From contig JBCCYL010000031.1 of the NCBI GenBank assembly GCA_039189765.1, forward strand, positions 1-64,000: DNA of 64,000 nucleotides, given 5' to 3'. Numbering within the stretch: the stretch's first letter is position 1; each line of letters starts with the position of its first letter. Made by a program: the position numbers and the translations under genes. The stretch is from Cyanobacteria bacterium P01_F01_bin.150. GTDB lineage: Bacteria > Cyanobacteriota > Cyanobacteriia > CAKZMO01. The notes beneath the pieces were generated by a model. That model saw only the letters and a list, made by a program, of their open reading frames with translations, had not been told where the DNA came from and searched no databases. Positions 1 through 64,000 of this stretch are shown here, in pieces.

Positions 1-139
1 ACGCTCTAAACTCAATTAATTCCCGTTGACTATTGATGATTGGCATACTGATATAGGGGTATGTAAGTCATTTCGCATCATCCCCCTTTCTTTCTCTCAA
101 TGCACCACCTTGCCATCACCATTTTGTCCAAAGTCCAAA

Positions 140-3100
140 ATGGATTGGAATGAGTTTTTAGAAGATATGAGCGATCGCCTCCGCCTGACCCCAGAGCAGC
201 GGGAGGTCTTTGTGGCGCGGTTAGCGGATGAGAACTTGGGCAAAAGTGAGGCTAAGGTTGCAGCAGAACTCAATATTGGTGCAGCTACTCTCAAAAAGCA
301 CATGAATACCATTTATACCCTTGCGGGGAATAAGTTTTCCTCGGTGGCAGATGTCAAAGGACGAGGAAAGCTGAAAGAGCTGAGGGCATGTTTGAAAGCT
401 GCCTGGAAAGAGGAGCAAGAGGCTTTATTGACATCTGATAAAAACCAGTTAGAAAAGCCGGACAAGCAAGAAGTCTCTGCCACCGACTGGCAGAAAGTCT
501 GTCGGGACATGCTGGTCGAGCGTGAGCAACTCACCAGTAACCGTCTGATGATGTCGCCAGATATGCACAAAACCCTGGATATCTTTGTTGATTTAGCATT
601 GGTGCAGCAAAACAAGGCAGATAAACGGGATGGCGATGTGCTGCCAGAGCATGGTTCCCAGCTTTATGAACCGTCTCGCTACTCTGAATCGGAACGATTT
701 GAATTTCAACGGTTTCTCAAAGATGTGCTGAGTGTTCAGAAAAATGAAAAGCTGACGATTGTTGGGGAACCGGGCTGTGGCAAAACAACGCTTTTACAGA
801 AAATCGCCTTTTGGCTGCTGGACAATACCAAAGATTTAGTGATTTGGGTGTCGTTAGCCGAGCTGAAGGATAAGCCACTCCGAGATTATTTAACGGAGGA
901 TTGGCTACAGGATGCATTTGTCAAAACTGACTCAGCAACGCTGGATGATTGGGAACAGCAATTCCTCAATCGTAGAGTTTGGCTTTTACTCGATGGTTTA
1001 GATGAAATGACTCCAGAAACCCGCGATGCCCTCTCACTCAAGGGATGGGTCTCTCAGGCAAGGGTGGTAGTCACATGTCGGATTAATGTTTGGCAGACAA
1101 ATCCACGGTTGATTAATGGGTTTGCCACTTATCGTATGCTGGAGTTTCGATTAGGGCAAATTAAGGAATTTATCCAAAAGTGGTTCTCTCAGGATGAGGC
1201 GATCGGGCAAAATCTTCAACGCGCATTAAATCAACCAGGAAAAGAACGTATTCGGGATCTCGTTAGAAATCCACTCCGATTGACTTTACTGTGTTCCAAC
1301 TGGCACCTCCGCGAGGGAAAACTGCCAGATACACGGGCAGAGCTTTATAAACAGTTTGTAGATGATTTATACGACTGGAAGCAGGAGACGTTCCCCACAT
1401 CAGCTCAACAGCGGGAGAAACTCAATGAAAAACTAGGAGAACTAGCGAAAGAGGCTATCGATAAGGAGGTTACACGATTTCGACTCCGACACGACTTGGT
1501 CTGCAATATTCTTGGTGAGACCAGTGCCCCTGATTCGATGCTGCCCTTGGCTCTCAATTTAGGCTGGATTAATGCCATTGGGGTCGATCCGAAAAACCCC
1601 AGAAAACCTGTCTACGCCTTCTTTCATGCAACATTTCAAGAATACTTTGCGGCAAGAAGTATTGAAGATTGGGACTTCTTTATTCCATCCAATCATGAAA
1701 ATAAGCCTATTGAAAATCCTGATAATCCAAGAAGGTCAAAACCTTATCGGATCTTTGAACCGCAATGGAGAGAAGTAATATTGTTATGGCTTGGTAGAGC
1801 GGACATTCAATATGAAGACAAATCAGACTTCTTAAATCTGTTAAGGACCTTCAGGGATGGGTGTGGAAGCTTCTATGATTATCGATCATTATTCTTGACC
1901 GCATTAGGAATTTTTGAATTTCCCGTTTACTTTAAAATTACAGATGTTATTAAAGAGATAATTTCTTATGGATTTGGAGAATTTAATGACGGAAATAAAA
2001 AATGGAATACTTATTTTGAACCTATTAAAAAGCGAGCAAGGACAGTTATCTTAAATTTAAGTAACTCAATAATGATAGATAGTCTCATCAATTTATGCCA
2101 AGAGTGCGAAGACAGCTTTATTCACTATGAAGTAGCCGATTTAGTAGGGCGAATGGATTTTGATAATCCCAGATCAGAGATTATTTTGAAGCAGATTTTG
2201 GAAGATTGCCAGGAGGATTGGTTAAAGACAGCCATATCAAAAAGCCTAGCCCAAAACTACTCTAATGTATACAGTAAAGCTATCAAAACCTTAATTTGTC
2301 TTACAAAATATAGTTCAGAAAGGTGGATAAGACGTGATGCAGCTTGGTCTCTTATTCAGCATACTTCTCGTCAAGAAGAAGGTATTAGTTCATTAATAGA
2401 TCTTTTCTGCAATGCTAATAATGAATCTGAAATTTCCGATCTTGGTTTAAATAAGCTGGGACTAGATAGTCCAAAACTATTGAGAACATTATTTAGAATG
2501 AGCTTCTCTGGGAAAAACCAATATATTCGAGCAAGAAGTATAGAGTGCCTAGCTGAAATAATTGTTCAGAGTGAAGGAGCACTTGACAAAATATTCAAGC
2601 TCTTGAAAGTATTGAAAATTGTTAAATTTGTTACTCCAAATAATATTAGAGGATCTGAAGTTTTATACTCTATTTCTAAATGGAATGATGAGTCTCGCTA
2701 TCTAAAAAGTGAAAAAGAACGAAGACAAGCATTCTTCAAAATTGTTGAATTTTCTATTAATCAGCCTGATCTGACTATCCTAATCGCTAAATTAGGAACA
2801 TCAGAAGGTGGAGAAACACGCAAGAAGCTAGCTACAGATCTGTTTAGGGAAATAGACGTTGATTTTTCTTTGGTTATCCCAATATGGGAAAAATTAGTGA
2901 AAGACTTAAAAGATAGGAGGCTTCGTTGTTTTCTTGCATTGAAAATGGCAGATGCTGGTTTTGAAGATGAAAGGATTAAACCTGTTTTATCTCAGCTTTT
3001 AAACGAAACTGATGTTACTGATGAAAATGTGCATCGTTGGATTGCAGGAGGTCTAATAGAATATGACCCAACAAGTACTCAAGCTATTAATGTCTTCTTT

Positions 3101-3451
3101 GACTTACTTCAGCGTAGTAAGAGCTATGATACATGCCGATGGGTCTCAGAGGACTTGGGAGAAGCTTGTAATGATAATGATTGGGTGATTGAACCAATGC
3201 TTGATTTATTGGAGAAAACTACTGAGGAAAGAATAATATATGGGATTACTTTAGGGTTAACAAACGTATTTGAGCCAAATATCTTAAAAATAGTTGTTAC
3301 CAGATTAAAAAAATATCTTACAGATGCCTATCGGGAGAAAAATTTTCCCTTATATAAAGGATCTTTTGAGGCACTTTGGCACTGTGCATCCAGATTGTCG
3401 TATGCAGAGTTTTATGATGCGTGGCATTCTGAGCCGGATATATCAGCTTGA
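140..3451 (+). CDS. NACHT (STAND) NTPase with N-terminal HTH-like domain and C-terminal HEAT-like repeats
   Basis: Walker A GEPGCGKT, Walker B LLLDGLDE, NPLRLTLLC, YAFFHATFQEYFAA; N-terminal ...SEAKVAAELNIGAATLKKH; ATG at 140 preferred to the ORF-track start at 26. Confidence 0.88.
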   Translation: MDWNEFLEDMSDRLRLTPEQREVFVARLADENLGKSEAKVAAELNIGAATLKKHMNTIYTLAGNKFSSVADVKGRGKLKELRACLKAAWKEEQEALLTSDKNQLEKPDKQEVSATDWQKVCRDMLVEREQLTSNRLMMSPDMHKTLDIFVDLALVQQNKADKRDGDVLPEHGSQLYEPSRYSESERFEFQRFLKDVLSVQKNEKLTIVGEPGCGKTTLLQKIAFWLLDNTKDLVIWVSLAELKDKPLRDYLTEDWLQDAFVKTDSATLDDWEQQFLNRRVWLLLDGLDEMTPETRDALSLKGWVSQARVVVTCRINVWQTNPRLINGFATYRMLEFRLGQIKEFIQKWFSQDEAIGQNLQRALNQPGKERIRDLVRNPLRLTLLCSNWHLREGKLPDTRAELYKQFVDDLYDWKQETFPTSAQQREKLNEKLGELAKEAIDKEVTRFRLRHDLVCNILGETSAPDSMLPLALNLGWINAIGVDPKNPRKPVYAFFHATFQEYFAARSIEDWDFFIPSNHENKPIENPDNPRRSKPYRIFEPQWREVILLWLGRADIQYEDKSDFLNLLRTFRDGCGSFYDYRSLFLTALGIFEFPVYFKITDVIKEIISYGFGEFNDGNKKWNTYFEPIKKRARTVILNLSNSIMIDSLINLCQECEDSFIHYEVADLVGRMDFDNPRSEIILKQILEDCQEDWLKTAISKSLAQNYSNVYSKAIKTLICLTKYSSERWIRRDAAWSLIQHTSRQEEGISSLIDLFCNANNESEISDLGLNKLGLDSPKLLRTLFRMSFSGKNQYIRARSIECLAEIIVQSEGALDKIFKLLKVLKIVKFVTPNNIRGSEVLYSISKWNDESRYLKSEKERRQAFFKIVEFSINQPDLTILIAKLGTSEGGETRKKLATDLFREIDVDFSLVIPIWEKLVKDLKDRRLRCFLALKMADAGFEDERIKPVLSQLLNETDVTDENVHRWIAGGLIEYDPTSTQAINVFFDLLQRSKSYDTCRWVSEDLGEACNDNDWVIEPMLDLLEKTTEERIIYGITLGLTNVFEPNILKIVVTRLKKYLTDAYREKNFPLYKGSFEALWHCASRLSYAEFYDAWHSEPDISA

Positions 3452-3468
3452 TATGAGCGATCGTACCA

Positions 3469-3564
3469 TTTTGGATTTTAGATTTTGGATTTTTGGAAAA
3501 GTACGTTGGCTTTACTTCCCTATTCGGAAATCGCCATCGGCGCAGACCAGAGAGACGCGATCGC
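3469..3564 (+). repeat. ~96-bp imperfect direct repeat, copy 1 (ATTTTGG/ATTTTAG heptamers ... HIP1)
   Basis: Aligns by eye with 4238-4333: TTTTGGATTTTAGATTTTGGATTTT...GGAAATCGCCATCGG.GCAGA...GAGAGACGCGATCGC. Confidence 0.85.
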
Positions 3565-3609
3565 TCTGTTTTGGCAGGATTGGCAGGAGGCGATCGCCCC
3601 CTTCCCCTA

Positions 3610-4173
3610 CTAATCCGTCAACCACCCAAATATCTCGCCCACCGTTAACTGGACCCTTTCGGCAAACGCTGGCACAGGCAGCATCACATCAGCCTTCTCA
3701 AATATCTTGACGGACTGATCCGCATCGTACACAAATACGCAAGACTCCTCTGGGTCTAACAGCCATCCCATCTCTGCACCATGATCAAGGCAATGAAGAA
3801 TATTGCGAATAACCTTAGTTTGACTCTGACCGGGGGATAGGATTTCGATAGTCCAATTAGGCGGAAGCGTAAACACATTTTCAACTCGACCATCCGCTCG
3901 GCGGGGAATTCGGCCCCATGGAAATACAGCCACATCTGGAACGATAGAACGTTCACCAAAGGTACAGCGTAATTCGGGATAGGCTCTAGCAATTTTTGTT
4001 GGTTTTAGCGTGGCATTGATGGTACTCACTAAATCACCCTGTAGTGTGCTGTGTTCCCCCTGTGGCATAGGTTTCTGGGTAATTTTTCCATCAATGTACT
4101 CGCTAGCGGGTTTGGTTTCAGGTAACTTAAGAAACTCATTCAGCGTCAGCGTTTTTGTTAGTGCCTGTACCAT
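3610..4173 (-). CDS. Uma2 family (PD-(D/E)XK) endonuclease
   Basis: LTLNEFLKLPETKPASEYIDG, SIVPDVAV, PNWTIEILSP motifs. Confidence 0.92.
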   Translation of the reverse strand: MVQALTKTLTLNEFLKLPETKPASEYIDGKITQKPMPQGEHSTLQGDLVSTINATLKPTKIARAYPELRCTFGERSIVPDVAVFPWGRIPRRADGRVENVFTLPPNWTIEILSPGQSQTKVIRNILHCLDHGAEMGWLLDPEESCVFVYDADQSVKIFEKADVMLPVPAFAERVQLTVGEIFGWLTD

Positions 4174-4237
4174 TCCTAACCCTCGCGTCTGAGTCTCTGT
4201 ATTATAGGCGATTACCCCATGTATCCACCGCTTTGGA

Positions 4238-4333
4238 TTTTGGATTTTAGATTTTGGATTTTGGGAAGGGCGCGTTGGATTTGTCTTCCCATTGGGAAAT
4301 CGCCATCGGTGCAGATCGGAGAGACGCGATCGC
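4238..4333 (+). repeat. ~96-bp imperfect direct repeat, copy 2
   Basis: Matches 3469-3564; both copies end in HIP1 and are followed by a second HIP1 within about 50 bp. Confidence 0.85.
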
Positions 4334-4431
4334 TTTTAGTTTTTGGAAGGGGGCGGCGCTGAATGATGAAATGCGATCGCCTTTCACCCCAAAGACAGAG
4401 AAGTTACGGAGAGAAAATGTTTACCACAGGC

Positions 4432-4543
4432 TCAATCATTCAGACGACTTTTGACATCCATCCGTTCATGCAGAATACGAATAATCTCGATACAGTCATC
4501 AACCATGCGATAAAAAATCAAATGCCGCTTCCCTATACGCCAT
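4432..4543 (-). pseudogene. ParE/RelE-type toxin remnant with internal deletion
   Basis: Manual translation: MAYR start overlapping the antitoxin stop, then in another frame RHLIFYRMVDDCIEIIRILHERMDVKSRLND*, a typical ParE C-terminus. Confidence 0.75.
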
Positions 4544-4855
4544 CAGTCTTGGCAACAGCCGCTTGTGCTGCGGCAATGATCTCATCAAAACTGCGCTGAC
4601 TAAATTGCCCTCGATCTGCTTGTTCGGCTCCGATATCCACCACTTCCTTTAATGCCTGAAACTTCAGCCGTTGAATCTCTTCCTCTAAGAACTGAAGCCG
4701 TTTCTGGAGTGCCTCAAATTCCCGTGCACCACTACAGAGGCTTCCCCATTTACCGTCAGCAATAGTGGAGACTTTGTTGTCTGTACTTGTTCCACATACT
4801 GCTTCGCGTTGTGACGAAAGTCTGTCAGAGAACGAATATTATCAACGGGTACCAT
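4533..4855 (-). pseudogene. Phd/YefM-type antitoxin, frameshifted near 4728
   Basis: Manual translation MVPVDNIRSLTDFRHNAKQYVEQVQTTKSPLLLTVNGEASVVV / AREFEALQKRLQFLEEEIQRLKFQALKEVVDIGAEQADRGQFS...; the 323-nt span is not a multiple of 3. Confidence 0.78.
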
Positions 4856-5031
4856 AATGAGCGCCTTTAACGATAGGCATGACTGAATTAAGACCTAATT
4901 CAATCATATCGAATTTTTCTATGGGGTTCAAATCTACTCTAAAGACACAGAGCCTACGCAGAGGGCGAGGGCGTTAGTACAATGGGGAAGGGGCGATCGC
5001 CATCATCCCAGCTAATTCAACAAAACCAACA

Positions 5032-5346
5032 CTAAGCGATCGCAAAATCTGAATATTCCCGCATGGATGGATGATGAAATCCCACCACAATCTCATCTTT
5101 GGCAATGCCCATCTTTGCCAGCTCTAAGTCCACCTCAATATCGGTATTATTGGCCTGCAACCAGATTTTTCCAGCCTTAATATCAAAATGGAAAATACAG
5201 TGATGCATCCGTCGCTCACCATCCCATCCCGTGCGAAATAACATGTAACGAGCATTGACAGGTTGCGCCTTGATGCAGCCAAGAGCAATAAGTTCGACAA
5301 AGGTGGGGCGATCGGCTCTCCAGTATAGCGTTAAGAAGTCTTGCAC
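5032..5346 (-). pseudogene. xisI: XisI-family protein, probably N-terminally truncated or chimeric
   Basis: C-terminal GW...HCIFHFDIKAGKIWLQANNTD...ELAKMGIAKDEIVVGFHHP..R matches XisI; the first ~32 aa do not look XisI-like; no xisH upstream. Confidence 0.7.
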
Positions 5347-5352
5347 CTGATG

Positions 5353-5820
5353 TCAACAGGTCTCTCCGCTTTGAATATATCTCAGTACCCGTGATGGTAA
5401 GACACCTGAACCTTGCATCGCGTCTGGATACGGTTCCAATCCAGTTTTGGGGATCAATCGTTGGTAGCGTCGAATAATTGGAATCATACGGTCACCGCGC
5501 TGCGCAGCCTCGCATGACAGGACTGAACCAGAGTACTCCCCCGTATATAAGAACAGCAAATAGGCGATCGCCTCATCCCCAGCAGATGTCTTGTCGTTGA
5601 GGATGGTATTGAGTCGCTTTAGTCGTTCTTCCGTACGACGTGTTGCAAATAAGCGTCGTTCTTCTGGTGTATCAAAGTCGTCAATTACCTCATTTTTATG
5701 GGTGTCTTTAAGCGCCGAAAGATAAGGACTAAGTAATTCGACACTATTCTCGTTTAACTTAGTTGTGCAGCCAGATATCAATACTACGCATATGAAGATA
5801 AAACTTAGGGAATATTTCAT
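5353..5820 (-). CDS. hypothetical lipoprotein
   Basis: MKY + hydrophobic stretch + LISGC lipobox. Confidence 0.65.
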   Translation of the reverse strand: MKYSLSFIFICVVLISGCTTKLNENSVELLSPYLSALKDTHKNEVIDDFDTPEERRLFATRRTEERLKRLNTILNDKTSAGDEAIAYLLFLYTGEYSGSVLSCEAAQRGDRMIPIIRRYQRLIPKTGLEPYPDAMQGSGVLPSRVLRYIQSGETC

Positions 5821-6098
5821 TAGCCATCAAAGGGAGGAGGATGTTTGGAAGAACTCTTGATATCTAAAGGCACCCAACATATTTGGGGCAAAAAACGCAC
5901 GAGTCTCTCCAAATAGACACAAGCTGTTTTTTGCTATGACGTTGTTCATCTTTGAGAGAGGCTACAAGGCGAGTAAAGTCGCTATATTACTCCTTGATGC
6001 AGACAGGCCCTGTACCATCGATAAAAGGCGAGCGCTTCCGTCGATTGGGTCGATTGGAATAGGGTGCAAAACTCAACCCCAAAAGGCGATCGCCCTGG

Positions 6099-6572
6099 CT
6101 AGCTCATATTAACCTCGACCACCCCTTCCACTTCAACCGCCACGTTGTAAGGCAACGCGCTGACGCCTACAGCCAATCGTGTGTGTCGCCCTTTTTCGCC
6201 AAAGATATCTACAAATAGATCTGAAGCTCCATTCATAACCTGCGACTGCCCATAAAAATCGGCAGTCGAGTTTATGTAGCCAGCCAAGCGAATCGTTTTG
6301 CTGATCCGGTCTAGCTGTCCTTCAAGCGCCGCCTCTAATTGAGAGACCAGATTTAAGGCACAGACTCTTGCCGCCTTCTGCCCCTCTTCAATACTAAACT
6401 CTGCACCGAGTTTTCCCACGAAAAGCCTGTCACCATTCCAGTGACAGAGTTGCCCAGTCAAGAATAATAGATTTCCAGAAAAGTGATATGGGACATAGCT
6501 GCCCCCAGGTTTACTCGGCGCTGGAAGCTCAATCCCTAGCGTCTTAATTCGAGCTGCAATATTGTCTGCCAT
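6099..6572 (-). CDS. RidA/YjgF family protein
   Basis: [43 protein letters not shown] at 6572 preferred. Confidence 0.9.
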
Positions 6573-6679
6573 GAACATGCCCTTCAGATCTCTGTTCACC
6601 TAAAAATACTGAACTCATTCATGCTAATCAAGCATGATGCGATCGCCATAAGGATTAACCTGGCACATCAACTTTAGCA

Positions 6680-7918
6680 TTATGATGATTGACTCAAGGC
6701 CCAGCAGTCCTGGGCGATCGCCCAATCCTCCTGCGTCCGCACCACCAGCACACGCACGTTGGAATCTTGCGTAGCAATATCCTGATCCACAGGGGATGCG
6801 TTATTTTTATGCCGGTCGAGCCGTACCTCCAGAAATGCCATCGCATCACAAACCGCTGCCCGAATCGTGGTTGAATGTTCGCCAATGCCAGCGGTAAAGA
6901 CAATGGCATCCAAACCACCCAGGCTCATCAGCATGGAACCAATACAGGACTTAAGCCGATGGAGGTAGAGATTTTGGGCGAGGATAGCGCGGGGGGTGCC
7001 CTTGGCGTTGGATTTCCTGTGTGGAGCACGTATCGCTTCGCCAATCTCCCGCAGGTCATGGGACACCCCTGAAATTCCCTTGAGGCCCGACTCTTTGTTC
7101 AGCATCTGATCAAGCTGATCGGCGGAATAACCCTGACGCATCAGGTGAATCAAAATGCCGGGGTCCACCGCACCGGATCTCGTTCCCATCATTAGGCCAT
7201 CCAGCGGCGTAAACCCCATGGTAGTGTCAACACTGTGGCCATTCTTGACGGCTGTCAGCGACCCGCCATTGCCCAGATGGCAAATAATCAGACGCAGATT
7301 GGCCATATCTTTTCCTAACAGTTGGGCCGCTCGTTGAGTGCAGTACTGGTGGCTAATGCCGTGGAAGCCGTAGCGTTGAATGCCCTGCTCTATCCACTCG
7401 TAAGGGCCGGGATAGGTGGTCGCCACCTCTGGCATTTGGCGATGGAAGGCGGTGTCAAATACCGCCACCTGGGGAATATCCCCCAGCAGGTTTTCCATTA
7501 GCTTAATGCCTTCAAGATTCACCGGATTATGGGATGGGGCGAGGGGGCTTAGGTGGGCGATCGCCTCCTTCACCTCCTCTGTCACCACCACGCTTTCCCG
7601 ATAGGTCTCTCCTCCATGCACCACCCGATGTCCCACCATATCAATATCGGTAGGGGCGTCTAAAATCCTGGCGTCCCCATGCCACAGCGTCTTTAGAACC
7701 TGGAGCAGGATCTCCCGTTTGGACGAAAACTCAACGGTTTGGTTGAGTTTATGACCTTGCCGAGTCTCCACCTTAAACACGGCCTCTTGGCGCTGGGGAT
7801 ACCAATCAATTTGGGCATTCCAGTCGGGGTTTAGAGGCGCGTCGGGAAGCCCTGCCTCAATAGAATACAGACATAACTTATGGCTACTGGAGCCAGCATT
7901 CAGCACGAGGATGTTCAT
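6680..7918 (-). CDS. ackA: acetate kinase
   Basis: ILVLNAGSSS, GHRVVHGG, FDTAFH, YGFHGISH, HLGNG, MGFTPLDGLMMGTRSG, FTAGIGE. Confidence 0.97.
   Translation of the reverse strand: MNILVLNAGSSSHKLCLYSIEAGLPDAPLNPDWNAQIDWYPQRQEAVFKVETRQGHKLNQTVEFSSKREILLQVLKTLWHGDARILDAPTDIDMVGHRVVHGGETYRESVVVTEEVKEAIAHLSPLAPSHNPVNLEGIKLMENLLGDIPQVAVFDTAFHRQMPEVATTYPGPYEWIEQGIQRYGFHGISHQYCTQRAAQLLGKDMANLRLIICHLGNGGSLTAVKNGHSVDTTMGFTPLDGLMMGTRSGAVDPGILIHLMRQGYSADQLDQMLNKESGLKGISGVSHDLREIGEAIRAPHRKSNAKGTPRAILAQNLYLHRLKSCIGSMLMSLGGLDAIVFTAGIGEHSTTIRAAVCDAMAFLEVRLDRHKNNASPVDQDIATQDSNVRVLVVRTQEDWAIAQDCWALSQSS
7008..7031. mobile_element. 24-nt in-frame insertion splitting a HIP1 site (GCG^ATCGC) inside ackA
   Basis: GCG(7005-7007)-TTGGATTTCCTGTGTGGAGCACGT-ATCGC(7032-7036); removing it restores GCGATCGC and the reading EAIAKGTPRA. 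Confidence 0.75.
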
Positions 7919-7930
7919 AAGCTTTTGGGT

Positions 7931-10465
7931 TCAAACAGTCAGTCCTGCATTCGATTGAGTATAGTCTTTTAGCTCAACCGAAACGGGCTTGACCTGCCAA
8001 ATTTGATTGGCATAGTCTTTAATGGAACGGTCAGAGGAAAAGGTGCCCATACGGGCCGTATTCAGAATCGACATGCGGATCCATTGTTCTGAGTCCGCGT
8101 AGGCTTGACTCACCTGCTCTTGGCAGTCGATATAGGCTTGATAGTCAGCCATCAGCAGATAGGGATCGGAATAGATAAGATTATCCACTAGCGGTCGGAA
8201 TAGTGCTGTATCGCCCCTAGAGAATACCCCAGATTCCAATTGACGGATGGCTTGTTGAAGTTCGGGATGGCGATCGCAGTACTCACGGGGATAGTAGCCT
8301 TGGCCCCTAAGCTGCTCCACTTCGTCTACCGTAAGCCCAAAGAGGAAGAAATTCTCAGCGCCCACCGCCTCGCGAATTTCCACGTTGGCTCCGTCCAGAG
8401 TGCCGATGGTCAGCGCTCCATTCATGGAGAATTTCATATTGCCCGTCCCCGATGCCTCTTTGCCTGCGGTTGATATCTGTTCAGACAGATCCGCAGCGGG
8501 ATAGACGGGCTGGCTATTGGTGACGTTGTAGTCGGGGAGAAAAACGACGTTGAGGCGATCGCCCACATCCGGATCCTGGTTTACGACCTCACCCACCGAG
8601 TTGATCAACTTAATCATCAGCTTTGCCATAACGTACCCTGGTGCCGCCTTGCCGCCAAAGATAAAGGTGCGCGGTACAATGTCGAGCTGGGGATTTTGTT
8701 TAAGCCGGTTGTACAAGGTAATAATATGCAGCACATTTAGGTGTTGGCGCTTATATTCATGGATGCGTTTAACCTGGATATCAAACAGGGAATGGGGATT
8801 AACCGTAATCCCCGTAAACTGGAGAATGCGCTGGGCCAATCGCTGTTTATTGGCAAGCTTGACCTGTCGCCAATCCTCTCGAAAGGCGGCATCATCTACA
8901 AACTCTTCAAGCTGTTGCAGGTCATCCAGGTGTTGAATCCAGCGATCGCCGATTTTGCTGATAATCAGATCCGCTAACTTGGGATTACTCAACACCATCC
9001 AGCGACGGGGAGTAACGCCATTCGTAACGTTAGTCAGCTTATGGGGCCACAGTTCGTGAAACTCCTTGAGCACCGTTGTTTTCAACAATTCGCTGTGGAT
9101 CGCCGCCACGCCATTAATGGCGTAACTGCCTACGGAGGCCAGGTTTGCCATGCGTACATACCGCTCTCCCGATTCATCAATTAGCGATAGCGCGGCCAAT
9201 TGTCCAGAACTATCGCCTGCCTTATCTGCAAATGCCTGGCGGACCTCATCTAAAAACCGATGGTTAATCTCATAAATAATCTCTAAATGCCGAGGCAGAA
9301 TCCGTCCAAATAAGGCAAGAGGCCATTTTTCTAACGCTTCTGGTAATAGGGTGTGATTTGTGTAAGCAAAGGTTTTATAGGTCACCTCCCAGGCGGTATC
9401 CCAAGCCATATGGTGCTCATCCACCAGCAATCGCATCAGTTCGGCCACCCCTACCGCAGGATGGGTATCATTAAGCTGGGCCGTAAACTTCTTGTGGAAG
9501 GTGTCCAGACTGCCTCCTTCGGCCAAATGAATTCGAATCATATCCTGAAGCGAACAGGAGACAAAAAAGTACTGCTGCTTGAGCCGTAATTCTTTCCCCT
9601 GGAGCTGTTCATCATTGGGGTAGAGCACTTTTGTAAGGTTCTCCGCTGCCGTCTTATCGTTGACCGCCCCATAATAATCGCCCTGGTTAAACCGTTGAAA
9701 GTTAAAGGAATCGCTGGCCTCCGCTTTCCACAATCGCAGCGTATTGGCCGTATTGACCCGATAGCCGACGATGGGGGTGTCGTAGGGGATGCCCTTGAGG
9801 GTGTACCCAGGCACCCAGCGCACTCGAGTCTTTTCGTTATCGTCATACTGTTCGGTATGGCCACCAAACATGACCTTTACGGCTGCATCCCCACGCAAAA
9901 TTTCCCAGGGATTGCCGTACTGGAGCCATCGGTCGGTAATTTCCACTTGCCAGCCATCGTGAATCTCCTGATCGAAAATTCCAAATTCGTAGCGAATGCC
10001 GTAGCCGATGGCCGGAATTTCCAGACTGGCCAGGGATTCCATATAGCAGGCGGCCAGGCGGCCAAGTCCGCCATTGCCCAGGCCCGGCTCTTCTTCTTGG
10101 GCCAGCAGTTCTTCTAGATTCAATCCCGATTCTTGCACCGCCTGCTTGACAGGGTCGTAAATATTCAGGTTGACCAAATTATTGCCCAGATGGGGACCGA
10201 GGAGAAATTCGGCAGATAGATAGCAGACGGCTCTAACATCGGAATGATGATAGGTTTGGGTGGTGGCAATCCAATGTTGGAGGAGGCGATCGCGCACCGT
10301 ATAGGCCAATGCCATGTAATAGTCATTGCGAGTGGCAATCCCTGGAAACTTACCCTGGACATAGAATAAATTATCCGCCAGTGCCCGTCTTAGGGTTTCA
10401 ACGCTGAGGCCAGTCCGATCATCTTCTACCTCTATGTAGATCGGACATTCATCAATAAGGGTCAT
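7931..10465 (-). CDS. glgP: glycogen/starch phosphorylase
   Basis: GLGNGGLGRLAAC, QLNDTHP, NGVTPRRW, QVKRIHEYKRQ, PLP-binding EASGTGNMKF. Confidence 0.97.
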   Translation of the reverse strand: MTLIDECPIYIEVEDDRTGLSVETLRRALADNLFYVQGKFPGIATRNDYYMALAYTVRDRLLQHWIATTQTYHHSDVRAVCYLSAEFLLGPHLGNNLVNLNIYDPVKQAVQESGLNLEELLAQEEEPGLGNGGLGRLAACYMESLASLEIPAIGYGIRYEFGIFDQEIHDGWQVEITDRWLQYGNPWEILRGDAAVKVMFGGHTEQYDDNEKTRVRWVPGYTLKGIPYDTPIVGYRVNTANTLRLWKAEASDSFNFQRFNQGDYYGAVNDKTAAENLTKVLYPNDEQLQGKELRLKQQYFFVSCSLQDMIRIHLAEGGSLDTFHKKFTAQLNDTHPAVGVAELMRLLVDEHHMAWDTAWEVTYKTFAYTNHTLLPEALEKWPLALFGRILPRHLEIIYEINHRFLDEVRQAFADKAGDSSGQLAALSLIDESGERYVRMANLASVGSYAINGVAAIHSELLKTTVLKEFHELWPHKLTNVTNGVTPRRWMVLSNPKLADLIISKIGDRWIQHLDDLQQLEEFVDDAAFREDWRQVKLANKQRLAQRILQFTGITVNPHSLFDIQVKRIHEYKRQHLNVLHIITLYNRLKQNPQLDIVPRTFIFGGKAAPGYVMAKLMIKLINSVGEVVNQDPDVGDRLNVVFLPDYNVTNSQPVYPAADLSEQISTAGKEASGTGNMKFSMNGALTIGTLDGANVEIREAVGAENFFLFGLTVDEVEQLRGQGYYPREYCDRHPELQQAIRQLESGVFSRGDTALFRPLVDNLIYSDPYLLMADYQAYIDCQEQVSQAYADSEQWIRMSILNTARMGTFSSDRSIKDYANQIWQVKPVSVELKDYTQSNAGLTV

Positions 10466-10523
10466 CCGTTATCCTCCCATGGTCAGTGTGCATTAACGCA
10501 TTTAATGTTGCAGCCAAAATTAA

Positions 10524-10544
10524 GGGGCGTATTCAATACGCCCC
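10524..10544. repeat. REP-like hairpin between xfp and glgP
   Basis: GGGGCGTATT-C-AATACGCCCC perfect 10-bp inverted repeat with no U-tract. Confidence 0.6.
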
Positions 10545-10566
10545 GATGTCTGTAGGCTAATTAACG

Positions 10567-12999
10567 TCAGTCGCAAGCATTCGGGTAGGGCCATTTCCAT
10601 TGGGTAATCTCATCTTGGTCTTTGCCGTGCTCATGGGCATAGGCCAAGGATTCGATAATCCTGTTTTTCATCCGCTCTTTGACATGGGCCGCAGCGGACC
10701 CCAAGGTAGGCACTCGGTCAATTACGTCAATCACTAGGTTAAATCGATCGACCTGGTTATTAATCGCCAACTCCAGCGGCGTATTGATATTGCCCTGCTC
10801 TTTGTACCCGCGCACATGGATACGGTCTTGATTAGAGCGACGATACACCAGCTTATGAATCAGCCAGGGATAGCCGTGGAAATTAAAGATAACGGGCTTA
10901 TCTGGGGTAAACAACGAGTCGAAATCCCGATCTGATAGTCCGTGGGGATGCTCGCCCTCAGACACCAGCTTAAACAAGTCCACTACATTGACAAACCGGA
11001 CTTTCAGTTGAGGACATTCTTCCCGCAAAATAGCCGTAGCCGCCAGCGCTTCCATGGTGGGAATATCGCCACAGCAAGCCATCACCACATCGGGAATATC
11101 CGGGTCTGTACCGCAGTCATCGTTGCTGGCCCAGTCCCAAATGCCAATGCCCTTGGTGCAGTGCTTAATTGCCTCGTCCATGGGTAGATACTGGAGATGC
11201 TTTTGCTTATCGGCAATAATCACGTTGATATAGTCCACGCTGCGGAAGCAGTGGTCCGCCACCGACAACAGACAGTTGGCATCTGGAGGAAAATAGACCC
11301 GCACCACGTCTGGACTTTTGTTAGTCACCAGGTCCACATAGCCTGGGTCCTGGTGGCTGAAGCCGTTATGATCCTGCCGCCAGACAAGGGAGGACAGCAG
11401 AATATTTAAGGACGACACCGATCGCCGCCAGGGCACATGGTTGCGACAGATATCCAGCCACTTGGCGTGCTGGTTAAACATGGAATCCACCACATGGGCA
11501 AAGGCTTCATAGGTATGGAACAAGCCATGGCGACCCGTCAGCAAGTAGGTTTCCAGCCAGCCCTGGAGGGTATGCTCACTCAGCATTTCCATCACCCGAC
11601 CATCACGGGCCAATTCGCCGCCGCCTTCATCTTCAGGGTACAGGTCTGCCATCCACACTTTTTTGGTGGCCTGATACACGTCCTGTAGACGGTTCGATGC
11701 GGTCTCATCCGGTCCCATTAAACGGAAATTATCGGGATTCATCCGAAAGATATCCCGCATCAACAGCCCCAGGACTTTGGTGTTTTCAAACTCCACCGTG
11801 CCAGGCTGATCCATCTCGATGGCAAAGTCCCGAAAGTCAGGAAGCTTTAGCGCCTTGCGCAGCAGACCCCCATTGGCGTGGGGATTGGCGCTCATGCGGC
11901 GATCTCCCTCTGGTGCCAGTGCCTTTAATTCTGGAATCAGCGTCCCATTACTATCAAATAGCGCCTCGGGCCGATAGCCTTTCATCCATTCTTCTAGCTT
12001 GACCAAGTGGTCCGCATTGCTGTGCATGCCCCCCATGGGAACCTGGTGGGCGCGCCAAAAGTCTTCCACCTTCTTGCCGTCCACTTCCTGGGGGCCAGTC
12101 CATCCTTTGGGGGTGCGGAGGATAATCACGGGCCAGCGGGGACGTTCGACCTTCCCCAACTCCCGTGTTTCTCTCTGTACGGCCCTGATGCGGAGAATGC
12201 ACTCTTCCATTACTGCCGCCATTTTCTGATGCATCTCTTCGGGATTGCGACCTTCCACAAAGTAGGGGGTATAGCCATAGCCCCGGAACAGGTACTCTAA
12301 TTCTTCGTGGGAAATTCGAGCCAGAATCGTCGGGTTAGCAATCTTATACCCGTTTAAATTCAGCACGGGCAATACCGCACCGTCGCGGGCAGGATTGATA
12401 AATTTATTGGAGTGCCATGCCGTCGCTAGCGGCCCCGTTTCTGCTTCTCCATCACCCACTACACAGGTGACAATCAAGTCGGGATTATCCAACACTGCCC
12501 CATAGGCATGGGAAACGCTGTAGCCCAGTTCGCCTCCCTCATGGATCGAGCCTGGAGTTTCTGGGGTAACGTGGCTACCGATAAAACCAGGGAAGGAAAA
12601 CTGCTTAAAAAATCGCTGCATTCCCTCTTCGTCTTCGCTTTTATCGGGATAGATTTCCGAGTAGGTGCCTTCTAGATAGACTGGACCCAAAACGCCAGGG
12701 GCACCGTGGCCGGGACCGGCCATAAAAATCATATCCAGGTCGTACTTTTTAATCAGACGGTTGCAGTGAATATAGGTAAAGCTTAGGGCGGGCGATGCGC
12801 CCCAGTGCCCGAGTAATCGATGCTTAACATGTTCTGCTTTGAGGGGTTCTTTGAGCAGGGGATTGTCTCGTAAATAAATCATCCCTACTGCTAAATAATT
12901 ACAGGCCCGCCAGTAGGCGTCAAGGTTGGCTAATTCATCGTTGGTTAAGGGACTTGATGTAGATGTGGGAATGGCTTGGGGTTGAAGCGATTGAACCAT
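10567..12999 (-). CDS. xfp: xylulose-5-P/fructose-6-P phosphoketolase
   Basis: [50 protein letters not shown]. Confidence 0.97.
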
Positions 13000-13382
13000 G
13001 CTGTATTCCTCCTAGGGTAAAACCGAAGTGTATAAAGAATGGATCGAACTAAGATCGAACTAGTGAGAGTGGCTAGCTGTACATATCTCTAATGCTAGCT
13101 TACGCACCTGAGAATCGACAGATTCTGTTGTGTGGATTGTCAAGAAATATCTGTTAGCTTGCGTATCTTGGCGTTAACAGATTGGGCTACATAAATGGTA
13201 AAGGAATAAACTCAAATGATTTGTCGTCTGAAACACATCCTGGCAAGAGTTCTGGGTTAGGGCGATCGCCCAAGACATTTGTGCGTGTAATAACGACGAA
13301 CGCCAATACTGCAATCTACACGGCAGATTCAGAACCTGTTGGAGACCAAGCAACATAACGGGACAGAAAATTTTTATGAAAA

Positions 13383-13400
13383 TGAGACACTTTTGTCTTA
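13383..13400. promoter_or_regulatory. candidate TetR operator TGAGACA-N4-TGTCTTA
   Basis: Imperfect palindrome upstream of tetR; identical arms recur at 15029-15046. Confidence 0.65.
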
Positions 13401-13461
13401 TTTAAGCTATATTAGACCCATAAGGCAATCAGTCCTTCTCAACTCAATGTTCTGAGGATAG

Positions 13462-14043
13462 ATGCTTACTGCTGTCCGTTCTATTTGTCCTATGGCTAAC
13501 TCTGGTAAAAGCACTGCAAAGCAAACTCTACTGCAATCCGCAGTGGCGATTCTGGCCTACAATCCAGGTGCATCGCTCCAGGATATTGCGGCTCAAGCAG
13601 GGGTGGGTCGAGCAACCCTGTATCGTCACTTTTCCTCCCGTGAGGCATTGGTACGAGAACTGGCCATGGAAGCGATCGCCGCCATCGATCAAGTCACTAC
13701 CCAGGTTCGAGCGCAGGAGCTACCTGCAAAAGAAGCGCTATTGGCGTTTTTAGAAGGGGTGGTGCCGTTGGGCGATCGCTTTCACTTTTTGGGGTCAGAA
13801 TCATCTGTTTACACCGAGCCAGAAGTGTCAATGGCCTACAAACGCCAAATGCAAGAGTTGGATGACTTTGTCACCACCCTAAAAAAGGAGGGAGTCGTAG
13901 CCCCTGATATTCCTAATGCTTGGGTCTCCACTGCCATCGATATGCTGATTTGGGCGGGTTGGTCAGCGGTAGAGTCAGGAGATATTGCCCGGAATGACGC
14001 GGCAAAATTAGCCTATCGGACCTTAACCCAAGGGCTGTCCTAG
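13462..14043 (+). CDS. TetR/AcrR family regulator
   Basis: ASLQDIAAQAGVGRATLYRHFSSREAL HTH; real start may be 13492. Confidence 0.93.
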   Translation: MLTAVRSICPMANSGKSTAKQTLLQSAVAILAYNPGASLQDIAAQAGVGRATLYRHFSSREALVRELAMEAIAAIDQVTTQVRAQELPAKEALLAFLEGVVPLGDRFHFLGSESSVYTEPEVSMAYKRQMQELDDFVTTLKKEGVVAPDIPNAWVSTAIDMLIWAGWSAVESGDIARNDAAKLAYRTLTQGLS

Positions 14044-14083
14044 GCTGCGCACAACACACCATTCACACACAAGACGATGACAT

Positions 14084-14680
14084 TTACACCCAAGGAGGCT
14101 TCCTATGCAAACTGGGAAACAGAGAAGAGGTAATCATATCCCCTAAGCGATATTGTTGTTGGTTGTATATCCCATTTTGCAACTGACAAACCGTAAAGGT
14201 TGGTTGTTTAGGACTGCCAATAAACTGTAAACCACCCAATCCCCGAAAATCTATAATCCAATACTCTGAAACACCTAAAACTGCGTATTCTTCCACCTTT
14301 CTGGCATAGTCATCTTGCCAGTTTGTACTGACGACCTCAGCCACCAGCTTAATCGTATTGCTATTGCAAATAACGGGTTCAGTTTGCCAAAGCGGTTCTC
14401 GGCTTAGTTCTGCTTGATCCAAAACAATCACATCTGGACGCAGTGCCGTTGCTTCAGCATGTAGAGGTTTAATCAAACAGGTTTTGGGAATCAACCAATT
14501 ATGTTTAGCTTGAAAGATTTCGACATAGATTCTACCCGCAATATTTCCAGATACGGCTTCGTGAGGTCCCGTAGGTTCCATATCTCTGAGTTCTCCATCA
14601 ATTAACTCATAGCGGGCATTCTCCCCATATTGGGACAGAAACTCCTCAAAGCTCAGTGATGGGGATGAAGTATACGTCAT
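14084..14680 (-). CDS. Uma2 family endonuclease (extreme C-terminus possibly clipped)
   Basis: LSFEEFL..YELIDGEL, RPDVIVL, LVAEVVSTNWQDDY..K..EY..LGVSEYWIID. Confidence 0.9.
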   Translation of the reverse strand: MTYTSSPSLSFEEFLSQYGENARYELIDGELRDMEPTGPHEAVSGNIAGRIYVEIFQAKHNWLIPKTCLIKPLHAEATALRPDVIVLDQAELSREPLWQTEPVICNSNTIKLVAEVVSTNWQDDYARKVEEYAVLGVSEYWIIDFRGLGGLQFIGSPKQPTFTVCQLQNGIYNQQQYRLGDMITSSLFPSLHRKPPWV

Positions 14681-14770
14681 GTTTTTGGGTTAGACGAAGG
14701 CCTATCTATTTATATGTGCGTCCTGTCTATACATTAATGGATATCGGGAGATAAGGTTGCAGCGACGGAC

Positions 14771-14990
14771 CTGGTTGCCTGACAAAACTTGGCCACCTGG
14801 CAACTAGAAGTTGCGGCTATACAAACGAAGTCCACCTAATCCCTTTGGGATGGCCAGACCAACGTGGACTAGGGAGAATCAAGGGTTCCGGTAACCCGCG
14901 CAGGCGGGTTTTGTTTGTGTAGCCGCAGTTTCAACTGCCAGGATAATGAACGCAACATCAGGGGTTTCAGGACTTTTGTCCGTCGCCTAA
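14771..14990. mobile_element. MITE-like element, copy 1 (degenerate ends)
   Basis: Ends CTGGTTGCCTGACAAAA ... TTTTGTCCGTCGCCTAA; homologous to 47491-47685; flanks GCGACGGAC/TTGACGGAT resemble a decayed 9-bp duplication. Confidence 0.75.
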
Positions 14991-15028
14991 TTGACGGATA
15001 GAGGCGCACAAATTTTTTTGATCAAAAG

Positions 15029-15046
15029 TGAGACAAAAATGTCTTA
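15029..15046. promoter_or_regulatory. candidate TetR operator, second copy
   Basis: TGAGACA-AAAA-TGTCTTA, same arms and spacing as 13383-13400, about 90 bp before the ATG at 15139. Confidence 0.65.
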
Positions 15047-15138
15047 TATGAGTTATTTTTGATTTATTGAAGAGAGGCATTTATGGTTTTCCTTCAAATA
15101 CACATATTCAACTCAACGTCTTACATTGGTTATTTCTT

Positions 15139-15442
15139 ATGAAACCCATCACCTCTAAACCCAGGCATCTTCGCACTGTGGCCTATGCATCCGCAGCCAT
15201 CACGATCGCGATCGCCACTACCCTCATCTCCACCCACTACAGAACTCAGGCCCAATCATCTGCTGCTATGGCTTCAGTTCCTTCCTCCGGGGCGATCGCA
15301 CGTTTCCCAAAACAGGCCCAAGCCGCTCCTGACCTACTTTATCGAACCCATTACCCGCAAAGATAATCCCCTACTCTACTGGATCATTATGATTACCTGG
15401 GTAGCCTTCAGCGTGGTGATGTTTTTTCCCTCAGGCTCCTAA
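15139..15442 (+). pseudogene. fused remnants: N-terminus of an exported protein plus C-terminus of a membrane protein
   Basis: MKPITSKPRHLRTVAYASAAITIAIATTLIS...TQAQ signal-like start, then FIEPITRKDNPLLYWIIMITWVAFSVVMFF* in a different frame. Confidence 0.4.
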
Positions 15443-15523
15443 GCCTTCTTCTAATGTGATGGTCGGCGAAGTCTCCCTTCACGTTGGAAACTCAAAATGC
15501 ACACATAAGACAAGGACAACATT

Positions 15524-15976
15524 ATGGCGATCGCCTCAACAACACCCGTTTTACCCATCGAAGCCTACACCTCTCAAGAATGGTTTGACCGGGAACAATC
15601 GGAAATTTTCAGCAACACCTGGCAGTTTGCCGGATTTGTCGAAGATCTGGCTGACCCAGGGGACTATCTCACCGTCCAAGCCGGACTCAATAATATTGTG
15701 GTGGTGTTAGACAACAATAAGCAACTGCAAGACCTCAATCAGCTGGAGTACTTGGATTTATCCCAAACCCAGGTGATTGAGATGGCCCCATTGAAAGACT
15801 TCACTCAGCTAGAGGAATTGAATTTATCTCAAACGCAGGTGAGTGATATTGCACCGCTAAAACACTTAAGAAAACTCATCATTTTGACGGACGATAAGGA
15901 AAAGGCTAAGCGGTGGAAAGGAGAAGGATTGAAAGTCTCCATATCTGATGTGACAGACAATCGTTTAGCGAAATAG
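15524..15976 (+). pseudogene. chimeric ORF: Rieske oxygenase alpha-subunit N-terminus fused to LRR C-terminus
   Basis: LPIEAYTSQEWFDREQSEIFSNTWQFAG..EDLADPGDYLT (ring-hydroxylating oxygenase start, stopping before the CxH motif), then LEYLDLSQTQV..LEELNLSQTQVSDIAPL leucine-rich repeats. Confidence 0.75.
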
Positions 15977-16300
15977 GCAATATGTGCGCGGTACAAATAG
16001 ACTAAAGCCTCAAGTAAGTAAAGCTGTTAGTTCGTAATGAAAGGGACGGGGGCGATCGCCCTCCCAACACCTAGAGGTAAGAGCAAAGCAACAGCTCCTT
16101 GAGCGCTTAGTCAATTATTTAGGAGAGATCGCCACTATCTAAAATATTGTCAGTTTTACAACTCTAAAATTTGACAGGAGGTAAATGCCAACCAATCTGC
16201 TGCATTAATCAAGCTAGAGACATTTAAGGAGAAGTATCTGGTTTGATTACAAATATTTTCCCAAACGCTACAAATATAAAAATCGTTGAACAGGTTTTCT

Positions 16301-16579
16301 ATGAAAGCGATTGCAACTACTGGAACCATTGATACAGAGGGGCATCTTATCCTCGATCGTCCTCTCGACACTGCCTACGTTCAGCGCGTTCGCGTTATTG
16401 TCCTTATTCCAGAAGACGGAGAATCAGACAGTAGGTTATTGGAAAATAATCCAACCGATACTTTCTACACAGACTCAACAGAAACGGTTGTTGAGGGTAT
16501 TCAAGAGGGCTGGCAGCAAGCTCTCAATGGCGACGTACGTCCAGTCTCAGAGCTATGGAGTAGTTTGAATGCCGAATAA
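16301..16579 (+). CDS. RelN-like antitoxin (cyanobacterial type II TA), apparently orphan
   Basis: MKAIATTGTIDTEGHLILDRPL...RVRVIVLIPE...EGIQEGWQQALNG..RPVSELW; the overlapping downstream ATG (16569) opens only 14 codons. Confidence 0.6.
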   Translation: MKAIATTGTIDTEGHLILDRPLDTAYVQRVRVIVLIPEDGESDSRLLENNPTDTFYTDSTETVVEGIQEGWQQALNGDVRPVSELWSSLNAE

Positions 16580-16725
16580 CCCCAAATTACCCACTTCTTT
16601 AACCACGGATTGAATAACAGGATATGTCTGGTGGGGGCGATTGCCTCCCCAAAAACACCAGCAAGCGATCGCCATTCGCAGGTACGATACGATGCAACAA
16701 CAGAGTAAGCAAACGAGGTAAGGGA

Positions 16726-17478
16726 ATGAAGTCCCATCCCAATGTGTATGACACCATCGGTGAAAAATATCGCAATCATCGCATTCCCGATCCTCGCATT
16801 GCAGAGCAGATTACGGCAGCATTAGGCAATGCCCAAACGATCTGCAATATTGGGGCTGGAGCCGGATCCTACGAGCCAACCGATCGCAACTTGGTGGCAG
16901 TGGAACCCTCCCAAAAGATGATTGACCAGCGATGTTCCCCCTATCCAGTGATCCAGGCAACCGCCGAAGAGCTGCCGTTTGCAGATAACCAATTCGATGT
17001 TGCGATGGCCCTGTTGACCATTCATCATTGGACCAATCCTATGAAAGGATTGCAGGAAATGCGGCGGGTGTCCCGCAAACAAATTGTGTTTGCCTTTGAT
17101 TCAAATATGACGGATTCTTTATGGTTAGTGCGGGACTATTTGCCTGAGATTAAGGGGCTAGAGCCGCAGCGGGGTATTTCTCTGCAAGCGATCGCTGAGG
17201 CGATCGCTTGCAGCATCGTCACTCCTGTGCCCATTCCATGGGACTGTTCGGATGGATTTCAGGCTGCTTATTGGCGACGTCCAGAAGAGTACCTCAAGCC
17301 TGCGGTCCGAGCCTCCATATCGTCCATGGCTCAGCTCCCTGAACGTAACGTATCCCGTGCAATGGCTCAACTCGCTCAAGATCTGCAAACTGGGGAATGG
17401 GCAAAGCGCTATGCTGAAATATTGACGGTGGATGAAATGGATTTTGGATATCGCTTAATCGTGACAGCGCACTGGTAG
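16726..17478 (+). CDS. class I SAM-dependent methyltransferase
   Basis: NIGAGAGSY, VAVEPS..M, AEELPFADNQFD, TIHHW; ATG at 16726 after AGGGA. Confidence 0.9.
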   Translation: MKSHPNVYDTIGEKYRNHRIPDPRIAEQITAALGNAQTICNIGAGAGSYEPTDRNLVAVEPSQKMIDQRCSPYPVIQATAEELPFADNQFDVAMALLTIHHWTNPMKGLQEMRRVSRKQIVFAFDSNMTDSLWLVRDYLPEIKGLEPQRGISLQAIAEAIACSIVTPVPIPWDCSDGFQAAYWRRPEEYLKPAVRASISSMAQLPERNVSRAMAQLAQDLQTGEWAKRYAEILTVDEMDFGYRLIVTAHW

Positions 17479-17523
17479 GTTTGGATCAATTTAGGACTGA
17501 CGCAACAATCAACGCTTTTTTGA

Positions 17524-17590
17524 ATTGGCAATATCTTGCATCCAAGCAATTGGGCCGCTCGCTGGGTACAGTACTGGTGGCTAATGCCGT
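17524..17590 (-). pseudogene. ~65-bp fragment of an ackA-like gene
   Basis: Encodes GISHQYCTQRAAQLLG, the same peptide as ackA at ~7312-7361, differing by synonymous changes. Confidence 0.75.
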
Positions 17591-17615
17591 CCTTAGAACA
17601 TCAATTTAAATACAT

Positions 17616-20522
17616 TCATAACCAGTTCCCCAATAATACAAAGGGAGACCAGTACCGGGGATGCCTGTAGGGATAACTGCCTTGAACCTCAAAATTTTTG
17701 ACGGATTGTTGGGCAAGTTGCAGTGCTTTTGTTTTACTTATGTTTTGATTGGGCAAATGGCGATAGAACTCAGCGATTAAGAGAGCCGTAGCCTGATCAT
17801 CGACAGACCAAAGAGAGGCGAGAGTACTGCGTGCCCCTGCTCGTACTGCAACCCCTGCTAGCCCCAGTGCTGCCCGTTCATCACCGCTAGCGGTTTGACA
17901 AGCACTGAGCACAAGTAGTTCGATCGCTTGGTCCAATCTCTGATTATTCTGACCCCGTAGCAATTCATGGAGGTCGTTCACATCAATTTTGCCGTCATGG
18001 GTCAGAATAAAAGTGTTTTCAGCCCGAGAGCTAAAGCGCCCATGAGTGGCTAAATGCACGATCGAAATAGGCTTTCGATCAATCTTTGCCTCAATTTCGG
18101 CTTCGGTAAACTCTTGATTTAAGAGTCTAATGGCTGAAGGTACAGCGGACGCGATCGCTTCTAGCTCTTGCTGAACGTTGGGTAGTGGCGGAAATCCCGA
18201 TCGACTTTCGGATAATCCTGCGGCCAGGATGCTGGGCAATTGACGAGGGGATGACGCTGTCTCCAAAAGTTGTAGCCCCGGAGAGAGCGAAACGGCATAG
18301 CGTTCCACTAGATACTGCTCGCCATCATAGAGTGCAGACATCGATACATTTCTAAGAACCCCATCCAAGACAAAAACAATTTGTTCAATGCCATGGGCAC
18401 GGAGTTCCGTTTCCAGTGGCTGGACCAACCACTGATAGAGTTGCTGCGCTGGGACCTTCACGCTTTTAACGGTATGGGGTTGAGTCAGTTTGCGACGGAA
18501 ATCAAGAGCCGTCTCTCTAACGTGCTGAGATGAAGCTGGGGTTGAATAATGTTTAAGCGTTCCTTCAGTGGAGCGATGCGTGGAGTCTTCTGACGTTTGC
18601 GATTCAGACTGAGGCAGTTTTAACACCACATCCAACCGATCTGGCAGGATAATGGAATAGAGAACCGCAGTGGTTTGTCCTTGTTGCTCAATGATTGCAT
18701 CTAGAGATTCTGTTTGGATATTTGAACAGGCATCTTGGAAAAAATTATCAAGTTCTGCCAGTTGGAGCGCCTCCAGCACATCCCGTGCTTTCCTTAAGTT
18801 TGCTTGAGATTGGGATTGGGGTTGGGACTCGGAAGAGTCCGTTGGGCTTAATAACAAATCGGTAAACTGACGATAGAGGGGTTCAATGCTCTCGCGAAAG
18901 GAGAATTGAATGTCCGTATCTAACACTGTCAGGTCAGAGCGCAATCCTTTAAGGGTATTGAACGCCGCAGTGTAGTAAGCGATCGCCTCTTCACGATGGC
19001 CATCCGCTTTCAATAGCCGTCCCATTTGCCACTGCCATAGATAGGCCAGATCAGGCGCTTGCAGTTCCTGGGCAAGCTGCATAGCCCTTTCGGTTACTGT
19101 TTTAGCGTTCGGGTCAGGGTGAGGATCGCGAAGGGGAGACGATATCCTATGGTCTCCGATCTGACCATTGCTGCCATATTGTGACGCTGTACGATATTTG
19201 ACGGCAAGGGATTGACCTTCAGGCGATTTGACTTCAAGATAATGGCCTAGACTCCCCCAAGCAAAGGACTCAGCACGATAATCTTTTAATGCCTGTGCCA
19301 TCTGAATCGCACGATTGAATCGCCTGAGCGACGGTTGTTCTGAGCGATCGCCCATATCCTGAGCTACAGACGATAAGCAGGCCAGATCCTGCGCAAAACG
19401 AACATTGGCATAAAAGGTAAAGCGGCTTAAGGGCAACTCTCCCAATCGCTGCTCGATCGCCATACGGTCATCGATGGAAAGGGGCTGTCCTAATGCGATC
19501 GCCAAACTTAAATGGTTGAGACGCGATTTTATTTCCAGCAATCGGTGCTGAGCGGTTTGCAACCCTCCACTGTCATGCTGGGCCACCTGCTGAACCGCCT
19601 GTTGATAATAGTCAGTGGCCTGTTGATAATGACGACGCACGGTATCCGTTAAATCCCTCTCGGACCAGTCCGGACAGTAGGATTGAGTCACTAGGGATTG
19701 ACGAGTGGCCAAAAGCTGTTGGTTGAGTTGGCGATCGCCCAACAGTCGTTCCAGATTGCCCAGGCTAAGCAGCGTTGCCGCATCAGGGGCCGAATGTAAA
19801 CTCAGGGCCAAGCTTAGACTCGTGTCTAGGGCAGCCCGCGCAGACTCATACTGTCCCATGGCGGCTTGGGTATTGCCCAAACTTCGCCATGCAGTCAGGG
19901 CTAGATCGGAAGGGGGTAAGGTGGTCAGTTGATCGTCTAGCGCTTCAATGCGATGGTTGGCCTGACGGTAGTAGCCCAATGCCCGTAGGGCTTGGATTTG
20001 GTTAATTTGGGTGCCCATTAGTCCAGCTTGGTCATCGAGCGCTCGGTAGGCTATCGCTGCGGATTGCCAGGCTGCAACGGCGGCCTCTAGCTGTCCCCAG
20101 GCAAATTGCAGTTCTCCTTGGGTATTCAAAACCTGAGCCTGAACCTGATAGGCACTTTCGCTATCGGGGCTAGTCGGTAAGAGACCAATGCTAGCGTCCA
20201 GGGCGGATTGGGATTGGGGGCGATCGCCCAGTTCCTGATAAACCAAGGCCAAATAGCTGAGCGTAAGCGCCTGATTTAGGGGCGCATTAAGGGTGTTATA
20301 AGTATCGCTGGCTGCCTGGAGAGGAGCGATCGCTTGGCTATATTGCCCTGCTTGGTAATACTCTCGCCCCTGTTGTACCAGACTCGCTGGGGCAATCGTA
20401 CTTGCCGGGACAACCGTACTCAATTGAGCATGGGTAGGGCTAGGAGGCCAGTGGAGACTCAAGCTCAGTAAAAACGCAGCCAAGAACCAACAAAGCCGTT
20501 TTAACCAAAGGAATCGTTCCAT
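17616..20522 (-). CDS. exported TPR-repeat + CHAT (caspase/HetF-like) protease
   Basis: Signal-like N-terminus (..FLAAFLLSLSL..THAQ), TPR helices, catalytic motifs IVHLATHG and LLVLSACQTA, terminal HPRYWSPFVLLGNWL. Confidence 0.93.
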   Translation of the reverse strand: MERFLWLKRLCWFLAAFLLSLSLHWPPSPTHAQLSTVVPASTIAPASLVQQGREYYQAGQYSQAIAPLQAASDTYNTLNAPLNQALTLSYLALVYQELGDRPQSQSALDASIGLLPTSPDSESAYQVQAQVLNTQGELQFAWGQLEAAVAAWQSAAIAYRALDDQAGLMGTQINQIQALRALGYYRQANHRIEALDDQLTTLPPSDLALTAWRSLGNTQAAMGQYESARAALDTSLSLALSLHSAPDAATLLSLGNLERLLGDRQLNQQLLATRQSLVTQSYCPDWSERDLTDTVRRHYQQATDYYQQAVQQVAQHDSGGLQTAQHRLLEIKSRLNHLSLAIALGQPLSIDDRMAIEQRLGELPLSRFTFYANVRFAQDLACLSSVAQDMGDRSEQPSLRRFNRAIQMAQALKDYRAESFAWGSLGHYLEVKSPEGQSLAVKYRTASQYGSNGQIGDHRISSPLRDPHPDPNAKTVTERAMQLAQELQAPDLAYLWQWQMGRLLKADGHREEAIAYYTAAFNTLKGLRSDLTVLDTDIQFSFRESIEPLYRQFTDLLLSPTDSSESQPQSQSQANLRKARDVLEALQLAELDNFFQDACSNIQTESLDAIIEQQGQTTAVLYSIILPDRLDVVLKLPQSESQTSEDSTHRSTEGTLKHYSTPASSQHVRETALDFRRKLTQPHTVKSVKVPAQQLYQWLVQPLETELRAHGIEQIVFVLDGVLRNVSMSALYDGEQYLVERYAVSLSPGLQLLETASSPRQLPSILAAGLSESRSGFPPLPNVQQELEAIASAVPSAIRLLNQEFTEAEIEAKIDRKPISIVHLATHGRFSSRAENTFILTHDGKIDVNDLHELLRGQNNQRLDQAIELLVLSACQTASGDERAALGLAGVAVRAGARSTLASLWSVDDQATALLIAEFYRHLPNQNISKTKALQLAQQSVKNFEVQGSYPYRHPRYWSPFVLLGNWL

Positions 20523-20532
20523 TGTCTTATTC

Positions 20533-23500
20533 CTACTGTTGATGCCGTGTGCACCCAGACCACATCATGACACGCTCATTGTGGGGAAGCTTAGTAACTA
20601 GCATGATCGTACCAGCATCATCCATGATCCAGTCTTGGGCTTCAGTCAGTGCAACAGATTGTGACATATGGGTCGCTGGAGCATTGCGATGGGACGGGGA
20701 TGCGGGCGAATAATGGGACCTTGTCCATATCGTTTCATCAACCTGGGTAAGGCGACGGTCTCGCCAAAGATCATCGTTGAAAAACAGATCGCTGGGTCTG
20801 GAAGGCAAACCACCACGACCAACAGCAACAAAATTGCTCTCACGGGAGAGGTCGCACAGTGTGCTGTCAAGCAGATCTGTGACATCCACAAGAGCGCTTG
20901 GCAGTTCGGTCAGCCCACGGCTAGGATCGCTGCCAGGGGTCTCAACAACCACCGTACCATCCAGACCAAATCTGGAACTCGCTGTAATGTCGCTGAGCAC
21001 AGTCCGTTGAGGACGAAACGCAAGGCCAAACAAGCCATCGGTGGTGATGCCAATGTTTCCGCCTTGGCCTTCAAAGGCATTCGCTACAATATCGCTGTTT
21101 CCCTGGGGTTGGGCCAAAATAAAACCAGAGGTGATGATGATATCACCGCCATTACCGCCGCTCTGATCCGTACCGGCTTCGGTGGATATTAAACTATTGT
21201 TCTCCATTATCAAGAGGTCACTTACATCGAGCATGATGTTCCCCCCAGCACCAGAGTCCGTTTCAGTAGAAATGCGACTTCGTTGGCCCAGCATGAGGGA
21301 TTGAGCATCAATAGCGATCGCTCCAGCACGCCCCTCTTGCCCCGTTGCCTCAACTGAAATGGATGCTCCATCATAGAGTCTAATGCGGCCTGGGGTCCGA
21401 ACCTTTAGGTTACCGGCAGAACTCGCTAAAACGTTGGCCGTTCTGGTTACTCCAGCAATCGTCAAGTTGGCATTGGTTTCTGCACTAATGCGATTAAGCA
21501 GAATCTCACCGTCAGCCATCAGGCGAATATTTCCTCCCTGTAAGATGGCGGTATCCGTTGGGCCAAGACTCAACTCGGAAAATGTAAAGGTGCCAGCACT
21601 GGCATTTAACTCCGACTGTTCACCCAATTGCAAGGCTCCGTCAGCATGAAACTGGATAGGGCCCCCCGTTGTCCTAAACTGGGCTTGTCCAGAGGTGGTG
21701 TTTTGCCCAACAGCCCCCACCTCTGCCACGGATCGTCCAGACGAGTCAACACGAGCATTAAGCTGAATCGTTCCGGTATCCAAATCCTCCCTCATCCTGT
21801 CACCGCCTATTCTTACCTGAGTAGACAAGGCGATCGCTCCGCCCTGACTGGACACATTTTCTACTTTGCCCCCTACGGCCTCTCCTCCCTCTCCGCTATT
21901 CTGATTCGTTTCCGCCAATGCCTCTACCAAGAGACGGGCAGAGGTGTCCGCATTGGCAGACGATTGTCCAGCCGCAACAGCAGAGGAATTTAGGCTCCCG
22001 ACCATAAGCGTGCCAATAGAGGAGCCGGTGGTCACGTCGCCTGTTCTTACCTGAGTGGAAAGGGCGATCGCACCTCCCTGGCTAAAGACATCGTTCACTT
22101 GCCCTGCCGCTGCCGTTCCTCCATCTCCGCTGTTCGTCACATTTGCGCCAGGCGCATCGGCAAATGTCCCCGCCCCTGCCCCTGCATCGGCATCGGCAAA
22201 GGTGGCTGCATTAACATTGCCTATTTGGAGGTGGCCAATCGCAGAGTGACTCGTAACCGGTCCCGTTCTCACTTGAGTAGAAAGGGCGATCGCCCCCCCT
22301 TGACTAGAGACATTCTCCACTGTTCCCCCTGTTGCGGTTCCCCCCTCACCGATGTTCTCAACGGTCGGTACATTGCTAGACGCGTTTATCTGGGGAAGCA
22401 ATATAAAATTGGACGTCGCTACAGATGCAGACGCAGAACCGGACCCAAAAATACTGGACGCATTAATGTTGCCTGTTTGAAGGGTACCGATATCCGATGA
22501 CGCCCCTACGGAACCTGTTCTTATCTGAGTGGAGAGAGTAATCGGTCCGGCCTGATTCGATATATTGGCGATGCTACCTGCCGTTGCATCGCCACCATCG
22601 CCGCTGTTCTCACTGGTGGCCAAAACTCCCCGCTCAAACGTAGTAGCAGACGCCTGCGCTGATGCAGAGGCATCTCCAATTGCGGATGCCGAGGAATTAA
22701 GATCCTCCACTCTGATCATGCCAAGATTAGATGCAGTGGTCACATCCTCCGTCCGTACCCAGGTAGACAGCATAATTGGTCCGCCCTGACTGGAGATCAC
22801 CTCCACCTGACTCCCCGTTGCCATTCCCCCATTCCCGATATTTTGCCTGGTCTGGGTCTTACCTAAAAAATCAGTGTTGGCATCAGCGTTGGCGCTGGCG
22901 TTGGCATTAGCATTAGCAAAGGACATGACTGTTCCTGTTTGGATTGTGCCCATTGTTTGGTTAGGCGTCAAAGCAGAGGCCGCAGTAACACTGTCCATCC
23001 TTAAGCGAGTGAAGAGGGCGATCGCCCCTCCCCTAGAACGAGCGGTTGCCTGTCCGGCAATCGCAACACCACCATCTCCACGTCCATTTCTAGTCGAAGC
23101 ATCAACAGAGGCATCAGCCTCAGACCGTGAGACAGCCCTAATATCGCCTGTTGTGATAGTGCCCAGCGATGACGCTACTGCTTGGCCACGAGCATCAACC
23201 CTTGTGACGATGCGGATATCTCCCCCCCTCGCCATCGCTCGGGTATCCCCTGATTGCACAAACTGGGTGCCATCAGGCTGAATCACTTGGATTTGTTCCC
23301 CCTGCGTTTGGGCAGTAGCGGAGGTATTAAGCAGTTGAGTGGTAATATTGCCGCCGGATAATAGAGTAATATTGCCGCCAAATGCCTGAGCTGCATCCCC
23401 CACAATTACTCCCATGCCAAACAGGTTTCCGGCCCGTGCAAACGTTGTAAGGGAGCCGGAAATGTTAATGTCCCCACGGGAATCAATCACAACATCCCCG

Positions 23501-24834
23501 CCTCTTGCTGTTCCTACCGTGCTCCGTTTGATACTCGTATCAATTGAGGCAATGTCAATAGTTCCCCCCTGCAATGCCCTATTCGGACGATATTGATTGC
23601 TAATAAAAACCATGCCCCCCGTGTTTTGGATATCACCCAGCGTAATATCGGCTCGTGTTCCACTTCTAGTCGCTGATTCTCTTGGCTGGCGTACCCCAGC
23701 GCGGATATCCAGGGTCGGCTCTGTGCTCCCATTAATCTCAATCACGGTCTCTCTACCCGATAACATGACCTGTTCCTGAATTGAAGTCCCCAGAACATCG
23801 GCTCCCGTAATCCTGATCGTTCCGGGAATCCTCACACGGCCCCCGGCTAAAATATGCAGTGATGCGCCCTCGTAGTCCCGAAATTCCACATCACCACTGG
23901 CTTGAATAACTGGGTCGTCTAGACTTATGAGCTGCCCCAATCGACCGTTTAGCTGGTCAATACGAAATGCTTGTCCCGACTGGAAGTAAGCATCTCCAAG
24001 CACTGGAGCACCAGAGCGTAGTACGAGATTGCCTCCCGCAAACAAGCCGCTATCGGGATGGTTTAGCGCAGAGATATTAATCGTGTCATTGCCCTGCACC
24101 CGTAAATTCTTGCCTGCTCGAGCAATAAACGGCTCCGTCGCTGTATCGCGGATTTCAATTCGAGTGGGCGATCGCAGGTTCAAATGTCTCCCAGCTTGGA
24201 GCTGTCCAGACAGGATAAGAGGGACTCCAGCTAGGGTTAAGGTTTCTCCCACTGCCAGATGGCCCGAATTTGTCAGGGGGTTCCCATCCGACAGCAGCGC
24301 CATGGGGTTTCTTGCTGCTTGTCCAAAGTGCAGTCCAATGGGAGCATTTATTGTTAACAACGGTGGCACGTTTGTGGAATCGGCCCGAAACATTTCACCG
24401 TTTGGAAACACCAATTGGTCAGCAGTACTGGCCATAAACGATCCGGCAATATCGAGGCGGGCATTGGGGCCAAACATCATACCGTTAGGGTTTAGCAAAA
24501 ATAAGTTTGCCTGCCCCCGTACACCCAAGCTCCCTAGAATGTCAGATGGGTCATCTCCGGTCACCCGACTCAGAATATGTTCAACGGTATCGACGGGGTC
24601 AAAATAAACGGCATGATCTTCTCGTATATTAAATTCACGAAAACTGTGAAATACATGAACTCCACTACGGGAATGCCTCCCTCCGTGAATGAGGTCAGTC
24701 AGAGTGTCTTCGGACTTAACAATGGTCCCCAAACTTTCGTCAGGTAGCAAACCCAGTTGAGCATGGGCTTTGTTTTTGTGAGATAAAAGGCTCCAACTAG
24801 CGGCCAATAAACCGAGTAGAATAACTGTTTTCAT
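20533..24834 (-). CDS. filamentous-haemagglutinin/TPS-domain exoprotein with internal ~80-aa repeats
   Basis: Signal peptide, FHSFREFNI, ILSRVTG, LFLLNPNGMMFGPNARLDIAGSF; repeated GGAIALSTQVR; C-terminal C..FVAVGRGGLP..EAQDW motif. Confidence 0.9.
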   Translation of the reverse strand: MKTVILLGLLAASWSLLSHKNKAHAQLGLLPDESLGTIVKSEDTLTDLIHGGRHSRSGVHVFHSFREFNIREDHAVYFDPVDTVEHILSRVTGDDPSDILGSLGVRGQANLFLLNPNGMMFGPNARLDIAGSFMASTADQLVFPNGEMFRADSTNVPPLLTINAPIGLHFGQAARNPMALLSDGNPLTNSGHLAVGETLTLAGVPLILSGQLQAGRHLNLRSPTRIEIRDTATEPFIARAGKNLRVQGNDTINISALNHPDSGLFAGGNLVLRSGAPVLGDAYFQSGQAFRIDQLNGRLGQLISLDDPVIQASGDVEFRDYEGASLHILAGGRVRIPGTIRITGADVLGTSIQEQVMLSGRETVIEINGSTEPTLDIRAGVRQPRESATRSGTRADITLGDIQNTGGMVFISNQYRPNRALQGGTIDIASIDTSIKRSTVGTARGGDVVIDSRGDINISGSLTTFARAGNLFGMGVIVGDAAQAFGGNITLLSGGNITTQLLNTSATAQTQGEQIQVIQPDGTQFVQSGDTRAMARGGDIRIVTRVDARGQAVASSLGTITTGDIRAVSRSEADASVDASTRNGRGDGGVAIAGQATARSRGGAIALFTRLRMDSVTAASALTPNQTMGTIQTGTVMSFANANANASANADANTDFLGKTQTRQNIGNGGMATGSQVEVISSQGGPIMLSTWVRTEDVTTASNLGMIRVEDLNSSASAIGDASASAQASATTFERGVLATSENSGDGGDATAGSIANISNQAGPITLSTQIRTGSVGASSDIGTLQTGNINASSIFGSGSASASVATSNFILLPQINASSNVPTVENIGEGGTATGGTVENVSSQGGAIALSTQVRTGPVTSHSAIGHLQIGNVNAATFADADAGAGAGTFADAPGANVTNSGDGGTAAAGQVNDVFSQGGAIALSTQVRTGDVTTGSSIGTLMVGSLNSSAVAAGQSSANADTSARLLVEALAETNQNSGEGGEAVGGKVENVSSQGGAIALSTQVRIGGDRMREDLDTGTIQLNARVDSSGRSVAEVGAVGQNTTSGQAQFRTTGGPIQFHADGALQLGEQSELNASAGTFTFSELSLGPTDTAILQGGNIRLMADGEILLNRISAETNANLTIAGVTRTANVLASSAGNLKVRTPGRIRLYDGASISVEATGQEGRAGAIAIDAQSLMLGQRSRISTETDSGAGGNIMLDVSDLLIMENNSLISTEAGTDQSGGNGGDIIITSGFILAQPQGNSDIVANAFEGQGGNIGITTDGLFGLAFRPQRTVLSDITASSRFGLDGTVVVETPGSDPSRGLTELPSALVDVTDLLDSTLCDLSRESNFVAVGRGGLPSRPSDLFFNDDLWRDRRLTQVDETIWTRSHYSPASPSHRNAPATHMSQSVALTEAQDWIMDDAGTIMLVTKLPHNERVMMWSGCTRHQQ

Positions 24835-25239
24835 CGGTTTATTTCTAAATATTTTATATTGACAGTATTCGAGGTACTCAAGAATAAAATGTTTTTCCCT
24901 TTTTATATAAATTTATATGCCCTGAAAGCATTGAAGTCAACCAATTAAGAGCTAACTTATTTATTATCCTTATATAATAGAGGTTAATTCCTGAAAATAA
25001 CCATCAAATCAAACAAAAATATAAATTATGGTGAACAACCATACAGATGCTTACCTTAATAATTCCTTAAAAAATAAGTTGAGAAAAATAACGCGATACT
25101 AGAGTCCGCCCTAGTATCGCCACTTAACACACGGACTAACCTCCTATAAAAGGCCTATTTGATCTATAAATAGACGGTTGAACGTGTTGCCAGACTTTGC
25201 CCGCCACCACGTTCAAAAAACAACCTAGAGCATGACGAA

Positions 25240-25521
25240 TTAAAATATTCTATCGATAATGCTTACAATCGTATTGCCAATCCCTCTAAAGAAATCACCC
25301 GTTCCTGATACCAATTTGCGATGAAAATCATAAACTCGCTTGCCAAGGTATCGTCCATTATCCCATGCATAAACAATCAGATCTCCATTGGCTTCAAAGG
25401 TCTTTTGCATATAATTCCGTCCATTTTTGTAAAGATTTTAAATCTGACGACCACTTGAGAAAAAATCGATAATTCTAGCGAGCTTCCCTAGGTTATCAAA
25501 CTCTTTTCGAAGATAATTTCT
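25240..25521 (-). pseudogene. C-terminal remnant of an unknown protein with one in-frame stop
   Basis: Manual translation RNYLRKEFDNLGKL...RQI*NLYKNGRNYMQKTFEANGDL...GDFFRGIGNTIVSIIDRIF*; stop at 25438-25440; begins right at the hairpin 25522. Confidence 0.5.
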
Positions 25522-25549
25522 GTGTGTCCCCGCTACGCGGGGGACACAC
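25522..25549. repeat. REP-like GC hairpin (family shared with 35618-35660)
   Basis: GTGTGTCCCCGC-TAC-GCGGGGGACACAC; about 40 bp downstream of the stop of the 1344-aa gene. Confidence 0.7.
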
Positions 25550-25589
25550 CTTACAAAGAGTTCAGTACTCAGCTGTGCAGAGTATAGGT

Positions 25590-28500
25590 CTATAAAAGTT
25601 TCAGCAGAATGGGAGCCGCATTCACCATAGAGGCAATAAAGTCTGGCAAATCGAAATCTACTAACGCTTTGAAGGCATCTTTCAAATCGCTGCCTCCCTC
25701 AATTAGGTCGAAGCTTTCGTAAACCGCCTCAATCAAGTCGCCATCGCGGACGGCGATCGCCGCTTCTGCCAAGGATTGACCATCTTGAAAATCAGCCAAA
25801 TCAAACGCTGTAGCAAGGGCATCCAAATACTTTTCTTGTTTGAGATCGCCAATAATACTCAACCAGTCCTCGGCAGATTGAAACTGACCAAGGGAGAGAA
25901 TATTAGAAACTGCATCAAGATATTGGCCATCCTTAACCGCCCAAATCGTGTCAACCCACTGAGTAGCGTGGGCAAAGCCCAGCTCCGATAGCCCCAACTG
26001 AAGAGCCTGACGATCATCCGCAGGATTGCCATCGCGTAAAGCTTTCACCCACTCACTCTGGTTGAGTGGGTGAGCATCCGTTCCGGCTAAGGCAATCAGG
26101 TAATCGGCTACTGTGTTGGTGTCTCCTTCACGAATGGCTACGGCAACTTGGATAATGGCATCGGCTTTTGCTTGATCGATGCCAAGGGTGTTAACCCCAA
26201 CCAGATCCAAACCAGCTTTCAATGCCTCTTGGTAATTTTGCTCTAAAATATTCCAAGCCATATCAACCAATTCGGTGGCGTTAGGAAGGCCAACCTGAGA
26301 GAGGGCCGCATCTATAGCCGTTTCCCAACTACCCTGCTCCATCGCCCAGGCCACCGCGACAAACACTTCAGATACGGTTTGCTGCACGCCCAGATTCGTT
26401 AGCGTCTCAGAAATCGCTCCTTGATAGTCCTCGTCCTTCAATTCCCACAAGATATCGATGGCAAAATCGACCATTTTGGGTGTGATCACATTTGATGCAC
26501 CATAAAAGGCAAGGGCTGAATCGATTGCTGATTTTAGGGCACCTTTGTCATCGCCCTCCAAGGCGTTGACCAGCCCTTCTACCGCACCAACGGCCGTACC
26601 CACCACCGGAATCCGCTTCAGCAGATCGACAATGGTATCCGTGTTGACGGCCTCGATACTTTGAATAATGCTTTTGGTGGTTTCAACCCCGATCACCGTT
26701 GGCGCATTGAGAATGCCTCCAATTGCTTTATTGTCGTCGTAAAACTGTTCTATCGTGTTGCCAATAGCTCGGGCTTGCTTGGCGGTATCGTTCAGCCAAT
26801 CTTTGACATCACTCACGGCAACATCTAGCCATGCCTTGGCGTAACTCACACCGGTCACTGAGCTAACGGCAGATGCGGCTGAATTTCGACCAAAGCCTTC
26901 ATCCCGCAGGATTTTGCCTAAACGATACGAACTCATTCCATGGCCGCTGTGCCACACGGCCAAAGCCACATCGGTGGCATTCATACGGCTTGTCCCATTG
27001 GTGACACCATCAGCCATGGCATCCGCAATGCCTTCTTTACTAATGCCGAGATACCGTAAGGCTTTTCCAATCGTTTCTTGATATGCCCCTTCATCCCACA
27101 GAATATCGGCGACTTCCCTGGAATTGGTGGGGAGTCCACTATGCCAAAGGGCGATCGCTGTATCGATATAATTCAGAGTTGTTCCGTCGCTTTTGGTCAC
27201 CCCATCATCGATGGCATCGGCAATGGTTCGTAGCCCAAACCCTAAATATTTCAGGGCTTGTCCAATGTCAGATTGGGATGCGCCTTCATCCCACAGTAGG
27301 TCAGCAATTTGTCTTGCACTGGGCCTATAGCCGCTATTCCGTAACCCGACAGCAACGCTGGTGTAGTTTAGTCCCGCTCCGTTACTTTTGGTGACCCCAT
27401 CATCGAGGGCATCGGCAATCGTTCGGAGGCTGAAGCCAAGATGTTTCATCGCCTGGCCGATTTGAGTCTGGGATGCGCCTTCATCCCACAGCAGATCGGC
27501 AATTTGTCTTGCACTAGGGTTATGGCCGCTATGCCAAAGGGCGATCGCCGTATCGATATAATTCAGCGTTGCTCCGTCGCTTTTGGTCACCCCATCATCG
27601 ATGGCATCGGCAATGGTTTTTAATCCAAATCCGAGGTTTTTCATAACCTTTCCAATCTGAGCTTGGGATGCGCCTTCGTCCCATAAAAGGTCGGCCAAGG
27701 TGCGGCTGTTAATTGAGTGGCCACTGTTCCAGAGGGCGATCGCCGTATCCATATAGTTCAACGTGGTGCCGTCACTCTTGGTCACCCCATCATCAATGGC
27801 ATCGGCAATGGTGGATAGGCCAAATCCAAGATGTTTCATCGCTTGACCAATTTGTTCCTGGGTTGCCCCTTCATCCCACAACAGGTCGGCCAAGGTGCGG
27901 CTGTTAATTGAGTGGCCACTATTCCAGAGGGCGATCGCCGTATCCGTATAGTTCAACGTGGTGCCATCACTCTTGGTCACCCCATCATCAATGGCATCCG
28001 CAATGGTCGTTAGGTCAAACTCAAGATGTTTCATTGCTTTCCCGATTTGCGCTTGAGTTGCTCCTTCATCCCATAACAAATCAGCTAGTTGTCGAGTCCC
28101 AAATGCATGGCCACTGTTCCAGAGGGCGATCGCTGTGTCCGTATAGTTCAATGTGGTGCCATCACTCTTGGTCACCCCATCATCCATCGCATCGGCAATG
28201 GTTGTTAGACCAAACCCAAGATTTTTCATCGCCCGCCCGATTTCGTCTTGGGCGGCTCCTTCATCCCACAACAAATCTGCCAAGGTACGGGTACTGATAG
28301 CGTGTCCACTTTCCCACAAGGCAGTGGCAACGCTGGTGTAGTTCAACGTGGTGCCATCGCTCTTGGTCACCCCATCATCCATCGCATCGGCAATGGTGGA
28401 TAGCCCAAAGTTAAGGGCCTTCATTGCTTGACCAATGTCTGCCTGGGATGCTCCCTCATCCCACAGCAAATCGGCCAGTTTGCGGGTATCAAATGTATGG

Positions 28501-29624
28501 CCACTGTGCCAAAGCCCTGTGGCCACTCCCGCATAGCTTAGCCCTGTACCATCATGTTGGGTTATGCCATCGTCCAAGGCATCTGCGATAGTTTCCACGG
28601 TAAAATTCAGCGATTTCATGGCTTGACCAATGTCAGTCTCGGTGGCTCCTTCATCCCACAGCACGTCGGCTAGTTTTCTAGACCCAAAGGTGTGGCCACT
28701 ATGCCATAGTCCTTCCGCAATACTCGAATAGCCAAACGTTGTCCCATCATCCAGCGCATCCGCAATGGTTTCTATATTCCAGCTCAGACCAAAATTGAAG
28801 GCTTGAGCAATTTGTTTAGCACTAGCCCCTTCTTGTTGTAAAACGTTGGCCAAATCTCGGGTGCCAAAGGTTGCGGTTCGATTGTCCCAGAGTTCTTTGG
28901 CCCTGGTAATGTACCCGGAGCCTGTCTCACTATGAGTTGCCCCATCACCAATGCTCCCATCACCAATGCTCCCGTCACCATTACTCCCGTCACCATTACT
29001 CCCGTCACCAATGCTCCCGTCACCAATGCTTCCGTCACCATTACTCCCGCTTTGCGGGGGTTGAGGTGGCTCAACAGATGGATCAATCCCGATGGTAATA
29101 TCTCCCTCCACCGGAGGCATAATTCCAATGCTAATGCCTCCTTGGGGTGGGGGGACGATTTCAAGGGTAGTCTTTCCGTTGGCGGGAGGTGCAATCCCGA
29201 TGGTCATATCTGCCCCACCGGTTATGTTTCCCAATAGGCTATCCGCTGTGGATTGTCCAGTGATGGGGCCATCTCCCATGTTTCCAAGCAGAACGTCACT
29301 ACTCTGGCTACCTTTGCCAAGCTGCCCCGGCCCCTTTCCCCCAAGCAGTGGGGTATTACTCATTTGTACATCTTGAAGCCCCAACATGCTGTCCGGCCCC
29401 ATGTCATTCACCAGTCCATCAATCAGTTCTCCTACAAGGGTGCTGTGGGCTTTGGGAGCTAAGTCAAGCTGATTGGCATGGGAACCACCGACCCCTTGAT
29501 ATTGAATTAGGGGCAGCGCTGATGTTCCGCTGTCATCAACAGTACCAATGATGTTTGATGTGATATTTTCGGCGATACTGGTAGTCAGCATGCTGTTGGG
29601 GTTGGGTGCGTTAAGAGTATTCAT
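25590..29624 (-). CDS. large hypothetical protein: low-complexity N-terminus, ~10 tandem 65-aa helical repeats, helical C-terminal region
   Basis: 1344-aa ORF with GAGG RBS; repeat TIADAxDDGVTKSDGTTLNYxDTAIALWxSGH...LADLLWDEGAxQxxIGxAMKxLGFxL. Confidence 0.88.
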   Translation of the reverse strand: MNTLNAPNPNSMLTTSIAENITSNIIGTVDDSGTSALPLIQYQGVGGSHANQLDLAPKAHSTLVGELIDGLVNDMGPDSMLGLQDVQMSNTPLLGGKGPGQLGKGSQSSDVLLGNMGDGPITGQSTADSLLGNITGGADMTIGIAPPANGKTTLEIVPPPQGGISIGIMPPVEGDITIGIDPSVEPPQPPQSGSNGDGSIGDGSIGDGSNGDGSNGDGSIGDGSIGDGATHSETGSGYITRAKELWDNRTATFGTRDLANVLQQEGASAKQIAQAFNFGLSWNIETIADALDDGTTFGYSSIAEGLWHSGHTFGSRKLADVLWDEGATETDIGQAMKSLNFTVETIADALDDGITQHDGTGLSYAGVATGLWHSGHTFDTRKLADLLWDEGASQADIGQAMKALNFGLSTIADAMDDGVTKSDGTTLNYTSVATALWESGHAISTRTLADLLWDEGAAQDEIGRAMKNLGFGLTTIADAMDDGVTKSDGTTLNYTDTAIALWNSGHAFGTRQLADLLWDEGATQAQIGKAMKHLEFDLTTIADAIDDGVTKSDGTTLNYTDTAIALWNSGHSINSRTLADLLWDEGATQEQIGQAMKHLGFGLSTIADAIDDGVTKSDGTTLNYMDTAIALWNSGHSINSRTLADLLWDEGASQAQIGKVMKNLGFGLKTIADAIDDGVTKSDGATLNYIDTAIALWHSGHNPSARQIADLLWDEGASQTQIGQAMKHLGFSLRTIADALDDGVTKSNGAGLNYTSVAVGLRNSGYRPSARQIADLLWDEGASQSDIGQALKYLGFGLRTIADAIDDGVTKSDGTTLNYIDTAIALWHSGLPTNSREVADILWDEGAYQETIGKALRYLGISKEGIADAMADGVTNGTSRMNATDVALAVWHSGHGMSSYRLGKILRDEGFGRNSAASAVSSVTGVSYAKAWLDVAVSDVKDWLNDTAKQARAIGNTIEQFYDDNKAIGGILNAPTVIGVETTKSIIQSIEAVNTDTIVDLLKRIPVVGTAVGAVEGLVNALEGDDKGALKSAIDSALAFYGASNVITPKMVDFAIDILWELKDEDYQGAISETLTNLGVQQTVSEVFVAVAWAMEQGSWETAIDAALSQVGLPNATELVDMAWNILEQNYQEALKAGLDLVGVNTLGIDQAKADAIIQVAVAIREGDTNTVADYLIALAGTDAHPLNQSEWVKALRDGNPADDRQALQLGLSELGFAHATQWVDTIWAVKDGQYLDAVSNILSLGQFQSAEDWLSIIGDLKQEKYLDALATAFDLADFQDGQSLAEAAIAVRDGDLIEAVYESFDLIEGGSDLKDAFKALVDFDLPDFIASMVNAAPILLKLL
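26890..28769 (-). repeat. coding tandem repeat, 195-bp (65-aa) unit, about 10 copies
   Basis: GGTCACCCCATCATC recurs at 195-bp spacing (e.g. 27780 and 27975). Confidence 0.92.
28941..29049 (-). repeat. 15-bp coding microrepeat, GDGS(I/N) about 7 times
   Basis: (C/T)CC(A/G)TCACCA(ATG/TTA)CT units in tandem. Confidence 0.9.
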
Positions 29625-29721
29625 GGGACAACCTCATCAAATAAAAGAGTGTGAAGATACAGGCAACCGAAATATGCATTAGGAGAATGCCAAAACACGG
29701 TTGTTTAATGCATCTGTTGAC

Positions 29722-29751
29722 TTATCAGGGCGATCGCCAAAAGTTCTGCAA
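29722..29751 (-). promoter_or_regulatory. candidate alternative-sigma promoter TTGCA-N17-CCTGATAA
   Basis: About 98 nt upstream of the 29624 start; same boxes and spacing at 30963-30992 and 31046-31075. Confidence 0.5.
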
Positions 29752-29775
29752 AGATTTTTCCCAGTTATCCAATTC

Positions 29776-30063
29776 TTGGGTATCAACTTTAGTCGGGTGG
29801 TGGGGGCGCGTCGCATCCATACCAAAGACCTACATTTTGTAGCATTGGTGATTAGAAATTGCAGCTACGCGTACAAGAAACGCCCACGCAGGTTAGCCTT
29901 ATGCTAGTCTGCGTAGGCGGACTTAGTTTGTATCGTCGCGGTTTTAACGGCCAGAGACTTTTCAGATACCCTCTACTAAAAGGGTTCCAACGTAAGGCGG
30001 AACAAGTTTGTGGAAAATTGGGGCGCAACGCGCCCCAATTTTCCACCTAGAGTTGATACCCAA
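29776..30063. mobile_element. composite miniature element with 17-bp terminal inverted repeats and nested palindromic repeats
   Basis: TTGGGTATCAACTTTAG ... CTAGAGTTGATACCCAA; sub-terminal hairpins; the inner 29846-29953 is a degenerate copy of the MITE core at 47519-47635. Confidence 0.65.
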
Positions 30064-30081
30064 TTAAAAACAGTGGACTTA

Positions 30082-30870
30082 CTAAATAATTAATGAAAAC
30101 TTGGAAAGAATCACTGAGGTAATCAATAACACTAATATAAGAGAAAGGGTTAATATGAGTTTGAGCTTATAACTGATCGCATCATTTTTCCCCTGAATTT
30201 GCAAGAGAGTATAGTCGTAGTCATTATTGATGTTTTGTTCCAAAACACTGGCAAGATGAGAAATTGTACAGTTAAACACTGGTAATTCTTCATCTTCGTC
30301 AAATTTTCTATTTCTTTGCTTGCCCTTAATATATGATTGGTAATCATTTTCAGTTGATTTTAATATGTGGTAAGCCCAATGAAATGAAATATAATTTTGC
30401 CATCCTAAAATCATATCTTGCCCTATCTTAGTTGCGCTTTTAACAGCTTTATTGGCTTTGATCGCAGAATTATCTTTATCTTGACCTAGTTGATTTAAGG
30501 CATTCAAGGCAAGCTGGAAGAAGTGCTTCTTTCCGATAAAGTCCTTCATCAGCTGGGAACATACTCCAGCTAAGAAATAGGAGTGTATTTGCTCTATATC
30601 TGATAGCTGATTACCTGCCTGATTAAAGTATTCAATTGCCTTCCCAAGTTGTAAATCTGTTTTTTCGTAATCCCCTTCCTGATGATAGCGACTTGCTAAT
30701 GTTAGGGCATTTTTCCCAGATATATAAGGAGACTCAATTAATCGATCTATCCTCTCTTCTATTCTTTCCTCTTCAAGTTCCCTAATGCTGCTTAGCATTT
30801 CATCATAAAATTTCTCTAGAGTCCATGATACGAACCCCTCTAACAAGATATCGTCAACTAAAGCTACCAT
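30082..30870 (-). CDS. hypothetical protein, TPR-like helices with a C-terminal transmembrane segment
   Basis: 262-aa AT-rich ORF with AGGAG RBS; LILTLSLILVLLITSVIL tail. Confidence 0.7.
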   Translation of the reverse strand: MVALVDDILLEGFVSWTLEKFYDEMLSSIRELEEERIEERIDRLIESPYISGKNALTLASRYHQEGDYEKTDLQLGKAIEYFNQAGNQLSDIEQIHSYFLAGVCSQLMKDFIGKKHFFQLALNALNQLGQDKDNSAIKANKAVKSATKIGQDMILGWQNYISFHWAYHILKSTENDYQSYIKGKQRNRKFDEDEELPVFNCTISHLASVLEQNINNDYDYTLLQIQGKNDAISYKLKLILTLSLILVLLITSVILSKFSLII

Positions 30871-30962
30871 TTTAATGAACTCCTATATTTGATAACTAAA
30901 ACGACTAACACCATGCATGATGATGGGGGGAAATACACCCCCTGCTTGGAGCCGTTGTTAAC

Positions 30963-30992
30963 CTATCAGGGCGATCGCCAAATGTTCTGCAA
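30963..30992 (-). promoter_or_regulatory. candidate alternative-sigma promoter TTGCA-N17-CCTGATAG
   Basis: About 93 nt upstream of the 30870 start; near-identical to 29722-29751 including the spacer. Confidence 0.5.
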
Positions 30993-31045
30993 AATCATAG
31001 CTTCTCCCTATTTTTAATTTATTTTGCATTTTTTACGCTAATCAA

Positions 31046-31075
31046 TTGCACACTAATAACTTTTCTGCCCGATAG
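31046..31075 (+). promoter_or_regulatory. candidate autoregulatory promoter TTGCA-N17-CCCGATAG upstream of the sigma gene
   Basis: Same boxes and 17-nt spacing as the other two, but an unrelated spacer sequence. Confidence 0.5.
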
Positions 31076-31145
31076 CTTTGTAAGCGCATTAGTTAGCCGT
31101 ATTATTTTTAGAGGCTTGGCGGGTCAAGGAGATGAGGATTATGTG

Positions 31146-31835
31146 ATGACAGATATTCAAGACAATCCGAAGCAAGACAGCCCGAGGCACAATGCCCGAA
31201 TGCAAGCTGATCTGATATCAATAGTGGCCGAATCCTGTCAGCATCCTGAAGGCAGTGCCAGACGTCAAAAAGGATTGACCCAAATTATTCGACAGGTTCG
31301 TCCCAAGCTTTGGCATGAAAATACCCCCTATTACGAAGATGCGTTACAGCAAACGTGGATCTACTTTTGTCGAAATCTGTGCCGGAGTCATACCGGAAAA
31401 CAGTATGACCCTGAGCAAGCCTCGCTGGTCACCTGGCTTAACGCTTACCTTAAGCGCCGTTTACAGGATGGGTTTATTGCAGCTCAAAAGCAAAAGGCAA
31501 CAACGGTTTCAGCGTTCGCTGATACTGGAGACGGTGAGTCAGGGTCACGGAATCTGATTGACTCGATTGCCAGTCGTCCCAGCGTTCCTCCCATGCTCGA
31601 TCGGGTCAAGCAGTGGGTTGAAACAGACCCCGATGGTTCGCTCCGTAAGGTTCACATTGAGGGCCATCCCCAGGTGAACTGCCAGATGTTACTGTTGCGG
31701 CGATTGCCTCCAGAGACGCCATGGAAAGAGCTAGCCGCTGAATTTGGATTAACCGTTGGTAGCCTGAGCAGCTTTTATACCCGTCAGTGTCTGTCTCGGT
31801 TGCGGGCGTTTGGAGAATCAGAAGGATACCTTTAG
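31146..31835 (+). CDS. sigma-70 family (ECF-like, DUF1822-associated) sigma factor
   Basis: Region-2-like YEDALQQTWIYFCRN..YDPEQASLVTWLNAYLKRR; C-terminal HTH WKELAAEFGLTVGSLSSFY; ATG 31146 after GAGG. Confidence 0.85.
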   Translation: MTDIQDNPKQDSPRHNARMQADLISIVAESCQHPEGSARRQKGLTQIIRQVRPKLWHENTPYYEDALQQTWIYFCRNLCRSHTGKQYDPEQASLVTWLNAYLKRRLQDGFIAAQKQKATTVSAFADTGDGESGSRNLIDSIASRPSVPPMLDRVKQWVETDPDGSLRKVHIEGHPQVNCQMLLLRRLPPETPWKELAAEFGLTVGSLSSFYTRQCLSRLRAFGESEGYL

Positions 31836-31881
31836 CGGCTGTTTGCGCTTAAAGGATTTACAAGAAATAGCCAATACTTTT

Positions 31882-31912
31882 GATGGGCACACGTTCGTTT
31901 TGCCCATCCTAC
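31882..31912. repeat. REP-like hairpin after the sigma gene
   Basis: GATGGGCA...TGCCCATC followed by CTAC. Confidence 0.5.
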
Positions 31913-32016
31913 GGAAGCGGTGTGTTATGGCCAAAATAGATCCCTAAATAGCATTGGCTAAATATCCAATAGATCATGTCAACTCAATAAAAACGCAAAC
32001 TTAGGGAGAGAAAGCA

Positions 32017-33090
32017 ATGGTATATGGCCATTATGAAACGGATGAGGCATTAGTCTTGCCGATTACCCAGCAAGGTAGAGATATTGCCCAGCAGTTTGTG
32101 GATCAGAACCCGATATCGAGTCATGGCGAACGCATTCGACTCAATACCCTGGCCGTTTGGGTCGTGAATGACTATCTCACCTTAATGGGCATTCCCACCC
32201 ACCTGGCCCTGAGCGATAGCTGGAATCCGATGATGCGTTTGGCTGGAGATATGGCTGATTTAGAGGTTGACGGGCTGGGAAAGTTAGAATGTCGGCCCAT
32301 TCGCGAAACTGATCAAGAATGCGACGTTCCTCCCGAAACCTGGGAGTTGAGAATTGGTTATTTAGTCGTAGAAATTGACAAGACCTATCGGCAGGCCAAA
32401 CTGTTAGGCTTTGCCCCAACGGTCACCAGCGAGACCCTATCCAGGCAACGTCTCCGCCCTCTGGATGATTTTATTGATCACCTAGCAGACCTCCGCCAGA
32501 CGGCCTCAGCGATCGCCCCATCCCCCATCCCCCCGGATGAAGTTCCCGAACGCCCATTCAACGCAACGGAATCTGAAACCGCCAGCTCAATTCAATCGTT
32601 GGTCCCAACGGATTTGGCACAATGGCTAAATAATATCGTTGAGGCCGGATGGCAGCAACTGGACCAATTCTTGAATCCCCAGACCCTGGCTCCTGCTTAT
32701 GCCTTTAGGAGTACGAATGACCCTATGGATGAACAAGGGACGGGAGAGGGCAGAGAAGATAGCGAGGACATTGATATTGAGCGGGCCAAACTGGTTGACC
32801 TGGGCATCCAACTCGGCGCTTGTCAGGTCGTGTTGGTGGTTCAGCTCAAGCGAGAATCTAGCCAAACAACCGACATTACGCTGCAACTCTACCCTGAGCC
32901 AGGACAAGCCTTTCTTGCCTTAGGCGTTGACCTCCAAGTGCTGGACGACGGTGGTTCAGTGTTTTTACAAACCCAATCGCGGGATGCAGATAATTACATC
33001 CAACTGAAATTTAGTGGCGATCGCTCCGAGCAGTTCACCGTCCGCATTGCCTTAGGAGAGGCCGCAATAACAGAATCATTCATTATTTGA
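32017..33090 (+). CDS. DUF1822 family protein
   Basis: NTLAVWVVNDYL, SDSWNP, ADLEVDGLGKLECRP, RIGYLVVEI, LLGF; LAQWL..GWQ; C-terminal RAKLVDLG...DNYIQLKFSG..E.F. Confidence 0.9.
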   Translation: MVYGHYETDEALVLPITQQGRDIAQQFVDQNPISSHGERIRLNTLAVWVVNDYLTLMGIPTHLALSDSWNPMMRLAGDMADLEVDGLGKLECRPIRETDQECDVPPETWELRIGYLVVEIDKTYRQAKLLGFAPTVTSETLSRQRLRPLDDFIDHLADLRQTASAIAPSPIPPDEVPERPFNATESETASSIQSLVPTDLAQWLNNIVEAGWQQLDQFLNPQTLAPAYAFRSTNDPMDEQGTGEGREDSEDIDIERAKLVDLGIQLGACQVVLVVQLKRESSQTTDITLQLYPEPGQAFLALGVDLQVLDDGGSVFLQTQSRDADNYIQLKFSGDRSEQFTVRIALGEAAITESFII

Positions 33091-33124
33091 TTCGCAATCC
33101 CAGTCAGCACAAGAGGACCGGATA

Positions 33125-35590
33125 ATGAGTAAAGTGGTCGTCCTAAAAGTGGGTGACGGTAGCGTTCAAACGGGATTTCCGGTGACGTTGCAAATGGGTG
33201 AAGAGGGATACCAAACGGCGATCGAAGTCACGGGCGCGTTTCCCCCGGTCCCTTTGTTGCTGGAGGAATACCAGCGCTGGCAAACGGCCTATCGAAGTTT
33301 GGGCAATGCCTATCGACTGGAAGCCAAGACGGGATATGTCACCAATGTGTCTGTGGTCGGAGACTGCCATGACTTAGCCCAGTCGTTTAGCGATCGCTTC
33401 AACCAATGGTTTCAATCCGATGCCGTCCGTCCCATTCGGGAAACATTATTGGAACAGCTCGATCCCAGCGAGGTTATACGCATTATTCTCCAAACCAATA
33501 GTGCCGACCTCAAGCGGTTTCCATGGCATCTTTTGGATTTCTTTGAACGCTATCCTCGGGCGGAAGTGGCCCTCGGTGCGGTGTCATTTGCACCAGCGGG
33601 GCGATCGCCCATTCCTGGAGACGCCATTCGCATTTTGGCGATTTTAGGACATGCCCAAGGTCTGGATATTGAGCAGGACCAGGCGCTCTTAAATTGCCTA
33701 CCCCACGCCGATGTTCACTTTTTAATCGAGCCGTCCTACCCAGAACTGAATGAAACGCTGTGGGATGCTCAAGGGTGGGATATCCTCTTTTTTGCAGGCC
33801 ATAGTTCTAGTCAAGGACGATCCTCGTTTAATCCTGCATCGAATACTGCATCGAATATCACAACAAATACCGCATCTGGCTTAGAAGGATGCATTGCCAT
33901 AAACCCAGAAGAAACCCTGTCCATAACGCAATTGCGATATGCCCTCAAAACTGCACGACAGCGAGGGTTAGGGATTGCAATTTTTAACTCCTGTGATGGA
34001 TTGGGACTAGCGGATGGATTGGCCGAACTGAACATTCCCGAAGTTTTGGTGATGCGGGAACCGATACCGGACCAGGTGGCCCATGAATTTCTGAAGAGCT
34101 TTTTAGCCGCCTTTGCCCGAGAATCTCCCCTATATTTGGCCGTGCGGGAGGCGAGGGAGCGCTTACAGGGATTGGAAGGTCAGTTTCCCTGCGCGACCTG
34201 GTTACCTGTGATTTTCCAAAACCCCGCAGAGAACCCGCCAACATGGCAAACCCTGTATGAGGAGCGAGTGCAGAAATGTAACGTCTCTGAGCCAGAATCC
34301 AGTCGATCAGGACCCAGCCCCTCAGATCCCAGGGTTCTCCAAGAACCCTGGGATCTACCGTTTCCGCTATCGTTCAAACAGCGGACCCTCGTTGCCTTGA
34401 TGACCAGTACTGGCGTTGCTGCTCTGTTGACGATGGTTCGGCTATTGGGCGGTTTGCAACCCTTGGAACTGAAAGCCTATGACTGGATGTTGACCATGCG
34501 GCCTCTGGAACAGCCCGATCGACGCATTGTGGTGATTGAAACCAGTGCCGACGATGTGGACGCATCGGTGACCCTCTCTAACGAGGTTCTATATCAATTA
34601 TTGGCAAGCCTTGACACCTATCAACCCCGATTAATTGGCCTGGATTTATATCGGGATTTTTCGGCGAGTCCCGATCATAATGAGCTTGCTCAGCGTCTGG
34701 GCACAACAGAAAACCTCGTTTCTATTTGTCAGTCTAGCGATACGGCGATCGCCATTCGAGGGATTGAACCCTCACCCGATATTCCCTTTGCTCAAATTGG
34801 CTTTAGTGATTTCCTTGCTGATGGTGATGGGGTACTGCGGCGTCATTTAGTGGCCATGACTCCGGAACTCACCTCTCCCTGTCAATCTAGCTATGCCTTT
34901 AGTACCCAACTAGCGCTGCGGTATCTGGTGGTAGCGGGCTATGGTGAGCCGCTATGGACAGATGATGGATTATTCAAGTTGGGCGATACCGTCCTTGAGC
35001 CAATTGCCGCCCAATCCGGGGCCTACCAATCTATCGACGCAGAGGGCTATCAGATTCTGCTGAATTATCGCAGTCTGTCGTCCCCCAAACAAATTGTCGA
35101 AACCGTCCCGCTGCAACAGATCCTCGATCGGACATTACCCAACAATGCCCTAACGGACAAAATTGTTTTAATCGGTCGTACAGATAATGACTCTGGGGAT
35201 TTATGGCGTACGCCCTATGCCCCCTCCAATCAAATTACAATAAGCGTTCCAGGAGTGTTTGTGCATGCCCATATGATTAGCCAAATGCTGAGTACCGTTA
35301 TGGACAATCGGCCTCTGTTGCAGCCCTGGCCGGAATGGGGTGAGATAATGTGGATCCTATTATGGGCATGGGTGAGTGGGGGATTGCTGCTGCTGCCGGG
35401 TTGGGACACGCCCTCCAGCCCCAAAGTTGCAAAGCTAGCCCTCGGGGTCCTGGGGACAGAAATCGGTCTGTGGGGAGTGACTTGGATAATGCTAGTTCAA
35501 AAGGGGGTATGGGTTCCGATTGTTCCACCCGCGATCGCGATCGCCCTTACTGCCATCATCATACTTCGCATTAAACCGAAATCTAAATAA
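33125..35590 (+). CDS. membrane protein: N-terminal CHAT protease, TM, CHASE2 sensor, 3 TM
   Basis: WDILFFAGHS (His) and IAIFNSCDGLG (Cys); LQPLELKAYDW..DRRIVVI, IGLDLYRD, IGFSDFLADGDGVLRR, PGVFVHAHMISQ. Confidence 0.92.
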   Translation: MSKVVVLKVGDGSVQTGFPVTLQMGEEGYQTAIEVTGAFPPVPLLLEEYQRWQTAYRSLGNAYRLEAKTGYVTNVSVVGDCHDLAQSFSDRFNQWFQSDAVRPIRETLLEQLDPSEVIRIILQTNSADLKRFPWHLLDFFERYPRAEVALGAVSFAPAGRSPIPGDAIRILAILGHAQGLDIEQDQALLNCLPHADVHFLIEPSYPELNETLWDAQGWDILFFAGHSSSQGRSSFNPASNTASNITTNTASGLEGCIAINPEETLSITQLRYALKTARQRGLGIAIFNSCDGLGLADGLAELNIPEVLVMREPIPDQVAHEFLKSFLAAFARESPLYLAVREARERLQGLEGQFPCATWLPVIFQNPAENPPTWQTLYEERVQKCNVSEPESSRSGPSPSDPRVLQEPWDLPFPLSFKQRTLVALMTSTGVAALLTMVRLLGGLQPLELKAYDWMLTMRPLEQPDRRIVVIETSADDVDASVTLSNEVLYQLLASLDTYQPRLIGLDLYRDFSASPDHNELAQRLGTTENLVSICQSSDTAIAIRGIEPSPDIPFAQIGFSDFLADGDGVLRRHLVAMTPELTSPCQSSYAFSTQLALRYLVVAGYGEPLWTDDGLFKLGDTVLEPIAAQSGAYQSIDAEGYQILLNYRSLSSPKQIVETVPLQQILDRTLPNNALTDKIVLIGRTDNDSGDLWRTPYAPSNQITISVPGVFVHAHMISQMLSTVMDNRPLLQPWPEWGEIMWILLWAWVSGGLLLLPGWDTPSSPKVAKLALGVLGTEIGLWGVTWIMLVQKGVWVPIVPPAIAIALTAIIILRIKPKSK

Positions 35591-35617
35591 AGGGGAGTAT
35601 ACTCCCAACGGCTGAGA

Positions 35618-35660
35618 TTATGAGGTGTGTCCCCCGCGCAGCGGGGGACACACCTCATAA
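35618..35660. repeat. perfect 20-bp-stem hairpin (REP-like) between the CHASE2 and DUF928 genes
   Basis: TTATGAGGTGTGTCCCCCGC-GCA-GCGGGGGACACACCTCATAA. Confidence 0.85.
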
Positions 35661-35678
35661 AAAGTCCAGCATCCAGCC

Positions 35679-36554
35679 GTGCATAGTATAAAGAGGGTAG
35701 AAAAAATGCTAATCAAACACATGGGAATCAGACGAGTTTTAATCAAGCCACTATCAATTCTGACCCTGTCGGGTCTATGGGGCATCGTTAGTAGCTCGTT
35801 TGGAGGATTAGTATTACCTGCGTGGTCCACAGAACCTCCACTCGCCACCCCGAATCCCTCCAAACAATTTGTGCCACCGCCACCGCCGACAACCTTGGGG
35901 ACCCCTCAGGGGCGATCGCGGGGTGGCGGCAGTCGCGGCGACTGTCTCTGGCCAGAGGACTCACCTCCATTGACCGCCTTAGTTCCAACCAATAAAAACG
36001 AATTGGCTGGGCTTGAGTCGGTGTGGAGCTATACCATGAGCGATCGCCCCACTTTCTGGTTCTACCTGCCCTATGAATTAGAGGCCACCACGGACGTTCT
36101 TTTTATTTTGCAGGATGGTGACGGCAATACCCTAGAGGCATATTCCCAAATGTTTCGCCCTTCCTTATCTCCAGGCATTGTCAGCATTACACTACCGGAC
36201 ATTGCTCCGCCCCTGGACGTTGGCAAAGGATATCACTGGTTTTTCCAGGTTTACTGTGACGAAAACCCCGATTTTGTAGATGGATGGGTCTATCGAACAG
36301 CTCCAGAAACCGAACTAGACCAACAGCTCCAAGCCGCAGTGCCTAAAGACCAGTCGGCTATCTACGCGAACAACGGTATTTGGCAAGAAGCGATCGCATC
36401 CCTCGCTCGGTTACGTCAGGCTGATCCGGAGGATGGGGCGATCGCGTCAGACTGGCGGCAGTTACTGGAATCGGTTGGACTGGAGGCGATCGCGGACCAA
36501 CCATTTACAACCTGTTGTGAACCACCGCTATCTTCACCAAGTTTTGTAAATTAA
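35679..36554 (+). CDS. DUF928 family exported protein
   Basis: Hydrophobic N-terminus, FVPPPPP..GTPQGRSRGGGSRGDC, LTALVP, PTFWFYLPY, YANNGIWQEA, WRQLLESVGL; start may be 35706 or 35721. Confidence 0.9.
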   Translation: MHSIKRVEKMLIKHMGIRRVLIKPLSILTLSGLWGIVSSSFGGLVLPAWSTEPPLATPNPSKQFVPPPPPTTLGTPQGRSRGGGSRGDCLWPEDSPPLTALVPTNKNELAGLESVWSYTMSDRPTFWFYLPYELEATTDVLFILQDGDGNTLEAYSQMFRPSLSPGIVSITLPDIAPPLDVGKGYHWFFQVYCDENPDFVDGWVYRTAPETELDQQLQAAVPKDQSAIYANNGIWQEAIASLARLRQADPEDGAIASDWRQLLESVGLEAIADQPFTTCCEPPLSSPSFVN

Positions 36555-36760
36555 TTATTTTTGCTAGGGTCTGAAAAGATACCCAAAACCAATTAGTCTT
36601 AAATCTAAGATCGATCCTATCCCTAGACATATTGAACGCCATCATCTTTTCGATAGTTTAAAGTCTGATTTAAATCAGAAAACTTATCGATTGAGGGGAG
36701 GTTTTGTATGTCGATTTTATTCCCCCATAAAATCCCCTTTTTACATAGGTCGTGATAAAA

Positions 36761-39070
36761 ATGTTTCCATCTTCAATAATAAATAATGCCTCGAATAGCA
36801 ATAGCGCTATTCTGAACAGTTCCAAATCAACAGAACTCTCTGTAGTTGATGAACTAGCTGGCTTCACCCCTTTTACTTCTTTTACATCAGAACAGTCCCT
36901 TCAACCCTTTGAAACTCTCAATGAGTTTACCGGAGAATCTGTGACACAGACAGTCAAACGTTGGGTGGGGCGCTCCAGGAAGAAAATCAGCGGGGATTTG
37001 ACGGCTCAGAAAAATTTTACTATCAGGGAAAAGGATAAAACCCCAATTGCAGGGACAAATAATGACGACAGATTTAATATTAAGGCTGGTACAAACAACA
37101 AAAATTTACAAGGAAAAGGAGGCAATGATAGGTTTATTCTTAAGAAAAATACTCAAAGGAATATCTTAAAAGGGCAAAAGGGGAATGATACATTCAGTCT
37201 TAAGAAAAATAGTCGAAAGAATACATTAAAAGGACAAGGCGGGAATGATATATTCGAAGCCCAGAAAGGCAAAGAAAATACCATTTTGGGGATGGGTGGA
37301 CAAGATACGATCTACGCTGGAAATAAGGATAAAAGAATAGCAGGTGGCGGTGGCAATGACATTATTTATTTGAGAACCAATGCTGTCGCAGTTCTGGGGG
37401 GTGGGGGTGACGATGAATTCCACCTTACGAGTCAGTCTTCAAATAATACAATTAACGATTTTCAGAAGAAGGGCCGCGATCGCATCCACCTCAACATTGA
37501 CGGTCTAACGAACTTTGACCAACTGACGTTTAGTCAAAACGGTAACGACAAAGCGATTAGCTTCAATGGAACAACCTTAGTCACCTTAAAAAACACCACC
37601 AAGGCACTCTCCCTCGATGACTTTGTGGGGATTGAACCAGCCCGGACCCTCCTGCCGTCAGTCTCGATTGACAATACGCCTAAAACGATCAGCGAAGAGG
37701 CTGGGAGCGTTACGTTTACCGTTCGCCTCAGTGGAGAGACGACGGAACCCATCAGCGTTAATTTTGAAACGTCAGGCAGCGCGATCGCCACCCAAGACTA
37801 CACCCTACCAACCACCAACACCCTTACCTTCAACCCAGATGACCCACTGGAGAAAACCATCACAATTGACATTATTAATGACAGTGATCCAGAACCGAAT
37901 GAGACTCTGATGGTTAACTTGAGCAGTCCCAATCCTGCTAATGTAATAATCACAGAAGCTAAAGGAATGGCCACCATTCTGGCTAACGATGGAGCGCTAC
38001 CGCTGCTATTGCCGTCGGTAAGTATTGATGGAGTTGCGGTTGATGAGGATGGGGGAACGGCCTTGTTTCTTGTCAGTCTTAGTAACCCTAATCAAGACCA
38101 GCCTATCACCATTGATTATAGAACCGCTGATGGTACTGCTATCGCCGATCAGGACTATATACCTAAACAAAACAGCCTTACCTTTAACCCTGGAGAAAGC
38201 AGCAATCAACTGATCGAAATTGAGATTATTGACGATAACCAGCCGAATGAAACCGACGAAACGTTTAAGGTGATTCTGGAAAATCCAAGTCCTTCTAATT
38301 TAGAGATTAAAACCCCTGAGGCAACTGCCATCATCAAAGACAATGATGAGAGCACTTCTGATGGGAGCAAAAACAATGGTGGTGGGTCAGATGTTCAACT
38401 CAGCTCTCTTCTGGGGGAAGATGTCTTCGGCAACCCAGAGATTATATTCGACTTGACGGCGGCAACGGCTTCCGGAACGCGGATCAACGATCAAGATACG
38501 GATGAGAATTTTGGCCTGTTTAGAGGCGTAGTACAGGATTTTTCCTATCTTTTACCTGGCAAAACAGCCCCCCTTAGCCCAGAAGATGCTTTCTTTAGAA
38601 AAAACGAAGCAACCTTTTTCTTCAAACAATCCGGTGATTTAATTGCTCGATTGATTAATCAAAATCAAACCCTACAATATGAATTCAACGTACAATCCGG
38701 CGGCAATGCAAATGCCTTTCTGAGTTATACCTTTGAATTCCAATTAAATGATATTCTGGCTGTTCAGGATGAGTCTGGAACACTCTTGTTTCCAACCTTA
38801 GATGCAGTCCGCGACAATCTCGTCAATTCTATTGTTGGCTTTTTTGACCTGTTAGATGGGCAAATCGGCGAAAATAACGCATTTAATGGGGTGCCCTGTG
38901 CCGATCCAGACCTTGAGGATGGGTTTGACGATTCCGGGCCGTGCAAGGTTTTGAGTGAAGGCTTCTATACTTTATTTCCCGAAGTTTTTGCCAATGCCGA
39001 GAATCCATTCCTAAATATCGGACAAGATCCAGGTGATTTTATATTAGGTCGCCGCAACATAGGAAACTAG
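36761..39070 (+). CDS. Calx-beta domain protein with RTX-like GGND repeats
   Basis: LQGKGGNDRF/LKGQGGNDIF repeats; two Calx-beta domains (SEEAGSVTFTVRLS..A.ATQDY; DEDGGTALFLVSLS..TADGTAIADQDY). Confidence 0.85.
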   Translation: MFPSSIINNASNSNSAILNSSKSTELSVVDELAGFTPFTSFTSEQSLQPFETLNEFTGESVTQTVKRWVGRSRKKISGDLTAQKNFTIREKDKTPIAGTNNDDRFNIKAGTNNKNLQGKGGNDRFILKKNTQRNILKGQKGNDTFSLKKNSRKNTLKGQGGNDIFEAQKGKENTILGMGGQDTIYAGNKDKRIAGGGGNDIIYLRTNAVAVLGGGGDDEFHLTSQSSNNTINDFQKKGRDRIHLNIDGLTNFDQLTFSQNGNDKAISFNGTTLVTLKNTTKALSLDDFVGIEPARTLLPSVSIDNTPKTISEEAGSVTFTVRLSGETTEPISVNFETSGSAIATQDYTLPTTNTLTFNPDDPLEKTITIDIINDSDPEPNETLMVNLSSPNPANVIITEAKGMATILANDGALPLLLPSVSIDGVAVDEDGGTALFLVSLSNPNQDQPITIDYRTADGTAIADQDYIPKQNSLTFNPGESSNQLIEIEIIDDNQPNETDETFKVILENPSPSNLEIKTPEATAIIKDNDESTSDGSKNNGGGSDVQLSSLLGEDVFGNPEIIFDLTAATASGTRINDQDTDENFGLFRGVVQDFSYLLPGKTAPLSPEDAFFRKNEATFFFKQSGDLIARLINQNQTLQYEFNVQSGGNANAFLSYTFEFQLNDILAVQDESGTLLFPTLDAVRDNLVNSIVGFFDLLDGQIGENNAFNGVPCADPDLEDGFDDSGPCKVLSEGFYTLFPEVFANAENPFLNIGQDPGDFILGRRNIGN

Positions 39071-39139
39071 CGCTGGAGATGATCTCGTTGCATTAGACCT
39101 GATTTATTCCTAACCTGACTGCATATTTGACTTGCACCC

Positions 39140-42127
39140 ATGATGTCATTAGCCAGATACACTCATCGTTATTTTTTAACAGGGTTAGCCACTGGGCTGG
39201 GGAATTTAATGCTGATGTTTGCCCCGGTCTCCACGGCCAAGGCAGACATTATTCCAGATTGGACCCTGGAACAGGCCTCAACGGTTCCCTCGGATTGTCG
39301 GGTATGCATTATTAGTGGGGGAACAACTCGGGGGGAGTATCTATTTCACAGCTTTAAAGATTTCTCCCTAAACAGGAATGAGGTCGCTCTTTTTGGGGCG
39401 AGTGATGATATCAACACCATTGTGAGCCGGGTTACCGGAGACCGTTCCTCCCGCATCGATGGTGCGATTCAAGCCAATACGACCCTATTTTTTATCAACC
39501 CGCAGGGTATTGTCTTTGGCCCAAATGCTAGTCTCAACATTTCAAACGGTTCATTTTTGGCCACCACTGCTGATTATCTCGAATTTGATACTGGGCAAGG
39601 TGAGTTTCAGTTCAGCGCCAATAATCCTGAGGATGTGCCTTTGTTGACCATAAATGCCCCCATTGGTTTGGGCTTTGGCAATGCTCCAGGTTCTATTCGT
39701 CATCATCCCGATTCCCGATTATCCCTGCCTGCCAATGAAACGCTGACAATTATCGGAAATGGTATTCGTCTTAACGAAGCAACGATTAAATCTGAGTCAG
39801 GCCGGATTGAACTGGGTAGTGTTGCTGCCAATAGCAGGGTTGGTCTAGAGGCTGTAATCGTAAATTCATCTCCTGCTGGCGAAACAAATCCTCAAAATAA
39901 TAGAACCACAGCCAATGCGATCGCCTCAGGCTGGACCATAGACTATAGCGCTGTGAACACCTTTTCTCCGATTGACTTAACCAATGGGTCTCAGCTCAAC
40001 GTAGCGGGAAATGAAGGGGGAGAGATTCAATTGCAAGGGAGTCAGATTCGTATTGCGAAAGAAAGTATTGTCCGTTCAGAGACAACTGAACAGGGCAGCA
40101 GTGGTCGCATTCGTCTACAGGCATCAGACTCTATCCATCTCAATCGCTCTGGCAGTGTTCGGGTTTTAGTGAGAGAAGAGGCGAGGGGAAACGGTGGCCA
40201 ATTAACGATCGCGGCCCCCCGACTTACCATTCGCAATGGGGCCGATCTCTCAACCAGTGTTTTGGGTCGGGGTCGGGGTGCAAATCTTCGGGTGAGGGTA
40301 CGCGATCGCATTTTACTCCAAGGTATTTTGAAACCAGATGGCCATCAGGAACCTGAACCGACAGGGATATTTGCCCAAATGGCCGAAAATTCCATTCGAG
40401 GCAGAGGGGGAACGATTGATATTCAAACCAATAATTTAATGGTTCAAGATGGTGCACAGATTACAGCCAGCACCTTTAGCCGAGGCAGTGCAGGCTCTAT
40501 CATGCTTCGGATTTTCGATACGCTTCATATGGTGGGAGCATCATTTTCCACTGGAGATGTCCCCAGCGGCATCTTGAGTCAAGTTGAAGAAGGGTTCAAT
40601 GCAACAGGGGATGCAGGGAATATCCAGATCGATACTAAACGATTAGTTCTGCTTGACGGTGCCCAAATTTCTTCTGCAGCTCGGAATAGTGGAAATGGCA
40701 GACATGTCACTATTCAGGCAACAGAGTCTATTCTGCTCAGAGGAACATCGCCAAATGCTACCGCTATTGGTGGCAGCAGCGGTATTTTCGTGTCTGCGGA
40801 ACCTGAATATATAGACGAACAGAGTCAGGAGCCGATCCTCTCCACGGGAAGGTCCGGTAATCTCATCATCAACACTCAGCATTTAACCGTTGAACAGGGT
40901 GCCAAGTTAGCAGCGAATACATTCGGGACTGACAGGGGGGGCAATTTAACAATTACTGCCAATCAGATTATGATCCAGGACGGAGGAACTGTTCGTGCAG
41001 GCTCATTGGTAGGTCCCCCGGTAGAGGCTAACGATAACACCGCTATTCCAGATCGATTGGCAAGTTCCCTGGTAGAGGCTAGCGATAACACTGCTATTCC
41101 AGCGCGAGGCCAAGGTGGCAGACTAACAATTAACGCGACAGAAAGGATTACGGTTAGCGGGGAAGGACAAATTGGGATGTTACCGGACCTAATCTCGAGT
41201 ACTATCCTGGCTGAGGCTCAAGGTAGTGGAAATGCTGGAGATATTATCATCAATACTCCTCTGCTGTCGGTGATGGAAGGTGCCAATGTGACCGTGAGTG
41301 GCCGGAAAAGCCAAGCGGGAACGTTAACCATTGATGCTGACATCATTACTCTCGACGGTGGGCAATTAGAGGCCCGCACTGCCCGTCTAGGTAGGGCCGA
41401 AGGAGCCATCATAAATCTAATCCCTAGTAGTATTTTGCTATTGCAGAATGAAAGTCAAATTTCCGCCCAAGCGTCCAACAATGCCAACGGTGGCAATATT
41501 AATATTGATGCCAGCCAGGGATTTGTGATGACCACTGCTGCAGCCAACAGCGATATTGAGGCTATTGCTAATGAAGGGAATGGAGGTCGGGTTGAGATTG
41601 AAACTCTGGGGCTGTTTGGGTTAGAGGAACGCGATCGCCTCACGCCGCTGAGCGATATTACCGTAAGCTCAAGCTTTGGCTTAGCGGGAGAGATCGTTCT
41701 CCGCACTCCTAACTTAGACCCCAGCCAAGGAACGGTCCAACTCCCCAACAGCCTAGTTGATGCATCAAGGTTATTGGCTCGGAATCTTTGTGAACTTTCC
41801 AGCGCCAGTAGTTTTATTGCCGTAGGGCGTGGTGGCTTACCGCCAACTCCCAGTGAACTCTTTACTGGGGACGATTTGTGGCAAGACCACCGGCTTGTTT
41901 ATGTGGATGAAACGATGGGAAGGGTTGCAAATTCGTCCAATACCATAGGAGCTATCCCCAACAACGCCCCCAACAATAACTCTGAAGCGATCGCAAATCA
42001 GATACCTAACATCGAGGCCCAAGGCTGGATGAAAAATGCGTCGGGTTCCATTGTTCTCGTAGGACATAGCAGAGGCTCTACGCCAGGAATAAGTGCGACA
42101 ACCTGTACACCGGTAAATAGGCTGTAA
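39140..42127 (+). CDS. filamentous-haemagglutinin/TPS-domain exoprotein
   Basis: YLFHSFKDFSL, IVSRVTG, FFINPQGIVFGPNASL; GxGGxIxI beta-helix repeats; C-terminal C..SSFIAVGRGGLP..EAQGW. Confidence 0.9.
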   Translation: MMSLARYTHRYFLTGLATGLGNLMLMFAPVSTAKADIIPDWTLEQASTVPSDCRVCIISGGTTRGEYLFHSFKDFSLNRNEVALFGASDDINTIVSRVTGDRSSRIDGAIQANTTLFFINPQGIVFGPNASLNISNGSFLATTADYLEFDTGQGEFQFSANNPEDVPLLTINAPIGLGFGNAPGSIRHHPDSRLSLPANETLTIIGNGIRLNEATIKSESGRIELGSVAANSRVGLEAVIVNSSPAGETNPQNNRTTANAIASGWTIDYSAVNTFSPIDLTNGSQLNVAGNEGGEIQLQGSQIRIAKESIVRSETTEQGSSGRIRLQASDSIHLNRSGSVRVLVREEARGNGGQLTIAAPRLTIRNGADLSTSVLGRGRGANLRVRVRDRILLQGILKPDGHQEPEPTGIFAQMAENSIRGRGGTIDIQTNNLMVQDGAQITASTFSRGSAGSIMLRIFDTLHMVGASFSTGDVPSGILSQVEEGFNATGDAGNIQIDTKRLVLLDGAQISSAARNSGNGRHVTIQATESILLRGTSPNATAIGGSSGIFVSAEPEYIDEQSQEPILSTGRSGNLIINTQHLTVEQGAKLAANTFGTDRGGNLTITANQIMIQDGGTVRAGSLVGPPVEANDNTAIPDRLASSLVEASDNTAIPARGQGGRLTINATERITVSGEGQIGMLPDLISSTILAEAQGSGNAGDIIINTPLLSVMEGANVTVSGRKSQAGTLTIDADIITLDGGQLEARTARLGRAEGAIINLIPSSILLLQNESQISAQASNNANGGNINIDASQGFVMTTAAANSDIEAIANEGNGGRVEIETLGLFGLEERDRLTPLSDITVSSSFGLAGEIVLRTPNLDPSQGTVQLPNSLVDASRLLARNLCELSSASSFIAVGRGGLPPTPSELFTGDDLWQDHRLVYVDETMGRVANSSNTIGAIPNNAPNNNSEAIANQIPNIEAQGWMKNASGSIVLVGHSRGSTPGISATTCTPVNRL

Positions 42128-42148
42128 AGAATTTGCAGTACCGATCAT

Positions 42149-45100
42149 TCAACCTTCATTCTGAACCGGGGTATGGGGCGTGAGCTGTAGATATAATCCT
42201 GGGACCACCAGCAACGCAATTAGGGTGGCAGAGATTAATCCAAAAATAATCGCCATACATAAGGGAAACCATTTGGCTTCACTAAAGGCCAGGGGCAGCA
42301 GACCAATCACCGTTGTTGTACTGGTTGTCAGAATGGGCCGGAGGCGATCGCTCGCACCATGAGCAGCCGCATGACGCACATCCAAGCCTTGCTTTCGCTT
42401 TTCATTCATCGTGTCTATCATCACGATGGCGTCATTGACTACAATCCCAGTCAGAGAAATCATGCCAATGGCAGCAGGAAACGAAATCGAAAGCCCCGTG
42501 ACAAAAAAGCCAAGAAAAGTGCCAATTAACGCAAAGACAATGGTGAGAATAATAATCACGGGCTGAGTGTAGGAGCCAAACTGAAGCACCAGCAGGGAAA
42601 AGATTAGAAAAACAGCGACAACGAGCATCTGCCCTGCGGACGCAAAGGTTTCGCCACTGGTTTCCGCGTCTCCTCCAAACTGATAGTGATAGCCTCGGGG
42701 CCAGTGGCCTGCGGCTAGATTTTCTTTATCGCTTAGGGCCGGATCGTACAGCAGAGCATCGAGTTTAGGAGCAATATCCGCCAGGATTTCCGTGTCGTAA
42801 AAATCTCCAGAGGGGATCGTTTTGGCCAGCACCGTGACGCTCCGCGCCGTGTCTCGATGGGTAATGGATAAGGGCACGGTGCCTTCAAGTCTTTCTGTAA
42901 CCGCACTAGCTGAGACCGCTTCACCCTCGCTGTTGATAAATCGAATGGTCGCAAACTCATCTAGCCGCGAGGGACCACCAACATCGCCATTTTGGGAGGG
43001 CCAGCGGGTGCTAAGGCGGATTTCTAAATCCTCTTCACCACTGCCGATGGGGTAATCGCCAATTTCGTTATCAATCATCAAGAACCGCCCCTGTAGGCTG
43101 AGATCATCCTCGCTAATGCCGTAAAAATCGAGGGCTTCTCGTCGGGGCACAATTTTGTAGTCCGTGCGCAGGTTGCCCAAATCATCGCGCACATCCATAG
43201 TGCCAGGGGTATTGCGGAGGATTGCCTGAGTCTGGATGGAGATCTGGCGCAAGGTTTGCATGTCGTCACCATATAGTTCAAGCTGAATGGCGTCTTCACT
43301 GCCCCCGGCTCGCTCATACTGAACTGACAGAACAGAGCCGGGATACTCTCGAAGAATATCCGTTTCGATGCGCTCTCGGAGATCGGGCACATAGACAAAA
43401 GAGTCCTGTTGACGCTCTGAACGGTCCACCATAACGGCGGAGAGACCGGCAAAGTAGTCTGAATTACTGGGCTTTAGTTCACTGGAAGACACCAAATTGC
43501 TGCGTTGCCCCACTAGCTTGGTTACGTTATCAAACAATAGGGTTTCATCGGTATCGCGATAGGTGCGCAGAAACTCGCCGATGCGGTCGGCAACCTCTTG
43601 GGATAGGTCCAGGGTGGCCGTGGGCGGCAGCTCCACATTAACGCTGAGCTTGGTTCCATCCTGCTGGGGAAAAAGGGAAAAGGGTAGCGTTGTAAATAAT
43701 ATTGTCGCAAAGACAAATAGCCCCATGGTGGCTAGCGTCCACAGACGGGCAACGCTGCGATTGGGCACCGTAAACTTGAGGCTCCAGGTGGCAAATCGAG
43801 TTGAAATTTTCTCGGTGAGGCGATCGACAAAGGTCTGGGCGCTGGTACCTTTGCTGTTGCCTAGCAGAAACTTAGACAGCGGCACCACAGCCAGCAGGGC
43901 AAGGATATAGCTCAGCACCAGACAAATAATGGCACTGATGGGAATCAGACGGGTGAACTTGCCCATAGTGCCGGAAATGGCCATTAACGGAGCCATCGCT
44001 AAAATGGTGGTAAGCTGCCCTGCAAACGCTGAGCTTGCATAGGTTCGGACCGTGGTAATGGCTGCATCTGGAAAGGACAGCCCTTTTACAAAAATGCCAT
44101 CGTGCATGCCCTCCAGCATCAGGATAAAAACGTCCACCAGCAGCCCCAACGCCAGGATCATACCGATCATCACCATGGTATTTAGGGTGTATCCACCCAA
44201 CCAAAGCACAAAAATCGCCCCAGCAAAGGTGACAGGAATTGCCAATCCCGCGATTAAGGCTTCACGCCAGGTCAGTGCAACAAAAAGAATGGCAAACACA
44301 CACAGGGATGCCTGTAGAACATTGCTACCCAAGTCCAACAAATCGCTTCGAATCGTGACCGCATCATTAGTTAGCACTCGGTACTCCATACCAAAGGGCC
44401 AGATGCTGGGTTCCTGGGATGCGGCGTCCATCTCTGCTAGCGTATCTTCCACGACCTGAATGGTGTCGCTACCGGATACCTTTACCACTTCCAAGGTGAT
44501 GGTTGGCGTAAAGTCCTCCCCGTTTGAGCTTACAAAGGCGCGGGATTCTTCCCGCTCCAATCCCTGATACACATCGGCGACTTCCGCCAAACGTACGACT
44601 CGGTTATTGTCTAATCGAGCAACAGGCACTCTTTTAAGATCGGCTAAAGTACGGGGGCGTCCATAAAAGCGCACCTGGGCTCCAATGGAGCGATCGCGCA
44701 ACAGATCCCACGATCGGTCAATATTGCTGTCCTGAATTGCATTGTTCACCTGGGTCGCAGAAATCCCCAAGCTGGTGAGGCGACTAGGGAGCATCTGCAC
44801 GTGAATGACATCCTCTCGCCACCCCAAAAGATCCACTTCACGGACGTTTTTAACCGCCTCCAATCGCTCCTGCAACTCCTCAGCAGCTTGACTTAGGGTG
44901 GCAACGTCTAAGCCTTCCCCCGTAATCGCCAGGGTGACCACAGGATCATCCTGCTGCGAGAGCTGTTCAAAATCAGGTTCTTCCCGTCCGGTCGATTCTG
45001 AAGGCAGTTCCGAGTCGGCATCGTCCACTTTAGCCCGCAGTTCCTGAATGGCGGGGGCGACGGGTTCCTCTGCCTTGAAGGAAATATTGATAATGGAGAA

Positions 45101-45439
45101 AGAGTTAAAGGTGGCGCTGGTAAAGTCGTCTAGGCCCTGAAGACTTTTAATTTCCTCTTCAATTTTGTCGGTGACCTGGGTTTCAATGGTTTCCGCATCT
45201 GTGCCTGGCCAGCCTGTGGTAATCATGGCTCGGGCGATATTAATATCAGGATCGCCCTCCTTTACCATGGAGAGATATCCCATAAATCCTCCCATCAAGA
45301 GTAAGAAGCACAGCAGTGTCCCAAAAATTTGGCGGGTAAAAAAGAACTGCATCATTGGCGATGCGTCCTGGTCAGCCCTGGCAGGCTGAAGGACCTCTGG
45401 CGAATTTACCTCTGATGGGGAGCGTTCTTCTGTTTTCAT
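42149..45439 (-). CDS. RND efflux transporter permease (AcrB/AcrD/AcrF family), copy A
   Basis: 1096 aa with two large periplasmic loops, TLNTMVMIGMILALGLLVD, RLRPILTTSTTT. Confidence 0.93.
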   Translation of the reverse strand: MKTEERSPSEVNSPEVLQPARADQDASPMMQFFFTRQIFGTLLCFLLLMGGFMGYLSMVKEGDPDINIARAMITTGWPGTDAETIETQVTDKIEEEIKSLQGLDDFTSATFNSFSIINISFKAEEPVAPAIQELRAKVDDADSELPSESTGREEPDFEQLSQQDDPVVTLAITGEGLDVATLSQAAEELQERLEAVKNVREVDLLGWREDVIHVQMLPSRLTSLGISATQVNNAIQDSNIDRSWDLLRDRSIGAQVRFYGRPRTLADLKRVPVARLDNNRVVRLAEVADVYQGLEREESRAFVSSNGEDFTPTITLEVVKVSGSDTIQVVEDTLAEMDAASQEPSIWPFGMEYRVLTNDAVTIRSDLLDLGSNVLQASLCVFAILFVALTWREALIAGLAIPVTFAGAIFVLWLGGYTLNTMVMIGMILALGLLVDVFILMLEGMHDGIFVKGLSFPDAAITTVRTYASSAFAGQLTTILAMAPLMAISGTMGKFTRLIPISAIICLVLSYILALLAVVPLSKFLLGNSKGTSAQTFVDRLTEKISTRFATWSLKFTVPNRSVARLWTLATMGLFVFATILFTTLPFSLFPQQDGTKLSVNVELPPTATLDLSQEVADRIGEFLRTYRDTDETLLFDNVTKLVGQRSNLVSSSELKPSNSDYFAGLSAVMVDRSERQQDSFVYVPDLRERIETDILREYPGSVLSVQYERAGGSEDAIQLELYGDDMQTLRQISIQTQAILRNTPGTMDVRDDLGNLRTDYKIVPRREALDFYGISEDDLSLQGRFLMIDNEIGDYPIGSGEEDLEIRLSTRWPSQNGDVGGPSRLDEFATIRFINSEGEAVSASAVTERLEGTVPLSITHRDTARSVTVLAKTIPSGDFYDTEILADIAPKLDALLYDPALSDKENLAAGHWPRGYHYQFGGDAETSGETFASAGQMLVVAVFLIFSLLVLQFGSYTQPVIIILTIVFALIGTFLGFFVTGLSISFPAAIGMISLTGIVVNDAIVMIDTMNEKRKQGLDVRHAAAHGASDRLRPILTTSTTTVIGLLPLAFSEAKWFPLCMAIIFGLISATLIALLVVPGLYLQLTPHTPVQNEG

Positions 45440-46950
45440 CGTCTCGCTTCCTCTGCCACAATCTCCACAACCGTTCCGTCCACCAGGCGGTTGATCCCTT
45501 CCGTTACCACCAGTTCACCCGGTTCAACACCGCTGAGAATTTCCACGCCAGTCAGCCCTTCAATTCCCGTTTCCACCGTTCGGCGCTCCACCATGCCACT
45601 GGATTCATCTACGACAAAGGCATAGACGGTTTGCTTTCCCGGCAGTAAGGCTCCCAGCGGCACCGTTACGGCATTGGGATTAACCGCCGCTTCAATCCAC
45701 ACATAGACCCGACCGCCCACTCGTAAATTACGCACAAGCTGAAAATCACGAATACTCACCTCCACACCCCGTCCACCCGGCGTTTGGGTCGGGCTTACAG
45801 AAAAGACTTGTCCGCGACTCCCCTGCTGCTTGGCAATTTCTAGGAGGTTCCCATTGGTGACTCCAGCCGCCTCGGCTGCACTTACATCTTCCTCCAGCAC
45901 GACATACGCTCTTTGACCGGGTCGAATCTGCTGGGCCTCATCCGCTTGGAGTTCCAGCTCGACCTCAAAACTGCCAGGGTTAACAACCACAATTGGGGCC
46001 GCTTCGACAACGTCCTGGGCCAGGTTGGAATTAAACCGTTGCGCACTCCAGTACTCGCCTTCGCGGATGTTGATATAGGCCACGATGCCGTCGATGGGAG
46101 AGACTAGTTGCGTATCTTCTAAGTTGACGTTCGATTGTCGTAATCGGGCTTGGGCCGCATCAATGGATGCCTGGGCCGATATCACTCCATCTTCTGCTGA
46201 GCGAATACCTTGTTCTGCAACTTTTAACGCAGCCCTGGCCTGCTCCTCACTGTTGACGTATACATCATAGGAACTCTCTGAAACGGCCCCATCCTCAAAC
46301 AGTCCTCGATACCGCTCCATCTCAGCCTTAGCCAGCCTCAGATCGGACTGGGCCTTATCAAAGTCCGCTTTAGCCTGAAGCAGCGAGGCTTCAGCCTGAT
46401 TGAAGGTTTGAACCGACACTTCCACATCAGCCTTATCAGTGTCAATGGAGGATATCTGCTTTCGGTCATCAATGGAGGCCAAAAGCTGCCCCTGCTGCAC
46501 CCTATCTCCTGCCCGTAAGTCACGTCCATCCACTTTTGCAATAAACTCAATGTCTCCATTTGCTTCAAAGTTCAGCACTCGCTGCCGCACTGCCCGAACA
46601 AAGCCTTCATCAAAAACCCACTTCTGAGACAGGCCCACCCCAACTCGAGCCACTTGAACAGGAAGTCGTGCTGGCGGAATCTCCTGTTCCGCGATCGCTG
46701 ATTCTTGAGTCAAGCTTTGATAGGTTCTTGAGCCAACGCCGAGCACGACAGCTACCATCGCTAAGATAGCAACAGGCCAAATAGACTTAGACCTAAAAAA
46801 AGATTTTGGACTTAATGCAGTCGCTCTCTCATAGGGACTGCTGGAGGACTGTAAACCCGGACTAGACTCTTTTTCTTCTATATCCATAGGTGGAGTAGGC
46901 GGAAGCTCTGAGGGAGAGACAGGGTGTGAGCTTGAGTTATTGGTCTTCAT
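45436..46950 (-). CDS. RND periplasmic adaptor (MFP/HlyD family), copy A
   Basis: Single TM, GDRVQQGQLLA lipoyl half, coiled coil, QLVSPIDGIV, EILSGVEPGELVVTEG; 4-bp overlap with the RND start. Confidence 0.92.
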   Translation of the reverse strand: MKTNNSSSHPVSPSELPPTPPMDIEEKESSPGLQSSSSPYERATALSPKSFFRSKSIWPVAILAMVAVVLGVGSRTYQSLTQESAIAEQEIPPARLPVQVARVGVGLSQKWVFDEGFVRAVRQRVLNFEANGDIEFIAKVDGRDLRAGDRVQQGQLLASIDDRKQISSIDTDKADVEVSVQTFNQAEASLLQAKADFDKAQSDLRLAKAEMERYRGLFEDGAVSESSYDVYVNSEEQARAALKVAEQGIRSAEDGVISAQASIDAAQARLRQSNVNLEDTQLVSPIDGIVAYINIREGEYWSAQRFNSNLAQDVVEAAPIVVVNPGSFEVELELQADEAQQIRPGQRAYVVLEEDVSAAEAAGVTNGNLLEIAKQQGSRGQVFSVSPTQTPGGRGVEVSIRDFQLVRNLRVGGRVYVWIEAAVNPNAVTVPLGALLPGKQTVYAFVVDESSGMVERRTVETGIEGLTGVEILSGVEPGELVVTEGINRLVDGTVVEIVAEEARR

Positions 46951-47403
46951 TAAAGAACTCCCTATAAAACAAAGAGTTTAGAGCTGTACACCTGTTTCTA
47001 ATCTGATATGGTCAAGCTAAAAACAGGCTTAAACTGGAAAATATCAAACAAGTGCCCCATGGTTTGGAGAGGACAGAACAGCTTAGCTTTTAGGCTCGAA
47101 TTCAGGAACGTAAAATTCCTTAAAACCTCATCTAATTCGTTCTAATTTGAGTCAAAAAAATAGAGTGAAAACCATTTTATTCTACTCAAATTAAAAGCTT
47201 AGTCTGGCACTCTTGCAAGAATTAAATTGCGATAGCTGAACTAAAAAAAGACGAACAAAAGACTGTGAATCAGAAATTTTCAAACACTCAGCCTCTAAGA
47301 AAATAATATAAAGATACCTGACGTTCCAATAAAATAAAACTGTTGTATTCCATTGAATTGATGCTTCCCAATATATCTAACACGCTTAAAAAATATTCTC
47401 AAC

Positions 47404-47440
47404 TATGTAAAAATGCACACCAGATGTGCATTTTTACATA
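47404..47440. promoter_or_regulatory. perfect 16-bp inverted repeat (candidate operator or hairpin)
   Basis: TATGTAAAAATGCACA-CCAGA-TGTGCATTTTTACATA in the divergent intergenic region. Confidence 0.6.
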
Positions 47441-47490
47441 CAGCACCTAAAAATTAAAATTATCTAAAAAATATATGTAGTGTTAGGCAC

Positions 47491-47685
47491 CTGGTTGACT
47501 GACAAAACTTTGCCCCCGTGCAGTTGAAACTGCGGCTACACAAACAAAACCCGCCTGCGCGGGTTACTGAAACCCTTGATATACATAGTCCATACAGGTG
47601 GACTTCGTTTGTATAGCCGCAACTTCTAGTTGCCAGGGCAATGAACGTAAAATCAAGGGTTTCAGGACTTTTGTCAGTCAATCAG
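47491..47685. mobile_element. MITE with 17-bp TIRs and ~9-bp target-site duplication, copy 2
   Basis: TIR CTGGTTGACTGACAAAA / TTTTGTCAGTCAATCAG; flanks GTTAGGCAC (47482-47490) and ATTAGGCAC (47686-47694). Confidence 0.85.
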
Positions 47686-48152
47686 ATTAGGCACAATATA
47701 GATAGTCTTATTGTCTATATTCCTATGAATCAGATCTCTAAACCCTTTTAATCCATAGGAATCCTATTTGATCCTTGAACGAAAGATTGAACGTGGGAAT
47801 GAGCTTCACCTGCCCCCTATATTCAAAAAGTAAACCGGACTACTAGACAAGTACAAAGCAGATTTTTAATTTATAAATCTGTTTATCTAAAGTGCTGATC
47901 TCAAATATTTAATATATTCTTGATAAAGGCAAGATGAGCAAGCAAAATCGGGAGTTTTACGATAAATTAATAGAGCTAAAAATAATTACATACTGATCAA
48001 GTAAATATGAATTTGGAAATCCACTTATTTAGAGAGTGACCATTACTAGTTTGTAGAGGATAAATTACTCTCTTGAAACTGCTATTTAGGTTTTCGTTTA
48101 AGCTTGCAGATAGCATGTAAAACAGACGCAAAAATCAGGATAGGTAACGACA

Positions 48153-49436
48153 ATGAAAATCAACATTCTCACCATTGGCTCCCGGGGCGACGTGCAACCT
48201 TACCTGGCCTTAGGAGTTGGGCTACAGCAAGCAGGCCATCGGGTGCAACTGACCACCCACGAGACTTTCAGGGAGCTGATTACCCGTTATGGTCTGGAGT
48301 TCTTTCCGATTGGCGGCAATCCCCAGGATATGCTCCGGGGCGAAGCTGGACAAGCTACGATTGAGTCTGGGCGGAATCCCATCAAGGTACTTCAAGGTTT
48401 AACCCAGATGGTGGAACCGATTATGGCAGAGTGTTTGGAGCAATCTTGGCAGTCTTGTCAGGATGCTGACGCCATCATTAGTAGTGGTGTCGCTTTTTGG
48501 GGCGACGACATTGCCCAGGTCCTGAAACTGCCGTCTTTTTTTGGGCTTTTGCAACCCCTTTCGGTGACCACTGAGTTTCCCCATTTTCTCGCGGCAACGG
48601 CCAATCTGGGTGGCCCCCTCAACTGGATCACGTATCAATTTATCGCTCGGTTTTGGTGGCAACTCTTCAAAACGTCGGTCAACCCCTGGCGAGAAAAACA
48701 CCTGAGTCTGCCACCTCACAGGGGCTGCCCTTTTTTGAATCAGCACTGGCAGACACTGCCTAAACTTTATGGCTACAGTCCGACAGTGGTGCCGAAGCCC
48801 GCTGACTGGAATGACGCCTGCCATGTGACGGGCTACTGGTTTTTAGAAGCTCCCGATAACTTCACGCCCCCGGCTGATTTGCTCGATTTTCTAGCAAGCG
48901 GGGAACTACCTGTTTATGTCGGGTTCGGTTCAATGTCCAGTCGCGATTCTAAGGCAATGACGAAGACGTCTCTGTCGGCGCTACAGCAGAGCGGACAGCG
49001 GGGCGTGCTGCTGTCCGGGTGGGGCGGCATTACGCAAACGGATCTGCCGGACTCTGTTTTCAAGCTTGACGGGATTCCTCATGCTTGGCTGTTTCCCAGA
49101 ATGAAGGCAATTGTTCACCACGGGGGCGCTGGCACAACAGCGGCGGCGCTGCGCTCAGGGGTGCCCAATATTGTAGTGCCGTTTTCTGTCGATCAGCCAT
49201 TTTGGGGCGATCGCGTGGTTCAACTCGGCGTCAGTCCCGACTCGATCCCTAAAAAACAGCTATCAACCGAACGACTGACCGCCGCCATCCAGCGGGCAAC
49301 CCAAGATGAGAGTCTTCGGGCCAGAGCCAGTGTGATCGGCAACACCATCAATAATGAAAACGGAGTCCAAAAGGCGGTTCAGATTGTCAACAACTATCTA
49401 GTCAAAGGCGGCTTCCCAGTCACCTCTCTCACATGA
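48153..49436 (+). CDS. family 1 glycosyltransferase (sterol/aglycone UGT-like)
   Basis: IGSRGDVQPYLALG, VTGYWFL, VYVGFGSM, IPHAWLFP, VHHGGAGTT, DQPFWG. Confidence 0.92.
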   Translation: MKINILTIGSRGDVQPYLALGVGLQQAGHRVQLTTHETFRELITRYGLEFFPIGGNPQDMLRGEAGQATIESGRNPIKVLQGLTQMVEPIMAECLEQSWQSCQDADAIISSGVAFWGDDIAQVLKLPSFFGLLQPLSVTTEFPHFLAATANLGGPLNWITYQFIARFWWQLFKTSVNPWREKHLSLPPHRGCPFLNQHWQTLPKLYGYSPTVVPKPADWNDACHVTGYWFLEAPDNFTPPADLLDFLASGELPVYVGFGSMSSRDSKAMTKTSLSALQQSGQRGVLLSGWGGITQTDLPDSVFKLDGIPHAWLFPRMKAIVHHGGAGTTAAALRSGVPNIVVPFSVDQPFWGDRVVQLGVSPDSIPKKQLSTERLTAAIQRATQDESLRARASVIGNTINNENGVQKAVQIVNNYLVKGGFPVTSLT

Positions 49437-49557
49437 AACAATCAAGCTGATGCGGGCTAACTTGTTGACTGACCAAATTTGTTCGAGTGGTGGTTGAAAC
49501 TACAGTTCAGTGTACTCCAAATACCTACGAGGACTATCGGATGCATTGACTATCACG

Positions 49558-49604
49558 GTGGTGTGGGTACGACGCGCCCACACTATCCGCCCAGAGTTGA
49601 TACC
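49558..49604 (+). repeat. hairpin + tail repeat (same family as the ends of 29776-30063)
   Basis: GTGTGGGTACGACGCGCCCACAC-TATCCGCCCAGAGTTGATACC. Confidence 0.65.
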
Positions 49605-49685
49605 TTCTATTTGCCGAATCTTAGTAAATAAAGCCATATCAAAGACACGTAAAATCGAAATACTAACTGGTGCTAGATTAATCTG

Positions 49686-50567
49686 ATGGATAACTGGAAT
49701 GAAATAAAGACGGCCTATCAGGTTGCACGTTTGGGAACTGTCAGTGCAGCAGCAGAGGCTCTAAATGTACATCGCTCAACCGTAATTCGACATATTGATG
49801 CACTAGAGGCTGCGTTTGGAGCCAAAATTTTTCTGCGCCATGCGCAGGGGTATACGCCAACGGATTTAGGGTTTGATTTGATGAGGGTCGCAAGGGCCAC
49901 GGATGAACAATTCAATCAGCTAATGGAGCGGGCAAAGGCAGACACAGCGGAATTATCCGGTGAATTTATCCTGACATCAATGTATGCCCTTGCACCGCTG
50001 TTAATCCCAATACTCAAGGCATTTCAGGCCAGCTATCCGAACGTTACTGTTCGATATTTGACTAGCGACCGACTCTTTCGATTGGACCATGGAGAAGCCC
50101 ACGTTGCCGTGCGAGCCGGTCCTAAACCCAATCTCTCAGACCATATTGTCCATCCCTTTATCAAGACGAGAATGGGACTATATGCCAGCACCGATTATAT
50201 TGACCGCAATGGTGTTCCACAAAGGCCCGAGGAGTTTAAGGATCATTGCTTTGTGGGGCTAGATAATGATGCTGGGCCACCGTCCAATCTCAATAGCTGG
50301 ATGCGCAATAATATCCCTAAAAGAAATGTTGTACTGCGTAGTACCGATGTGATGGTAACAGAGAGTGCAATCTTGTCGGGGATGGGAATTGGGTTCTTTC
50401 CCGTTGAAAAAGCTAGGCAGCATTCTAATTTAATTGAAATCTGGCCCCATCAGGATCAATGGGATGTCTCATTCTGGCTAATGACCCATGCTGATTTGTA
50501 TCAAACGGCTAAAGTGCAAGCATTCTTGACCTTTTTGCGACAAGAGACTGATGAACCCGAATGCTGA
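49686..50567 (+). CDS. LysR family transcriptional regulator
   Basis: VARLGTVSAAAEALNVHRSTVIRHIDALE...GYTPT HTH; substrate-binding domain. Confidence 0.93.
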   Translation: MDNWNEIKTAYQVARLGTVSAAAEALNVHRSTVIRHIDALEAAFGAKIFLRHAQGYTPTDLGFDLMRVARATDEQFNQLMERAKADTAELSGEFILTSMYALAPLLIPILKAFQASYPNVTVRYLTSDRLFRLDHGEAHVAVRAGPKPNLSDHIVHPFIKTRMGLYASTDYIDRNGVPQRPEEFKDHCFVGLDNDAGPPSNLNSWMRNNIPKRNVVLRSTDVMVTESAILSGMGIGFFPVEKARQHSNLIEIWPHQDQWDVSFWLMTHADLYQTAKVQAFLTFLRQETDEPEC

Positions 50568-50581
50568 CCCTTAAGCAAGTG

Positions 50582-50628
50582 GGGATCCACTTTAGGCGGG
50601 TAGTGTGGGCACGACGCGTCCACACTAC
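50582..50628 (-). repeat. hairpin + tail repeat, inverted relative to 49558-49604
   Basis: Reverse complement reads GTGTGGACGCGTCGTGCCCACAC-TACCCGCCTAAAGTGGATCCC. Confidence 0.6.
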
Positions 50629-50770
50629 TGTTAAGCTTGTTTCTCCTTAAAACGAAATCCGTGTAATAAATCACCATTAAAAAATGCTCCAAGTTGCCCT
50701 GTGGAGCGTTACCCTGAGTTTTAAATAAACACTGAGACTTCAATACTATTGTTAGAACGGGGCATAACCT

Positions 50771-51445
50771 ATGCAGCTATCCCATAGAAAATCACATCAA
50801 AAATATCAGAGTTTATTACTTGTATTAATCGCCAATTTTTTGGTCGCGCCATTTCTGAAATCAGGGCTTGGCAGTATGATATCAGCCTTGCTTCTATTAT
50901 GCACAATGCTGATTATTATTCATAGCTTTAAACTTCAAAAAATCTATGTGGGGATGTTTACGGCGATCGCCATCATCGCATTTATCGTTCAGATTAATAC
51001 CCATACAGGATGGTTTTTGGGATTAGATAATGCTATTTCTATCGTGCCCCTTATTATCTTCTCTCTGTACTTTGGAGGGGCTGCCTACTGGATTAGTCGG
51101 GATTTATTTACGGTTTCTCAAGTAACAGCAGATACAATAAAGGGCGGGATCAGCCTGTATTTCCTTATTGGCTATGTATGGGCATTTTTCTATGGCATGG
51201 TTGATATTCTGAGTGCTAATGCATTTTCCCAAACCTTACTGTTCCAAGACTCTTTTCTCAAAACGGTTCATTTTAGCTTCACCACTCTCACCACATTAGG
51301 GTATGGCGACATTGTTCCTATTAGTGAGGTGGCTCAAGTTCTAACCAATCTGGAGGCGATTATGGGCCAAGTGTATTCGACCATATTTATTGCTATTTTA
51401 GTCAGCGGTTACATTGCACAAGGCGAAGACAAAAAAACGTTATAG
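50771..51445 (+). CDS. potassium channel family protein
   Basis: Multiple TM segments; filter FSFTTLTTLGYGDIVP. Confidence 0.9.
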   Translation: MQLSHRKSHQKYQSLLLVLIANFLVAPFLKSGLGSMISALLLLCTMLIIIHSFKLQKIYVGMFTAIAIIAFIVQINTHTGWFLGLDNAISIVPLIIFSLYFGGAAYWISRDLFTVSQVTADTIKGGISLYFLIGYVWAFFYGMVDILSANAFSQTLLFQDSFLKTVHFSFTTLTTLGYGDIVPISEVAQVLTNLEAIMGQVYSTIFIAILVSGYIAQGEDKKTL

Positions 51446-51602
51446 TTCTTATCTTTATCTTAATGTTAGGAGCGATCGCCGCTTCACCTCCCAATGCAAT
51501 ATCAGAACACGAAATTGTTAAACCTATCGAACGAATCGGAGAAGAGGCAAGGCTGGAGAAGTAATATCTTCCTTGAATACACATTCTTTAAGGAAGAGGG
51601 GC

Positions 51603-51871
51603 ATGAGTCAGACAATCAAAATGACGGTTCTATATTATATATTGATGGCACTGACCAAACCTTTGAGTGGGAGCCTGACACTGAGCAGGTTGAATCAGCT
51701 ACCATGCTGAGCCGTCTCCAAAAAAGTCTGCATGAGGAATACATCTTGATTGAAACAGGTGACCAGTTCATGATTATTCCCAAGCAGAATATCAAAACCA
51801 TCACGATCAACGCTGTGCCTCCGCAACTTCCTCCATCAGCGATTCGTGGTGCTAGGCTGGTCAATTCTTAA
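51603..51871 (+). pseudogene. small hypothetical protein frameshifted by a 5-bp duplication
   Basis: AGGAAGAGGGGC-ATG at 51603; TATAT-TATAT at 51631-51640; removing 5 nt gives an 87-aa ORF MSQTIKMTVLYIDGTDQTFEW... Confidence 0.6.
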
Positions 51872-51916
51872 CTCAGCGACCAGGAAAACAACCACTCGAT
51901 ATAGACGATTAGTACC

Positions 51917-53371
51917 ATGGCAATGCTTGCTTTGAAACGGATGATGGTAGCTCTTGTTGTGGGGACTACTGCAATCGCAGGGGTTGGATAAATGCGAAGC
52001 GCGATGGCGCAACGCCGCTCAATAGAGAATATTGGTCTTTATCCAGCCCCTTCCACTCAACCTTCTGCGAGATCAACCGATTTAGCACACGCCCAACCCG
52101 CTCCTTCACCACTCTCTCAACTGCAATCAACGTCTGAAGACTCAAGCGTTGAGCAATCCATCCTCTGGCAACCTGTGCTATCTCGACGAGAGGACTACGG
52201 CAAAATCAAGGTGGTGTGGCTTGAAGGGACGTCCTACGAAATGGGCTATCAGCACGGCACCCTGTTGCGGGATGAAATTGCCTCTCTGGGGCAAGAAGTG
52301 ATTGATTCTATCAACTTTATGGGACGAGGCTTTGCTCTGGGGCGGTTATCTCGGCGGCGATCGTTTCCAGGGATTGAAGAAGAATGCCAAGGCATGGTAG
52401 ATGCCATTCCTGATGTGGGGTTGACCCTGGATGGCTGTATGGTATTAGCCATGGGGGATATGTTTCAGGAGTATTTCACTTACCTAGTGCCCACGGTTCT
52501 ATTCAACGAGGGGTGTGCCCATTTTATTGCGTCGGGAGATGCCACGGCAGATGGGCGCATGTATCACGGCTGGACTTTGGATAATAATGCCAGTCCCATG
52601 CCCTACTGGATTGAAAATCCAACCATTCTGGTGCGCCAGCCCGACGAAGGGATTCCCCATGCGTTTATTACCATTCCAGGGGTAGTGTGGCCTAATGCAG
52701 GGTTTAATGCGGAAGGGATTATCGTGTCCAACAATACGGCCCATCCCAACGATTACGAGGATCTTGCCCTCAATGGCAAAAGCACGGTGCAGTTGATGGG
52801 CCAGATTGCCCAATATGCCAGCAGCTATGCCGAAGCGTACGCCATTATGGAATCCCATGATCGAATGCGAGCGAATTTGGTGATTGTGTCTGATGCTGAG
52901 TCGCAGCAGGCAGCAGTGTTTGAGCTATTGGGAACAGAAATGGGCGTGCGGAATCTAGATGCTAATGGGTTGCTTTACATGACCAACCATTTTGCTGATC
53001 CTGATGTGGTAGGTCGTGATTCTTCTAATGAATCTAGCTTTAATCGATTCCAGAGTTTTGAACAGATGCTGGAGCCGGACGGGTCGCGATCGCGCTACGG
53101 CAGCATTACGCCAGAGGTGATTGTGGAGATTTTGCGCGATCGCACCCACCCAAAAACCGGGGAGGTGAGCAGCCTGGATGTGTTTGATGACAATGCCAGC
53201 ATTGGTGGCAATGGCTCCCTACGCCAGGTGGTATTTGATCCGGAGGGGCTGAGGTTTTGGCTGGCAGCGGGGGAAGTACCCATTCCTGAAAATTCGTTTA
53301 CCTGCTTTTCCTTGGGTGAGATGCTAAATCTGCCCAACGCCATGGCCTGTCCATCCCCTGCCATCGACTAG
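51917..53371 (+). CDS. peptidase C45 / Ntn-hydrolase family protein; signal peptide interrupted by an in-frame TAA
   Basis: LEGTSYEMGYQHG, EGCAHF (Cys nucleophile), GFNAEG, TNHF; in-frame upstream MAMLALKRMMVALVVGTTAIAGVG*MRSAMAQ with the stop at 51989-51991. Confidence 0.8.
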
Positions 53372-53383
53372 AGGAGTGTAATC

Positions 53384-54772
53384 ATGAAGCGTCTACAAAA
53401 CGGCTTGGGTTCTTTAAAGGGAGCATTGGTAGCGATGGTGTGCGCCTTTGGCCTCAGTCCCAGTGCCCAAGCAGCGGATACGGTCATTCTCAAATATCAG
53501 TCGATTCAGGCCACGGTATCTGTTGATGAGGTGGAGGACTTTGCTGCCGATCATCAAGATATTTCTGAGCCACTGCAACGCTTTTTGGAGCAAACGCCCC
53601 TGTCCCCTGAGTTAATGGCCACGCTATTGGATGCGTCCATTCCCGATACGGGCATTCCCTTAGGCAATACTGATATTCAGTTTTTGCTCTATCAACTCAA
53701 CAAGCTGGTCGGTGATCCTCTTACTCGCGAAGACTTAAGGCCCCTGGCCCTAGCCCTCCAGTCGGCCTACCTGGATCAGGACATGTCGATGCTGGAGATA
53801 GCCAGGCGCTACCCCGAGGACGAGGTCCGTTTAGATTTTGGCCAGTTGGAAAAAGTGCATCGCGATGTCACTTTATTTGTGCAGCGCATTACCCCTCTGC
53901 TTAATTTCTTTGATGAACTCTTGCCGGATATGGTGTGTGAGTGCGAAGAGGAAAATGATGAACTAACGGCAATGGGGCAGAAATTCTGCCGTACAGTACC
54001 AGACAATCCAATACAAACTACCCTCGCCTCAAAGTCTTACCCATCGGATGACGCTCATTTGGCGGCAGTTATTGATGACCAGAACAAGACGATTGGGAGC
54101 TTCCATGCTTACGATATGCGATCGCCAGACTTTCCACGACCTAACGAATCAACCAACACAACCCTAGTCGCCGAGTGGGAAAATTCCACAGACGATACGA
54201 TCCAAATTACCCCTGGTGCGACCTCAACCAGCACCTATGTGCCCTATCGGATTTCTGAGGATGTGGTATTTGCCCTGGGTCCGGTGCGGCTATCTTTTTC
54301 GATCGCCGACTTGACGACGTTTGTGGAGACGGGGGATGTGCCTAATGGCTGGCGCACTCCTTTGAGCGTTGCCAACGTCGAGCCAGAGGATTTACGCTCT
54401 ATCCTGACATCGGAAGTGGAGATGGACCTGAGGGAAATAGACAAAGACTTTAACAATCTGCTGGGAGAATATGCTTTATTTCAACTGGGGCAGCTTATTC
54501 ATACGCCCTCTCGAACTGCCAATATTCAGGCGTTACGAGGTGCGTTGATCCTATCGGTGGCAGATGATGGCAAGGTGAGTCTGCTGGAGTTTTTGCAAAA
54601 CTATCCAGCACCCCAGGTGATTGTGGAAAGTGTGGATGTACTGCGCTTATCCAGAAATTTGCGAGGCAGTGGGGCAGTGCCGACATTAACCGGAGGACTG
54701 GAGGATGTGCTGGTACAGATTCAGGAGGCGATCGCCCTGGAGATTTGTGAGTGTAATGGTGATGAACGCTAA
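53384..54772 (+). CDS. exported protein with two DUF1400-like domains
   Basis: Signal ..SAQAADTVILKY; second domain LSFSIADLTTFVETG...NIQALRGALILSVADDGKVSLLEFLQNYP. Confidence 0.75.
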   Translation: MKRLQNGLGSLKGALVAMVCAFGLSPSAQAADTVILKYQSIQATVSVDEVEDFAADHQDISEPLQRFLEQTPLSPELMATLLDASIPDTGIPLGNTDIQFLLYQLNKLVGDPLTREDLRPLALALQSAYLDQDMSMLEIARRYPEDEVRLDFGQLEKVHRDVTLFVQRITPLLNFFDELLPDMVCECEEENDELTAMGQKFCRTVPDNPIQTTLASKSYPSDDAHLAAVIDDQNKTIGSFHAYDMRSPDFPRPNESTNTTLVAEWENSTDDTIQITPGATSTSTYVPYRISEDVVFALGPVRLSFSIADLTTFVETGDVPNGWRTPLSVANVEPEDLRSILTSEVEMDLREIDKDFNNLLGEYALFQLGQLIHTPSRTANIQALRGALILSVADDGKVSLLEFLQNYPAPQVIVESVDVLRLSRNLRGSGAVPTLTGGLEDVLVQIQEAIALEICECNGDER

Positions 54773-54795
54773 GGGCGATCGCCCTGCGTTATCTC

Positions 54796-55506
54796 TTAAA
54801 GCGCCTGAAAGGACTCAAAAAACGTGGTAATTTCTTCCTCGTTTTCTGAGTCCTGGGGCTGACTTACCGCAAGGACATAGAGCTGTCCGTCTATTAGCAG
54901 GACTCGGAAATAGATCACCTCTTCTTCGTTTTGCAACGTAAATTCTCGTCCCGGAAGATCATCGACGGTGATGGTGCGAATATCTGCCACACCAAACCCT
55001 GTTTGATCCCCAATAATTCGAGTCTGGACGCGATTCAGCAAATCATCAGGGTCAGCATTAGTAAATGAAGCTTCAGCATCAGAAAAAGCAACGACAAATC
55101 GTCCCAGTGCAGAGGTCGTAGAAATCACGTCAAACTCGATATTGCCATCGATGCTCTCAACGATTTTAGTCTCATGACTGGTCATGCCTTGGGGCATCCA
55201 CACCACCGCGTCCCCTTCCCGCAAGACGATCGCGGACCACTGGATCATATCTACATCCACATCCAGCACCGGAATGGTATCTGGCTGCTCTTGCTGAAGC
55301 AGCTCGATTTCCTGTTCGAGTTGCTCCTGCCCCAGATCAAAAAAGTCGGGGCGATCGGGACGAAATTGGGCGTTGGCATTGAAGCTGGGGCTACAGACAA
55401 GTCCAATCGTAATTCCAGCACTAACTATGGTTTGAATTAACATTTTGGGACAACGGTGCTGGAATTTAGGATTGCAAAGATGTTGGGAGGATTGTGAATG
55501 CATCAT
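54796..55506 (-). CDS. hypothetical exported protein
   Basis: Signal-like ..ANAQ, then RPDFFDLGQEQLEQEI; ends FFESFQAL; real start may be the internal Met (MLIQT). Confidence 0.7.
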   Translation of the reverse strand: MMHSQSSQHLCNPKFQHRCPKMLIQTIVSAGITIGLVCSPSFNANAQFRPDRPDFFDLGQEQLEQEIELLQQEQPDTIPVLDVDVDMIQWSAIVLREGDAVVWMPQGMTSHETKIVESIDGNIEFDVISTTSALGRFVVAFSDAEASFTNADPDDLLNRVQTRIIGDQTGFGVADIRTITVDDLPGREFTLQNEEEVIYFRVLLIDGQLYVLAVSQPQDSENEEEITTFFESFQAL

Positions 55507-55837
55507 CTACTGTCCTGAAAATAAGTAAACAAGGGGAGGGCGTAGGTATCGAATTAAAATTTAGCTTCTAATGATTAATCGTCCACAATCATGGATTCAA
55601 TAGGGCCGTAACTCTGAAAAAGCGACGATGGAGGCGCTGGCCTGGCCGTTGATTGGCCTGTTGTATGAACCATTATGAATATAGTAGAAAACCCTCAGCA
55701 TCTTGATAGCATCCTCATTGCACTATGGTCCCCAGCCTTTGCTAAATATGAAGATTTCAATAGGAACCGTTCCAATGTAGGGACGACTTGGGGGAAACTA
55801 ATGCCATCTGCCGATACATCACCACACCGCATAACAC

Positions 55838-56845
55838 ATGAGTAAGAAAAGCGATTGGAACACTTTGAAGTCTGTCTTGTTCGACAAGAAAAAGCACAGC
55901 CTTTGGCTAATCGTCTCCCTTGTTCTTACTCCTACTGTGGCGATCGCCCAGGAAAAAAGCCTAGTCCTTTGCGAAACGGTTCCTACTACCGTGCGGGTAT
56001 ACGAGGAAAATGATGAACTGTTAATGCGAGCCTACGATCGTAACCGTAACCTGGTCTGGATGGACCGAACTCCAACCAGCGTTCAAGGAACAAACACCGG
56101 ACTGCTATACAACAATGAGTTAGGCGAACTGTCCGTACGGGTGAATGTGGACTTCAGCAATGGGAGTTGCTCGATTCAGGTTAACAACGACCCCGCCAAA
56201 CCGGGCACAATGTTGAGGAACAACACCGTCCATTCCGTCATTGGGACTGTCACCTATCGGGCACGGATCGCTCTGCCCAGCAATAGTGTAATCACCACCC
56301 AACTGGTTAATTTGGGGGACCCTGCATTGGAAACGGTGGCGTCATATCGCGTTGTCACATCGGGGGAACAGGTTCCTATTCCATTCCACCTATTCTATTT
56401 ATCTGAGCAGATCGATCCTAATCAACGCTACGGTGTCGTGTCCCAAATCGTCCTTGAGGGTGGGCAACGATGGACAACAGCGACAGATTATCCCGTACTG
56501 ACTCAGAATGCTCCGTTTTCGACTGAAGTGGTGTTAAAGCAAGGGGACGCTAGTTCAGCACCCGACCAGCCGAGTTCTGGCGGAGAGGACGACGCTTTAC
56601 CAGAGGCGATCGCCTCTGCGGTGGAAGCAACCTTTACCAGAGAGTTTGGAGATACACCCTTTCAGATTGACCAGTATAGGCGAGAATCGTGGTCCGATAG
56701 TTGTTTAGGGCTAGGTGGACCTGCCGAAAGCTGTCTTGCTGCATTGACGGAGGGATGGCGGGTAGCGATCGTTGACCTCACGACTGATCAACGCTACGTC
56801 TATCGCACCAATCTCGGAGGAGATAGCATTCGGAGAGAGAAGTAG
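55838..56845 (+). CDS. exported protein with YbaY-like domain and a C-terminal Cys-pair domain
   Basis: GTVTYRARIALP..QVPIPFHL.Y...IDPNQRY; ESWSDSCLGL..ESCLAALTEGWRV. Confidence 0.8.
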   Translation: MSKKSDWNTLKSVLFDKKKHSLWLIVSLVLTPTVAIAQEKSLVLCETVPTTVRVYEENDELLMRAYDRNRNLVWMDRTPTSVQGTNTGLLYNNELGELSVRVNVDFSNGSCSIQVNNDPAKPGTMLRNNTVHSVIGTVTYRARIALPSNSVITTQLVNLGDPALETVASYRVVTSGEQVPIPFHLFYLSEQIDPNQRYGVVSQIVLEGGQRWTTATDYPVLTQNAPFSTEVVLKQGDASSAPDQPSSGGEDDALPEAIASAVEATFTREFGDTPFQIDQYRRESWSDSCLGLGGPAESCLAALTEGWRVAIVDLTTDQRYVYRTNLGGDSIRREK

Positions 56846-56965
56846 GTTATGGCTTTGGCTTCTCTCAGCCAGCGAGCAGGAAGGATCGATCGCCCGTGAG
56901 ATTGATGGTTGTGAGAGAGGGGCTGGGGGAAAAGAGAACTATGCCTGACTTCTCCTCTATATCCG

Positions 56966-57781
56966 CTAGTCTCCGTCAATGGGCGGTTTCTTGGGTAGAA
57001 AGCTTTTGATAATGGGCAAACTTTCAAACACCATGCCCATTAGCTTGAGGAAAGATTTTTGGGAAAGGTTGCCATCTTGCCTCAATTGCAAATTAGGAGT
57101 TTGGCTTCGTAGAGGCGATCGGTTTCTTGATTTTGTAACTTACGGTAAAAGGCAAAGATTGTAGATGGCTTGGTAGGATTGCCCAAATTCAGCAGAATCT
57201 CTGGTGGAATGGGAAGATTGTTGTCTCGCAAATCTATCTTTTTCAAATAGATGAGCTGTTCAATCTCGTGGGGCAAACTGTTGAGCTGATTGTTTTCTAG
57301 ATCAAGTTCTTTAAGACTGATGAGTTGTCCTATTTCGGCAGGCAACTGGCTGAGTCAATTGTAGCTGAGGTCGAGTTGTTGCAGGCGAGTAAGTTGTCCT
57401 ATTTCGGCAGGCAACTGGCTGAGTTGATTGGAGCGGGTTTCGAACAGTTGCAGACGAGTGAGTTGTCCTACTTTCGGCAGGCAACTGGCTGAGTCGATTG
57501 TAGCTGAGGTCGAGCTTTTGCAGGCTGTTGAGTTGTCCAATTTCGGCGGGCAACTGGCTGAGGTAATTAGCGCTGAGGTCGAGCTTTTTCAGGTTGCTGA
57601 GTTGTCCAATTTCGGGAGGCAACTGGTTGATTTGATTGGATCTAAGATCGAGCTGTTGGAGGCTGTTGAGTTGTCCAATTTCGGCGGGCAACGAGGTTAA
57701 TTTATGGCCGGAAAGATCCAGCTCTTTTATGTCATCTCTGGCGGCCTGATTAATTACCTGGAGAAGTTCGTCGGGTGTCAT
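56966..57781 (-). pseudogene. LRR-Roc-COR (Roco) pseudogene
   Basis: MTPDELLQVINQAA..LDLSGHKLTSLPAEIGQL repeats; frameshift ~57470; TGA at 57355-57357; ends at LYEAKLLI just before the Roc P-loop, then LQLRQDGNLSQKSFLKLM.. tail in another frame. Confidence 0.85.
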
Positions 57782-58087
57782 TGGGGTTGTGGGGACGTAA
57801 AAACTAGACCATATGTCGTCTACTTTAGCCTGAGGCGATAATAAACATGCCAAGATGGCTAATTGGCTTAAGCTTTTTGGGATTTCGGTTTGAGCAACGC
57901 ACGAATTTCCCTGGCTGACTACATTTCGTTAGGTGAGGTCTGAGGTCTGTCCAAAACCTAAAATAAATCTCAACAATATGGTTGAGGGAGGCGATCGCAC
58001 GCTCTAATAGAGAGCATACTGTGTTTTTCCTGAAAGCCCTTGTCATTCCCTGTCATTCCCCACTTCGCACCATAATCTTCCACGCTT

Positions 58088-59599
58088 ATGAAGACTGACG
58101 ACTCTACATCCCGGCCATCCGCCTCTTCGCCGTCGAATCCAGATTCGCCCCCTTCAACCCAACAGCCCCCTGTTGTCACCCCTCCACCACCCAGATTAGG
58201 CGGACGGAGCAATACCTTCCGCCCCAAGGCACTCCAGCCCAAGTCAATTTGGCCAGTGGCCATTCTGGGAATGCTTGTAGTGTTGGGAATCGTGGGCATC
58301 AAAGCCTACAAAAGTCTGACCCAAAACCCCGCCGACACAGCGCAAACGGTGGAGCAACAGGCTCGACTTCCGGTACGAGTGACGCGAGCTGAGCGGGGGC
58401 TAGCTCAAAAGTGGGTATTTGATGATGGGATTGTTTGGCCCGTAAGGCGGCGGGTCCTCACCTTCCAAGCAGAAGGGGATATCCGGTCGATTGCTAAGGT
58501 GGATGGACGAGATCTAAGGGCTGGGGACATTGTCAGAGCGGGGCAGGTTCTCGCGACGATTGACTCGCGACGGCAGCGTTCGGCGATTGAGACAGCCAAT
58601 GCAGATGTGGAGGTTGCGATTCAGCAGCGTAACCAGGCCCAAGCAGCCGTAGTCCAGGCTGAGGCTGGTCTAGAGCGATCCCAGTCGGATTTGGGATTGG
58701 CAAACAGTGAACTGGTGCGCAACCAGGGACTGTTTGAAGAAGGGGTAATTTCGGCAAGCGATCGCGACGTCTTTCTCAACCAGGTGGACCAGGCCGAGGC
58801 CGCCCTCCGCAGTGCAGAGCAGGATGTGCAATCGGCTGAAGATGGCGTGCGATCGGCAGAGGCTCAAATTACGGCGGCCCAGGCACGGCTCAAGGAAACC
58901 AATGTGGATTTGGAAGATACCCAACTCGTCGCCCCCATCGATGGAGTGGTTGCCTATATTAATATTCGAGAAGGAGAATACTGGGATACCCAGCGGTTAA
59001 GTACCGGCAGCGACCAGGACCTGATTGAATCTGCTCCCATTATTCTGGTAAATCCCCAGGATATTGAGGTGGAAATTGAAATCCAGGCGAATGAAGCGAA
59101 TGAGATTAACCCTGGTCAACAAGCTTACGTGGTTCTAGAAGAAGATGTAAGCGCCGCCCAGGCAGCGGGGGCGTCTAATCAGGATTTGTTGGAAATTGCC
59201 CAGCAAGATGGCAGTCGTGGTCAGGTCTTTTCAGTTAGCCCAACCCAAACGCCGGGGAGTCGCGGCACCCAGGTCAGCATCCGAGGCTTTTCGGCTGGAC
59301 AAAATTTACGGGTTGGTGGCCGGGCCTATGCCTGGATTGAGGCTCAGATTCATCCCGATGCTGTTTTAGTGCCGCTGGGGTCGCTGCTGCCCAGGGAAGA
59401 CGCATCGTTGTTCTATGCCTTTGTGGTTAATGAATCCCAAGGAACAGTGGAGCGACGCTCGGTGGAACGGGGGATTGAAAGTCTCAACGGCATCGAAATT
59501 TTAAGTGGCATCCAGCCCGGAGAACTGGTGGTGACCGAAGGTATTAATCGTCTGGTAGATGGTACTCCAGTCGATATTGTTGGCCAAGGAGGGCGCTAA
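58088..59599 (+). CDS. RND periplasmic adaptor (MFP), copy B
   Basis: Colinear paralogue of 45436-46950 (KSIWPVAIL, ARLPV, QKWVFD, FSVSPTQTPG). Confidence 0.92.
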   Translation: MKTDDSTSRPSASSPSNPDSPPSTQQPPVVTPPPPRLGGRSNTFRPKALQPKSIWPVAILGMLVVLGIVGIKAYKSLTQNPADTAQTVEQQARLPVRVTRAERGLAQKWVFDDGIVWPVRRRVLTFQAEGDIRSIAKVDGRDLRAGDIVRAGQVLATIDSRRQRSAIETANADVEVAIQQRNQAQAAVVQAEAGLERSQSDLGLANSELVRNQGLFEEGVISASDRDVFLNQVDQAEAALRSAEQDVQSAEDGVRSAEAQITAAQARLKETNVDLEDTQLVAPIDGVVAYINIREGEYWDTQRLSTGSDQDLIESAPIILVNPQDIEVEIEIQANEANEINPGQQAYVVLEEDVSAAQAAGASNQDLLEIAQQDGSRGQVFSVSPTQTPGSRGTQVSIRGFSAGQNLRVGGRAYAWIEAQIHPDAVLVPLGSLLPREDASLFYAFVVNESQGTVERRSVERGIESLNGIEILSGIQPGELVVTEGINRLVDGTPVDIVGQGGR

Positions 59600-62500
59600 T
59601 GCAGATTGACGAACGGCCTCAATCACCTCATTCGCCACAGGCAACAACCGCAACCGATGCCCAAGGGCAATCTTCGCTACCGACCACAGACAATGGCTCC
59701 GATAGTGGTTCAGCCTCACCCCTGATGCGGTTCTTTTTTACCCGTCAAATTTTTGCTATCCTGCTCTGCTTTATGCTGCTGATGGGTGGGCTAATGGGAT
59801 ATTTCTCCATGGTAAAAGAGGGCGACCCTGATATCCAGATTGCTCGGGCCATGATTACTACGGCATGGGGAGGTACCGATGCCGAGACGATTGAAAACCA
59901 GGTAACGGATAAAATTGAGGAAGAAATCAAAAGCCTCCAGGGGCTAGATGACTTTACTAGCGCTACCTTTAATTCTTTTTCGATTATCAACGTAGCCTTT
60001 AAGGCGGAAGCGCCAGTAGCAGAGTCGATTCAAGAACTTCGGGGCAAGGTGGATGATGCAGAGCCAGAGTTGCCTGCCGAATCTACGGGACGGGAGACCT
60101 CCGATTTTGAGCAACTTTCCCAGCAGGATGCGCCAATTTTGACCCTGGCCTTGACCGGACCCGACTTAGAGATTTCCCTCCTGAGCCAGGCCGCAGAAGA
60201 TTTACAGGAGCGCCTAGAATCAGTCAAAAACGTCCGAGAAGTAAACTTAGGGGGGCAACGGGAAGAGGTTATTCATGTGCAGATGATTCCCAGTCGCCTG
60301 ACGACATTGGGAATCTCTTCCACCCAGGTGCGGGATGCCATCCAGGGCAACAATATGGACTCCTCCTGGGACTTGGTGCGGGATGATGCCATCGGTGCCC
60401 AGGTGCGGATGTTTGGCCGCTTTCGGACGTTGGAAGATTTGAAGAATACACCAGTGGCGCGGCTGGCCGATAGCCGAGTCGTGCGTCTGGAAGAGGTGGC
60501 GGAGGTTTACAAAGGTCTAGAACGGGAGAAAAATCGCGCCTTTTTAAGCTGGCAGGGCAAAGACTTTGCCCCAGCCATCAATCTGGAAGTAGTAAAGGTC
60601 CCCGGTAGCGACACGATCCAAGTGGTGGACGATGCCATCGCGTCCATGAATTCTGCCAAAGATGAACCGGATATCTGGCCCTTTGGCATGGAATATCAGG
60701 TGCTAAACAGTGATGCGGTTCTGATTAATGACGAGCTAAACAACCTGGGCAGCAACGTACTGCAAGCTTCGATATTTGTATTTGCCATTCTGTTTGTGGC
60801 CCTTACCTGGCGGGAAGCCCTAATTGCCGGACTGGCGATTCCCCTTACCTTTGCGGGAGCGATTTTTGTATTGTGGATGTTTGGCTACACCCTCAACACC
60901 ATGGTGATGGTGGGAATGATTCTGGCTTTAGGGTTGCTAGTGGACGTGTTTATTTTGATGCTGGAAGGGATGCACGATGGCATCTTCGTCCAGGGTCTGT
61001 CTTTCCCCAATGCAGCCTTAAAAACCGTACAGACCTATGCTGGACCGGCCTTTGCGGGTCAGTTGACGACGATTTTGGCCATGGCCCCGCTGATGGCGAT
61101 CGCCGGAACCATGGGCAAATTTATTCGCTTAATTCCCATTAGCGCCATTACCTGTTTGGTCCTTAGCTATGTGATTGCCTTGCTGGCAGTGGTGCCCCTC
61201 TCAAAGTTTTTGCTGCACCGCAGCGAAGGGAACCACAATAAAACCTTTGTGGATCGGCTAACGGAAGAGGTGTCGGTAAAATTTGCCGAATGGAGCCTCA
61301 AGTTCACCGTACCCAACCGCACCGTGGCTCGCCTATGGACCCTAGTGACGATTGGCCTATTTGTCTTTTCCATTGTTCTTTTCTCAACTCTTACGGTCTC
61401 CCTATTTCCCCAGGATGATGGTCGCAAGCTCAGCATTAATGTGGAGCTGCCGCCATCGGCGACGCTGGCGCGATCGCAGGAGGTAGGCGATCGCATCGGT
61501 GAACTTCTGCGCACCTATCAGGATGACGATGGCTCCCTGGTGTTTGAAAGCCTTGTGGAACTGATTGGTCAGCGCAGTAACTTGGTGGCCTCCAGTGAAA
61601 TAAAACCGGGCAATGCCGATTATTTTGTCGGGCTGTCGGCAGTCATGGTGGAGCGCAAAGACCGCCAAAAAGATTCCTTTGTCTATGCCCGTGAGCTACA
61701 GCAAACCATTGAACAAGATATTCTGCGAGACTATCCTGGCGCCATTCTATCCTTCCAATATGAGCGAGCTGGCGGCGGCGATGACCCCATTCAGGTGGAG
61801 CTTTACGGCGAAGATATGTCCACCCTGCGAGAGCTATCGGCGGAGGTGCAGCAAGCCCTGCGAGAAATTCCTGGCACTATGGACGTACGTGATGACCTGG
61901 GCAACCTGCGCAACGACTATAAGCTGGTGCCTAAGCGAGAAGCCCTGGATTTTCATAATATCAGCGCCAGTGATCTGAGCAGTCAAGGTCGCTATATGAT
62001 GATCGATAACGACATCGGTGATTTTGCCATCGGCAGCGGTGAGGAGGACTTGGAAATTCGCCTCAGTACCCGCTGGCCCTCCCAACAGGGGGCAATTGGG
62101 GGTCCCTCACGGCTGGATGAGTTTGCTACCATTCGCTTTATTAATGCTAACGGCGAAGCGGTGTCTGCCGATGCGCTGTTGGAGCCGGTGGAGGATGTGG
62201 TGCCCTTGTCCATTACCCACCGGGATACGGAACGAAGCGTTACGGTGCTGGCCAAAAATATTCCCGGTGCGGGATTCTACGATAGCGAAATCTTGGCGGA
62301 GCTGACGCCCAAGCTGGATGCGATGCAGTACAATCTGGCCCTGTCGGATGAAGAAAATGCTGCTGCCGGACACTGGCCCCGCAACTATCGCTATCGCTTT
62401 GGCGGTGATGCCGATACCAGTGGCGAAACCTTTGGTTCTGCCGGACAAATGCTGGTGGTGGCAATCTTCCTGGTGTTTGCGGTGTTGGTGCTCCAGTTTG

Positions 62501-62931
62501 GCTCCTATACCCAGCCCATTATTATTATTCTCACCATTCCTTTTGCCCTAATTGGTACCCTGATTGGCTTTTTCCTTGTGGGACTGCCCTTTTCGTTCCC
62601 CGCTGCCATTGGCATTATCTCGCTGGTGGGAATTGTGGTGAATGACGCGATCGTCATGGTGGAAACCATGAATGAACGCCGCAAGGGCGGCATGGATACT
62701 CGCCACGCAGCAGCCTTTGGCGCAAGTGAACGCCTGCGACCTATTCTGACTACCACCATCACCACGGTTATTGGGCTGATTCCCCTAGCCTTTAGTGATG
62801 CCCAGTGGTTCCCTCTCTGTATGGCGATTATCTTTGGTCTTATGTCCGCTACGCTGATTGCGCTGCTGGTGGTCCCTGGTCTTTACTTGCAGCTTACGCC
62901 CATTACGTCCGGCTCAAGCCATGCGGATTGA
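59599..62931 (+). CDS. RND efflux transporter permease, copy B
   Basis: Colinear paralogue of 42149-45439; TAATG translational coupling to the MFP. Confidence 0.93.
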   Translation: MQIDERPQSPHSPQATTATDAQGQSSLPTTDNGSDSGSASPLMRFFFTRQIFAILLCFMLLMGGLMGYFSMVKEGDPDIQIARAMITTAWGGTDAETIENQVTDKIEEEIKSLQGLDDFTSATFNSFSIINVAFKAEAPVAESIQELRGKVDDAEPELPAESTGRETSDFEQLSQQDAPILTLALTGPDLEISLLSQAAEDLQERLESVKNVREVNLGGQREEVIHVQMIPSRLTTLGISSTQVRDAIQGNNMDSSWDLVRDDAIGAQVRMFGRFRTLEDLKNTPVARLADSRVVRLEEVAEVYKGLEREKNRAFLSWQGKDFAPAINLEVVKVPGSDTIQVVDDAIASMNSAKDEPDIWPFGMEYQVLNSDAVLINDELNNLGSNVLQASIFVFAILFVALTWREALIAGLAIPLTFAGAIFVLWMFGYTLNTMVMVGMILALGLLVDVFILMLEGMHDGIFVQGLSFPNAALKTVQTYAGPAFAGQLTTILAMAPLMAIAGTMGKFIRLIPISAITCLVLSYVIALLAVVPLSKFLLHRSEGNHNKTFVDRLTEEVSVKFAEWSLKFTVPNRTVARLWTLVTIGLFVFSIVLFSTLTVSLFPQDDGRKLSINVELPPSATLARSQEVGDRIGELLRTYQDDDGSLVFESLVELIGQRSNLVASSEIKPGNADYFVGLSAVMVERKDRQKDSFVYARELQQTIEQDILRDYPGAILSFQYERAGGGDDPIQVELYGEDMSTLRELSAEVQQALREIPGTMDVRDDLGNLRNDYKLVPKREALDFHNISASDLSSQGRYMMIDNDIGDFAIGSGEEDLEIRLSTRWPSQQGAIGGPSRLDEFATIRFINANGEAVSADALLEPVEDVVPLSITHRDTERSVTVLAKNIPGAGFYDSEILAELTPKLDAMQYNLALSDEENAAAGHWPRNYRYRFGGDADTSGETFGSAGQMLVVAIFLVFAVLVLQFGSYTQPIIIILTIPFALIGTLIGFFLVGLPFSFPAAIGIISLVGIVVNDAIVMVETMNERRKGGMDTRHAAAFGASERLRPILTTTITTVIGLIPLAFSDAQWFPLCMAIIFGLMSATLIALLVVPGLYLQLTPITSGSSHAD

Positions 62932-64000
62932 AATGTCCCGTTGGTAAACAAATGCAAAACTCAGTGCCTTGGCCTATTTCCGATTGCATCTCTAAACGAC
63001 CACCGTGGGTAGCGACTACAATCCGATGAGCGATCGCCAGTCCCAACCCCGTCCCTTTGCCCACATCCTTTGTGGTGAAAAACGGCGTAAAAATCTGATT
63101 TTGGATCGATTTAGCGATGCCTGGACCATTATCTATAATCTTTATCTGTAAAGTTTGACTATCCGGTTGTGAGGTACGGATAGTAATAGTGGGATTCGAT
63201 ATATCATCAGCTTCTGTCAGAGCATCAATAGCATTGGATATAATGTTAAAGAATGCCTGATTTAGGGCACTAGGAGAGCAATGAATTGAGGGAATATTAC
63301 CATAGTCCTTAATTATTTTAATCTTACGTACGCCATCATTTAGCTTCAACTGATGACTCACCATTAACACTGTACTATCTAGTCTTTTATGGAGATTAAC
63401 GTTTTTATGCTCTGCTTCATCTAGCCCGGAAAAACATTGTAAATCGTCTACAATTCCCTTAATTCGGCAACTACCTTTTTCCATTGAGGAAAGAAGTTTA
63501 TCCACGTCCTTATGCAAAAAAACAAGGTCAATTTCTTCTCGTTTAGCAGCTAGGGTATTAGTGTTAACAGAAGGATCCTCGTACAGGTCAATTAATTCAA
63601 ATAAATTCTGAAAATATCTGCGAGCATATCCTAAGTTGCCATGGATAAAATTATTCGGATTATTGATTTCGTGGGCGATACCACTGACCATTTTTCCTAG
63701 GGCAGACAGTCGCTCTGTTTGGATTAGATGGGCTTGGGTTTGCTGAAGCTGATGTAACGTCTGCTGTAGTTGGACATTATTTGCCTGAAGTTCTTGAGTT
63801 CGTTCCGTCACTTGTTCTTCAAGGCGTTGGTTATAGCCCTCTAAACGATGATAAAGGGTGGCATTTTCCAATGAAATGGCAGCTTGAGTACTTAGAACCG
63901 TCAGTAAGCTGAGACGCTCATCGGTAAAGACTCCCTGAGTCATTTGATTTTGCACATACATAATGCCAACTAGGGTATTCTGCTGGATCAGGGGCAAACA
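62903..64000 (-). CDS. sensor histidine kinase, C-terminal part (GAF end, coiled coil, HisKA, HATPase); runs off the window
   Basis: QAAISLENATLY, GIAHEINNPN, LNQAFFNIISNAIDA, DNGPGI, PFFTTKDVGKGTGLGL. Confidence 0.92.
   Translation of the reverse strand, partial: CLPLIQQNTLVGIMYVQNQMTQGVFTDERLSLLTVLSTQAAISLENATLYHRLEGYNQRLEEQVTERTQELQANNVQLQQTLHQLQQTQAHLIQTERLSALGKMVSGIAHEINNPNNFIHGNLGYARRYFQNLFELIDLYEDPSVNTNTLAAKREEIDLVFLHKDVDKLLSSMEKGSCRIKGIVDDLQCFSGLDEAEHKNVNLHKRLDSTVLMVSHQLKLNDGVRKIKIIKDYGNIPSIHCSPSALNQAFFNIISNAIDALTEADDISNPTITIRTSQPDSQTLQIKIIDNGPGIAKSIQNQIFTPFFTTKDVGKGTGLGLAIAHRIVVATHGGRLEMQSEIGQGTEFCICLPTGHFNPHGLSRT

Follow-up and report, generated by a model that had tools for sequence, protein, structure and literature searches.

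A CHAT-CHASE2 receptor-protease linked to DUF1822 and a divergent ECF-like sigma factor in cyanobacteria: a proposed transmembrane protease switch

Gene content and linkage of the locus

The window analysed here comprises 64,000 nucleotides of Cyanobacteria bacterium P01_F01_bin.150. All ten open reading frames described in an earlier note on this DNA were found at the coordinates and in the orientations that it gave, the Pfam domains of the run were identified, and candidate regulatory features were added (Table 1).

Table 1. Genes and candidate regulatory features of the locus, in window coordinates
Feature	Position	Strand	Basis or remark
TPR-CHAT protease, 968 aa	17616..20522	-	Pfam CHAT (E=7e-61) and TPR
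First TPS (FHA-like) exoprotein, 1433 aa	20533..24834	-	Pfam TPS; TIGR01901 over cut-off
Terminator-like hairpin, 12 pairs and T tail	25093..25120	-	Pattern match, between repeat gene and first TPS gene
1344-aa protein, 65-aa tandem repeats, conserved C-terminal region	25590..29624	-	Candidate sigma target
Promoter candidate 1 (GCAGAA - 16 nt - TGATA)	29723..29752	-	About 100 bp before 1344-aa repeat gene
262-aa orphan, one C-terminal membrane segment (238-256)	30082..30870	-	Candidate sigma target
Promoter candidate 2, near-identical to candidate 1	30964..30993	-	About 95 bp before 262-aa gene
Divergent ECF-like sigma factor, 229 aa	31146..31835	+	Start ATG 31146 likely; ORF from TTG 31116
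DUF1822, predicted anti-sigma	32017..33090	+	Pfam
Receptor-protease, CHAT and CHASE2	33125..35590	+	Pfam
DUF928, predicted exported CHASE2 partner	35679..36554	+	Pfam
Calx-beta/calcium-binding-repeat protein, 772 aa	36752..39070	+	Pfam Calx-beta, weak RTX
Second TPS exoprotein, 995 aa	39140..42127	+	Pfam TPS; same C-terminal tail as first TPS protein

The core order of sigma-like factor, DUF1822, CHAT-CHASE2 and DUF928 is present in about 20 copies in the P01_F01_bin.150 genome and occurs also across cyanobacteria; a sample of 121 genomes of the host's class contained DUF1822 in 75 cases, often in multiple copies. Of 60 loci from 49 genomes, 59 carry a sigma-like gene directly 5' of DUF1822, and at loci anchored on the sigma gene DUF1822 was the next gene in 38/40. 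A CHAT receptor was located within three genes of DUF1822 at 41 of 59 loci. The co-occurrence of these domains, claimed previously, was confirmed by neighbourhood analysis as linkage far above chance: within 10 kb of the 21 CHAT-CHASE2 genes of this genome, a TPR-CHAT gene was found in 14 cases and a TPS gene in 15, whereas the 6374 unlabelled genes used as background gave 9.4% and 8.2%, respectively. The Calx-beta protein was regarded as accessory, and its position at the locus is not conserved.

The statement in the earlier note that no mechanism was known for this set has to be corrected, since PMC8195603 already reports the linkage of EACC2-caspase genes and proposes for it a role leading from peptidase to sigma. 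As described in the available parts of that paper, these systems combine a constant N-domain and a caspase/CHAT domain with a variable C-terminus, CHASE2 included, and with adjacent ECF sigma and DUF1822 genes; adjacent sigma-like and DUF1822 genes and a CHASE2-type sensor were found here as well. Its supplement file 3 contains Fischerella operons in which the receptor is followed by "TM+beta_rich+TPRs" and "TPRs+CASPASE". The published proposal differs in that it involves activation as an autopeptidase and calls DUF1822 a TPR protein, whereas TPRs are absent from the DUF1822 model obtained here. No anti-sigma, cut site or promoter is named in the available portions of the paper, nor is DUF928, which occurs 0 times in 12 of its 13 supplements. 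What is added here are the counts of sigma-DUF1822 pairing, the complex prediction, the linker arginine and the promoter candidate. A literature search covering few subscription papers returned few mentions of DUF1822 and no mechanism for the gene set, and DUF1822, CHASE2 and DUF928 were not found in the accessible part of the ECF classification supplement (PMC7826278).

The receptor carries the His-Cys dyad of its CHAT domain as H226/C290, intact in 25/25 and 89/89 cases, and the exported protease as H827/C875, intact in 82/83 paralogues of this genome and 44/44 homologs from other genomes. Both dyads, a feature of clan CD peptidases, are thus present as had been claimed, and both proteins are candidate peptidases. 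One hydrophobic segment precedes CHASE2 (residues 422-441) and three follow it (741-813); because only a few residues lie beyond the last of these, the receptor has neither a kinase nor a cyclase domain, again in agreement with the earlier description. A conserved domain of about 160 aa precedes CHAT in 25 paralogues, for which the EACC2 label was assigned by architecture alone. Relatives of the receptor carry amino-acid-binding, PsbP-like or STAND/WD40 domains in the variable C-terminal sensor position that is taken by CHASE2 here.

The sigma-like factor, DUF1822 and their predicted complex

The identification of the first gene of the plus-strand run as a divergent ECF-like sigma factor is based on indirect evidence, since the protein gave no sigma-family match in Pfam and scored 14.1 bits against TIGR02937, far under the cut-off of 42.9. 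Weak TIGR02937 matches were also obtained with 5 of its 11 paralogues (19-24 bits). The family has 1035 relatives, and Pfam Sigma70_r2 was detected at E<=0.01 in only 3 of 125 sigma relatives. Its structural neighbours in the Atlas carry Sigma70_r2 at a low TM of 0.35-0.40, and profile-profile comparison gave E=8e-4 (probability 24) with the ECF class. The gene order and the complex described below point to a sigma factor, as does the situation at sister loci: three interchangeable sigma classes were found upstream of DUF1822, one of which is an ECF sigma above the TIGR02937 cut-off. The sigma assignment of the earlier note is favoured by these lines, though not by the Pfam and TIGR02937 cut-offs. 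Sequence searches of the PDB gave no significant match for the sigma-like protein and nothing informative for DUF1822 and DUF928; 7q58, the sole match below 0.001 in these searches, was discarded, no stretch of it being significant alone.

DUF1822 was modelled from an alignment (a single-sequence fold gave pLDDT 34.6) as a PD-(D/E)XK-fold domain (residues 11-166), a loose linker and an Ig-like domain (252-357). The modelled N-terminal domain has the PD-(D/E)XK core fold and resembles I-Ssp6803I (2ost_A; Z 9.8, rmsd 2.9, 115 residues aligned), Hjc resolvases (Z 8.4) and other nucleases (Z 6.4-8.4); Foldseek with the DUF1822 model returned Ig-like matches only. The catalytic motif of PD-(D/E)XK enzymes is D ... 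(D/E)-x-K. Of the corresponding residues in DUF1822, D81 is kept in 113/115 and E91 in 114/115 close relatives, and the position of the catalytic lysine is occupied by arginine (Arg93) in 112/115, so that the motif is incomplete.

The fold and the two acidic residues would suit a conflict or cell-death system, in which the receptor activates itself by self-cleavage, the cut releases a nuclease latent in DUF1822 and sigma is a side branch. Self-cleavage and receptor relatives with STAND/WD40 domains are described in the available part of PMC8195603. This reading is nevertheless very unlikely: aside from the arginine in place of the lysine, D81 and E91 are kept in just 11/19 and 12/19 DUF1822 paralogues, the nuclease-fold domain forms the predicted sigma interface, and promoter candidates are found in front of genes for sigma, DUF1822 and secreted proteins.

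Binding of sigma to DUF1822, a check proposed in the earlier note, was examined by complex prediction and is favoured by it, with a score of 0.87 in three runs against 0.00 for the best of three controls. The mark used for this score is reached by 116 of 157 solved pairs and 2 of 215 mismatched pairs, counts which apply roughly here because the prediction used its own alignments. The contacts agreed by at least 70% and the partner pLDDT was 74. In the predicted interface residues 35-75 and 183-229 of sigma, spanning both of its putative DNA-binding regions, face residues 11-157 of DUF1822, the predicted anti-sigma. Despite their conservation D81 and E91 lie outside the listed interface, and the best model leaves this conservation unexplained.

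The linker contains Arg231 (bases 32707-32709) in a segment of pLDDT<50. It is present in 19/19 paralogues, 115/115 close relatives, 31/31 proteins paired with the same sigma class and 65/81 sequences of the widest alignment. A single invariant arginine in a linker that otherwise varies most plausibly marks a cut site. One could alternatively regard DUF1822 as a scaffold which delivers sigma to the receptor, with sigma released or destroyed independently of any cut in DUF1822; the model gives binding and not inhibition, and at 18 of 59 loci no CHAT receptor lies within three genes. Coverage of both putative DNA-binding regions by the interface and the putative cut site make such a scaffold highly improbable.

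Based on the strict form of the promoter motif, two matches were identified in the window (0.00 expected), and these are the only two in the 10.6-Mb genome. Where the sigma is most similar (71%), both halves and the spacing are kept and the spacer sequence is changed; beyond this orthologue the strict motif was not found, and it was rejected as a general promoter. A loosened motif, GCA(G/T)AA-N16-TGAT, relaxed post hoc, was present with a spacer of 16 at 7 of 40 new loci, compared with 0-2 at other spacers and a mean of 0.3 (largest 2) in 200 shuffles; six of the seven belong to one family also represented in the discovery set, and 33/40 new loci are without the motif. With one earlier set set aside, it was found at 0/32 and 0/33 loci with the other sigma classes. 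Over this genome as a whole, spacer 16 gave 6 sites and other spacers gave 5-11, which is no enrichment. At other loci it precedes the sigma gene, the DUF1822 gene or genes for secreted proteins. The earlier suggestion that sigma drives the surface-protein genes needs correction for this window: the motif lies before the 262-aa and 1344-aa genes, it was not found before the TPS genes or before the window's sigma and DUF1822 genes, and the terminator-like hairpin separates the repeat gene from the first TPS gene. This hairpin is a pattern match only, the scan having given 14 sites versus 18.9 in shuffles. A scan for the sigma-70 consensus was at chance (28 vs 26.4), and a de novo search for gapped words was abandoned, being swamped by related Nostoc sequences. 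The gene of the 1344-aa protein contains 6.9 copies of a 195-bp repeat, and the protein has 58 relatives, 22 of which were examined by Pfam and show Calx-beta, RTX, FG-GAP or subtilase domains. For the 262-aa protein only itself was found among proteins of 144-459 aa.

Proposed switch and comparison with known systems

These results are probably best explained by a one-step transmembrane protease switch, in which the receptor's CHAT domain cuts DUF1822 and frees sigma for local promoters. At rest the nuclease-fold domain of DUF1822 is predicted to clamp regions 2 and 4 of sigma. CHASE2 and DUF928 together would sense a periplasmic signal and thereby activate the cytoplasmic CHAT domain, which, judging from conservation and from HetF, may cut the loose linker of DUF1822 behind Arg231. 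The predicted cut lies outside and behind the predicted sigma-binding domain, so other proteases would have to degrade the N-terminal piece, and it may decay as has been proposed for Csx30 and PatU3. Freed sigma would then transcribe a few local GCA(G/T)AA-N16-TGAT promoters, here those of the repeat and 262-aa genes and at other loci those of sigma's own gene, of DUF1822 or of genes for secreted proteins. The genes, dyads, linkage and motif are established, and the fold and the sigma binding are predicted. The inner half of the earlier scheme (DUF1822 as anti-sigma, the CHAT cut and local sigma targets) is in this measure supported by gene order, the complex model, the linker arginine, the HetF-like CHAT domain and the motif.

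If correct, DUF1822 would represent a new type of anti-sigma built on a nuclease fold, and the module could provide filamentous cyanobacteria with as many as about 20 channels running in parallel from sensor to sigma. The switch could likewise help to identify what CHASE2 senses and to trace how the heterocyst switch HetF-PatU3-HetZ arose. Its predictions are exact: one residue (Arg231), one binding domain and one promoter.

A close known counterpart is HetF-PatU3-HetZ of Anabaena PCC 7120. According to the consulted parts of PMC9457339 and PMC13342950, it likewise has a membrane-anchored cytoplasmic CHAT with a periplasmic domain, an inhibitor gene right after the sigma gene and a cut after arginine, and the sigma drives the gene of its own inhibitor. 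HetF cuts PatU3 after Arg117 in TNYR|S (PMC9457339), and the bipartite HetZ promoter, TCCGGA-N16-17-TGNA, resembles GCA(G/T)AA-N16-TGAT in spacing (PMC9457339, PMC13342950). The receptor's CHAT domain is closer to that of HetF (E=2e-23, probability 99.5) than to the exported CHAT domain (E=2e-7). The systems are nevertheless not orthologous, as separate hetZ, patU and hetF-like genes lie at other places in this genome. HetF has periplasmic TPRs and not CHASE2, its N-terminus is unmatched to receptor residues 1-120, and the full-length HetF profile NF045509 did not match the receptor, only the CHAT part being related. In a search of the genome for HetF-like proteins the receptor was not among the 20 matches listed, the best of which was another gene. 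The window sigma gave no match to the HetZ family profiles NF037963-5, and E=2.5e-4 (probability 43) in profile-profile comparison with HetZ. The module works like HetF-PatU3-HetZ but belongs to none of those families. Comparisons between PatU and DUF1822 gave no clear homology: hhalign placed Arg231 on the invariant arginine of PatU at a weak E=0.095, the C-terminal parts gave E=0.014 while the DUF928 control scored as well (0.008), and single-sequence and profile comparisons were non-significant. In the Atlas the nearest named family of PatU is DUF1822 (0.84), which is a lead only.

In Csx29-Csx30-CASP-sigma (type III-E), as far as described in the portion of PMC10028731 consulted, a CHAT protease is also used, the N-domain of the inhibitor holds sigma, the cut lies outside the binding domain and is followed by fragment decay, and sigma motifs occur within the locus. 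There, however, target RNA on Cas7-11 acts as the cytoplasmic trigger, and Pfam detected no Cas family among the 32 window proteins scanned. DdvA-DdvS of Myxococcus xanthus shares a periplasmic TPR-CHAT with an intact dyad in an ECF sigma circuit, but its TPR-CHAT forms part of a membrane anti-sigma (PMC11506125, in the part available). At the present locus TPR-CHAT is a protein of its own that is predicted to be exported, and the putative inhibitor is soluble.

The outer arm: DUF928, TPR-CHAT and TPS proteins

The TPR-CHAT protein has an N-terminal hydrophobic segment (5-23). By a hydrophobicity window, the sole basis on which export signals were judged, an export-type segment was found in TPR-CHAT, DUF928 and the second TPS protein, and at the same threshold not in the first TPS, Calx-beta or 1344-aa repeat proteins. 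TPR-CHAT and DUF928 are thus predicted to be exported, as the topology proposed earlier has it. The first TPS gene lies 10 bp upstream of TPR-CHAT, and its protein ends in a tail with Cys1327 and Cys1428 around a GR-GGLP motif (R1340); in the second TPS protein R897 lies between Cys884 and Cys989. GRGG was present in 41 of 57 aligned TPS tails.

Where the receptor is of the CHASE2 type (26 loci), DUF928 was the next gene in 25/25, TPR-CHAT was present at 16/26 and TPS at 11/26, as against 0, 0 and 0 at 15 loci whose receptor lacks CHASE2 by profile (of 13 such receptors checked by Pfam, one has a diverged CHASE2 and 7 have amino-acid-binding domains). The linkage supports assignment of the TPR-CHAT/TPS pair to the CHASE2 arm, where it may serve as input or output, a choice that linkage does not reveal.

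As input, the pair would form a full two-protease relay in line with the earlier note, which adds to the one-step switch and does not replace it: the TPS tail would engage the exported protease, and TPR-CHAT would then cleave either DUF928 behind Arg86 or the tail behind its GR motif, giving a product that switches CHASE2. The counts above favour this, as do the 33 loci, in a mostly Nostoc set of 79, where TPR-CHAT lies directly 5' of DUF1822, the 16 TPS-CHAT fusions of this genome, the 13 of 51 tail-bearing TPS genes followed by TPR-CHAT (background 30 of 6054 genes) and Arg86 of DUF928 (bases 35934-35936), kept in 110/114 within a Gly-rich stretch before the folded part. At sigma-anchored loci, however, TPR-CHAT is present at only 14/40 and TPS at 8/40, the order of steps is unreadable from gene linkage, and the arginine preference of the outer CHAT is assumed, while craspases cut after residues other than Arg (PMC11506125, part available). 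The relay is possible, though doubtful.

As output, TPR-CHAT would serve only to mature the TPS filament or to release it, while CHASE2 and intact DUF928 sense something else. TPS and TPR-CHAT do occur as fusions or neighbours at sites remote from every CHAT-CHASE2 gene, the tail arginine lies between two conserved cysteines like a cleavable loop, and the 23 CHASE2 proteins without CHAT have DUF928 within 1.5 kb in 13 cases and TPR-CHAT within 10 kb in only 6. This role leaves the conserved Arg86 of DUF928 unexplained, and TPR-CHAT lies within the sigma operon at many Nostoc loci without a TPS gene; it is rather unlikely.

A wider, frankly unlikely conjecture would join these steps across the envelope. 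The filament tail would recruit TPR-CHAT, which cuts DUF928 to give the CHASE2 signal, and the inner CHAT would cut the nuclease-fold anti-sigma. This would make both proteases Arg-specific, CHASE2 a receptor of processed proteins and HetF-PatU-HetZ a specialised descendant.

The TPS domains scored over the cut-off, 14 of the 16 TPS-CHAT fusions are without the tail, and TpsB was found 0 times in the window and 8 times elsewhere in the genome.

Gene content and conservation of the module

The ten ORFs claimed in the earlier note were all found in place, and its domain calls were borne out by Pfam, which identified TPR-CHAT, two TPS proteins, DUF1822, CHAT-CHASE2, DUF928 and Calx-beta. As claimed, the His/Cys dyads are intact in both CHAT domains, that of the receptor (inner; H226/C290) and that of TPR-CHAT (outer; H827/C875). 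The receptor had been described as devoid of a kinase or cyclase domain, and a hydrophobicity scan revealed one hydrophobic segment before CHASE2, three after it and no further domain. N-terminal hydrophobic segments were located by the same means in TPR-CHAT, DUF928 and the second TPS protein. Based on heuristic hydrophobicity, not a signal-peptide program, such segments occur in 55/63 and 36/41 members of the TPR-CHAT family and in 25/36 and 82/82 of the DUF928 family, and are rare in DUF1822 (1/20 and 0/88) and the sigma factors (0/15). The sigma label is the weak point of this reading: no Pfam sigma family matched the window protein, which reached 14.1 bits in TIGR02937 (cut-off 42.9), and its class matched the ECF class weakly in profile comparison (E=8e-4).

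Features of the window and of related loci (L, loci read for comparison; C, contigs of the whole genome, G000)
Feature	Position	Strand	Remark
TPR-CHAT	17616-20522	-	
TPS proteins	20533-24834; 39140-42127	-; +	
Repeat protein	25590-29624	-	conserved C-terminal ~400 residues, no Pfam family; this region also ends large subtilase- and DUF4114-containing proteins
262-aa protein	30082-30870	-	
Sigma	31146-31835	+	
DUF1822	32017-33090	+	
CHAT-CHASE2 receptor	33125-35590	+	
DUF928	35679-36554	+	
30-bp elements	29723-29752; 30964-30993		
NACHT/STAND NTPase, HEAT repeats and NCC-H domain	26-3451		low-GC stretch (39-44%)
Phosphoketolase, glycogen phosphorylase, acetate kinase in one run	6680-12999		ordinary fermentation cluster
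Two short leucine-rich-repeat ORFs	15524-15976; 57311-57853		possibly fragments
Two similar gene pairs, each RND pump plus membrane fusion	42149-46950; 58088-62931		opposite orientation
460-496-aa proteins upstream of diverged DUF1822 genes	L018:185-1585; L019:8743-10125; L017:4523-5935; L015:1482-2972		no NCBIfam match, none in Pfam for the two checked; match ECF-like class by profile, probability 99.3: unnamed sigma-like family
Split module	L014 (G000:C61:35001-49816)		caspase-GUN4 and kinase-like genes between DUF1822 and receptor; 140-aa TPS fragment after DUF1822
hetZ-patU, two more HetZ-related genes, hetF-like gene	L025:652-3064; G000:C30:61268-64105; L026; L024		all apart from the module

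Based on our own profiles, the genome carries 20 DUF1822 genes, 21 CHAT-CHASE2 receptors, 36 DUF928 genes and 15 sigmas of the window's class. DUF1822 was present in 75/121 genomes of the class vs. 0/14 control genomes. The host cyanobacterium is probably filamentous, judging from hetZ, patU and the names of its relatives.

Set (a) comprised the best 80 of 588 loci, which are mostly from Nostoc and not independent. A receptor lay within three genes in 80/80, with DUF928 next in 72/75; TPR-CHAT was immediately upstream of DUF1822 in 33/79 and a sigma in only 7/79 (within four genes in 33/79). The neighbourhood co-occurrence check proposed in the earlier note found the core linkage kept across genomes. 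Set (b), chosen by hand among the DUF1822 matches listed (87 further matches lay outside), comprised 60 loci from 49 genomes; a sigma-like gene was immediately upstream of DUF1822 in 59/60 and a CHAT receptor within three genes in 41/59. Three sigma classes alternate at this position: one is an ECF sigma above cut-off (108 and 74 bits), and the second matches the ECF class at probability 99.3 in profile comparison. Set (c) comprised 40 of 94 sigma matches and excluded family f7 along with most of the loci from the earlier sets (L244 repeats L106 and L226 overlaps L167); DUF1822 was next in 38, and the receptor was found in 34, DUF928 in 31, TPR-CHAT in 14 and TPS in 8. The module is real and conserved.

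Its gene linkage was already known. Portions of PMC8195603 describe EACC2-caspase proteins with CHASE2, ECF sigma and DUF1822, propose that autopeptidase activation feeds the sigma, and list operons with TPR-caspase in the supplements; the domains are also named in passing in parts of PMC5587647, PMC9679502 and PMC2853523. In the literature searched, neither an anti-sigma role nor a cut site or promoter was found for DUF1822.

DUF1822 as a putative anti-sigma factor

In the alignment-based model (pLDDT 83), DUF1822 forms two domains with a loose linker between them. Residues 35-165 resemble PD-(D/E)XK nucleases (I-Ssp6803I, Z 9.8, rmsd 2.9, 115 aligned) and residues 252-357 form an Ig-like sandwich by structure comparison. 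The catalytic Lys position is Arg in 112/115, and the acidic residues of the nuclease site decay in distant paralogues. The sigma:DUF1822 complex, whose prediction had been suggested as a check, scored 0.87 in three runs vs. 0.00 for the best control; the mark for this score was reached by 116/157 solved pairs and 2/215 mismatched pairs, counts which hold roughly here, the alignments being our own. Contacts agreed to at least 70% and the partner pLDDT was 74. A sequence search found no solved relatives of either chain. The predicted interface joins DUF1822 11-157 to both sigma ends (35-75 and 183-229), which is what an anti-sigma would show, and the prediction supports sigma:DUF1822 binding.

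Arg231 of DUF1822 (YAFR|S) is invariant in 19/19 paralogues and 115/115 close relatives, is kept in 65/81 of the widest alignment, and sits in a stretch with pLDDT<50. HetF cuts PatU3 after Arg117 (PMC9457339, in part); in a 258-aa PatU this Arg is residue 117, kept in 21/21. The inner CHAT matches HetF (E=2e-23) more closely than it matches the outer CHAT (E=2e-7). The best PatU-DUF1822 alignment puts Arg on Arg (E=0.095); a trimmed comparison gave 0.014, while a control scored 0.008. In Atlas, DUF1822 comes up as PatU's nearest named family at 0.84, which is no more than a lead. PatU3 inhibits HetZ, itself an ECF sigma, according to portions of PMC13342950, in which HetF was not found in the main text nor DUF1822 in the supplements. 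The module probably works like HetF-PatU3-HetZ, yet is not a member of those families. As in Csx30 (PMC10028731, in part), the candidate site follows the predicted binding domain; a cut at Arg231 would therefore have to be completed by a second step that degrades the sigma-binding piece, as proposed for Csx30.

The outer arm

A CHASE2 gene lies within 1.5 kb of 30/36 DUF928 genes, and 13/23 CHASE2 proteins without CHAT also pair with DUF928 at this distance. In set (b), CHASE2-type receptors were accompanied by DUF928 (25/25), TPR-CHAT (16/26) and TPS (11/26), and the 15 other receptors, one a diverged CHASE2 by Pfam, by none of the three (0/15). DUF928 Arg86 (110/114) and the GRGG motif between two Cys of the conserved C-terminal TPS tail (41/57) are candidate cleavage sites. 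That TPR-CHAT produces the signal, giving a two-protease relay, is possible, though less likely than not; about equally, TPR-CHAT may only mature the TPS filament. Elsewhere, a periplasmic TPR-CHAT forms part of an anti-sigma (PMC11506125, in part). Fourteen of the 16 TPS-CHAT fusions are without the usual tail.

Envelope genes are greatly expanded in this genome by our own profiles, with ~80 genes of TPS type, 79 of stand-alone TPR-CHAT type, 16 TPS-CHAT fusions, 8 TpsB, and seven tandem TPS genes on contig C113.

Candidate promoter of the sigma

The window contains two copies of a 30-bp element (0.00 expected), 94-100 bp before the two genes divergent from the sigma; the rest of the genome has none. 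Its targets would be the orphan 262-aa membrane protein and the repeat protein, relatives of which bear extracellular domains. A terminator-like hairpin parts these genes from those for TPS and TPR-CHAT. The locus with the closest sigma (L189; 71%) keeps both halves and the spacing with a changed spacer sequence, upstream of an FG-GAP/RTX gene that has a TPS gene after it.

The motif was relaxed to GCA(G/T)AA-N16-TGAT(A/T/G) only after further loci had been inspected. Within the window's sigma clade, spacer 16 occurred in 20/43 loci and other spacers (12-20) in 0-2. Outside the 588-locus source of set (a) it was found in 7/19 loci (5/17 minus the two founding loci), and at loci of the other sigma classes in 0/32 and 0/33. 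No genome-wide enrichment was detected in G000. Set (c) had it in 7/40 loci, six of them one family (200 shuffles: mean 0.3, largest 2; antisense 3); five sites precede the sigma gene, and most lie 30-34 bp upstream of a start. In Nostoc loci it lies ~36 bp before DUF1822.

Eight Nostoc loci (L058, L067, L068, L071, L072, L075, L077 and L082) hold two back-to-back modules with one common sigma gene; the sigma-less module has the motif before DUF1822 in 7/8.
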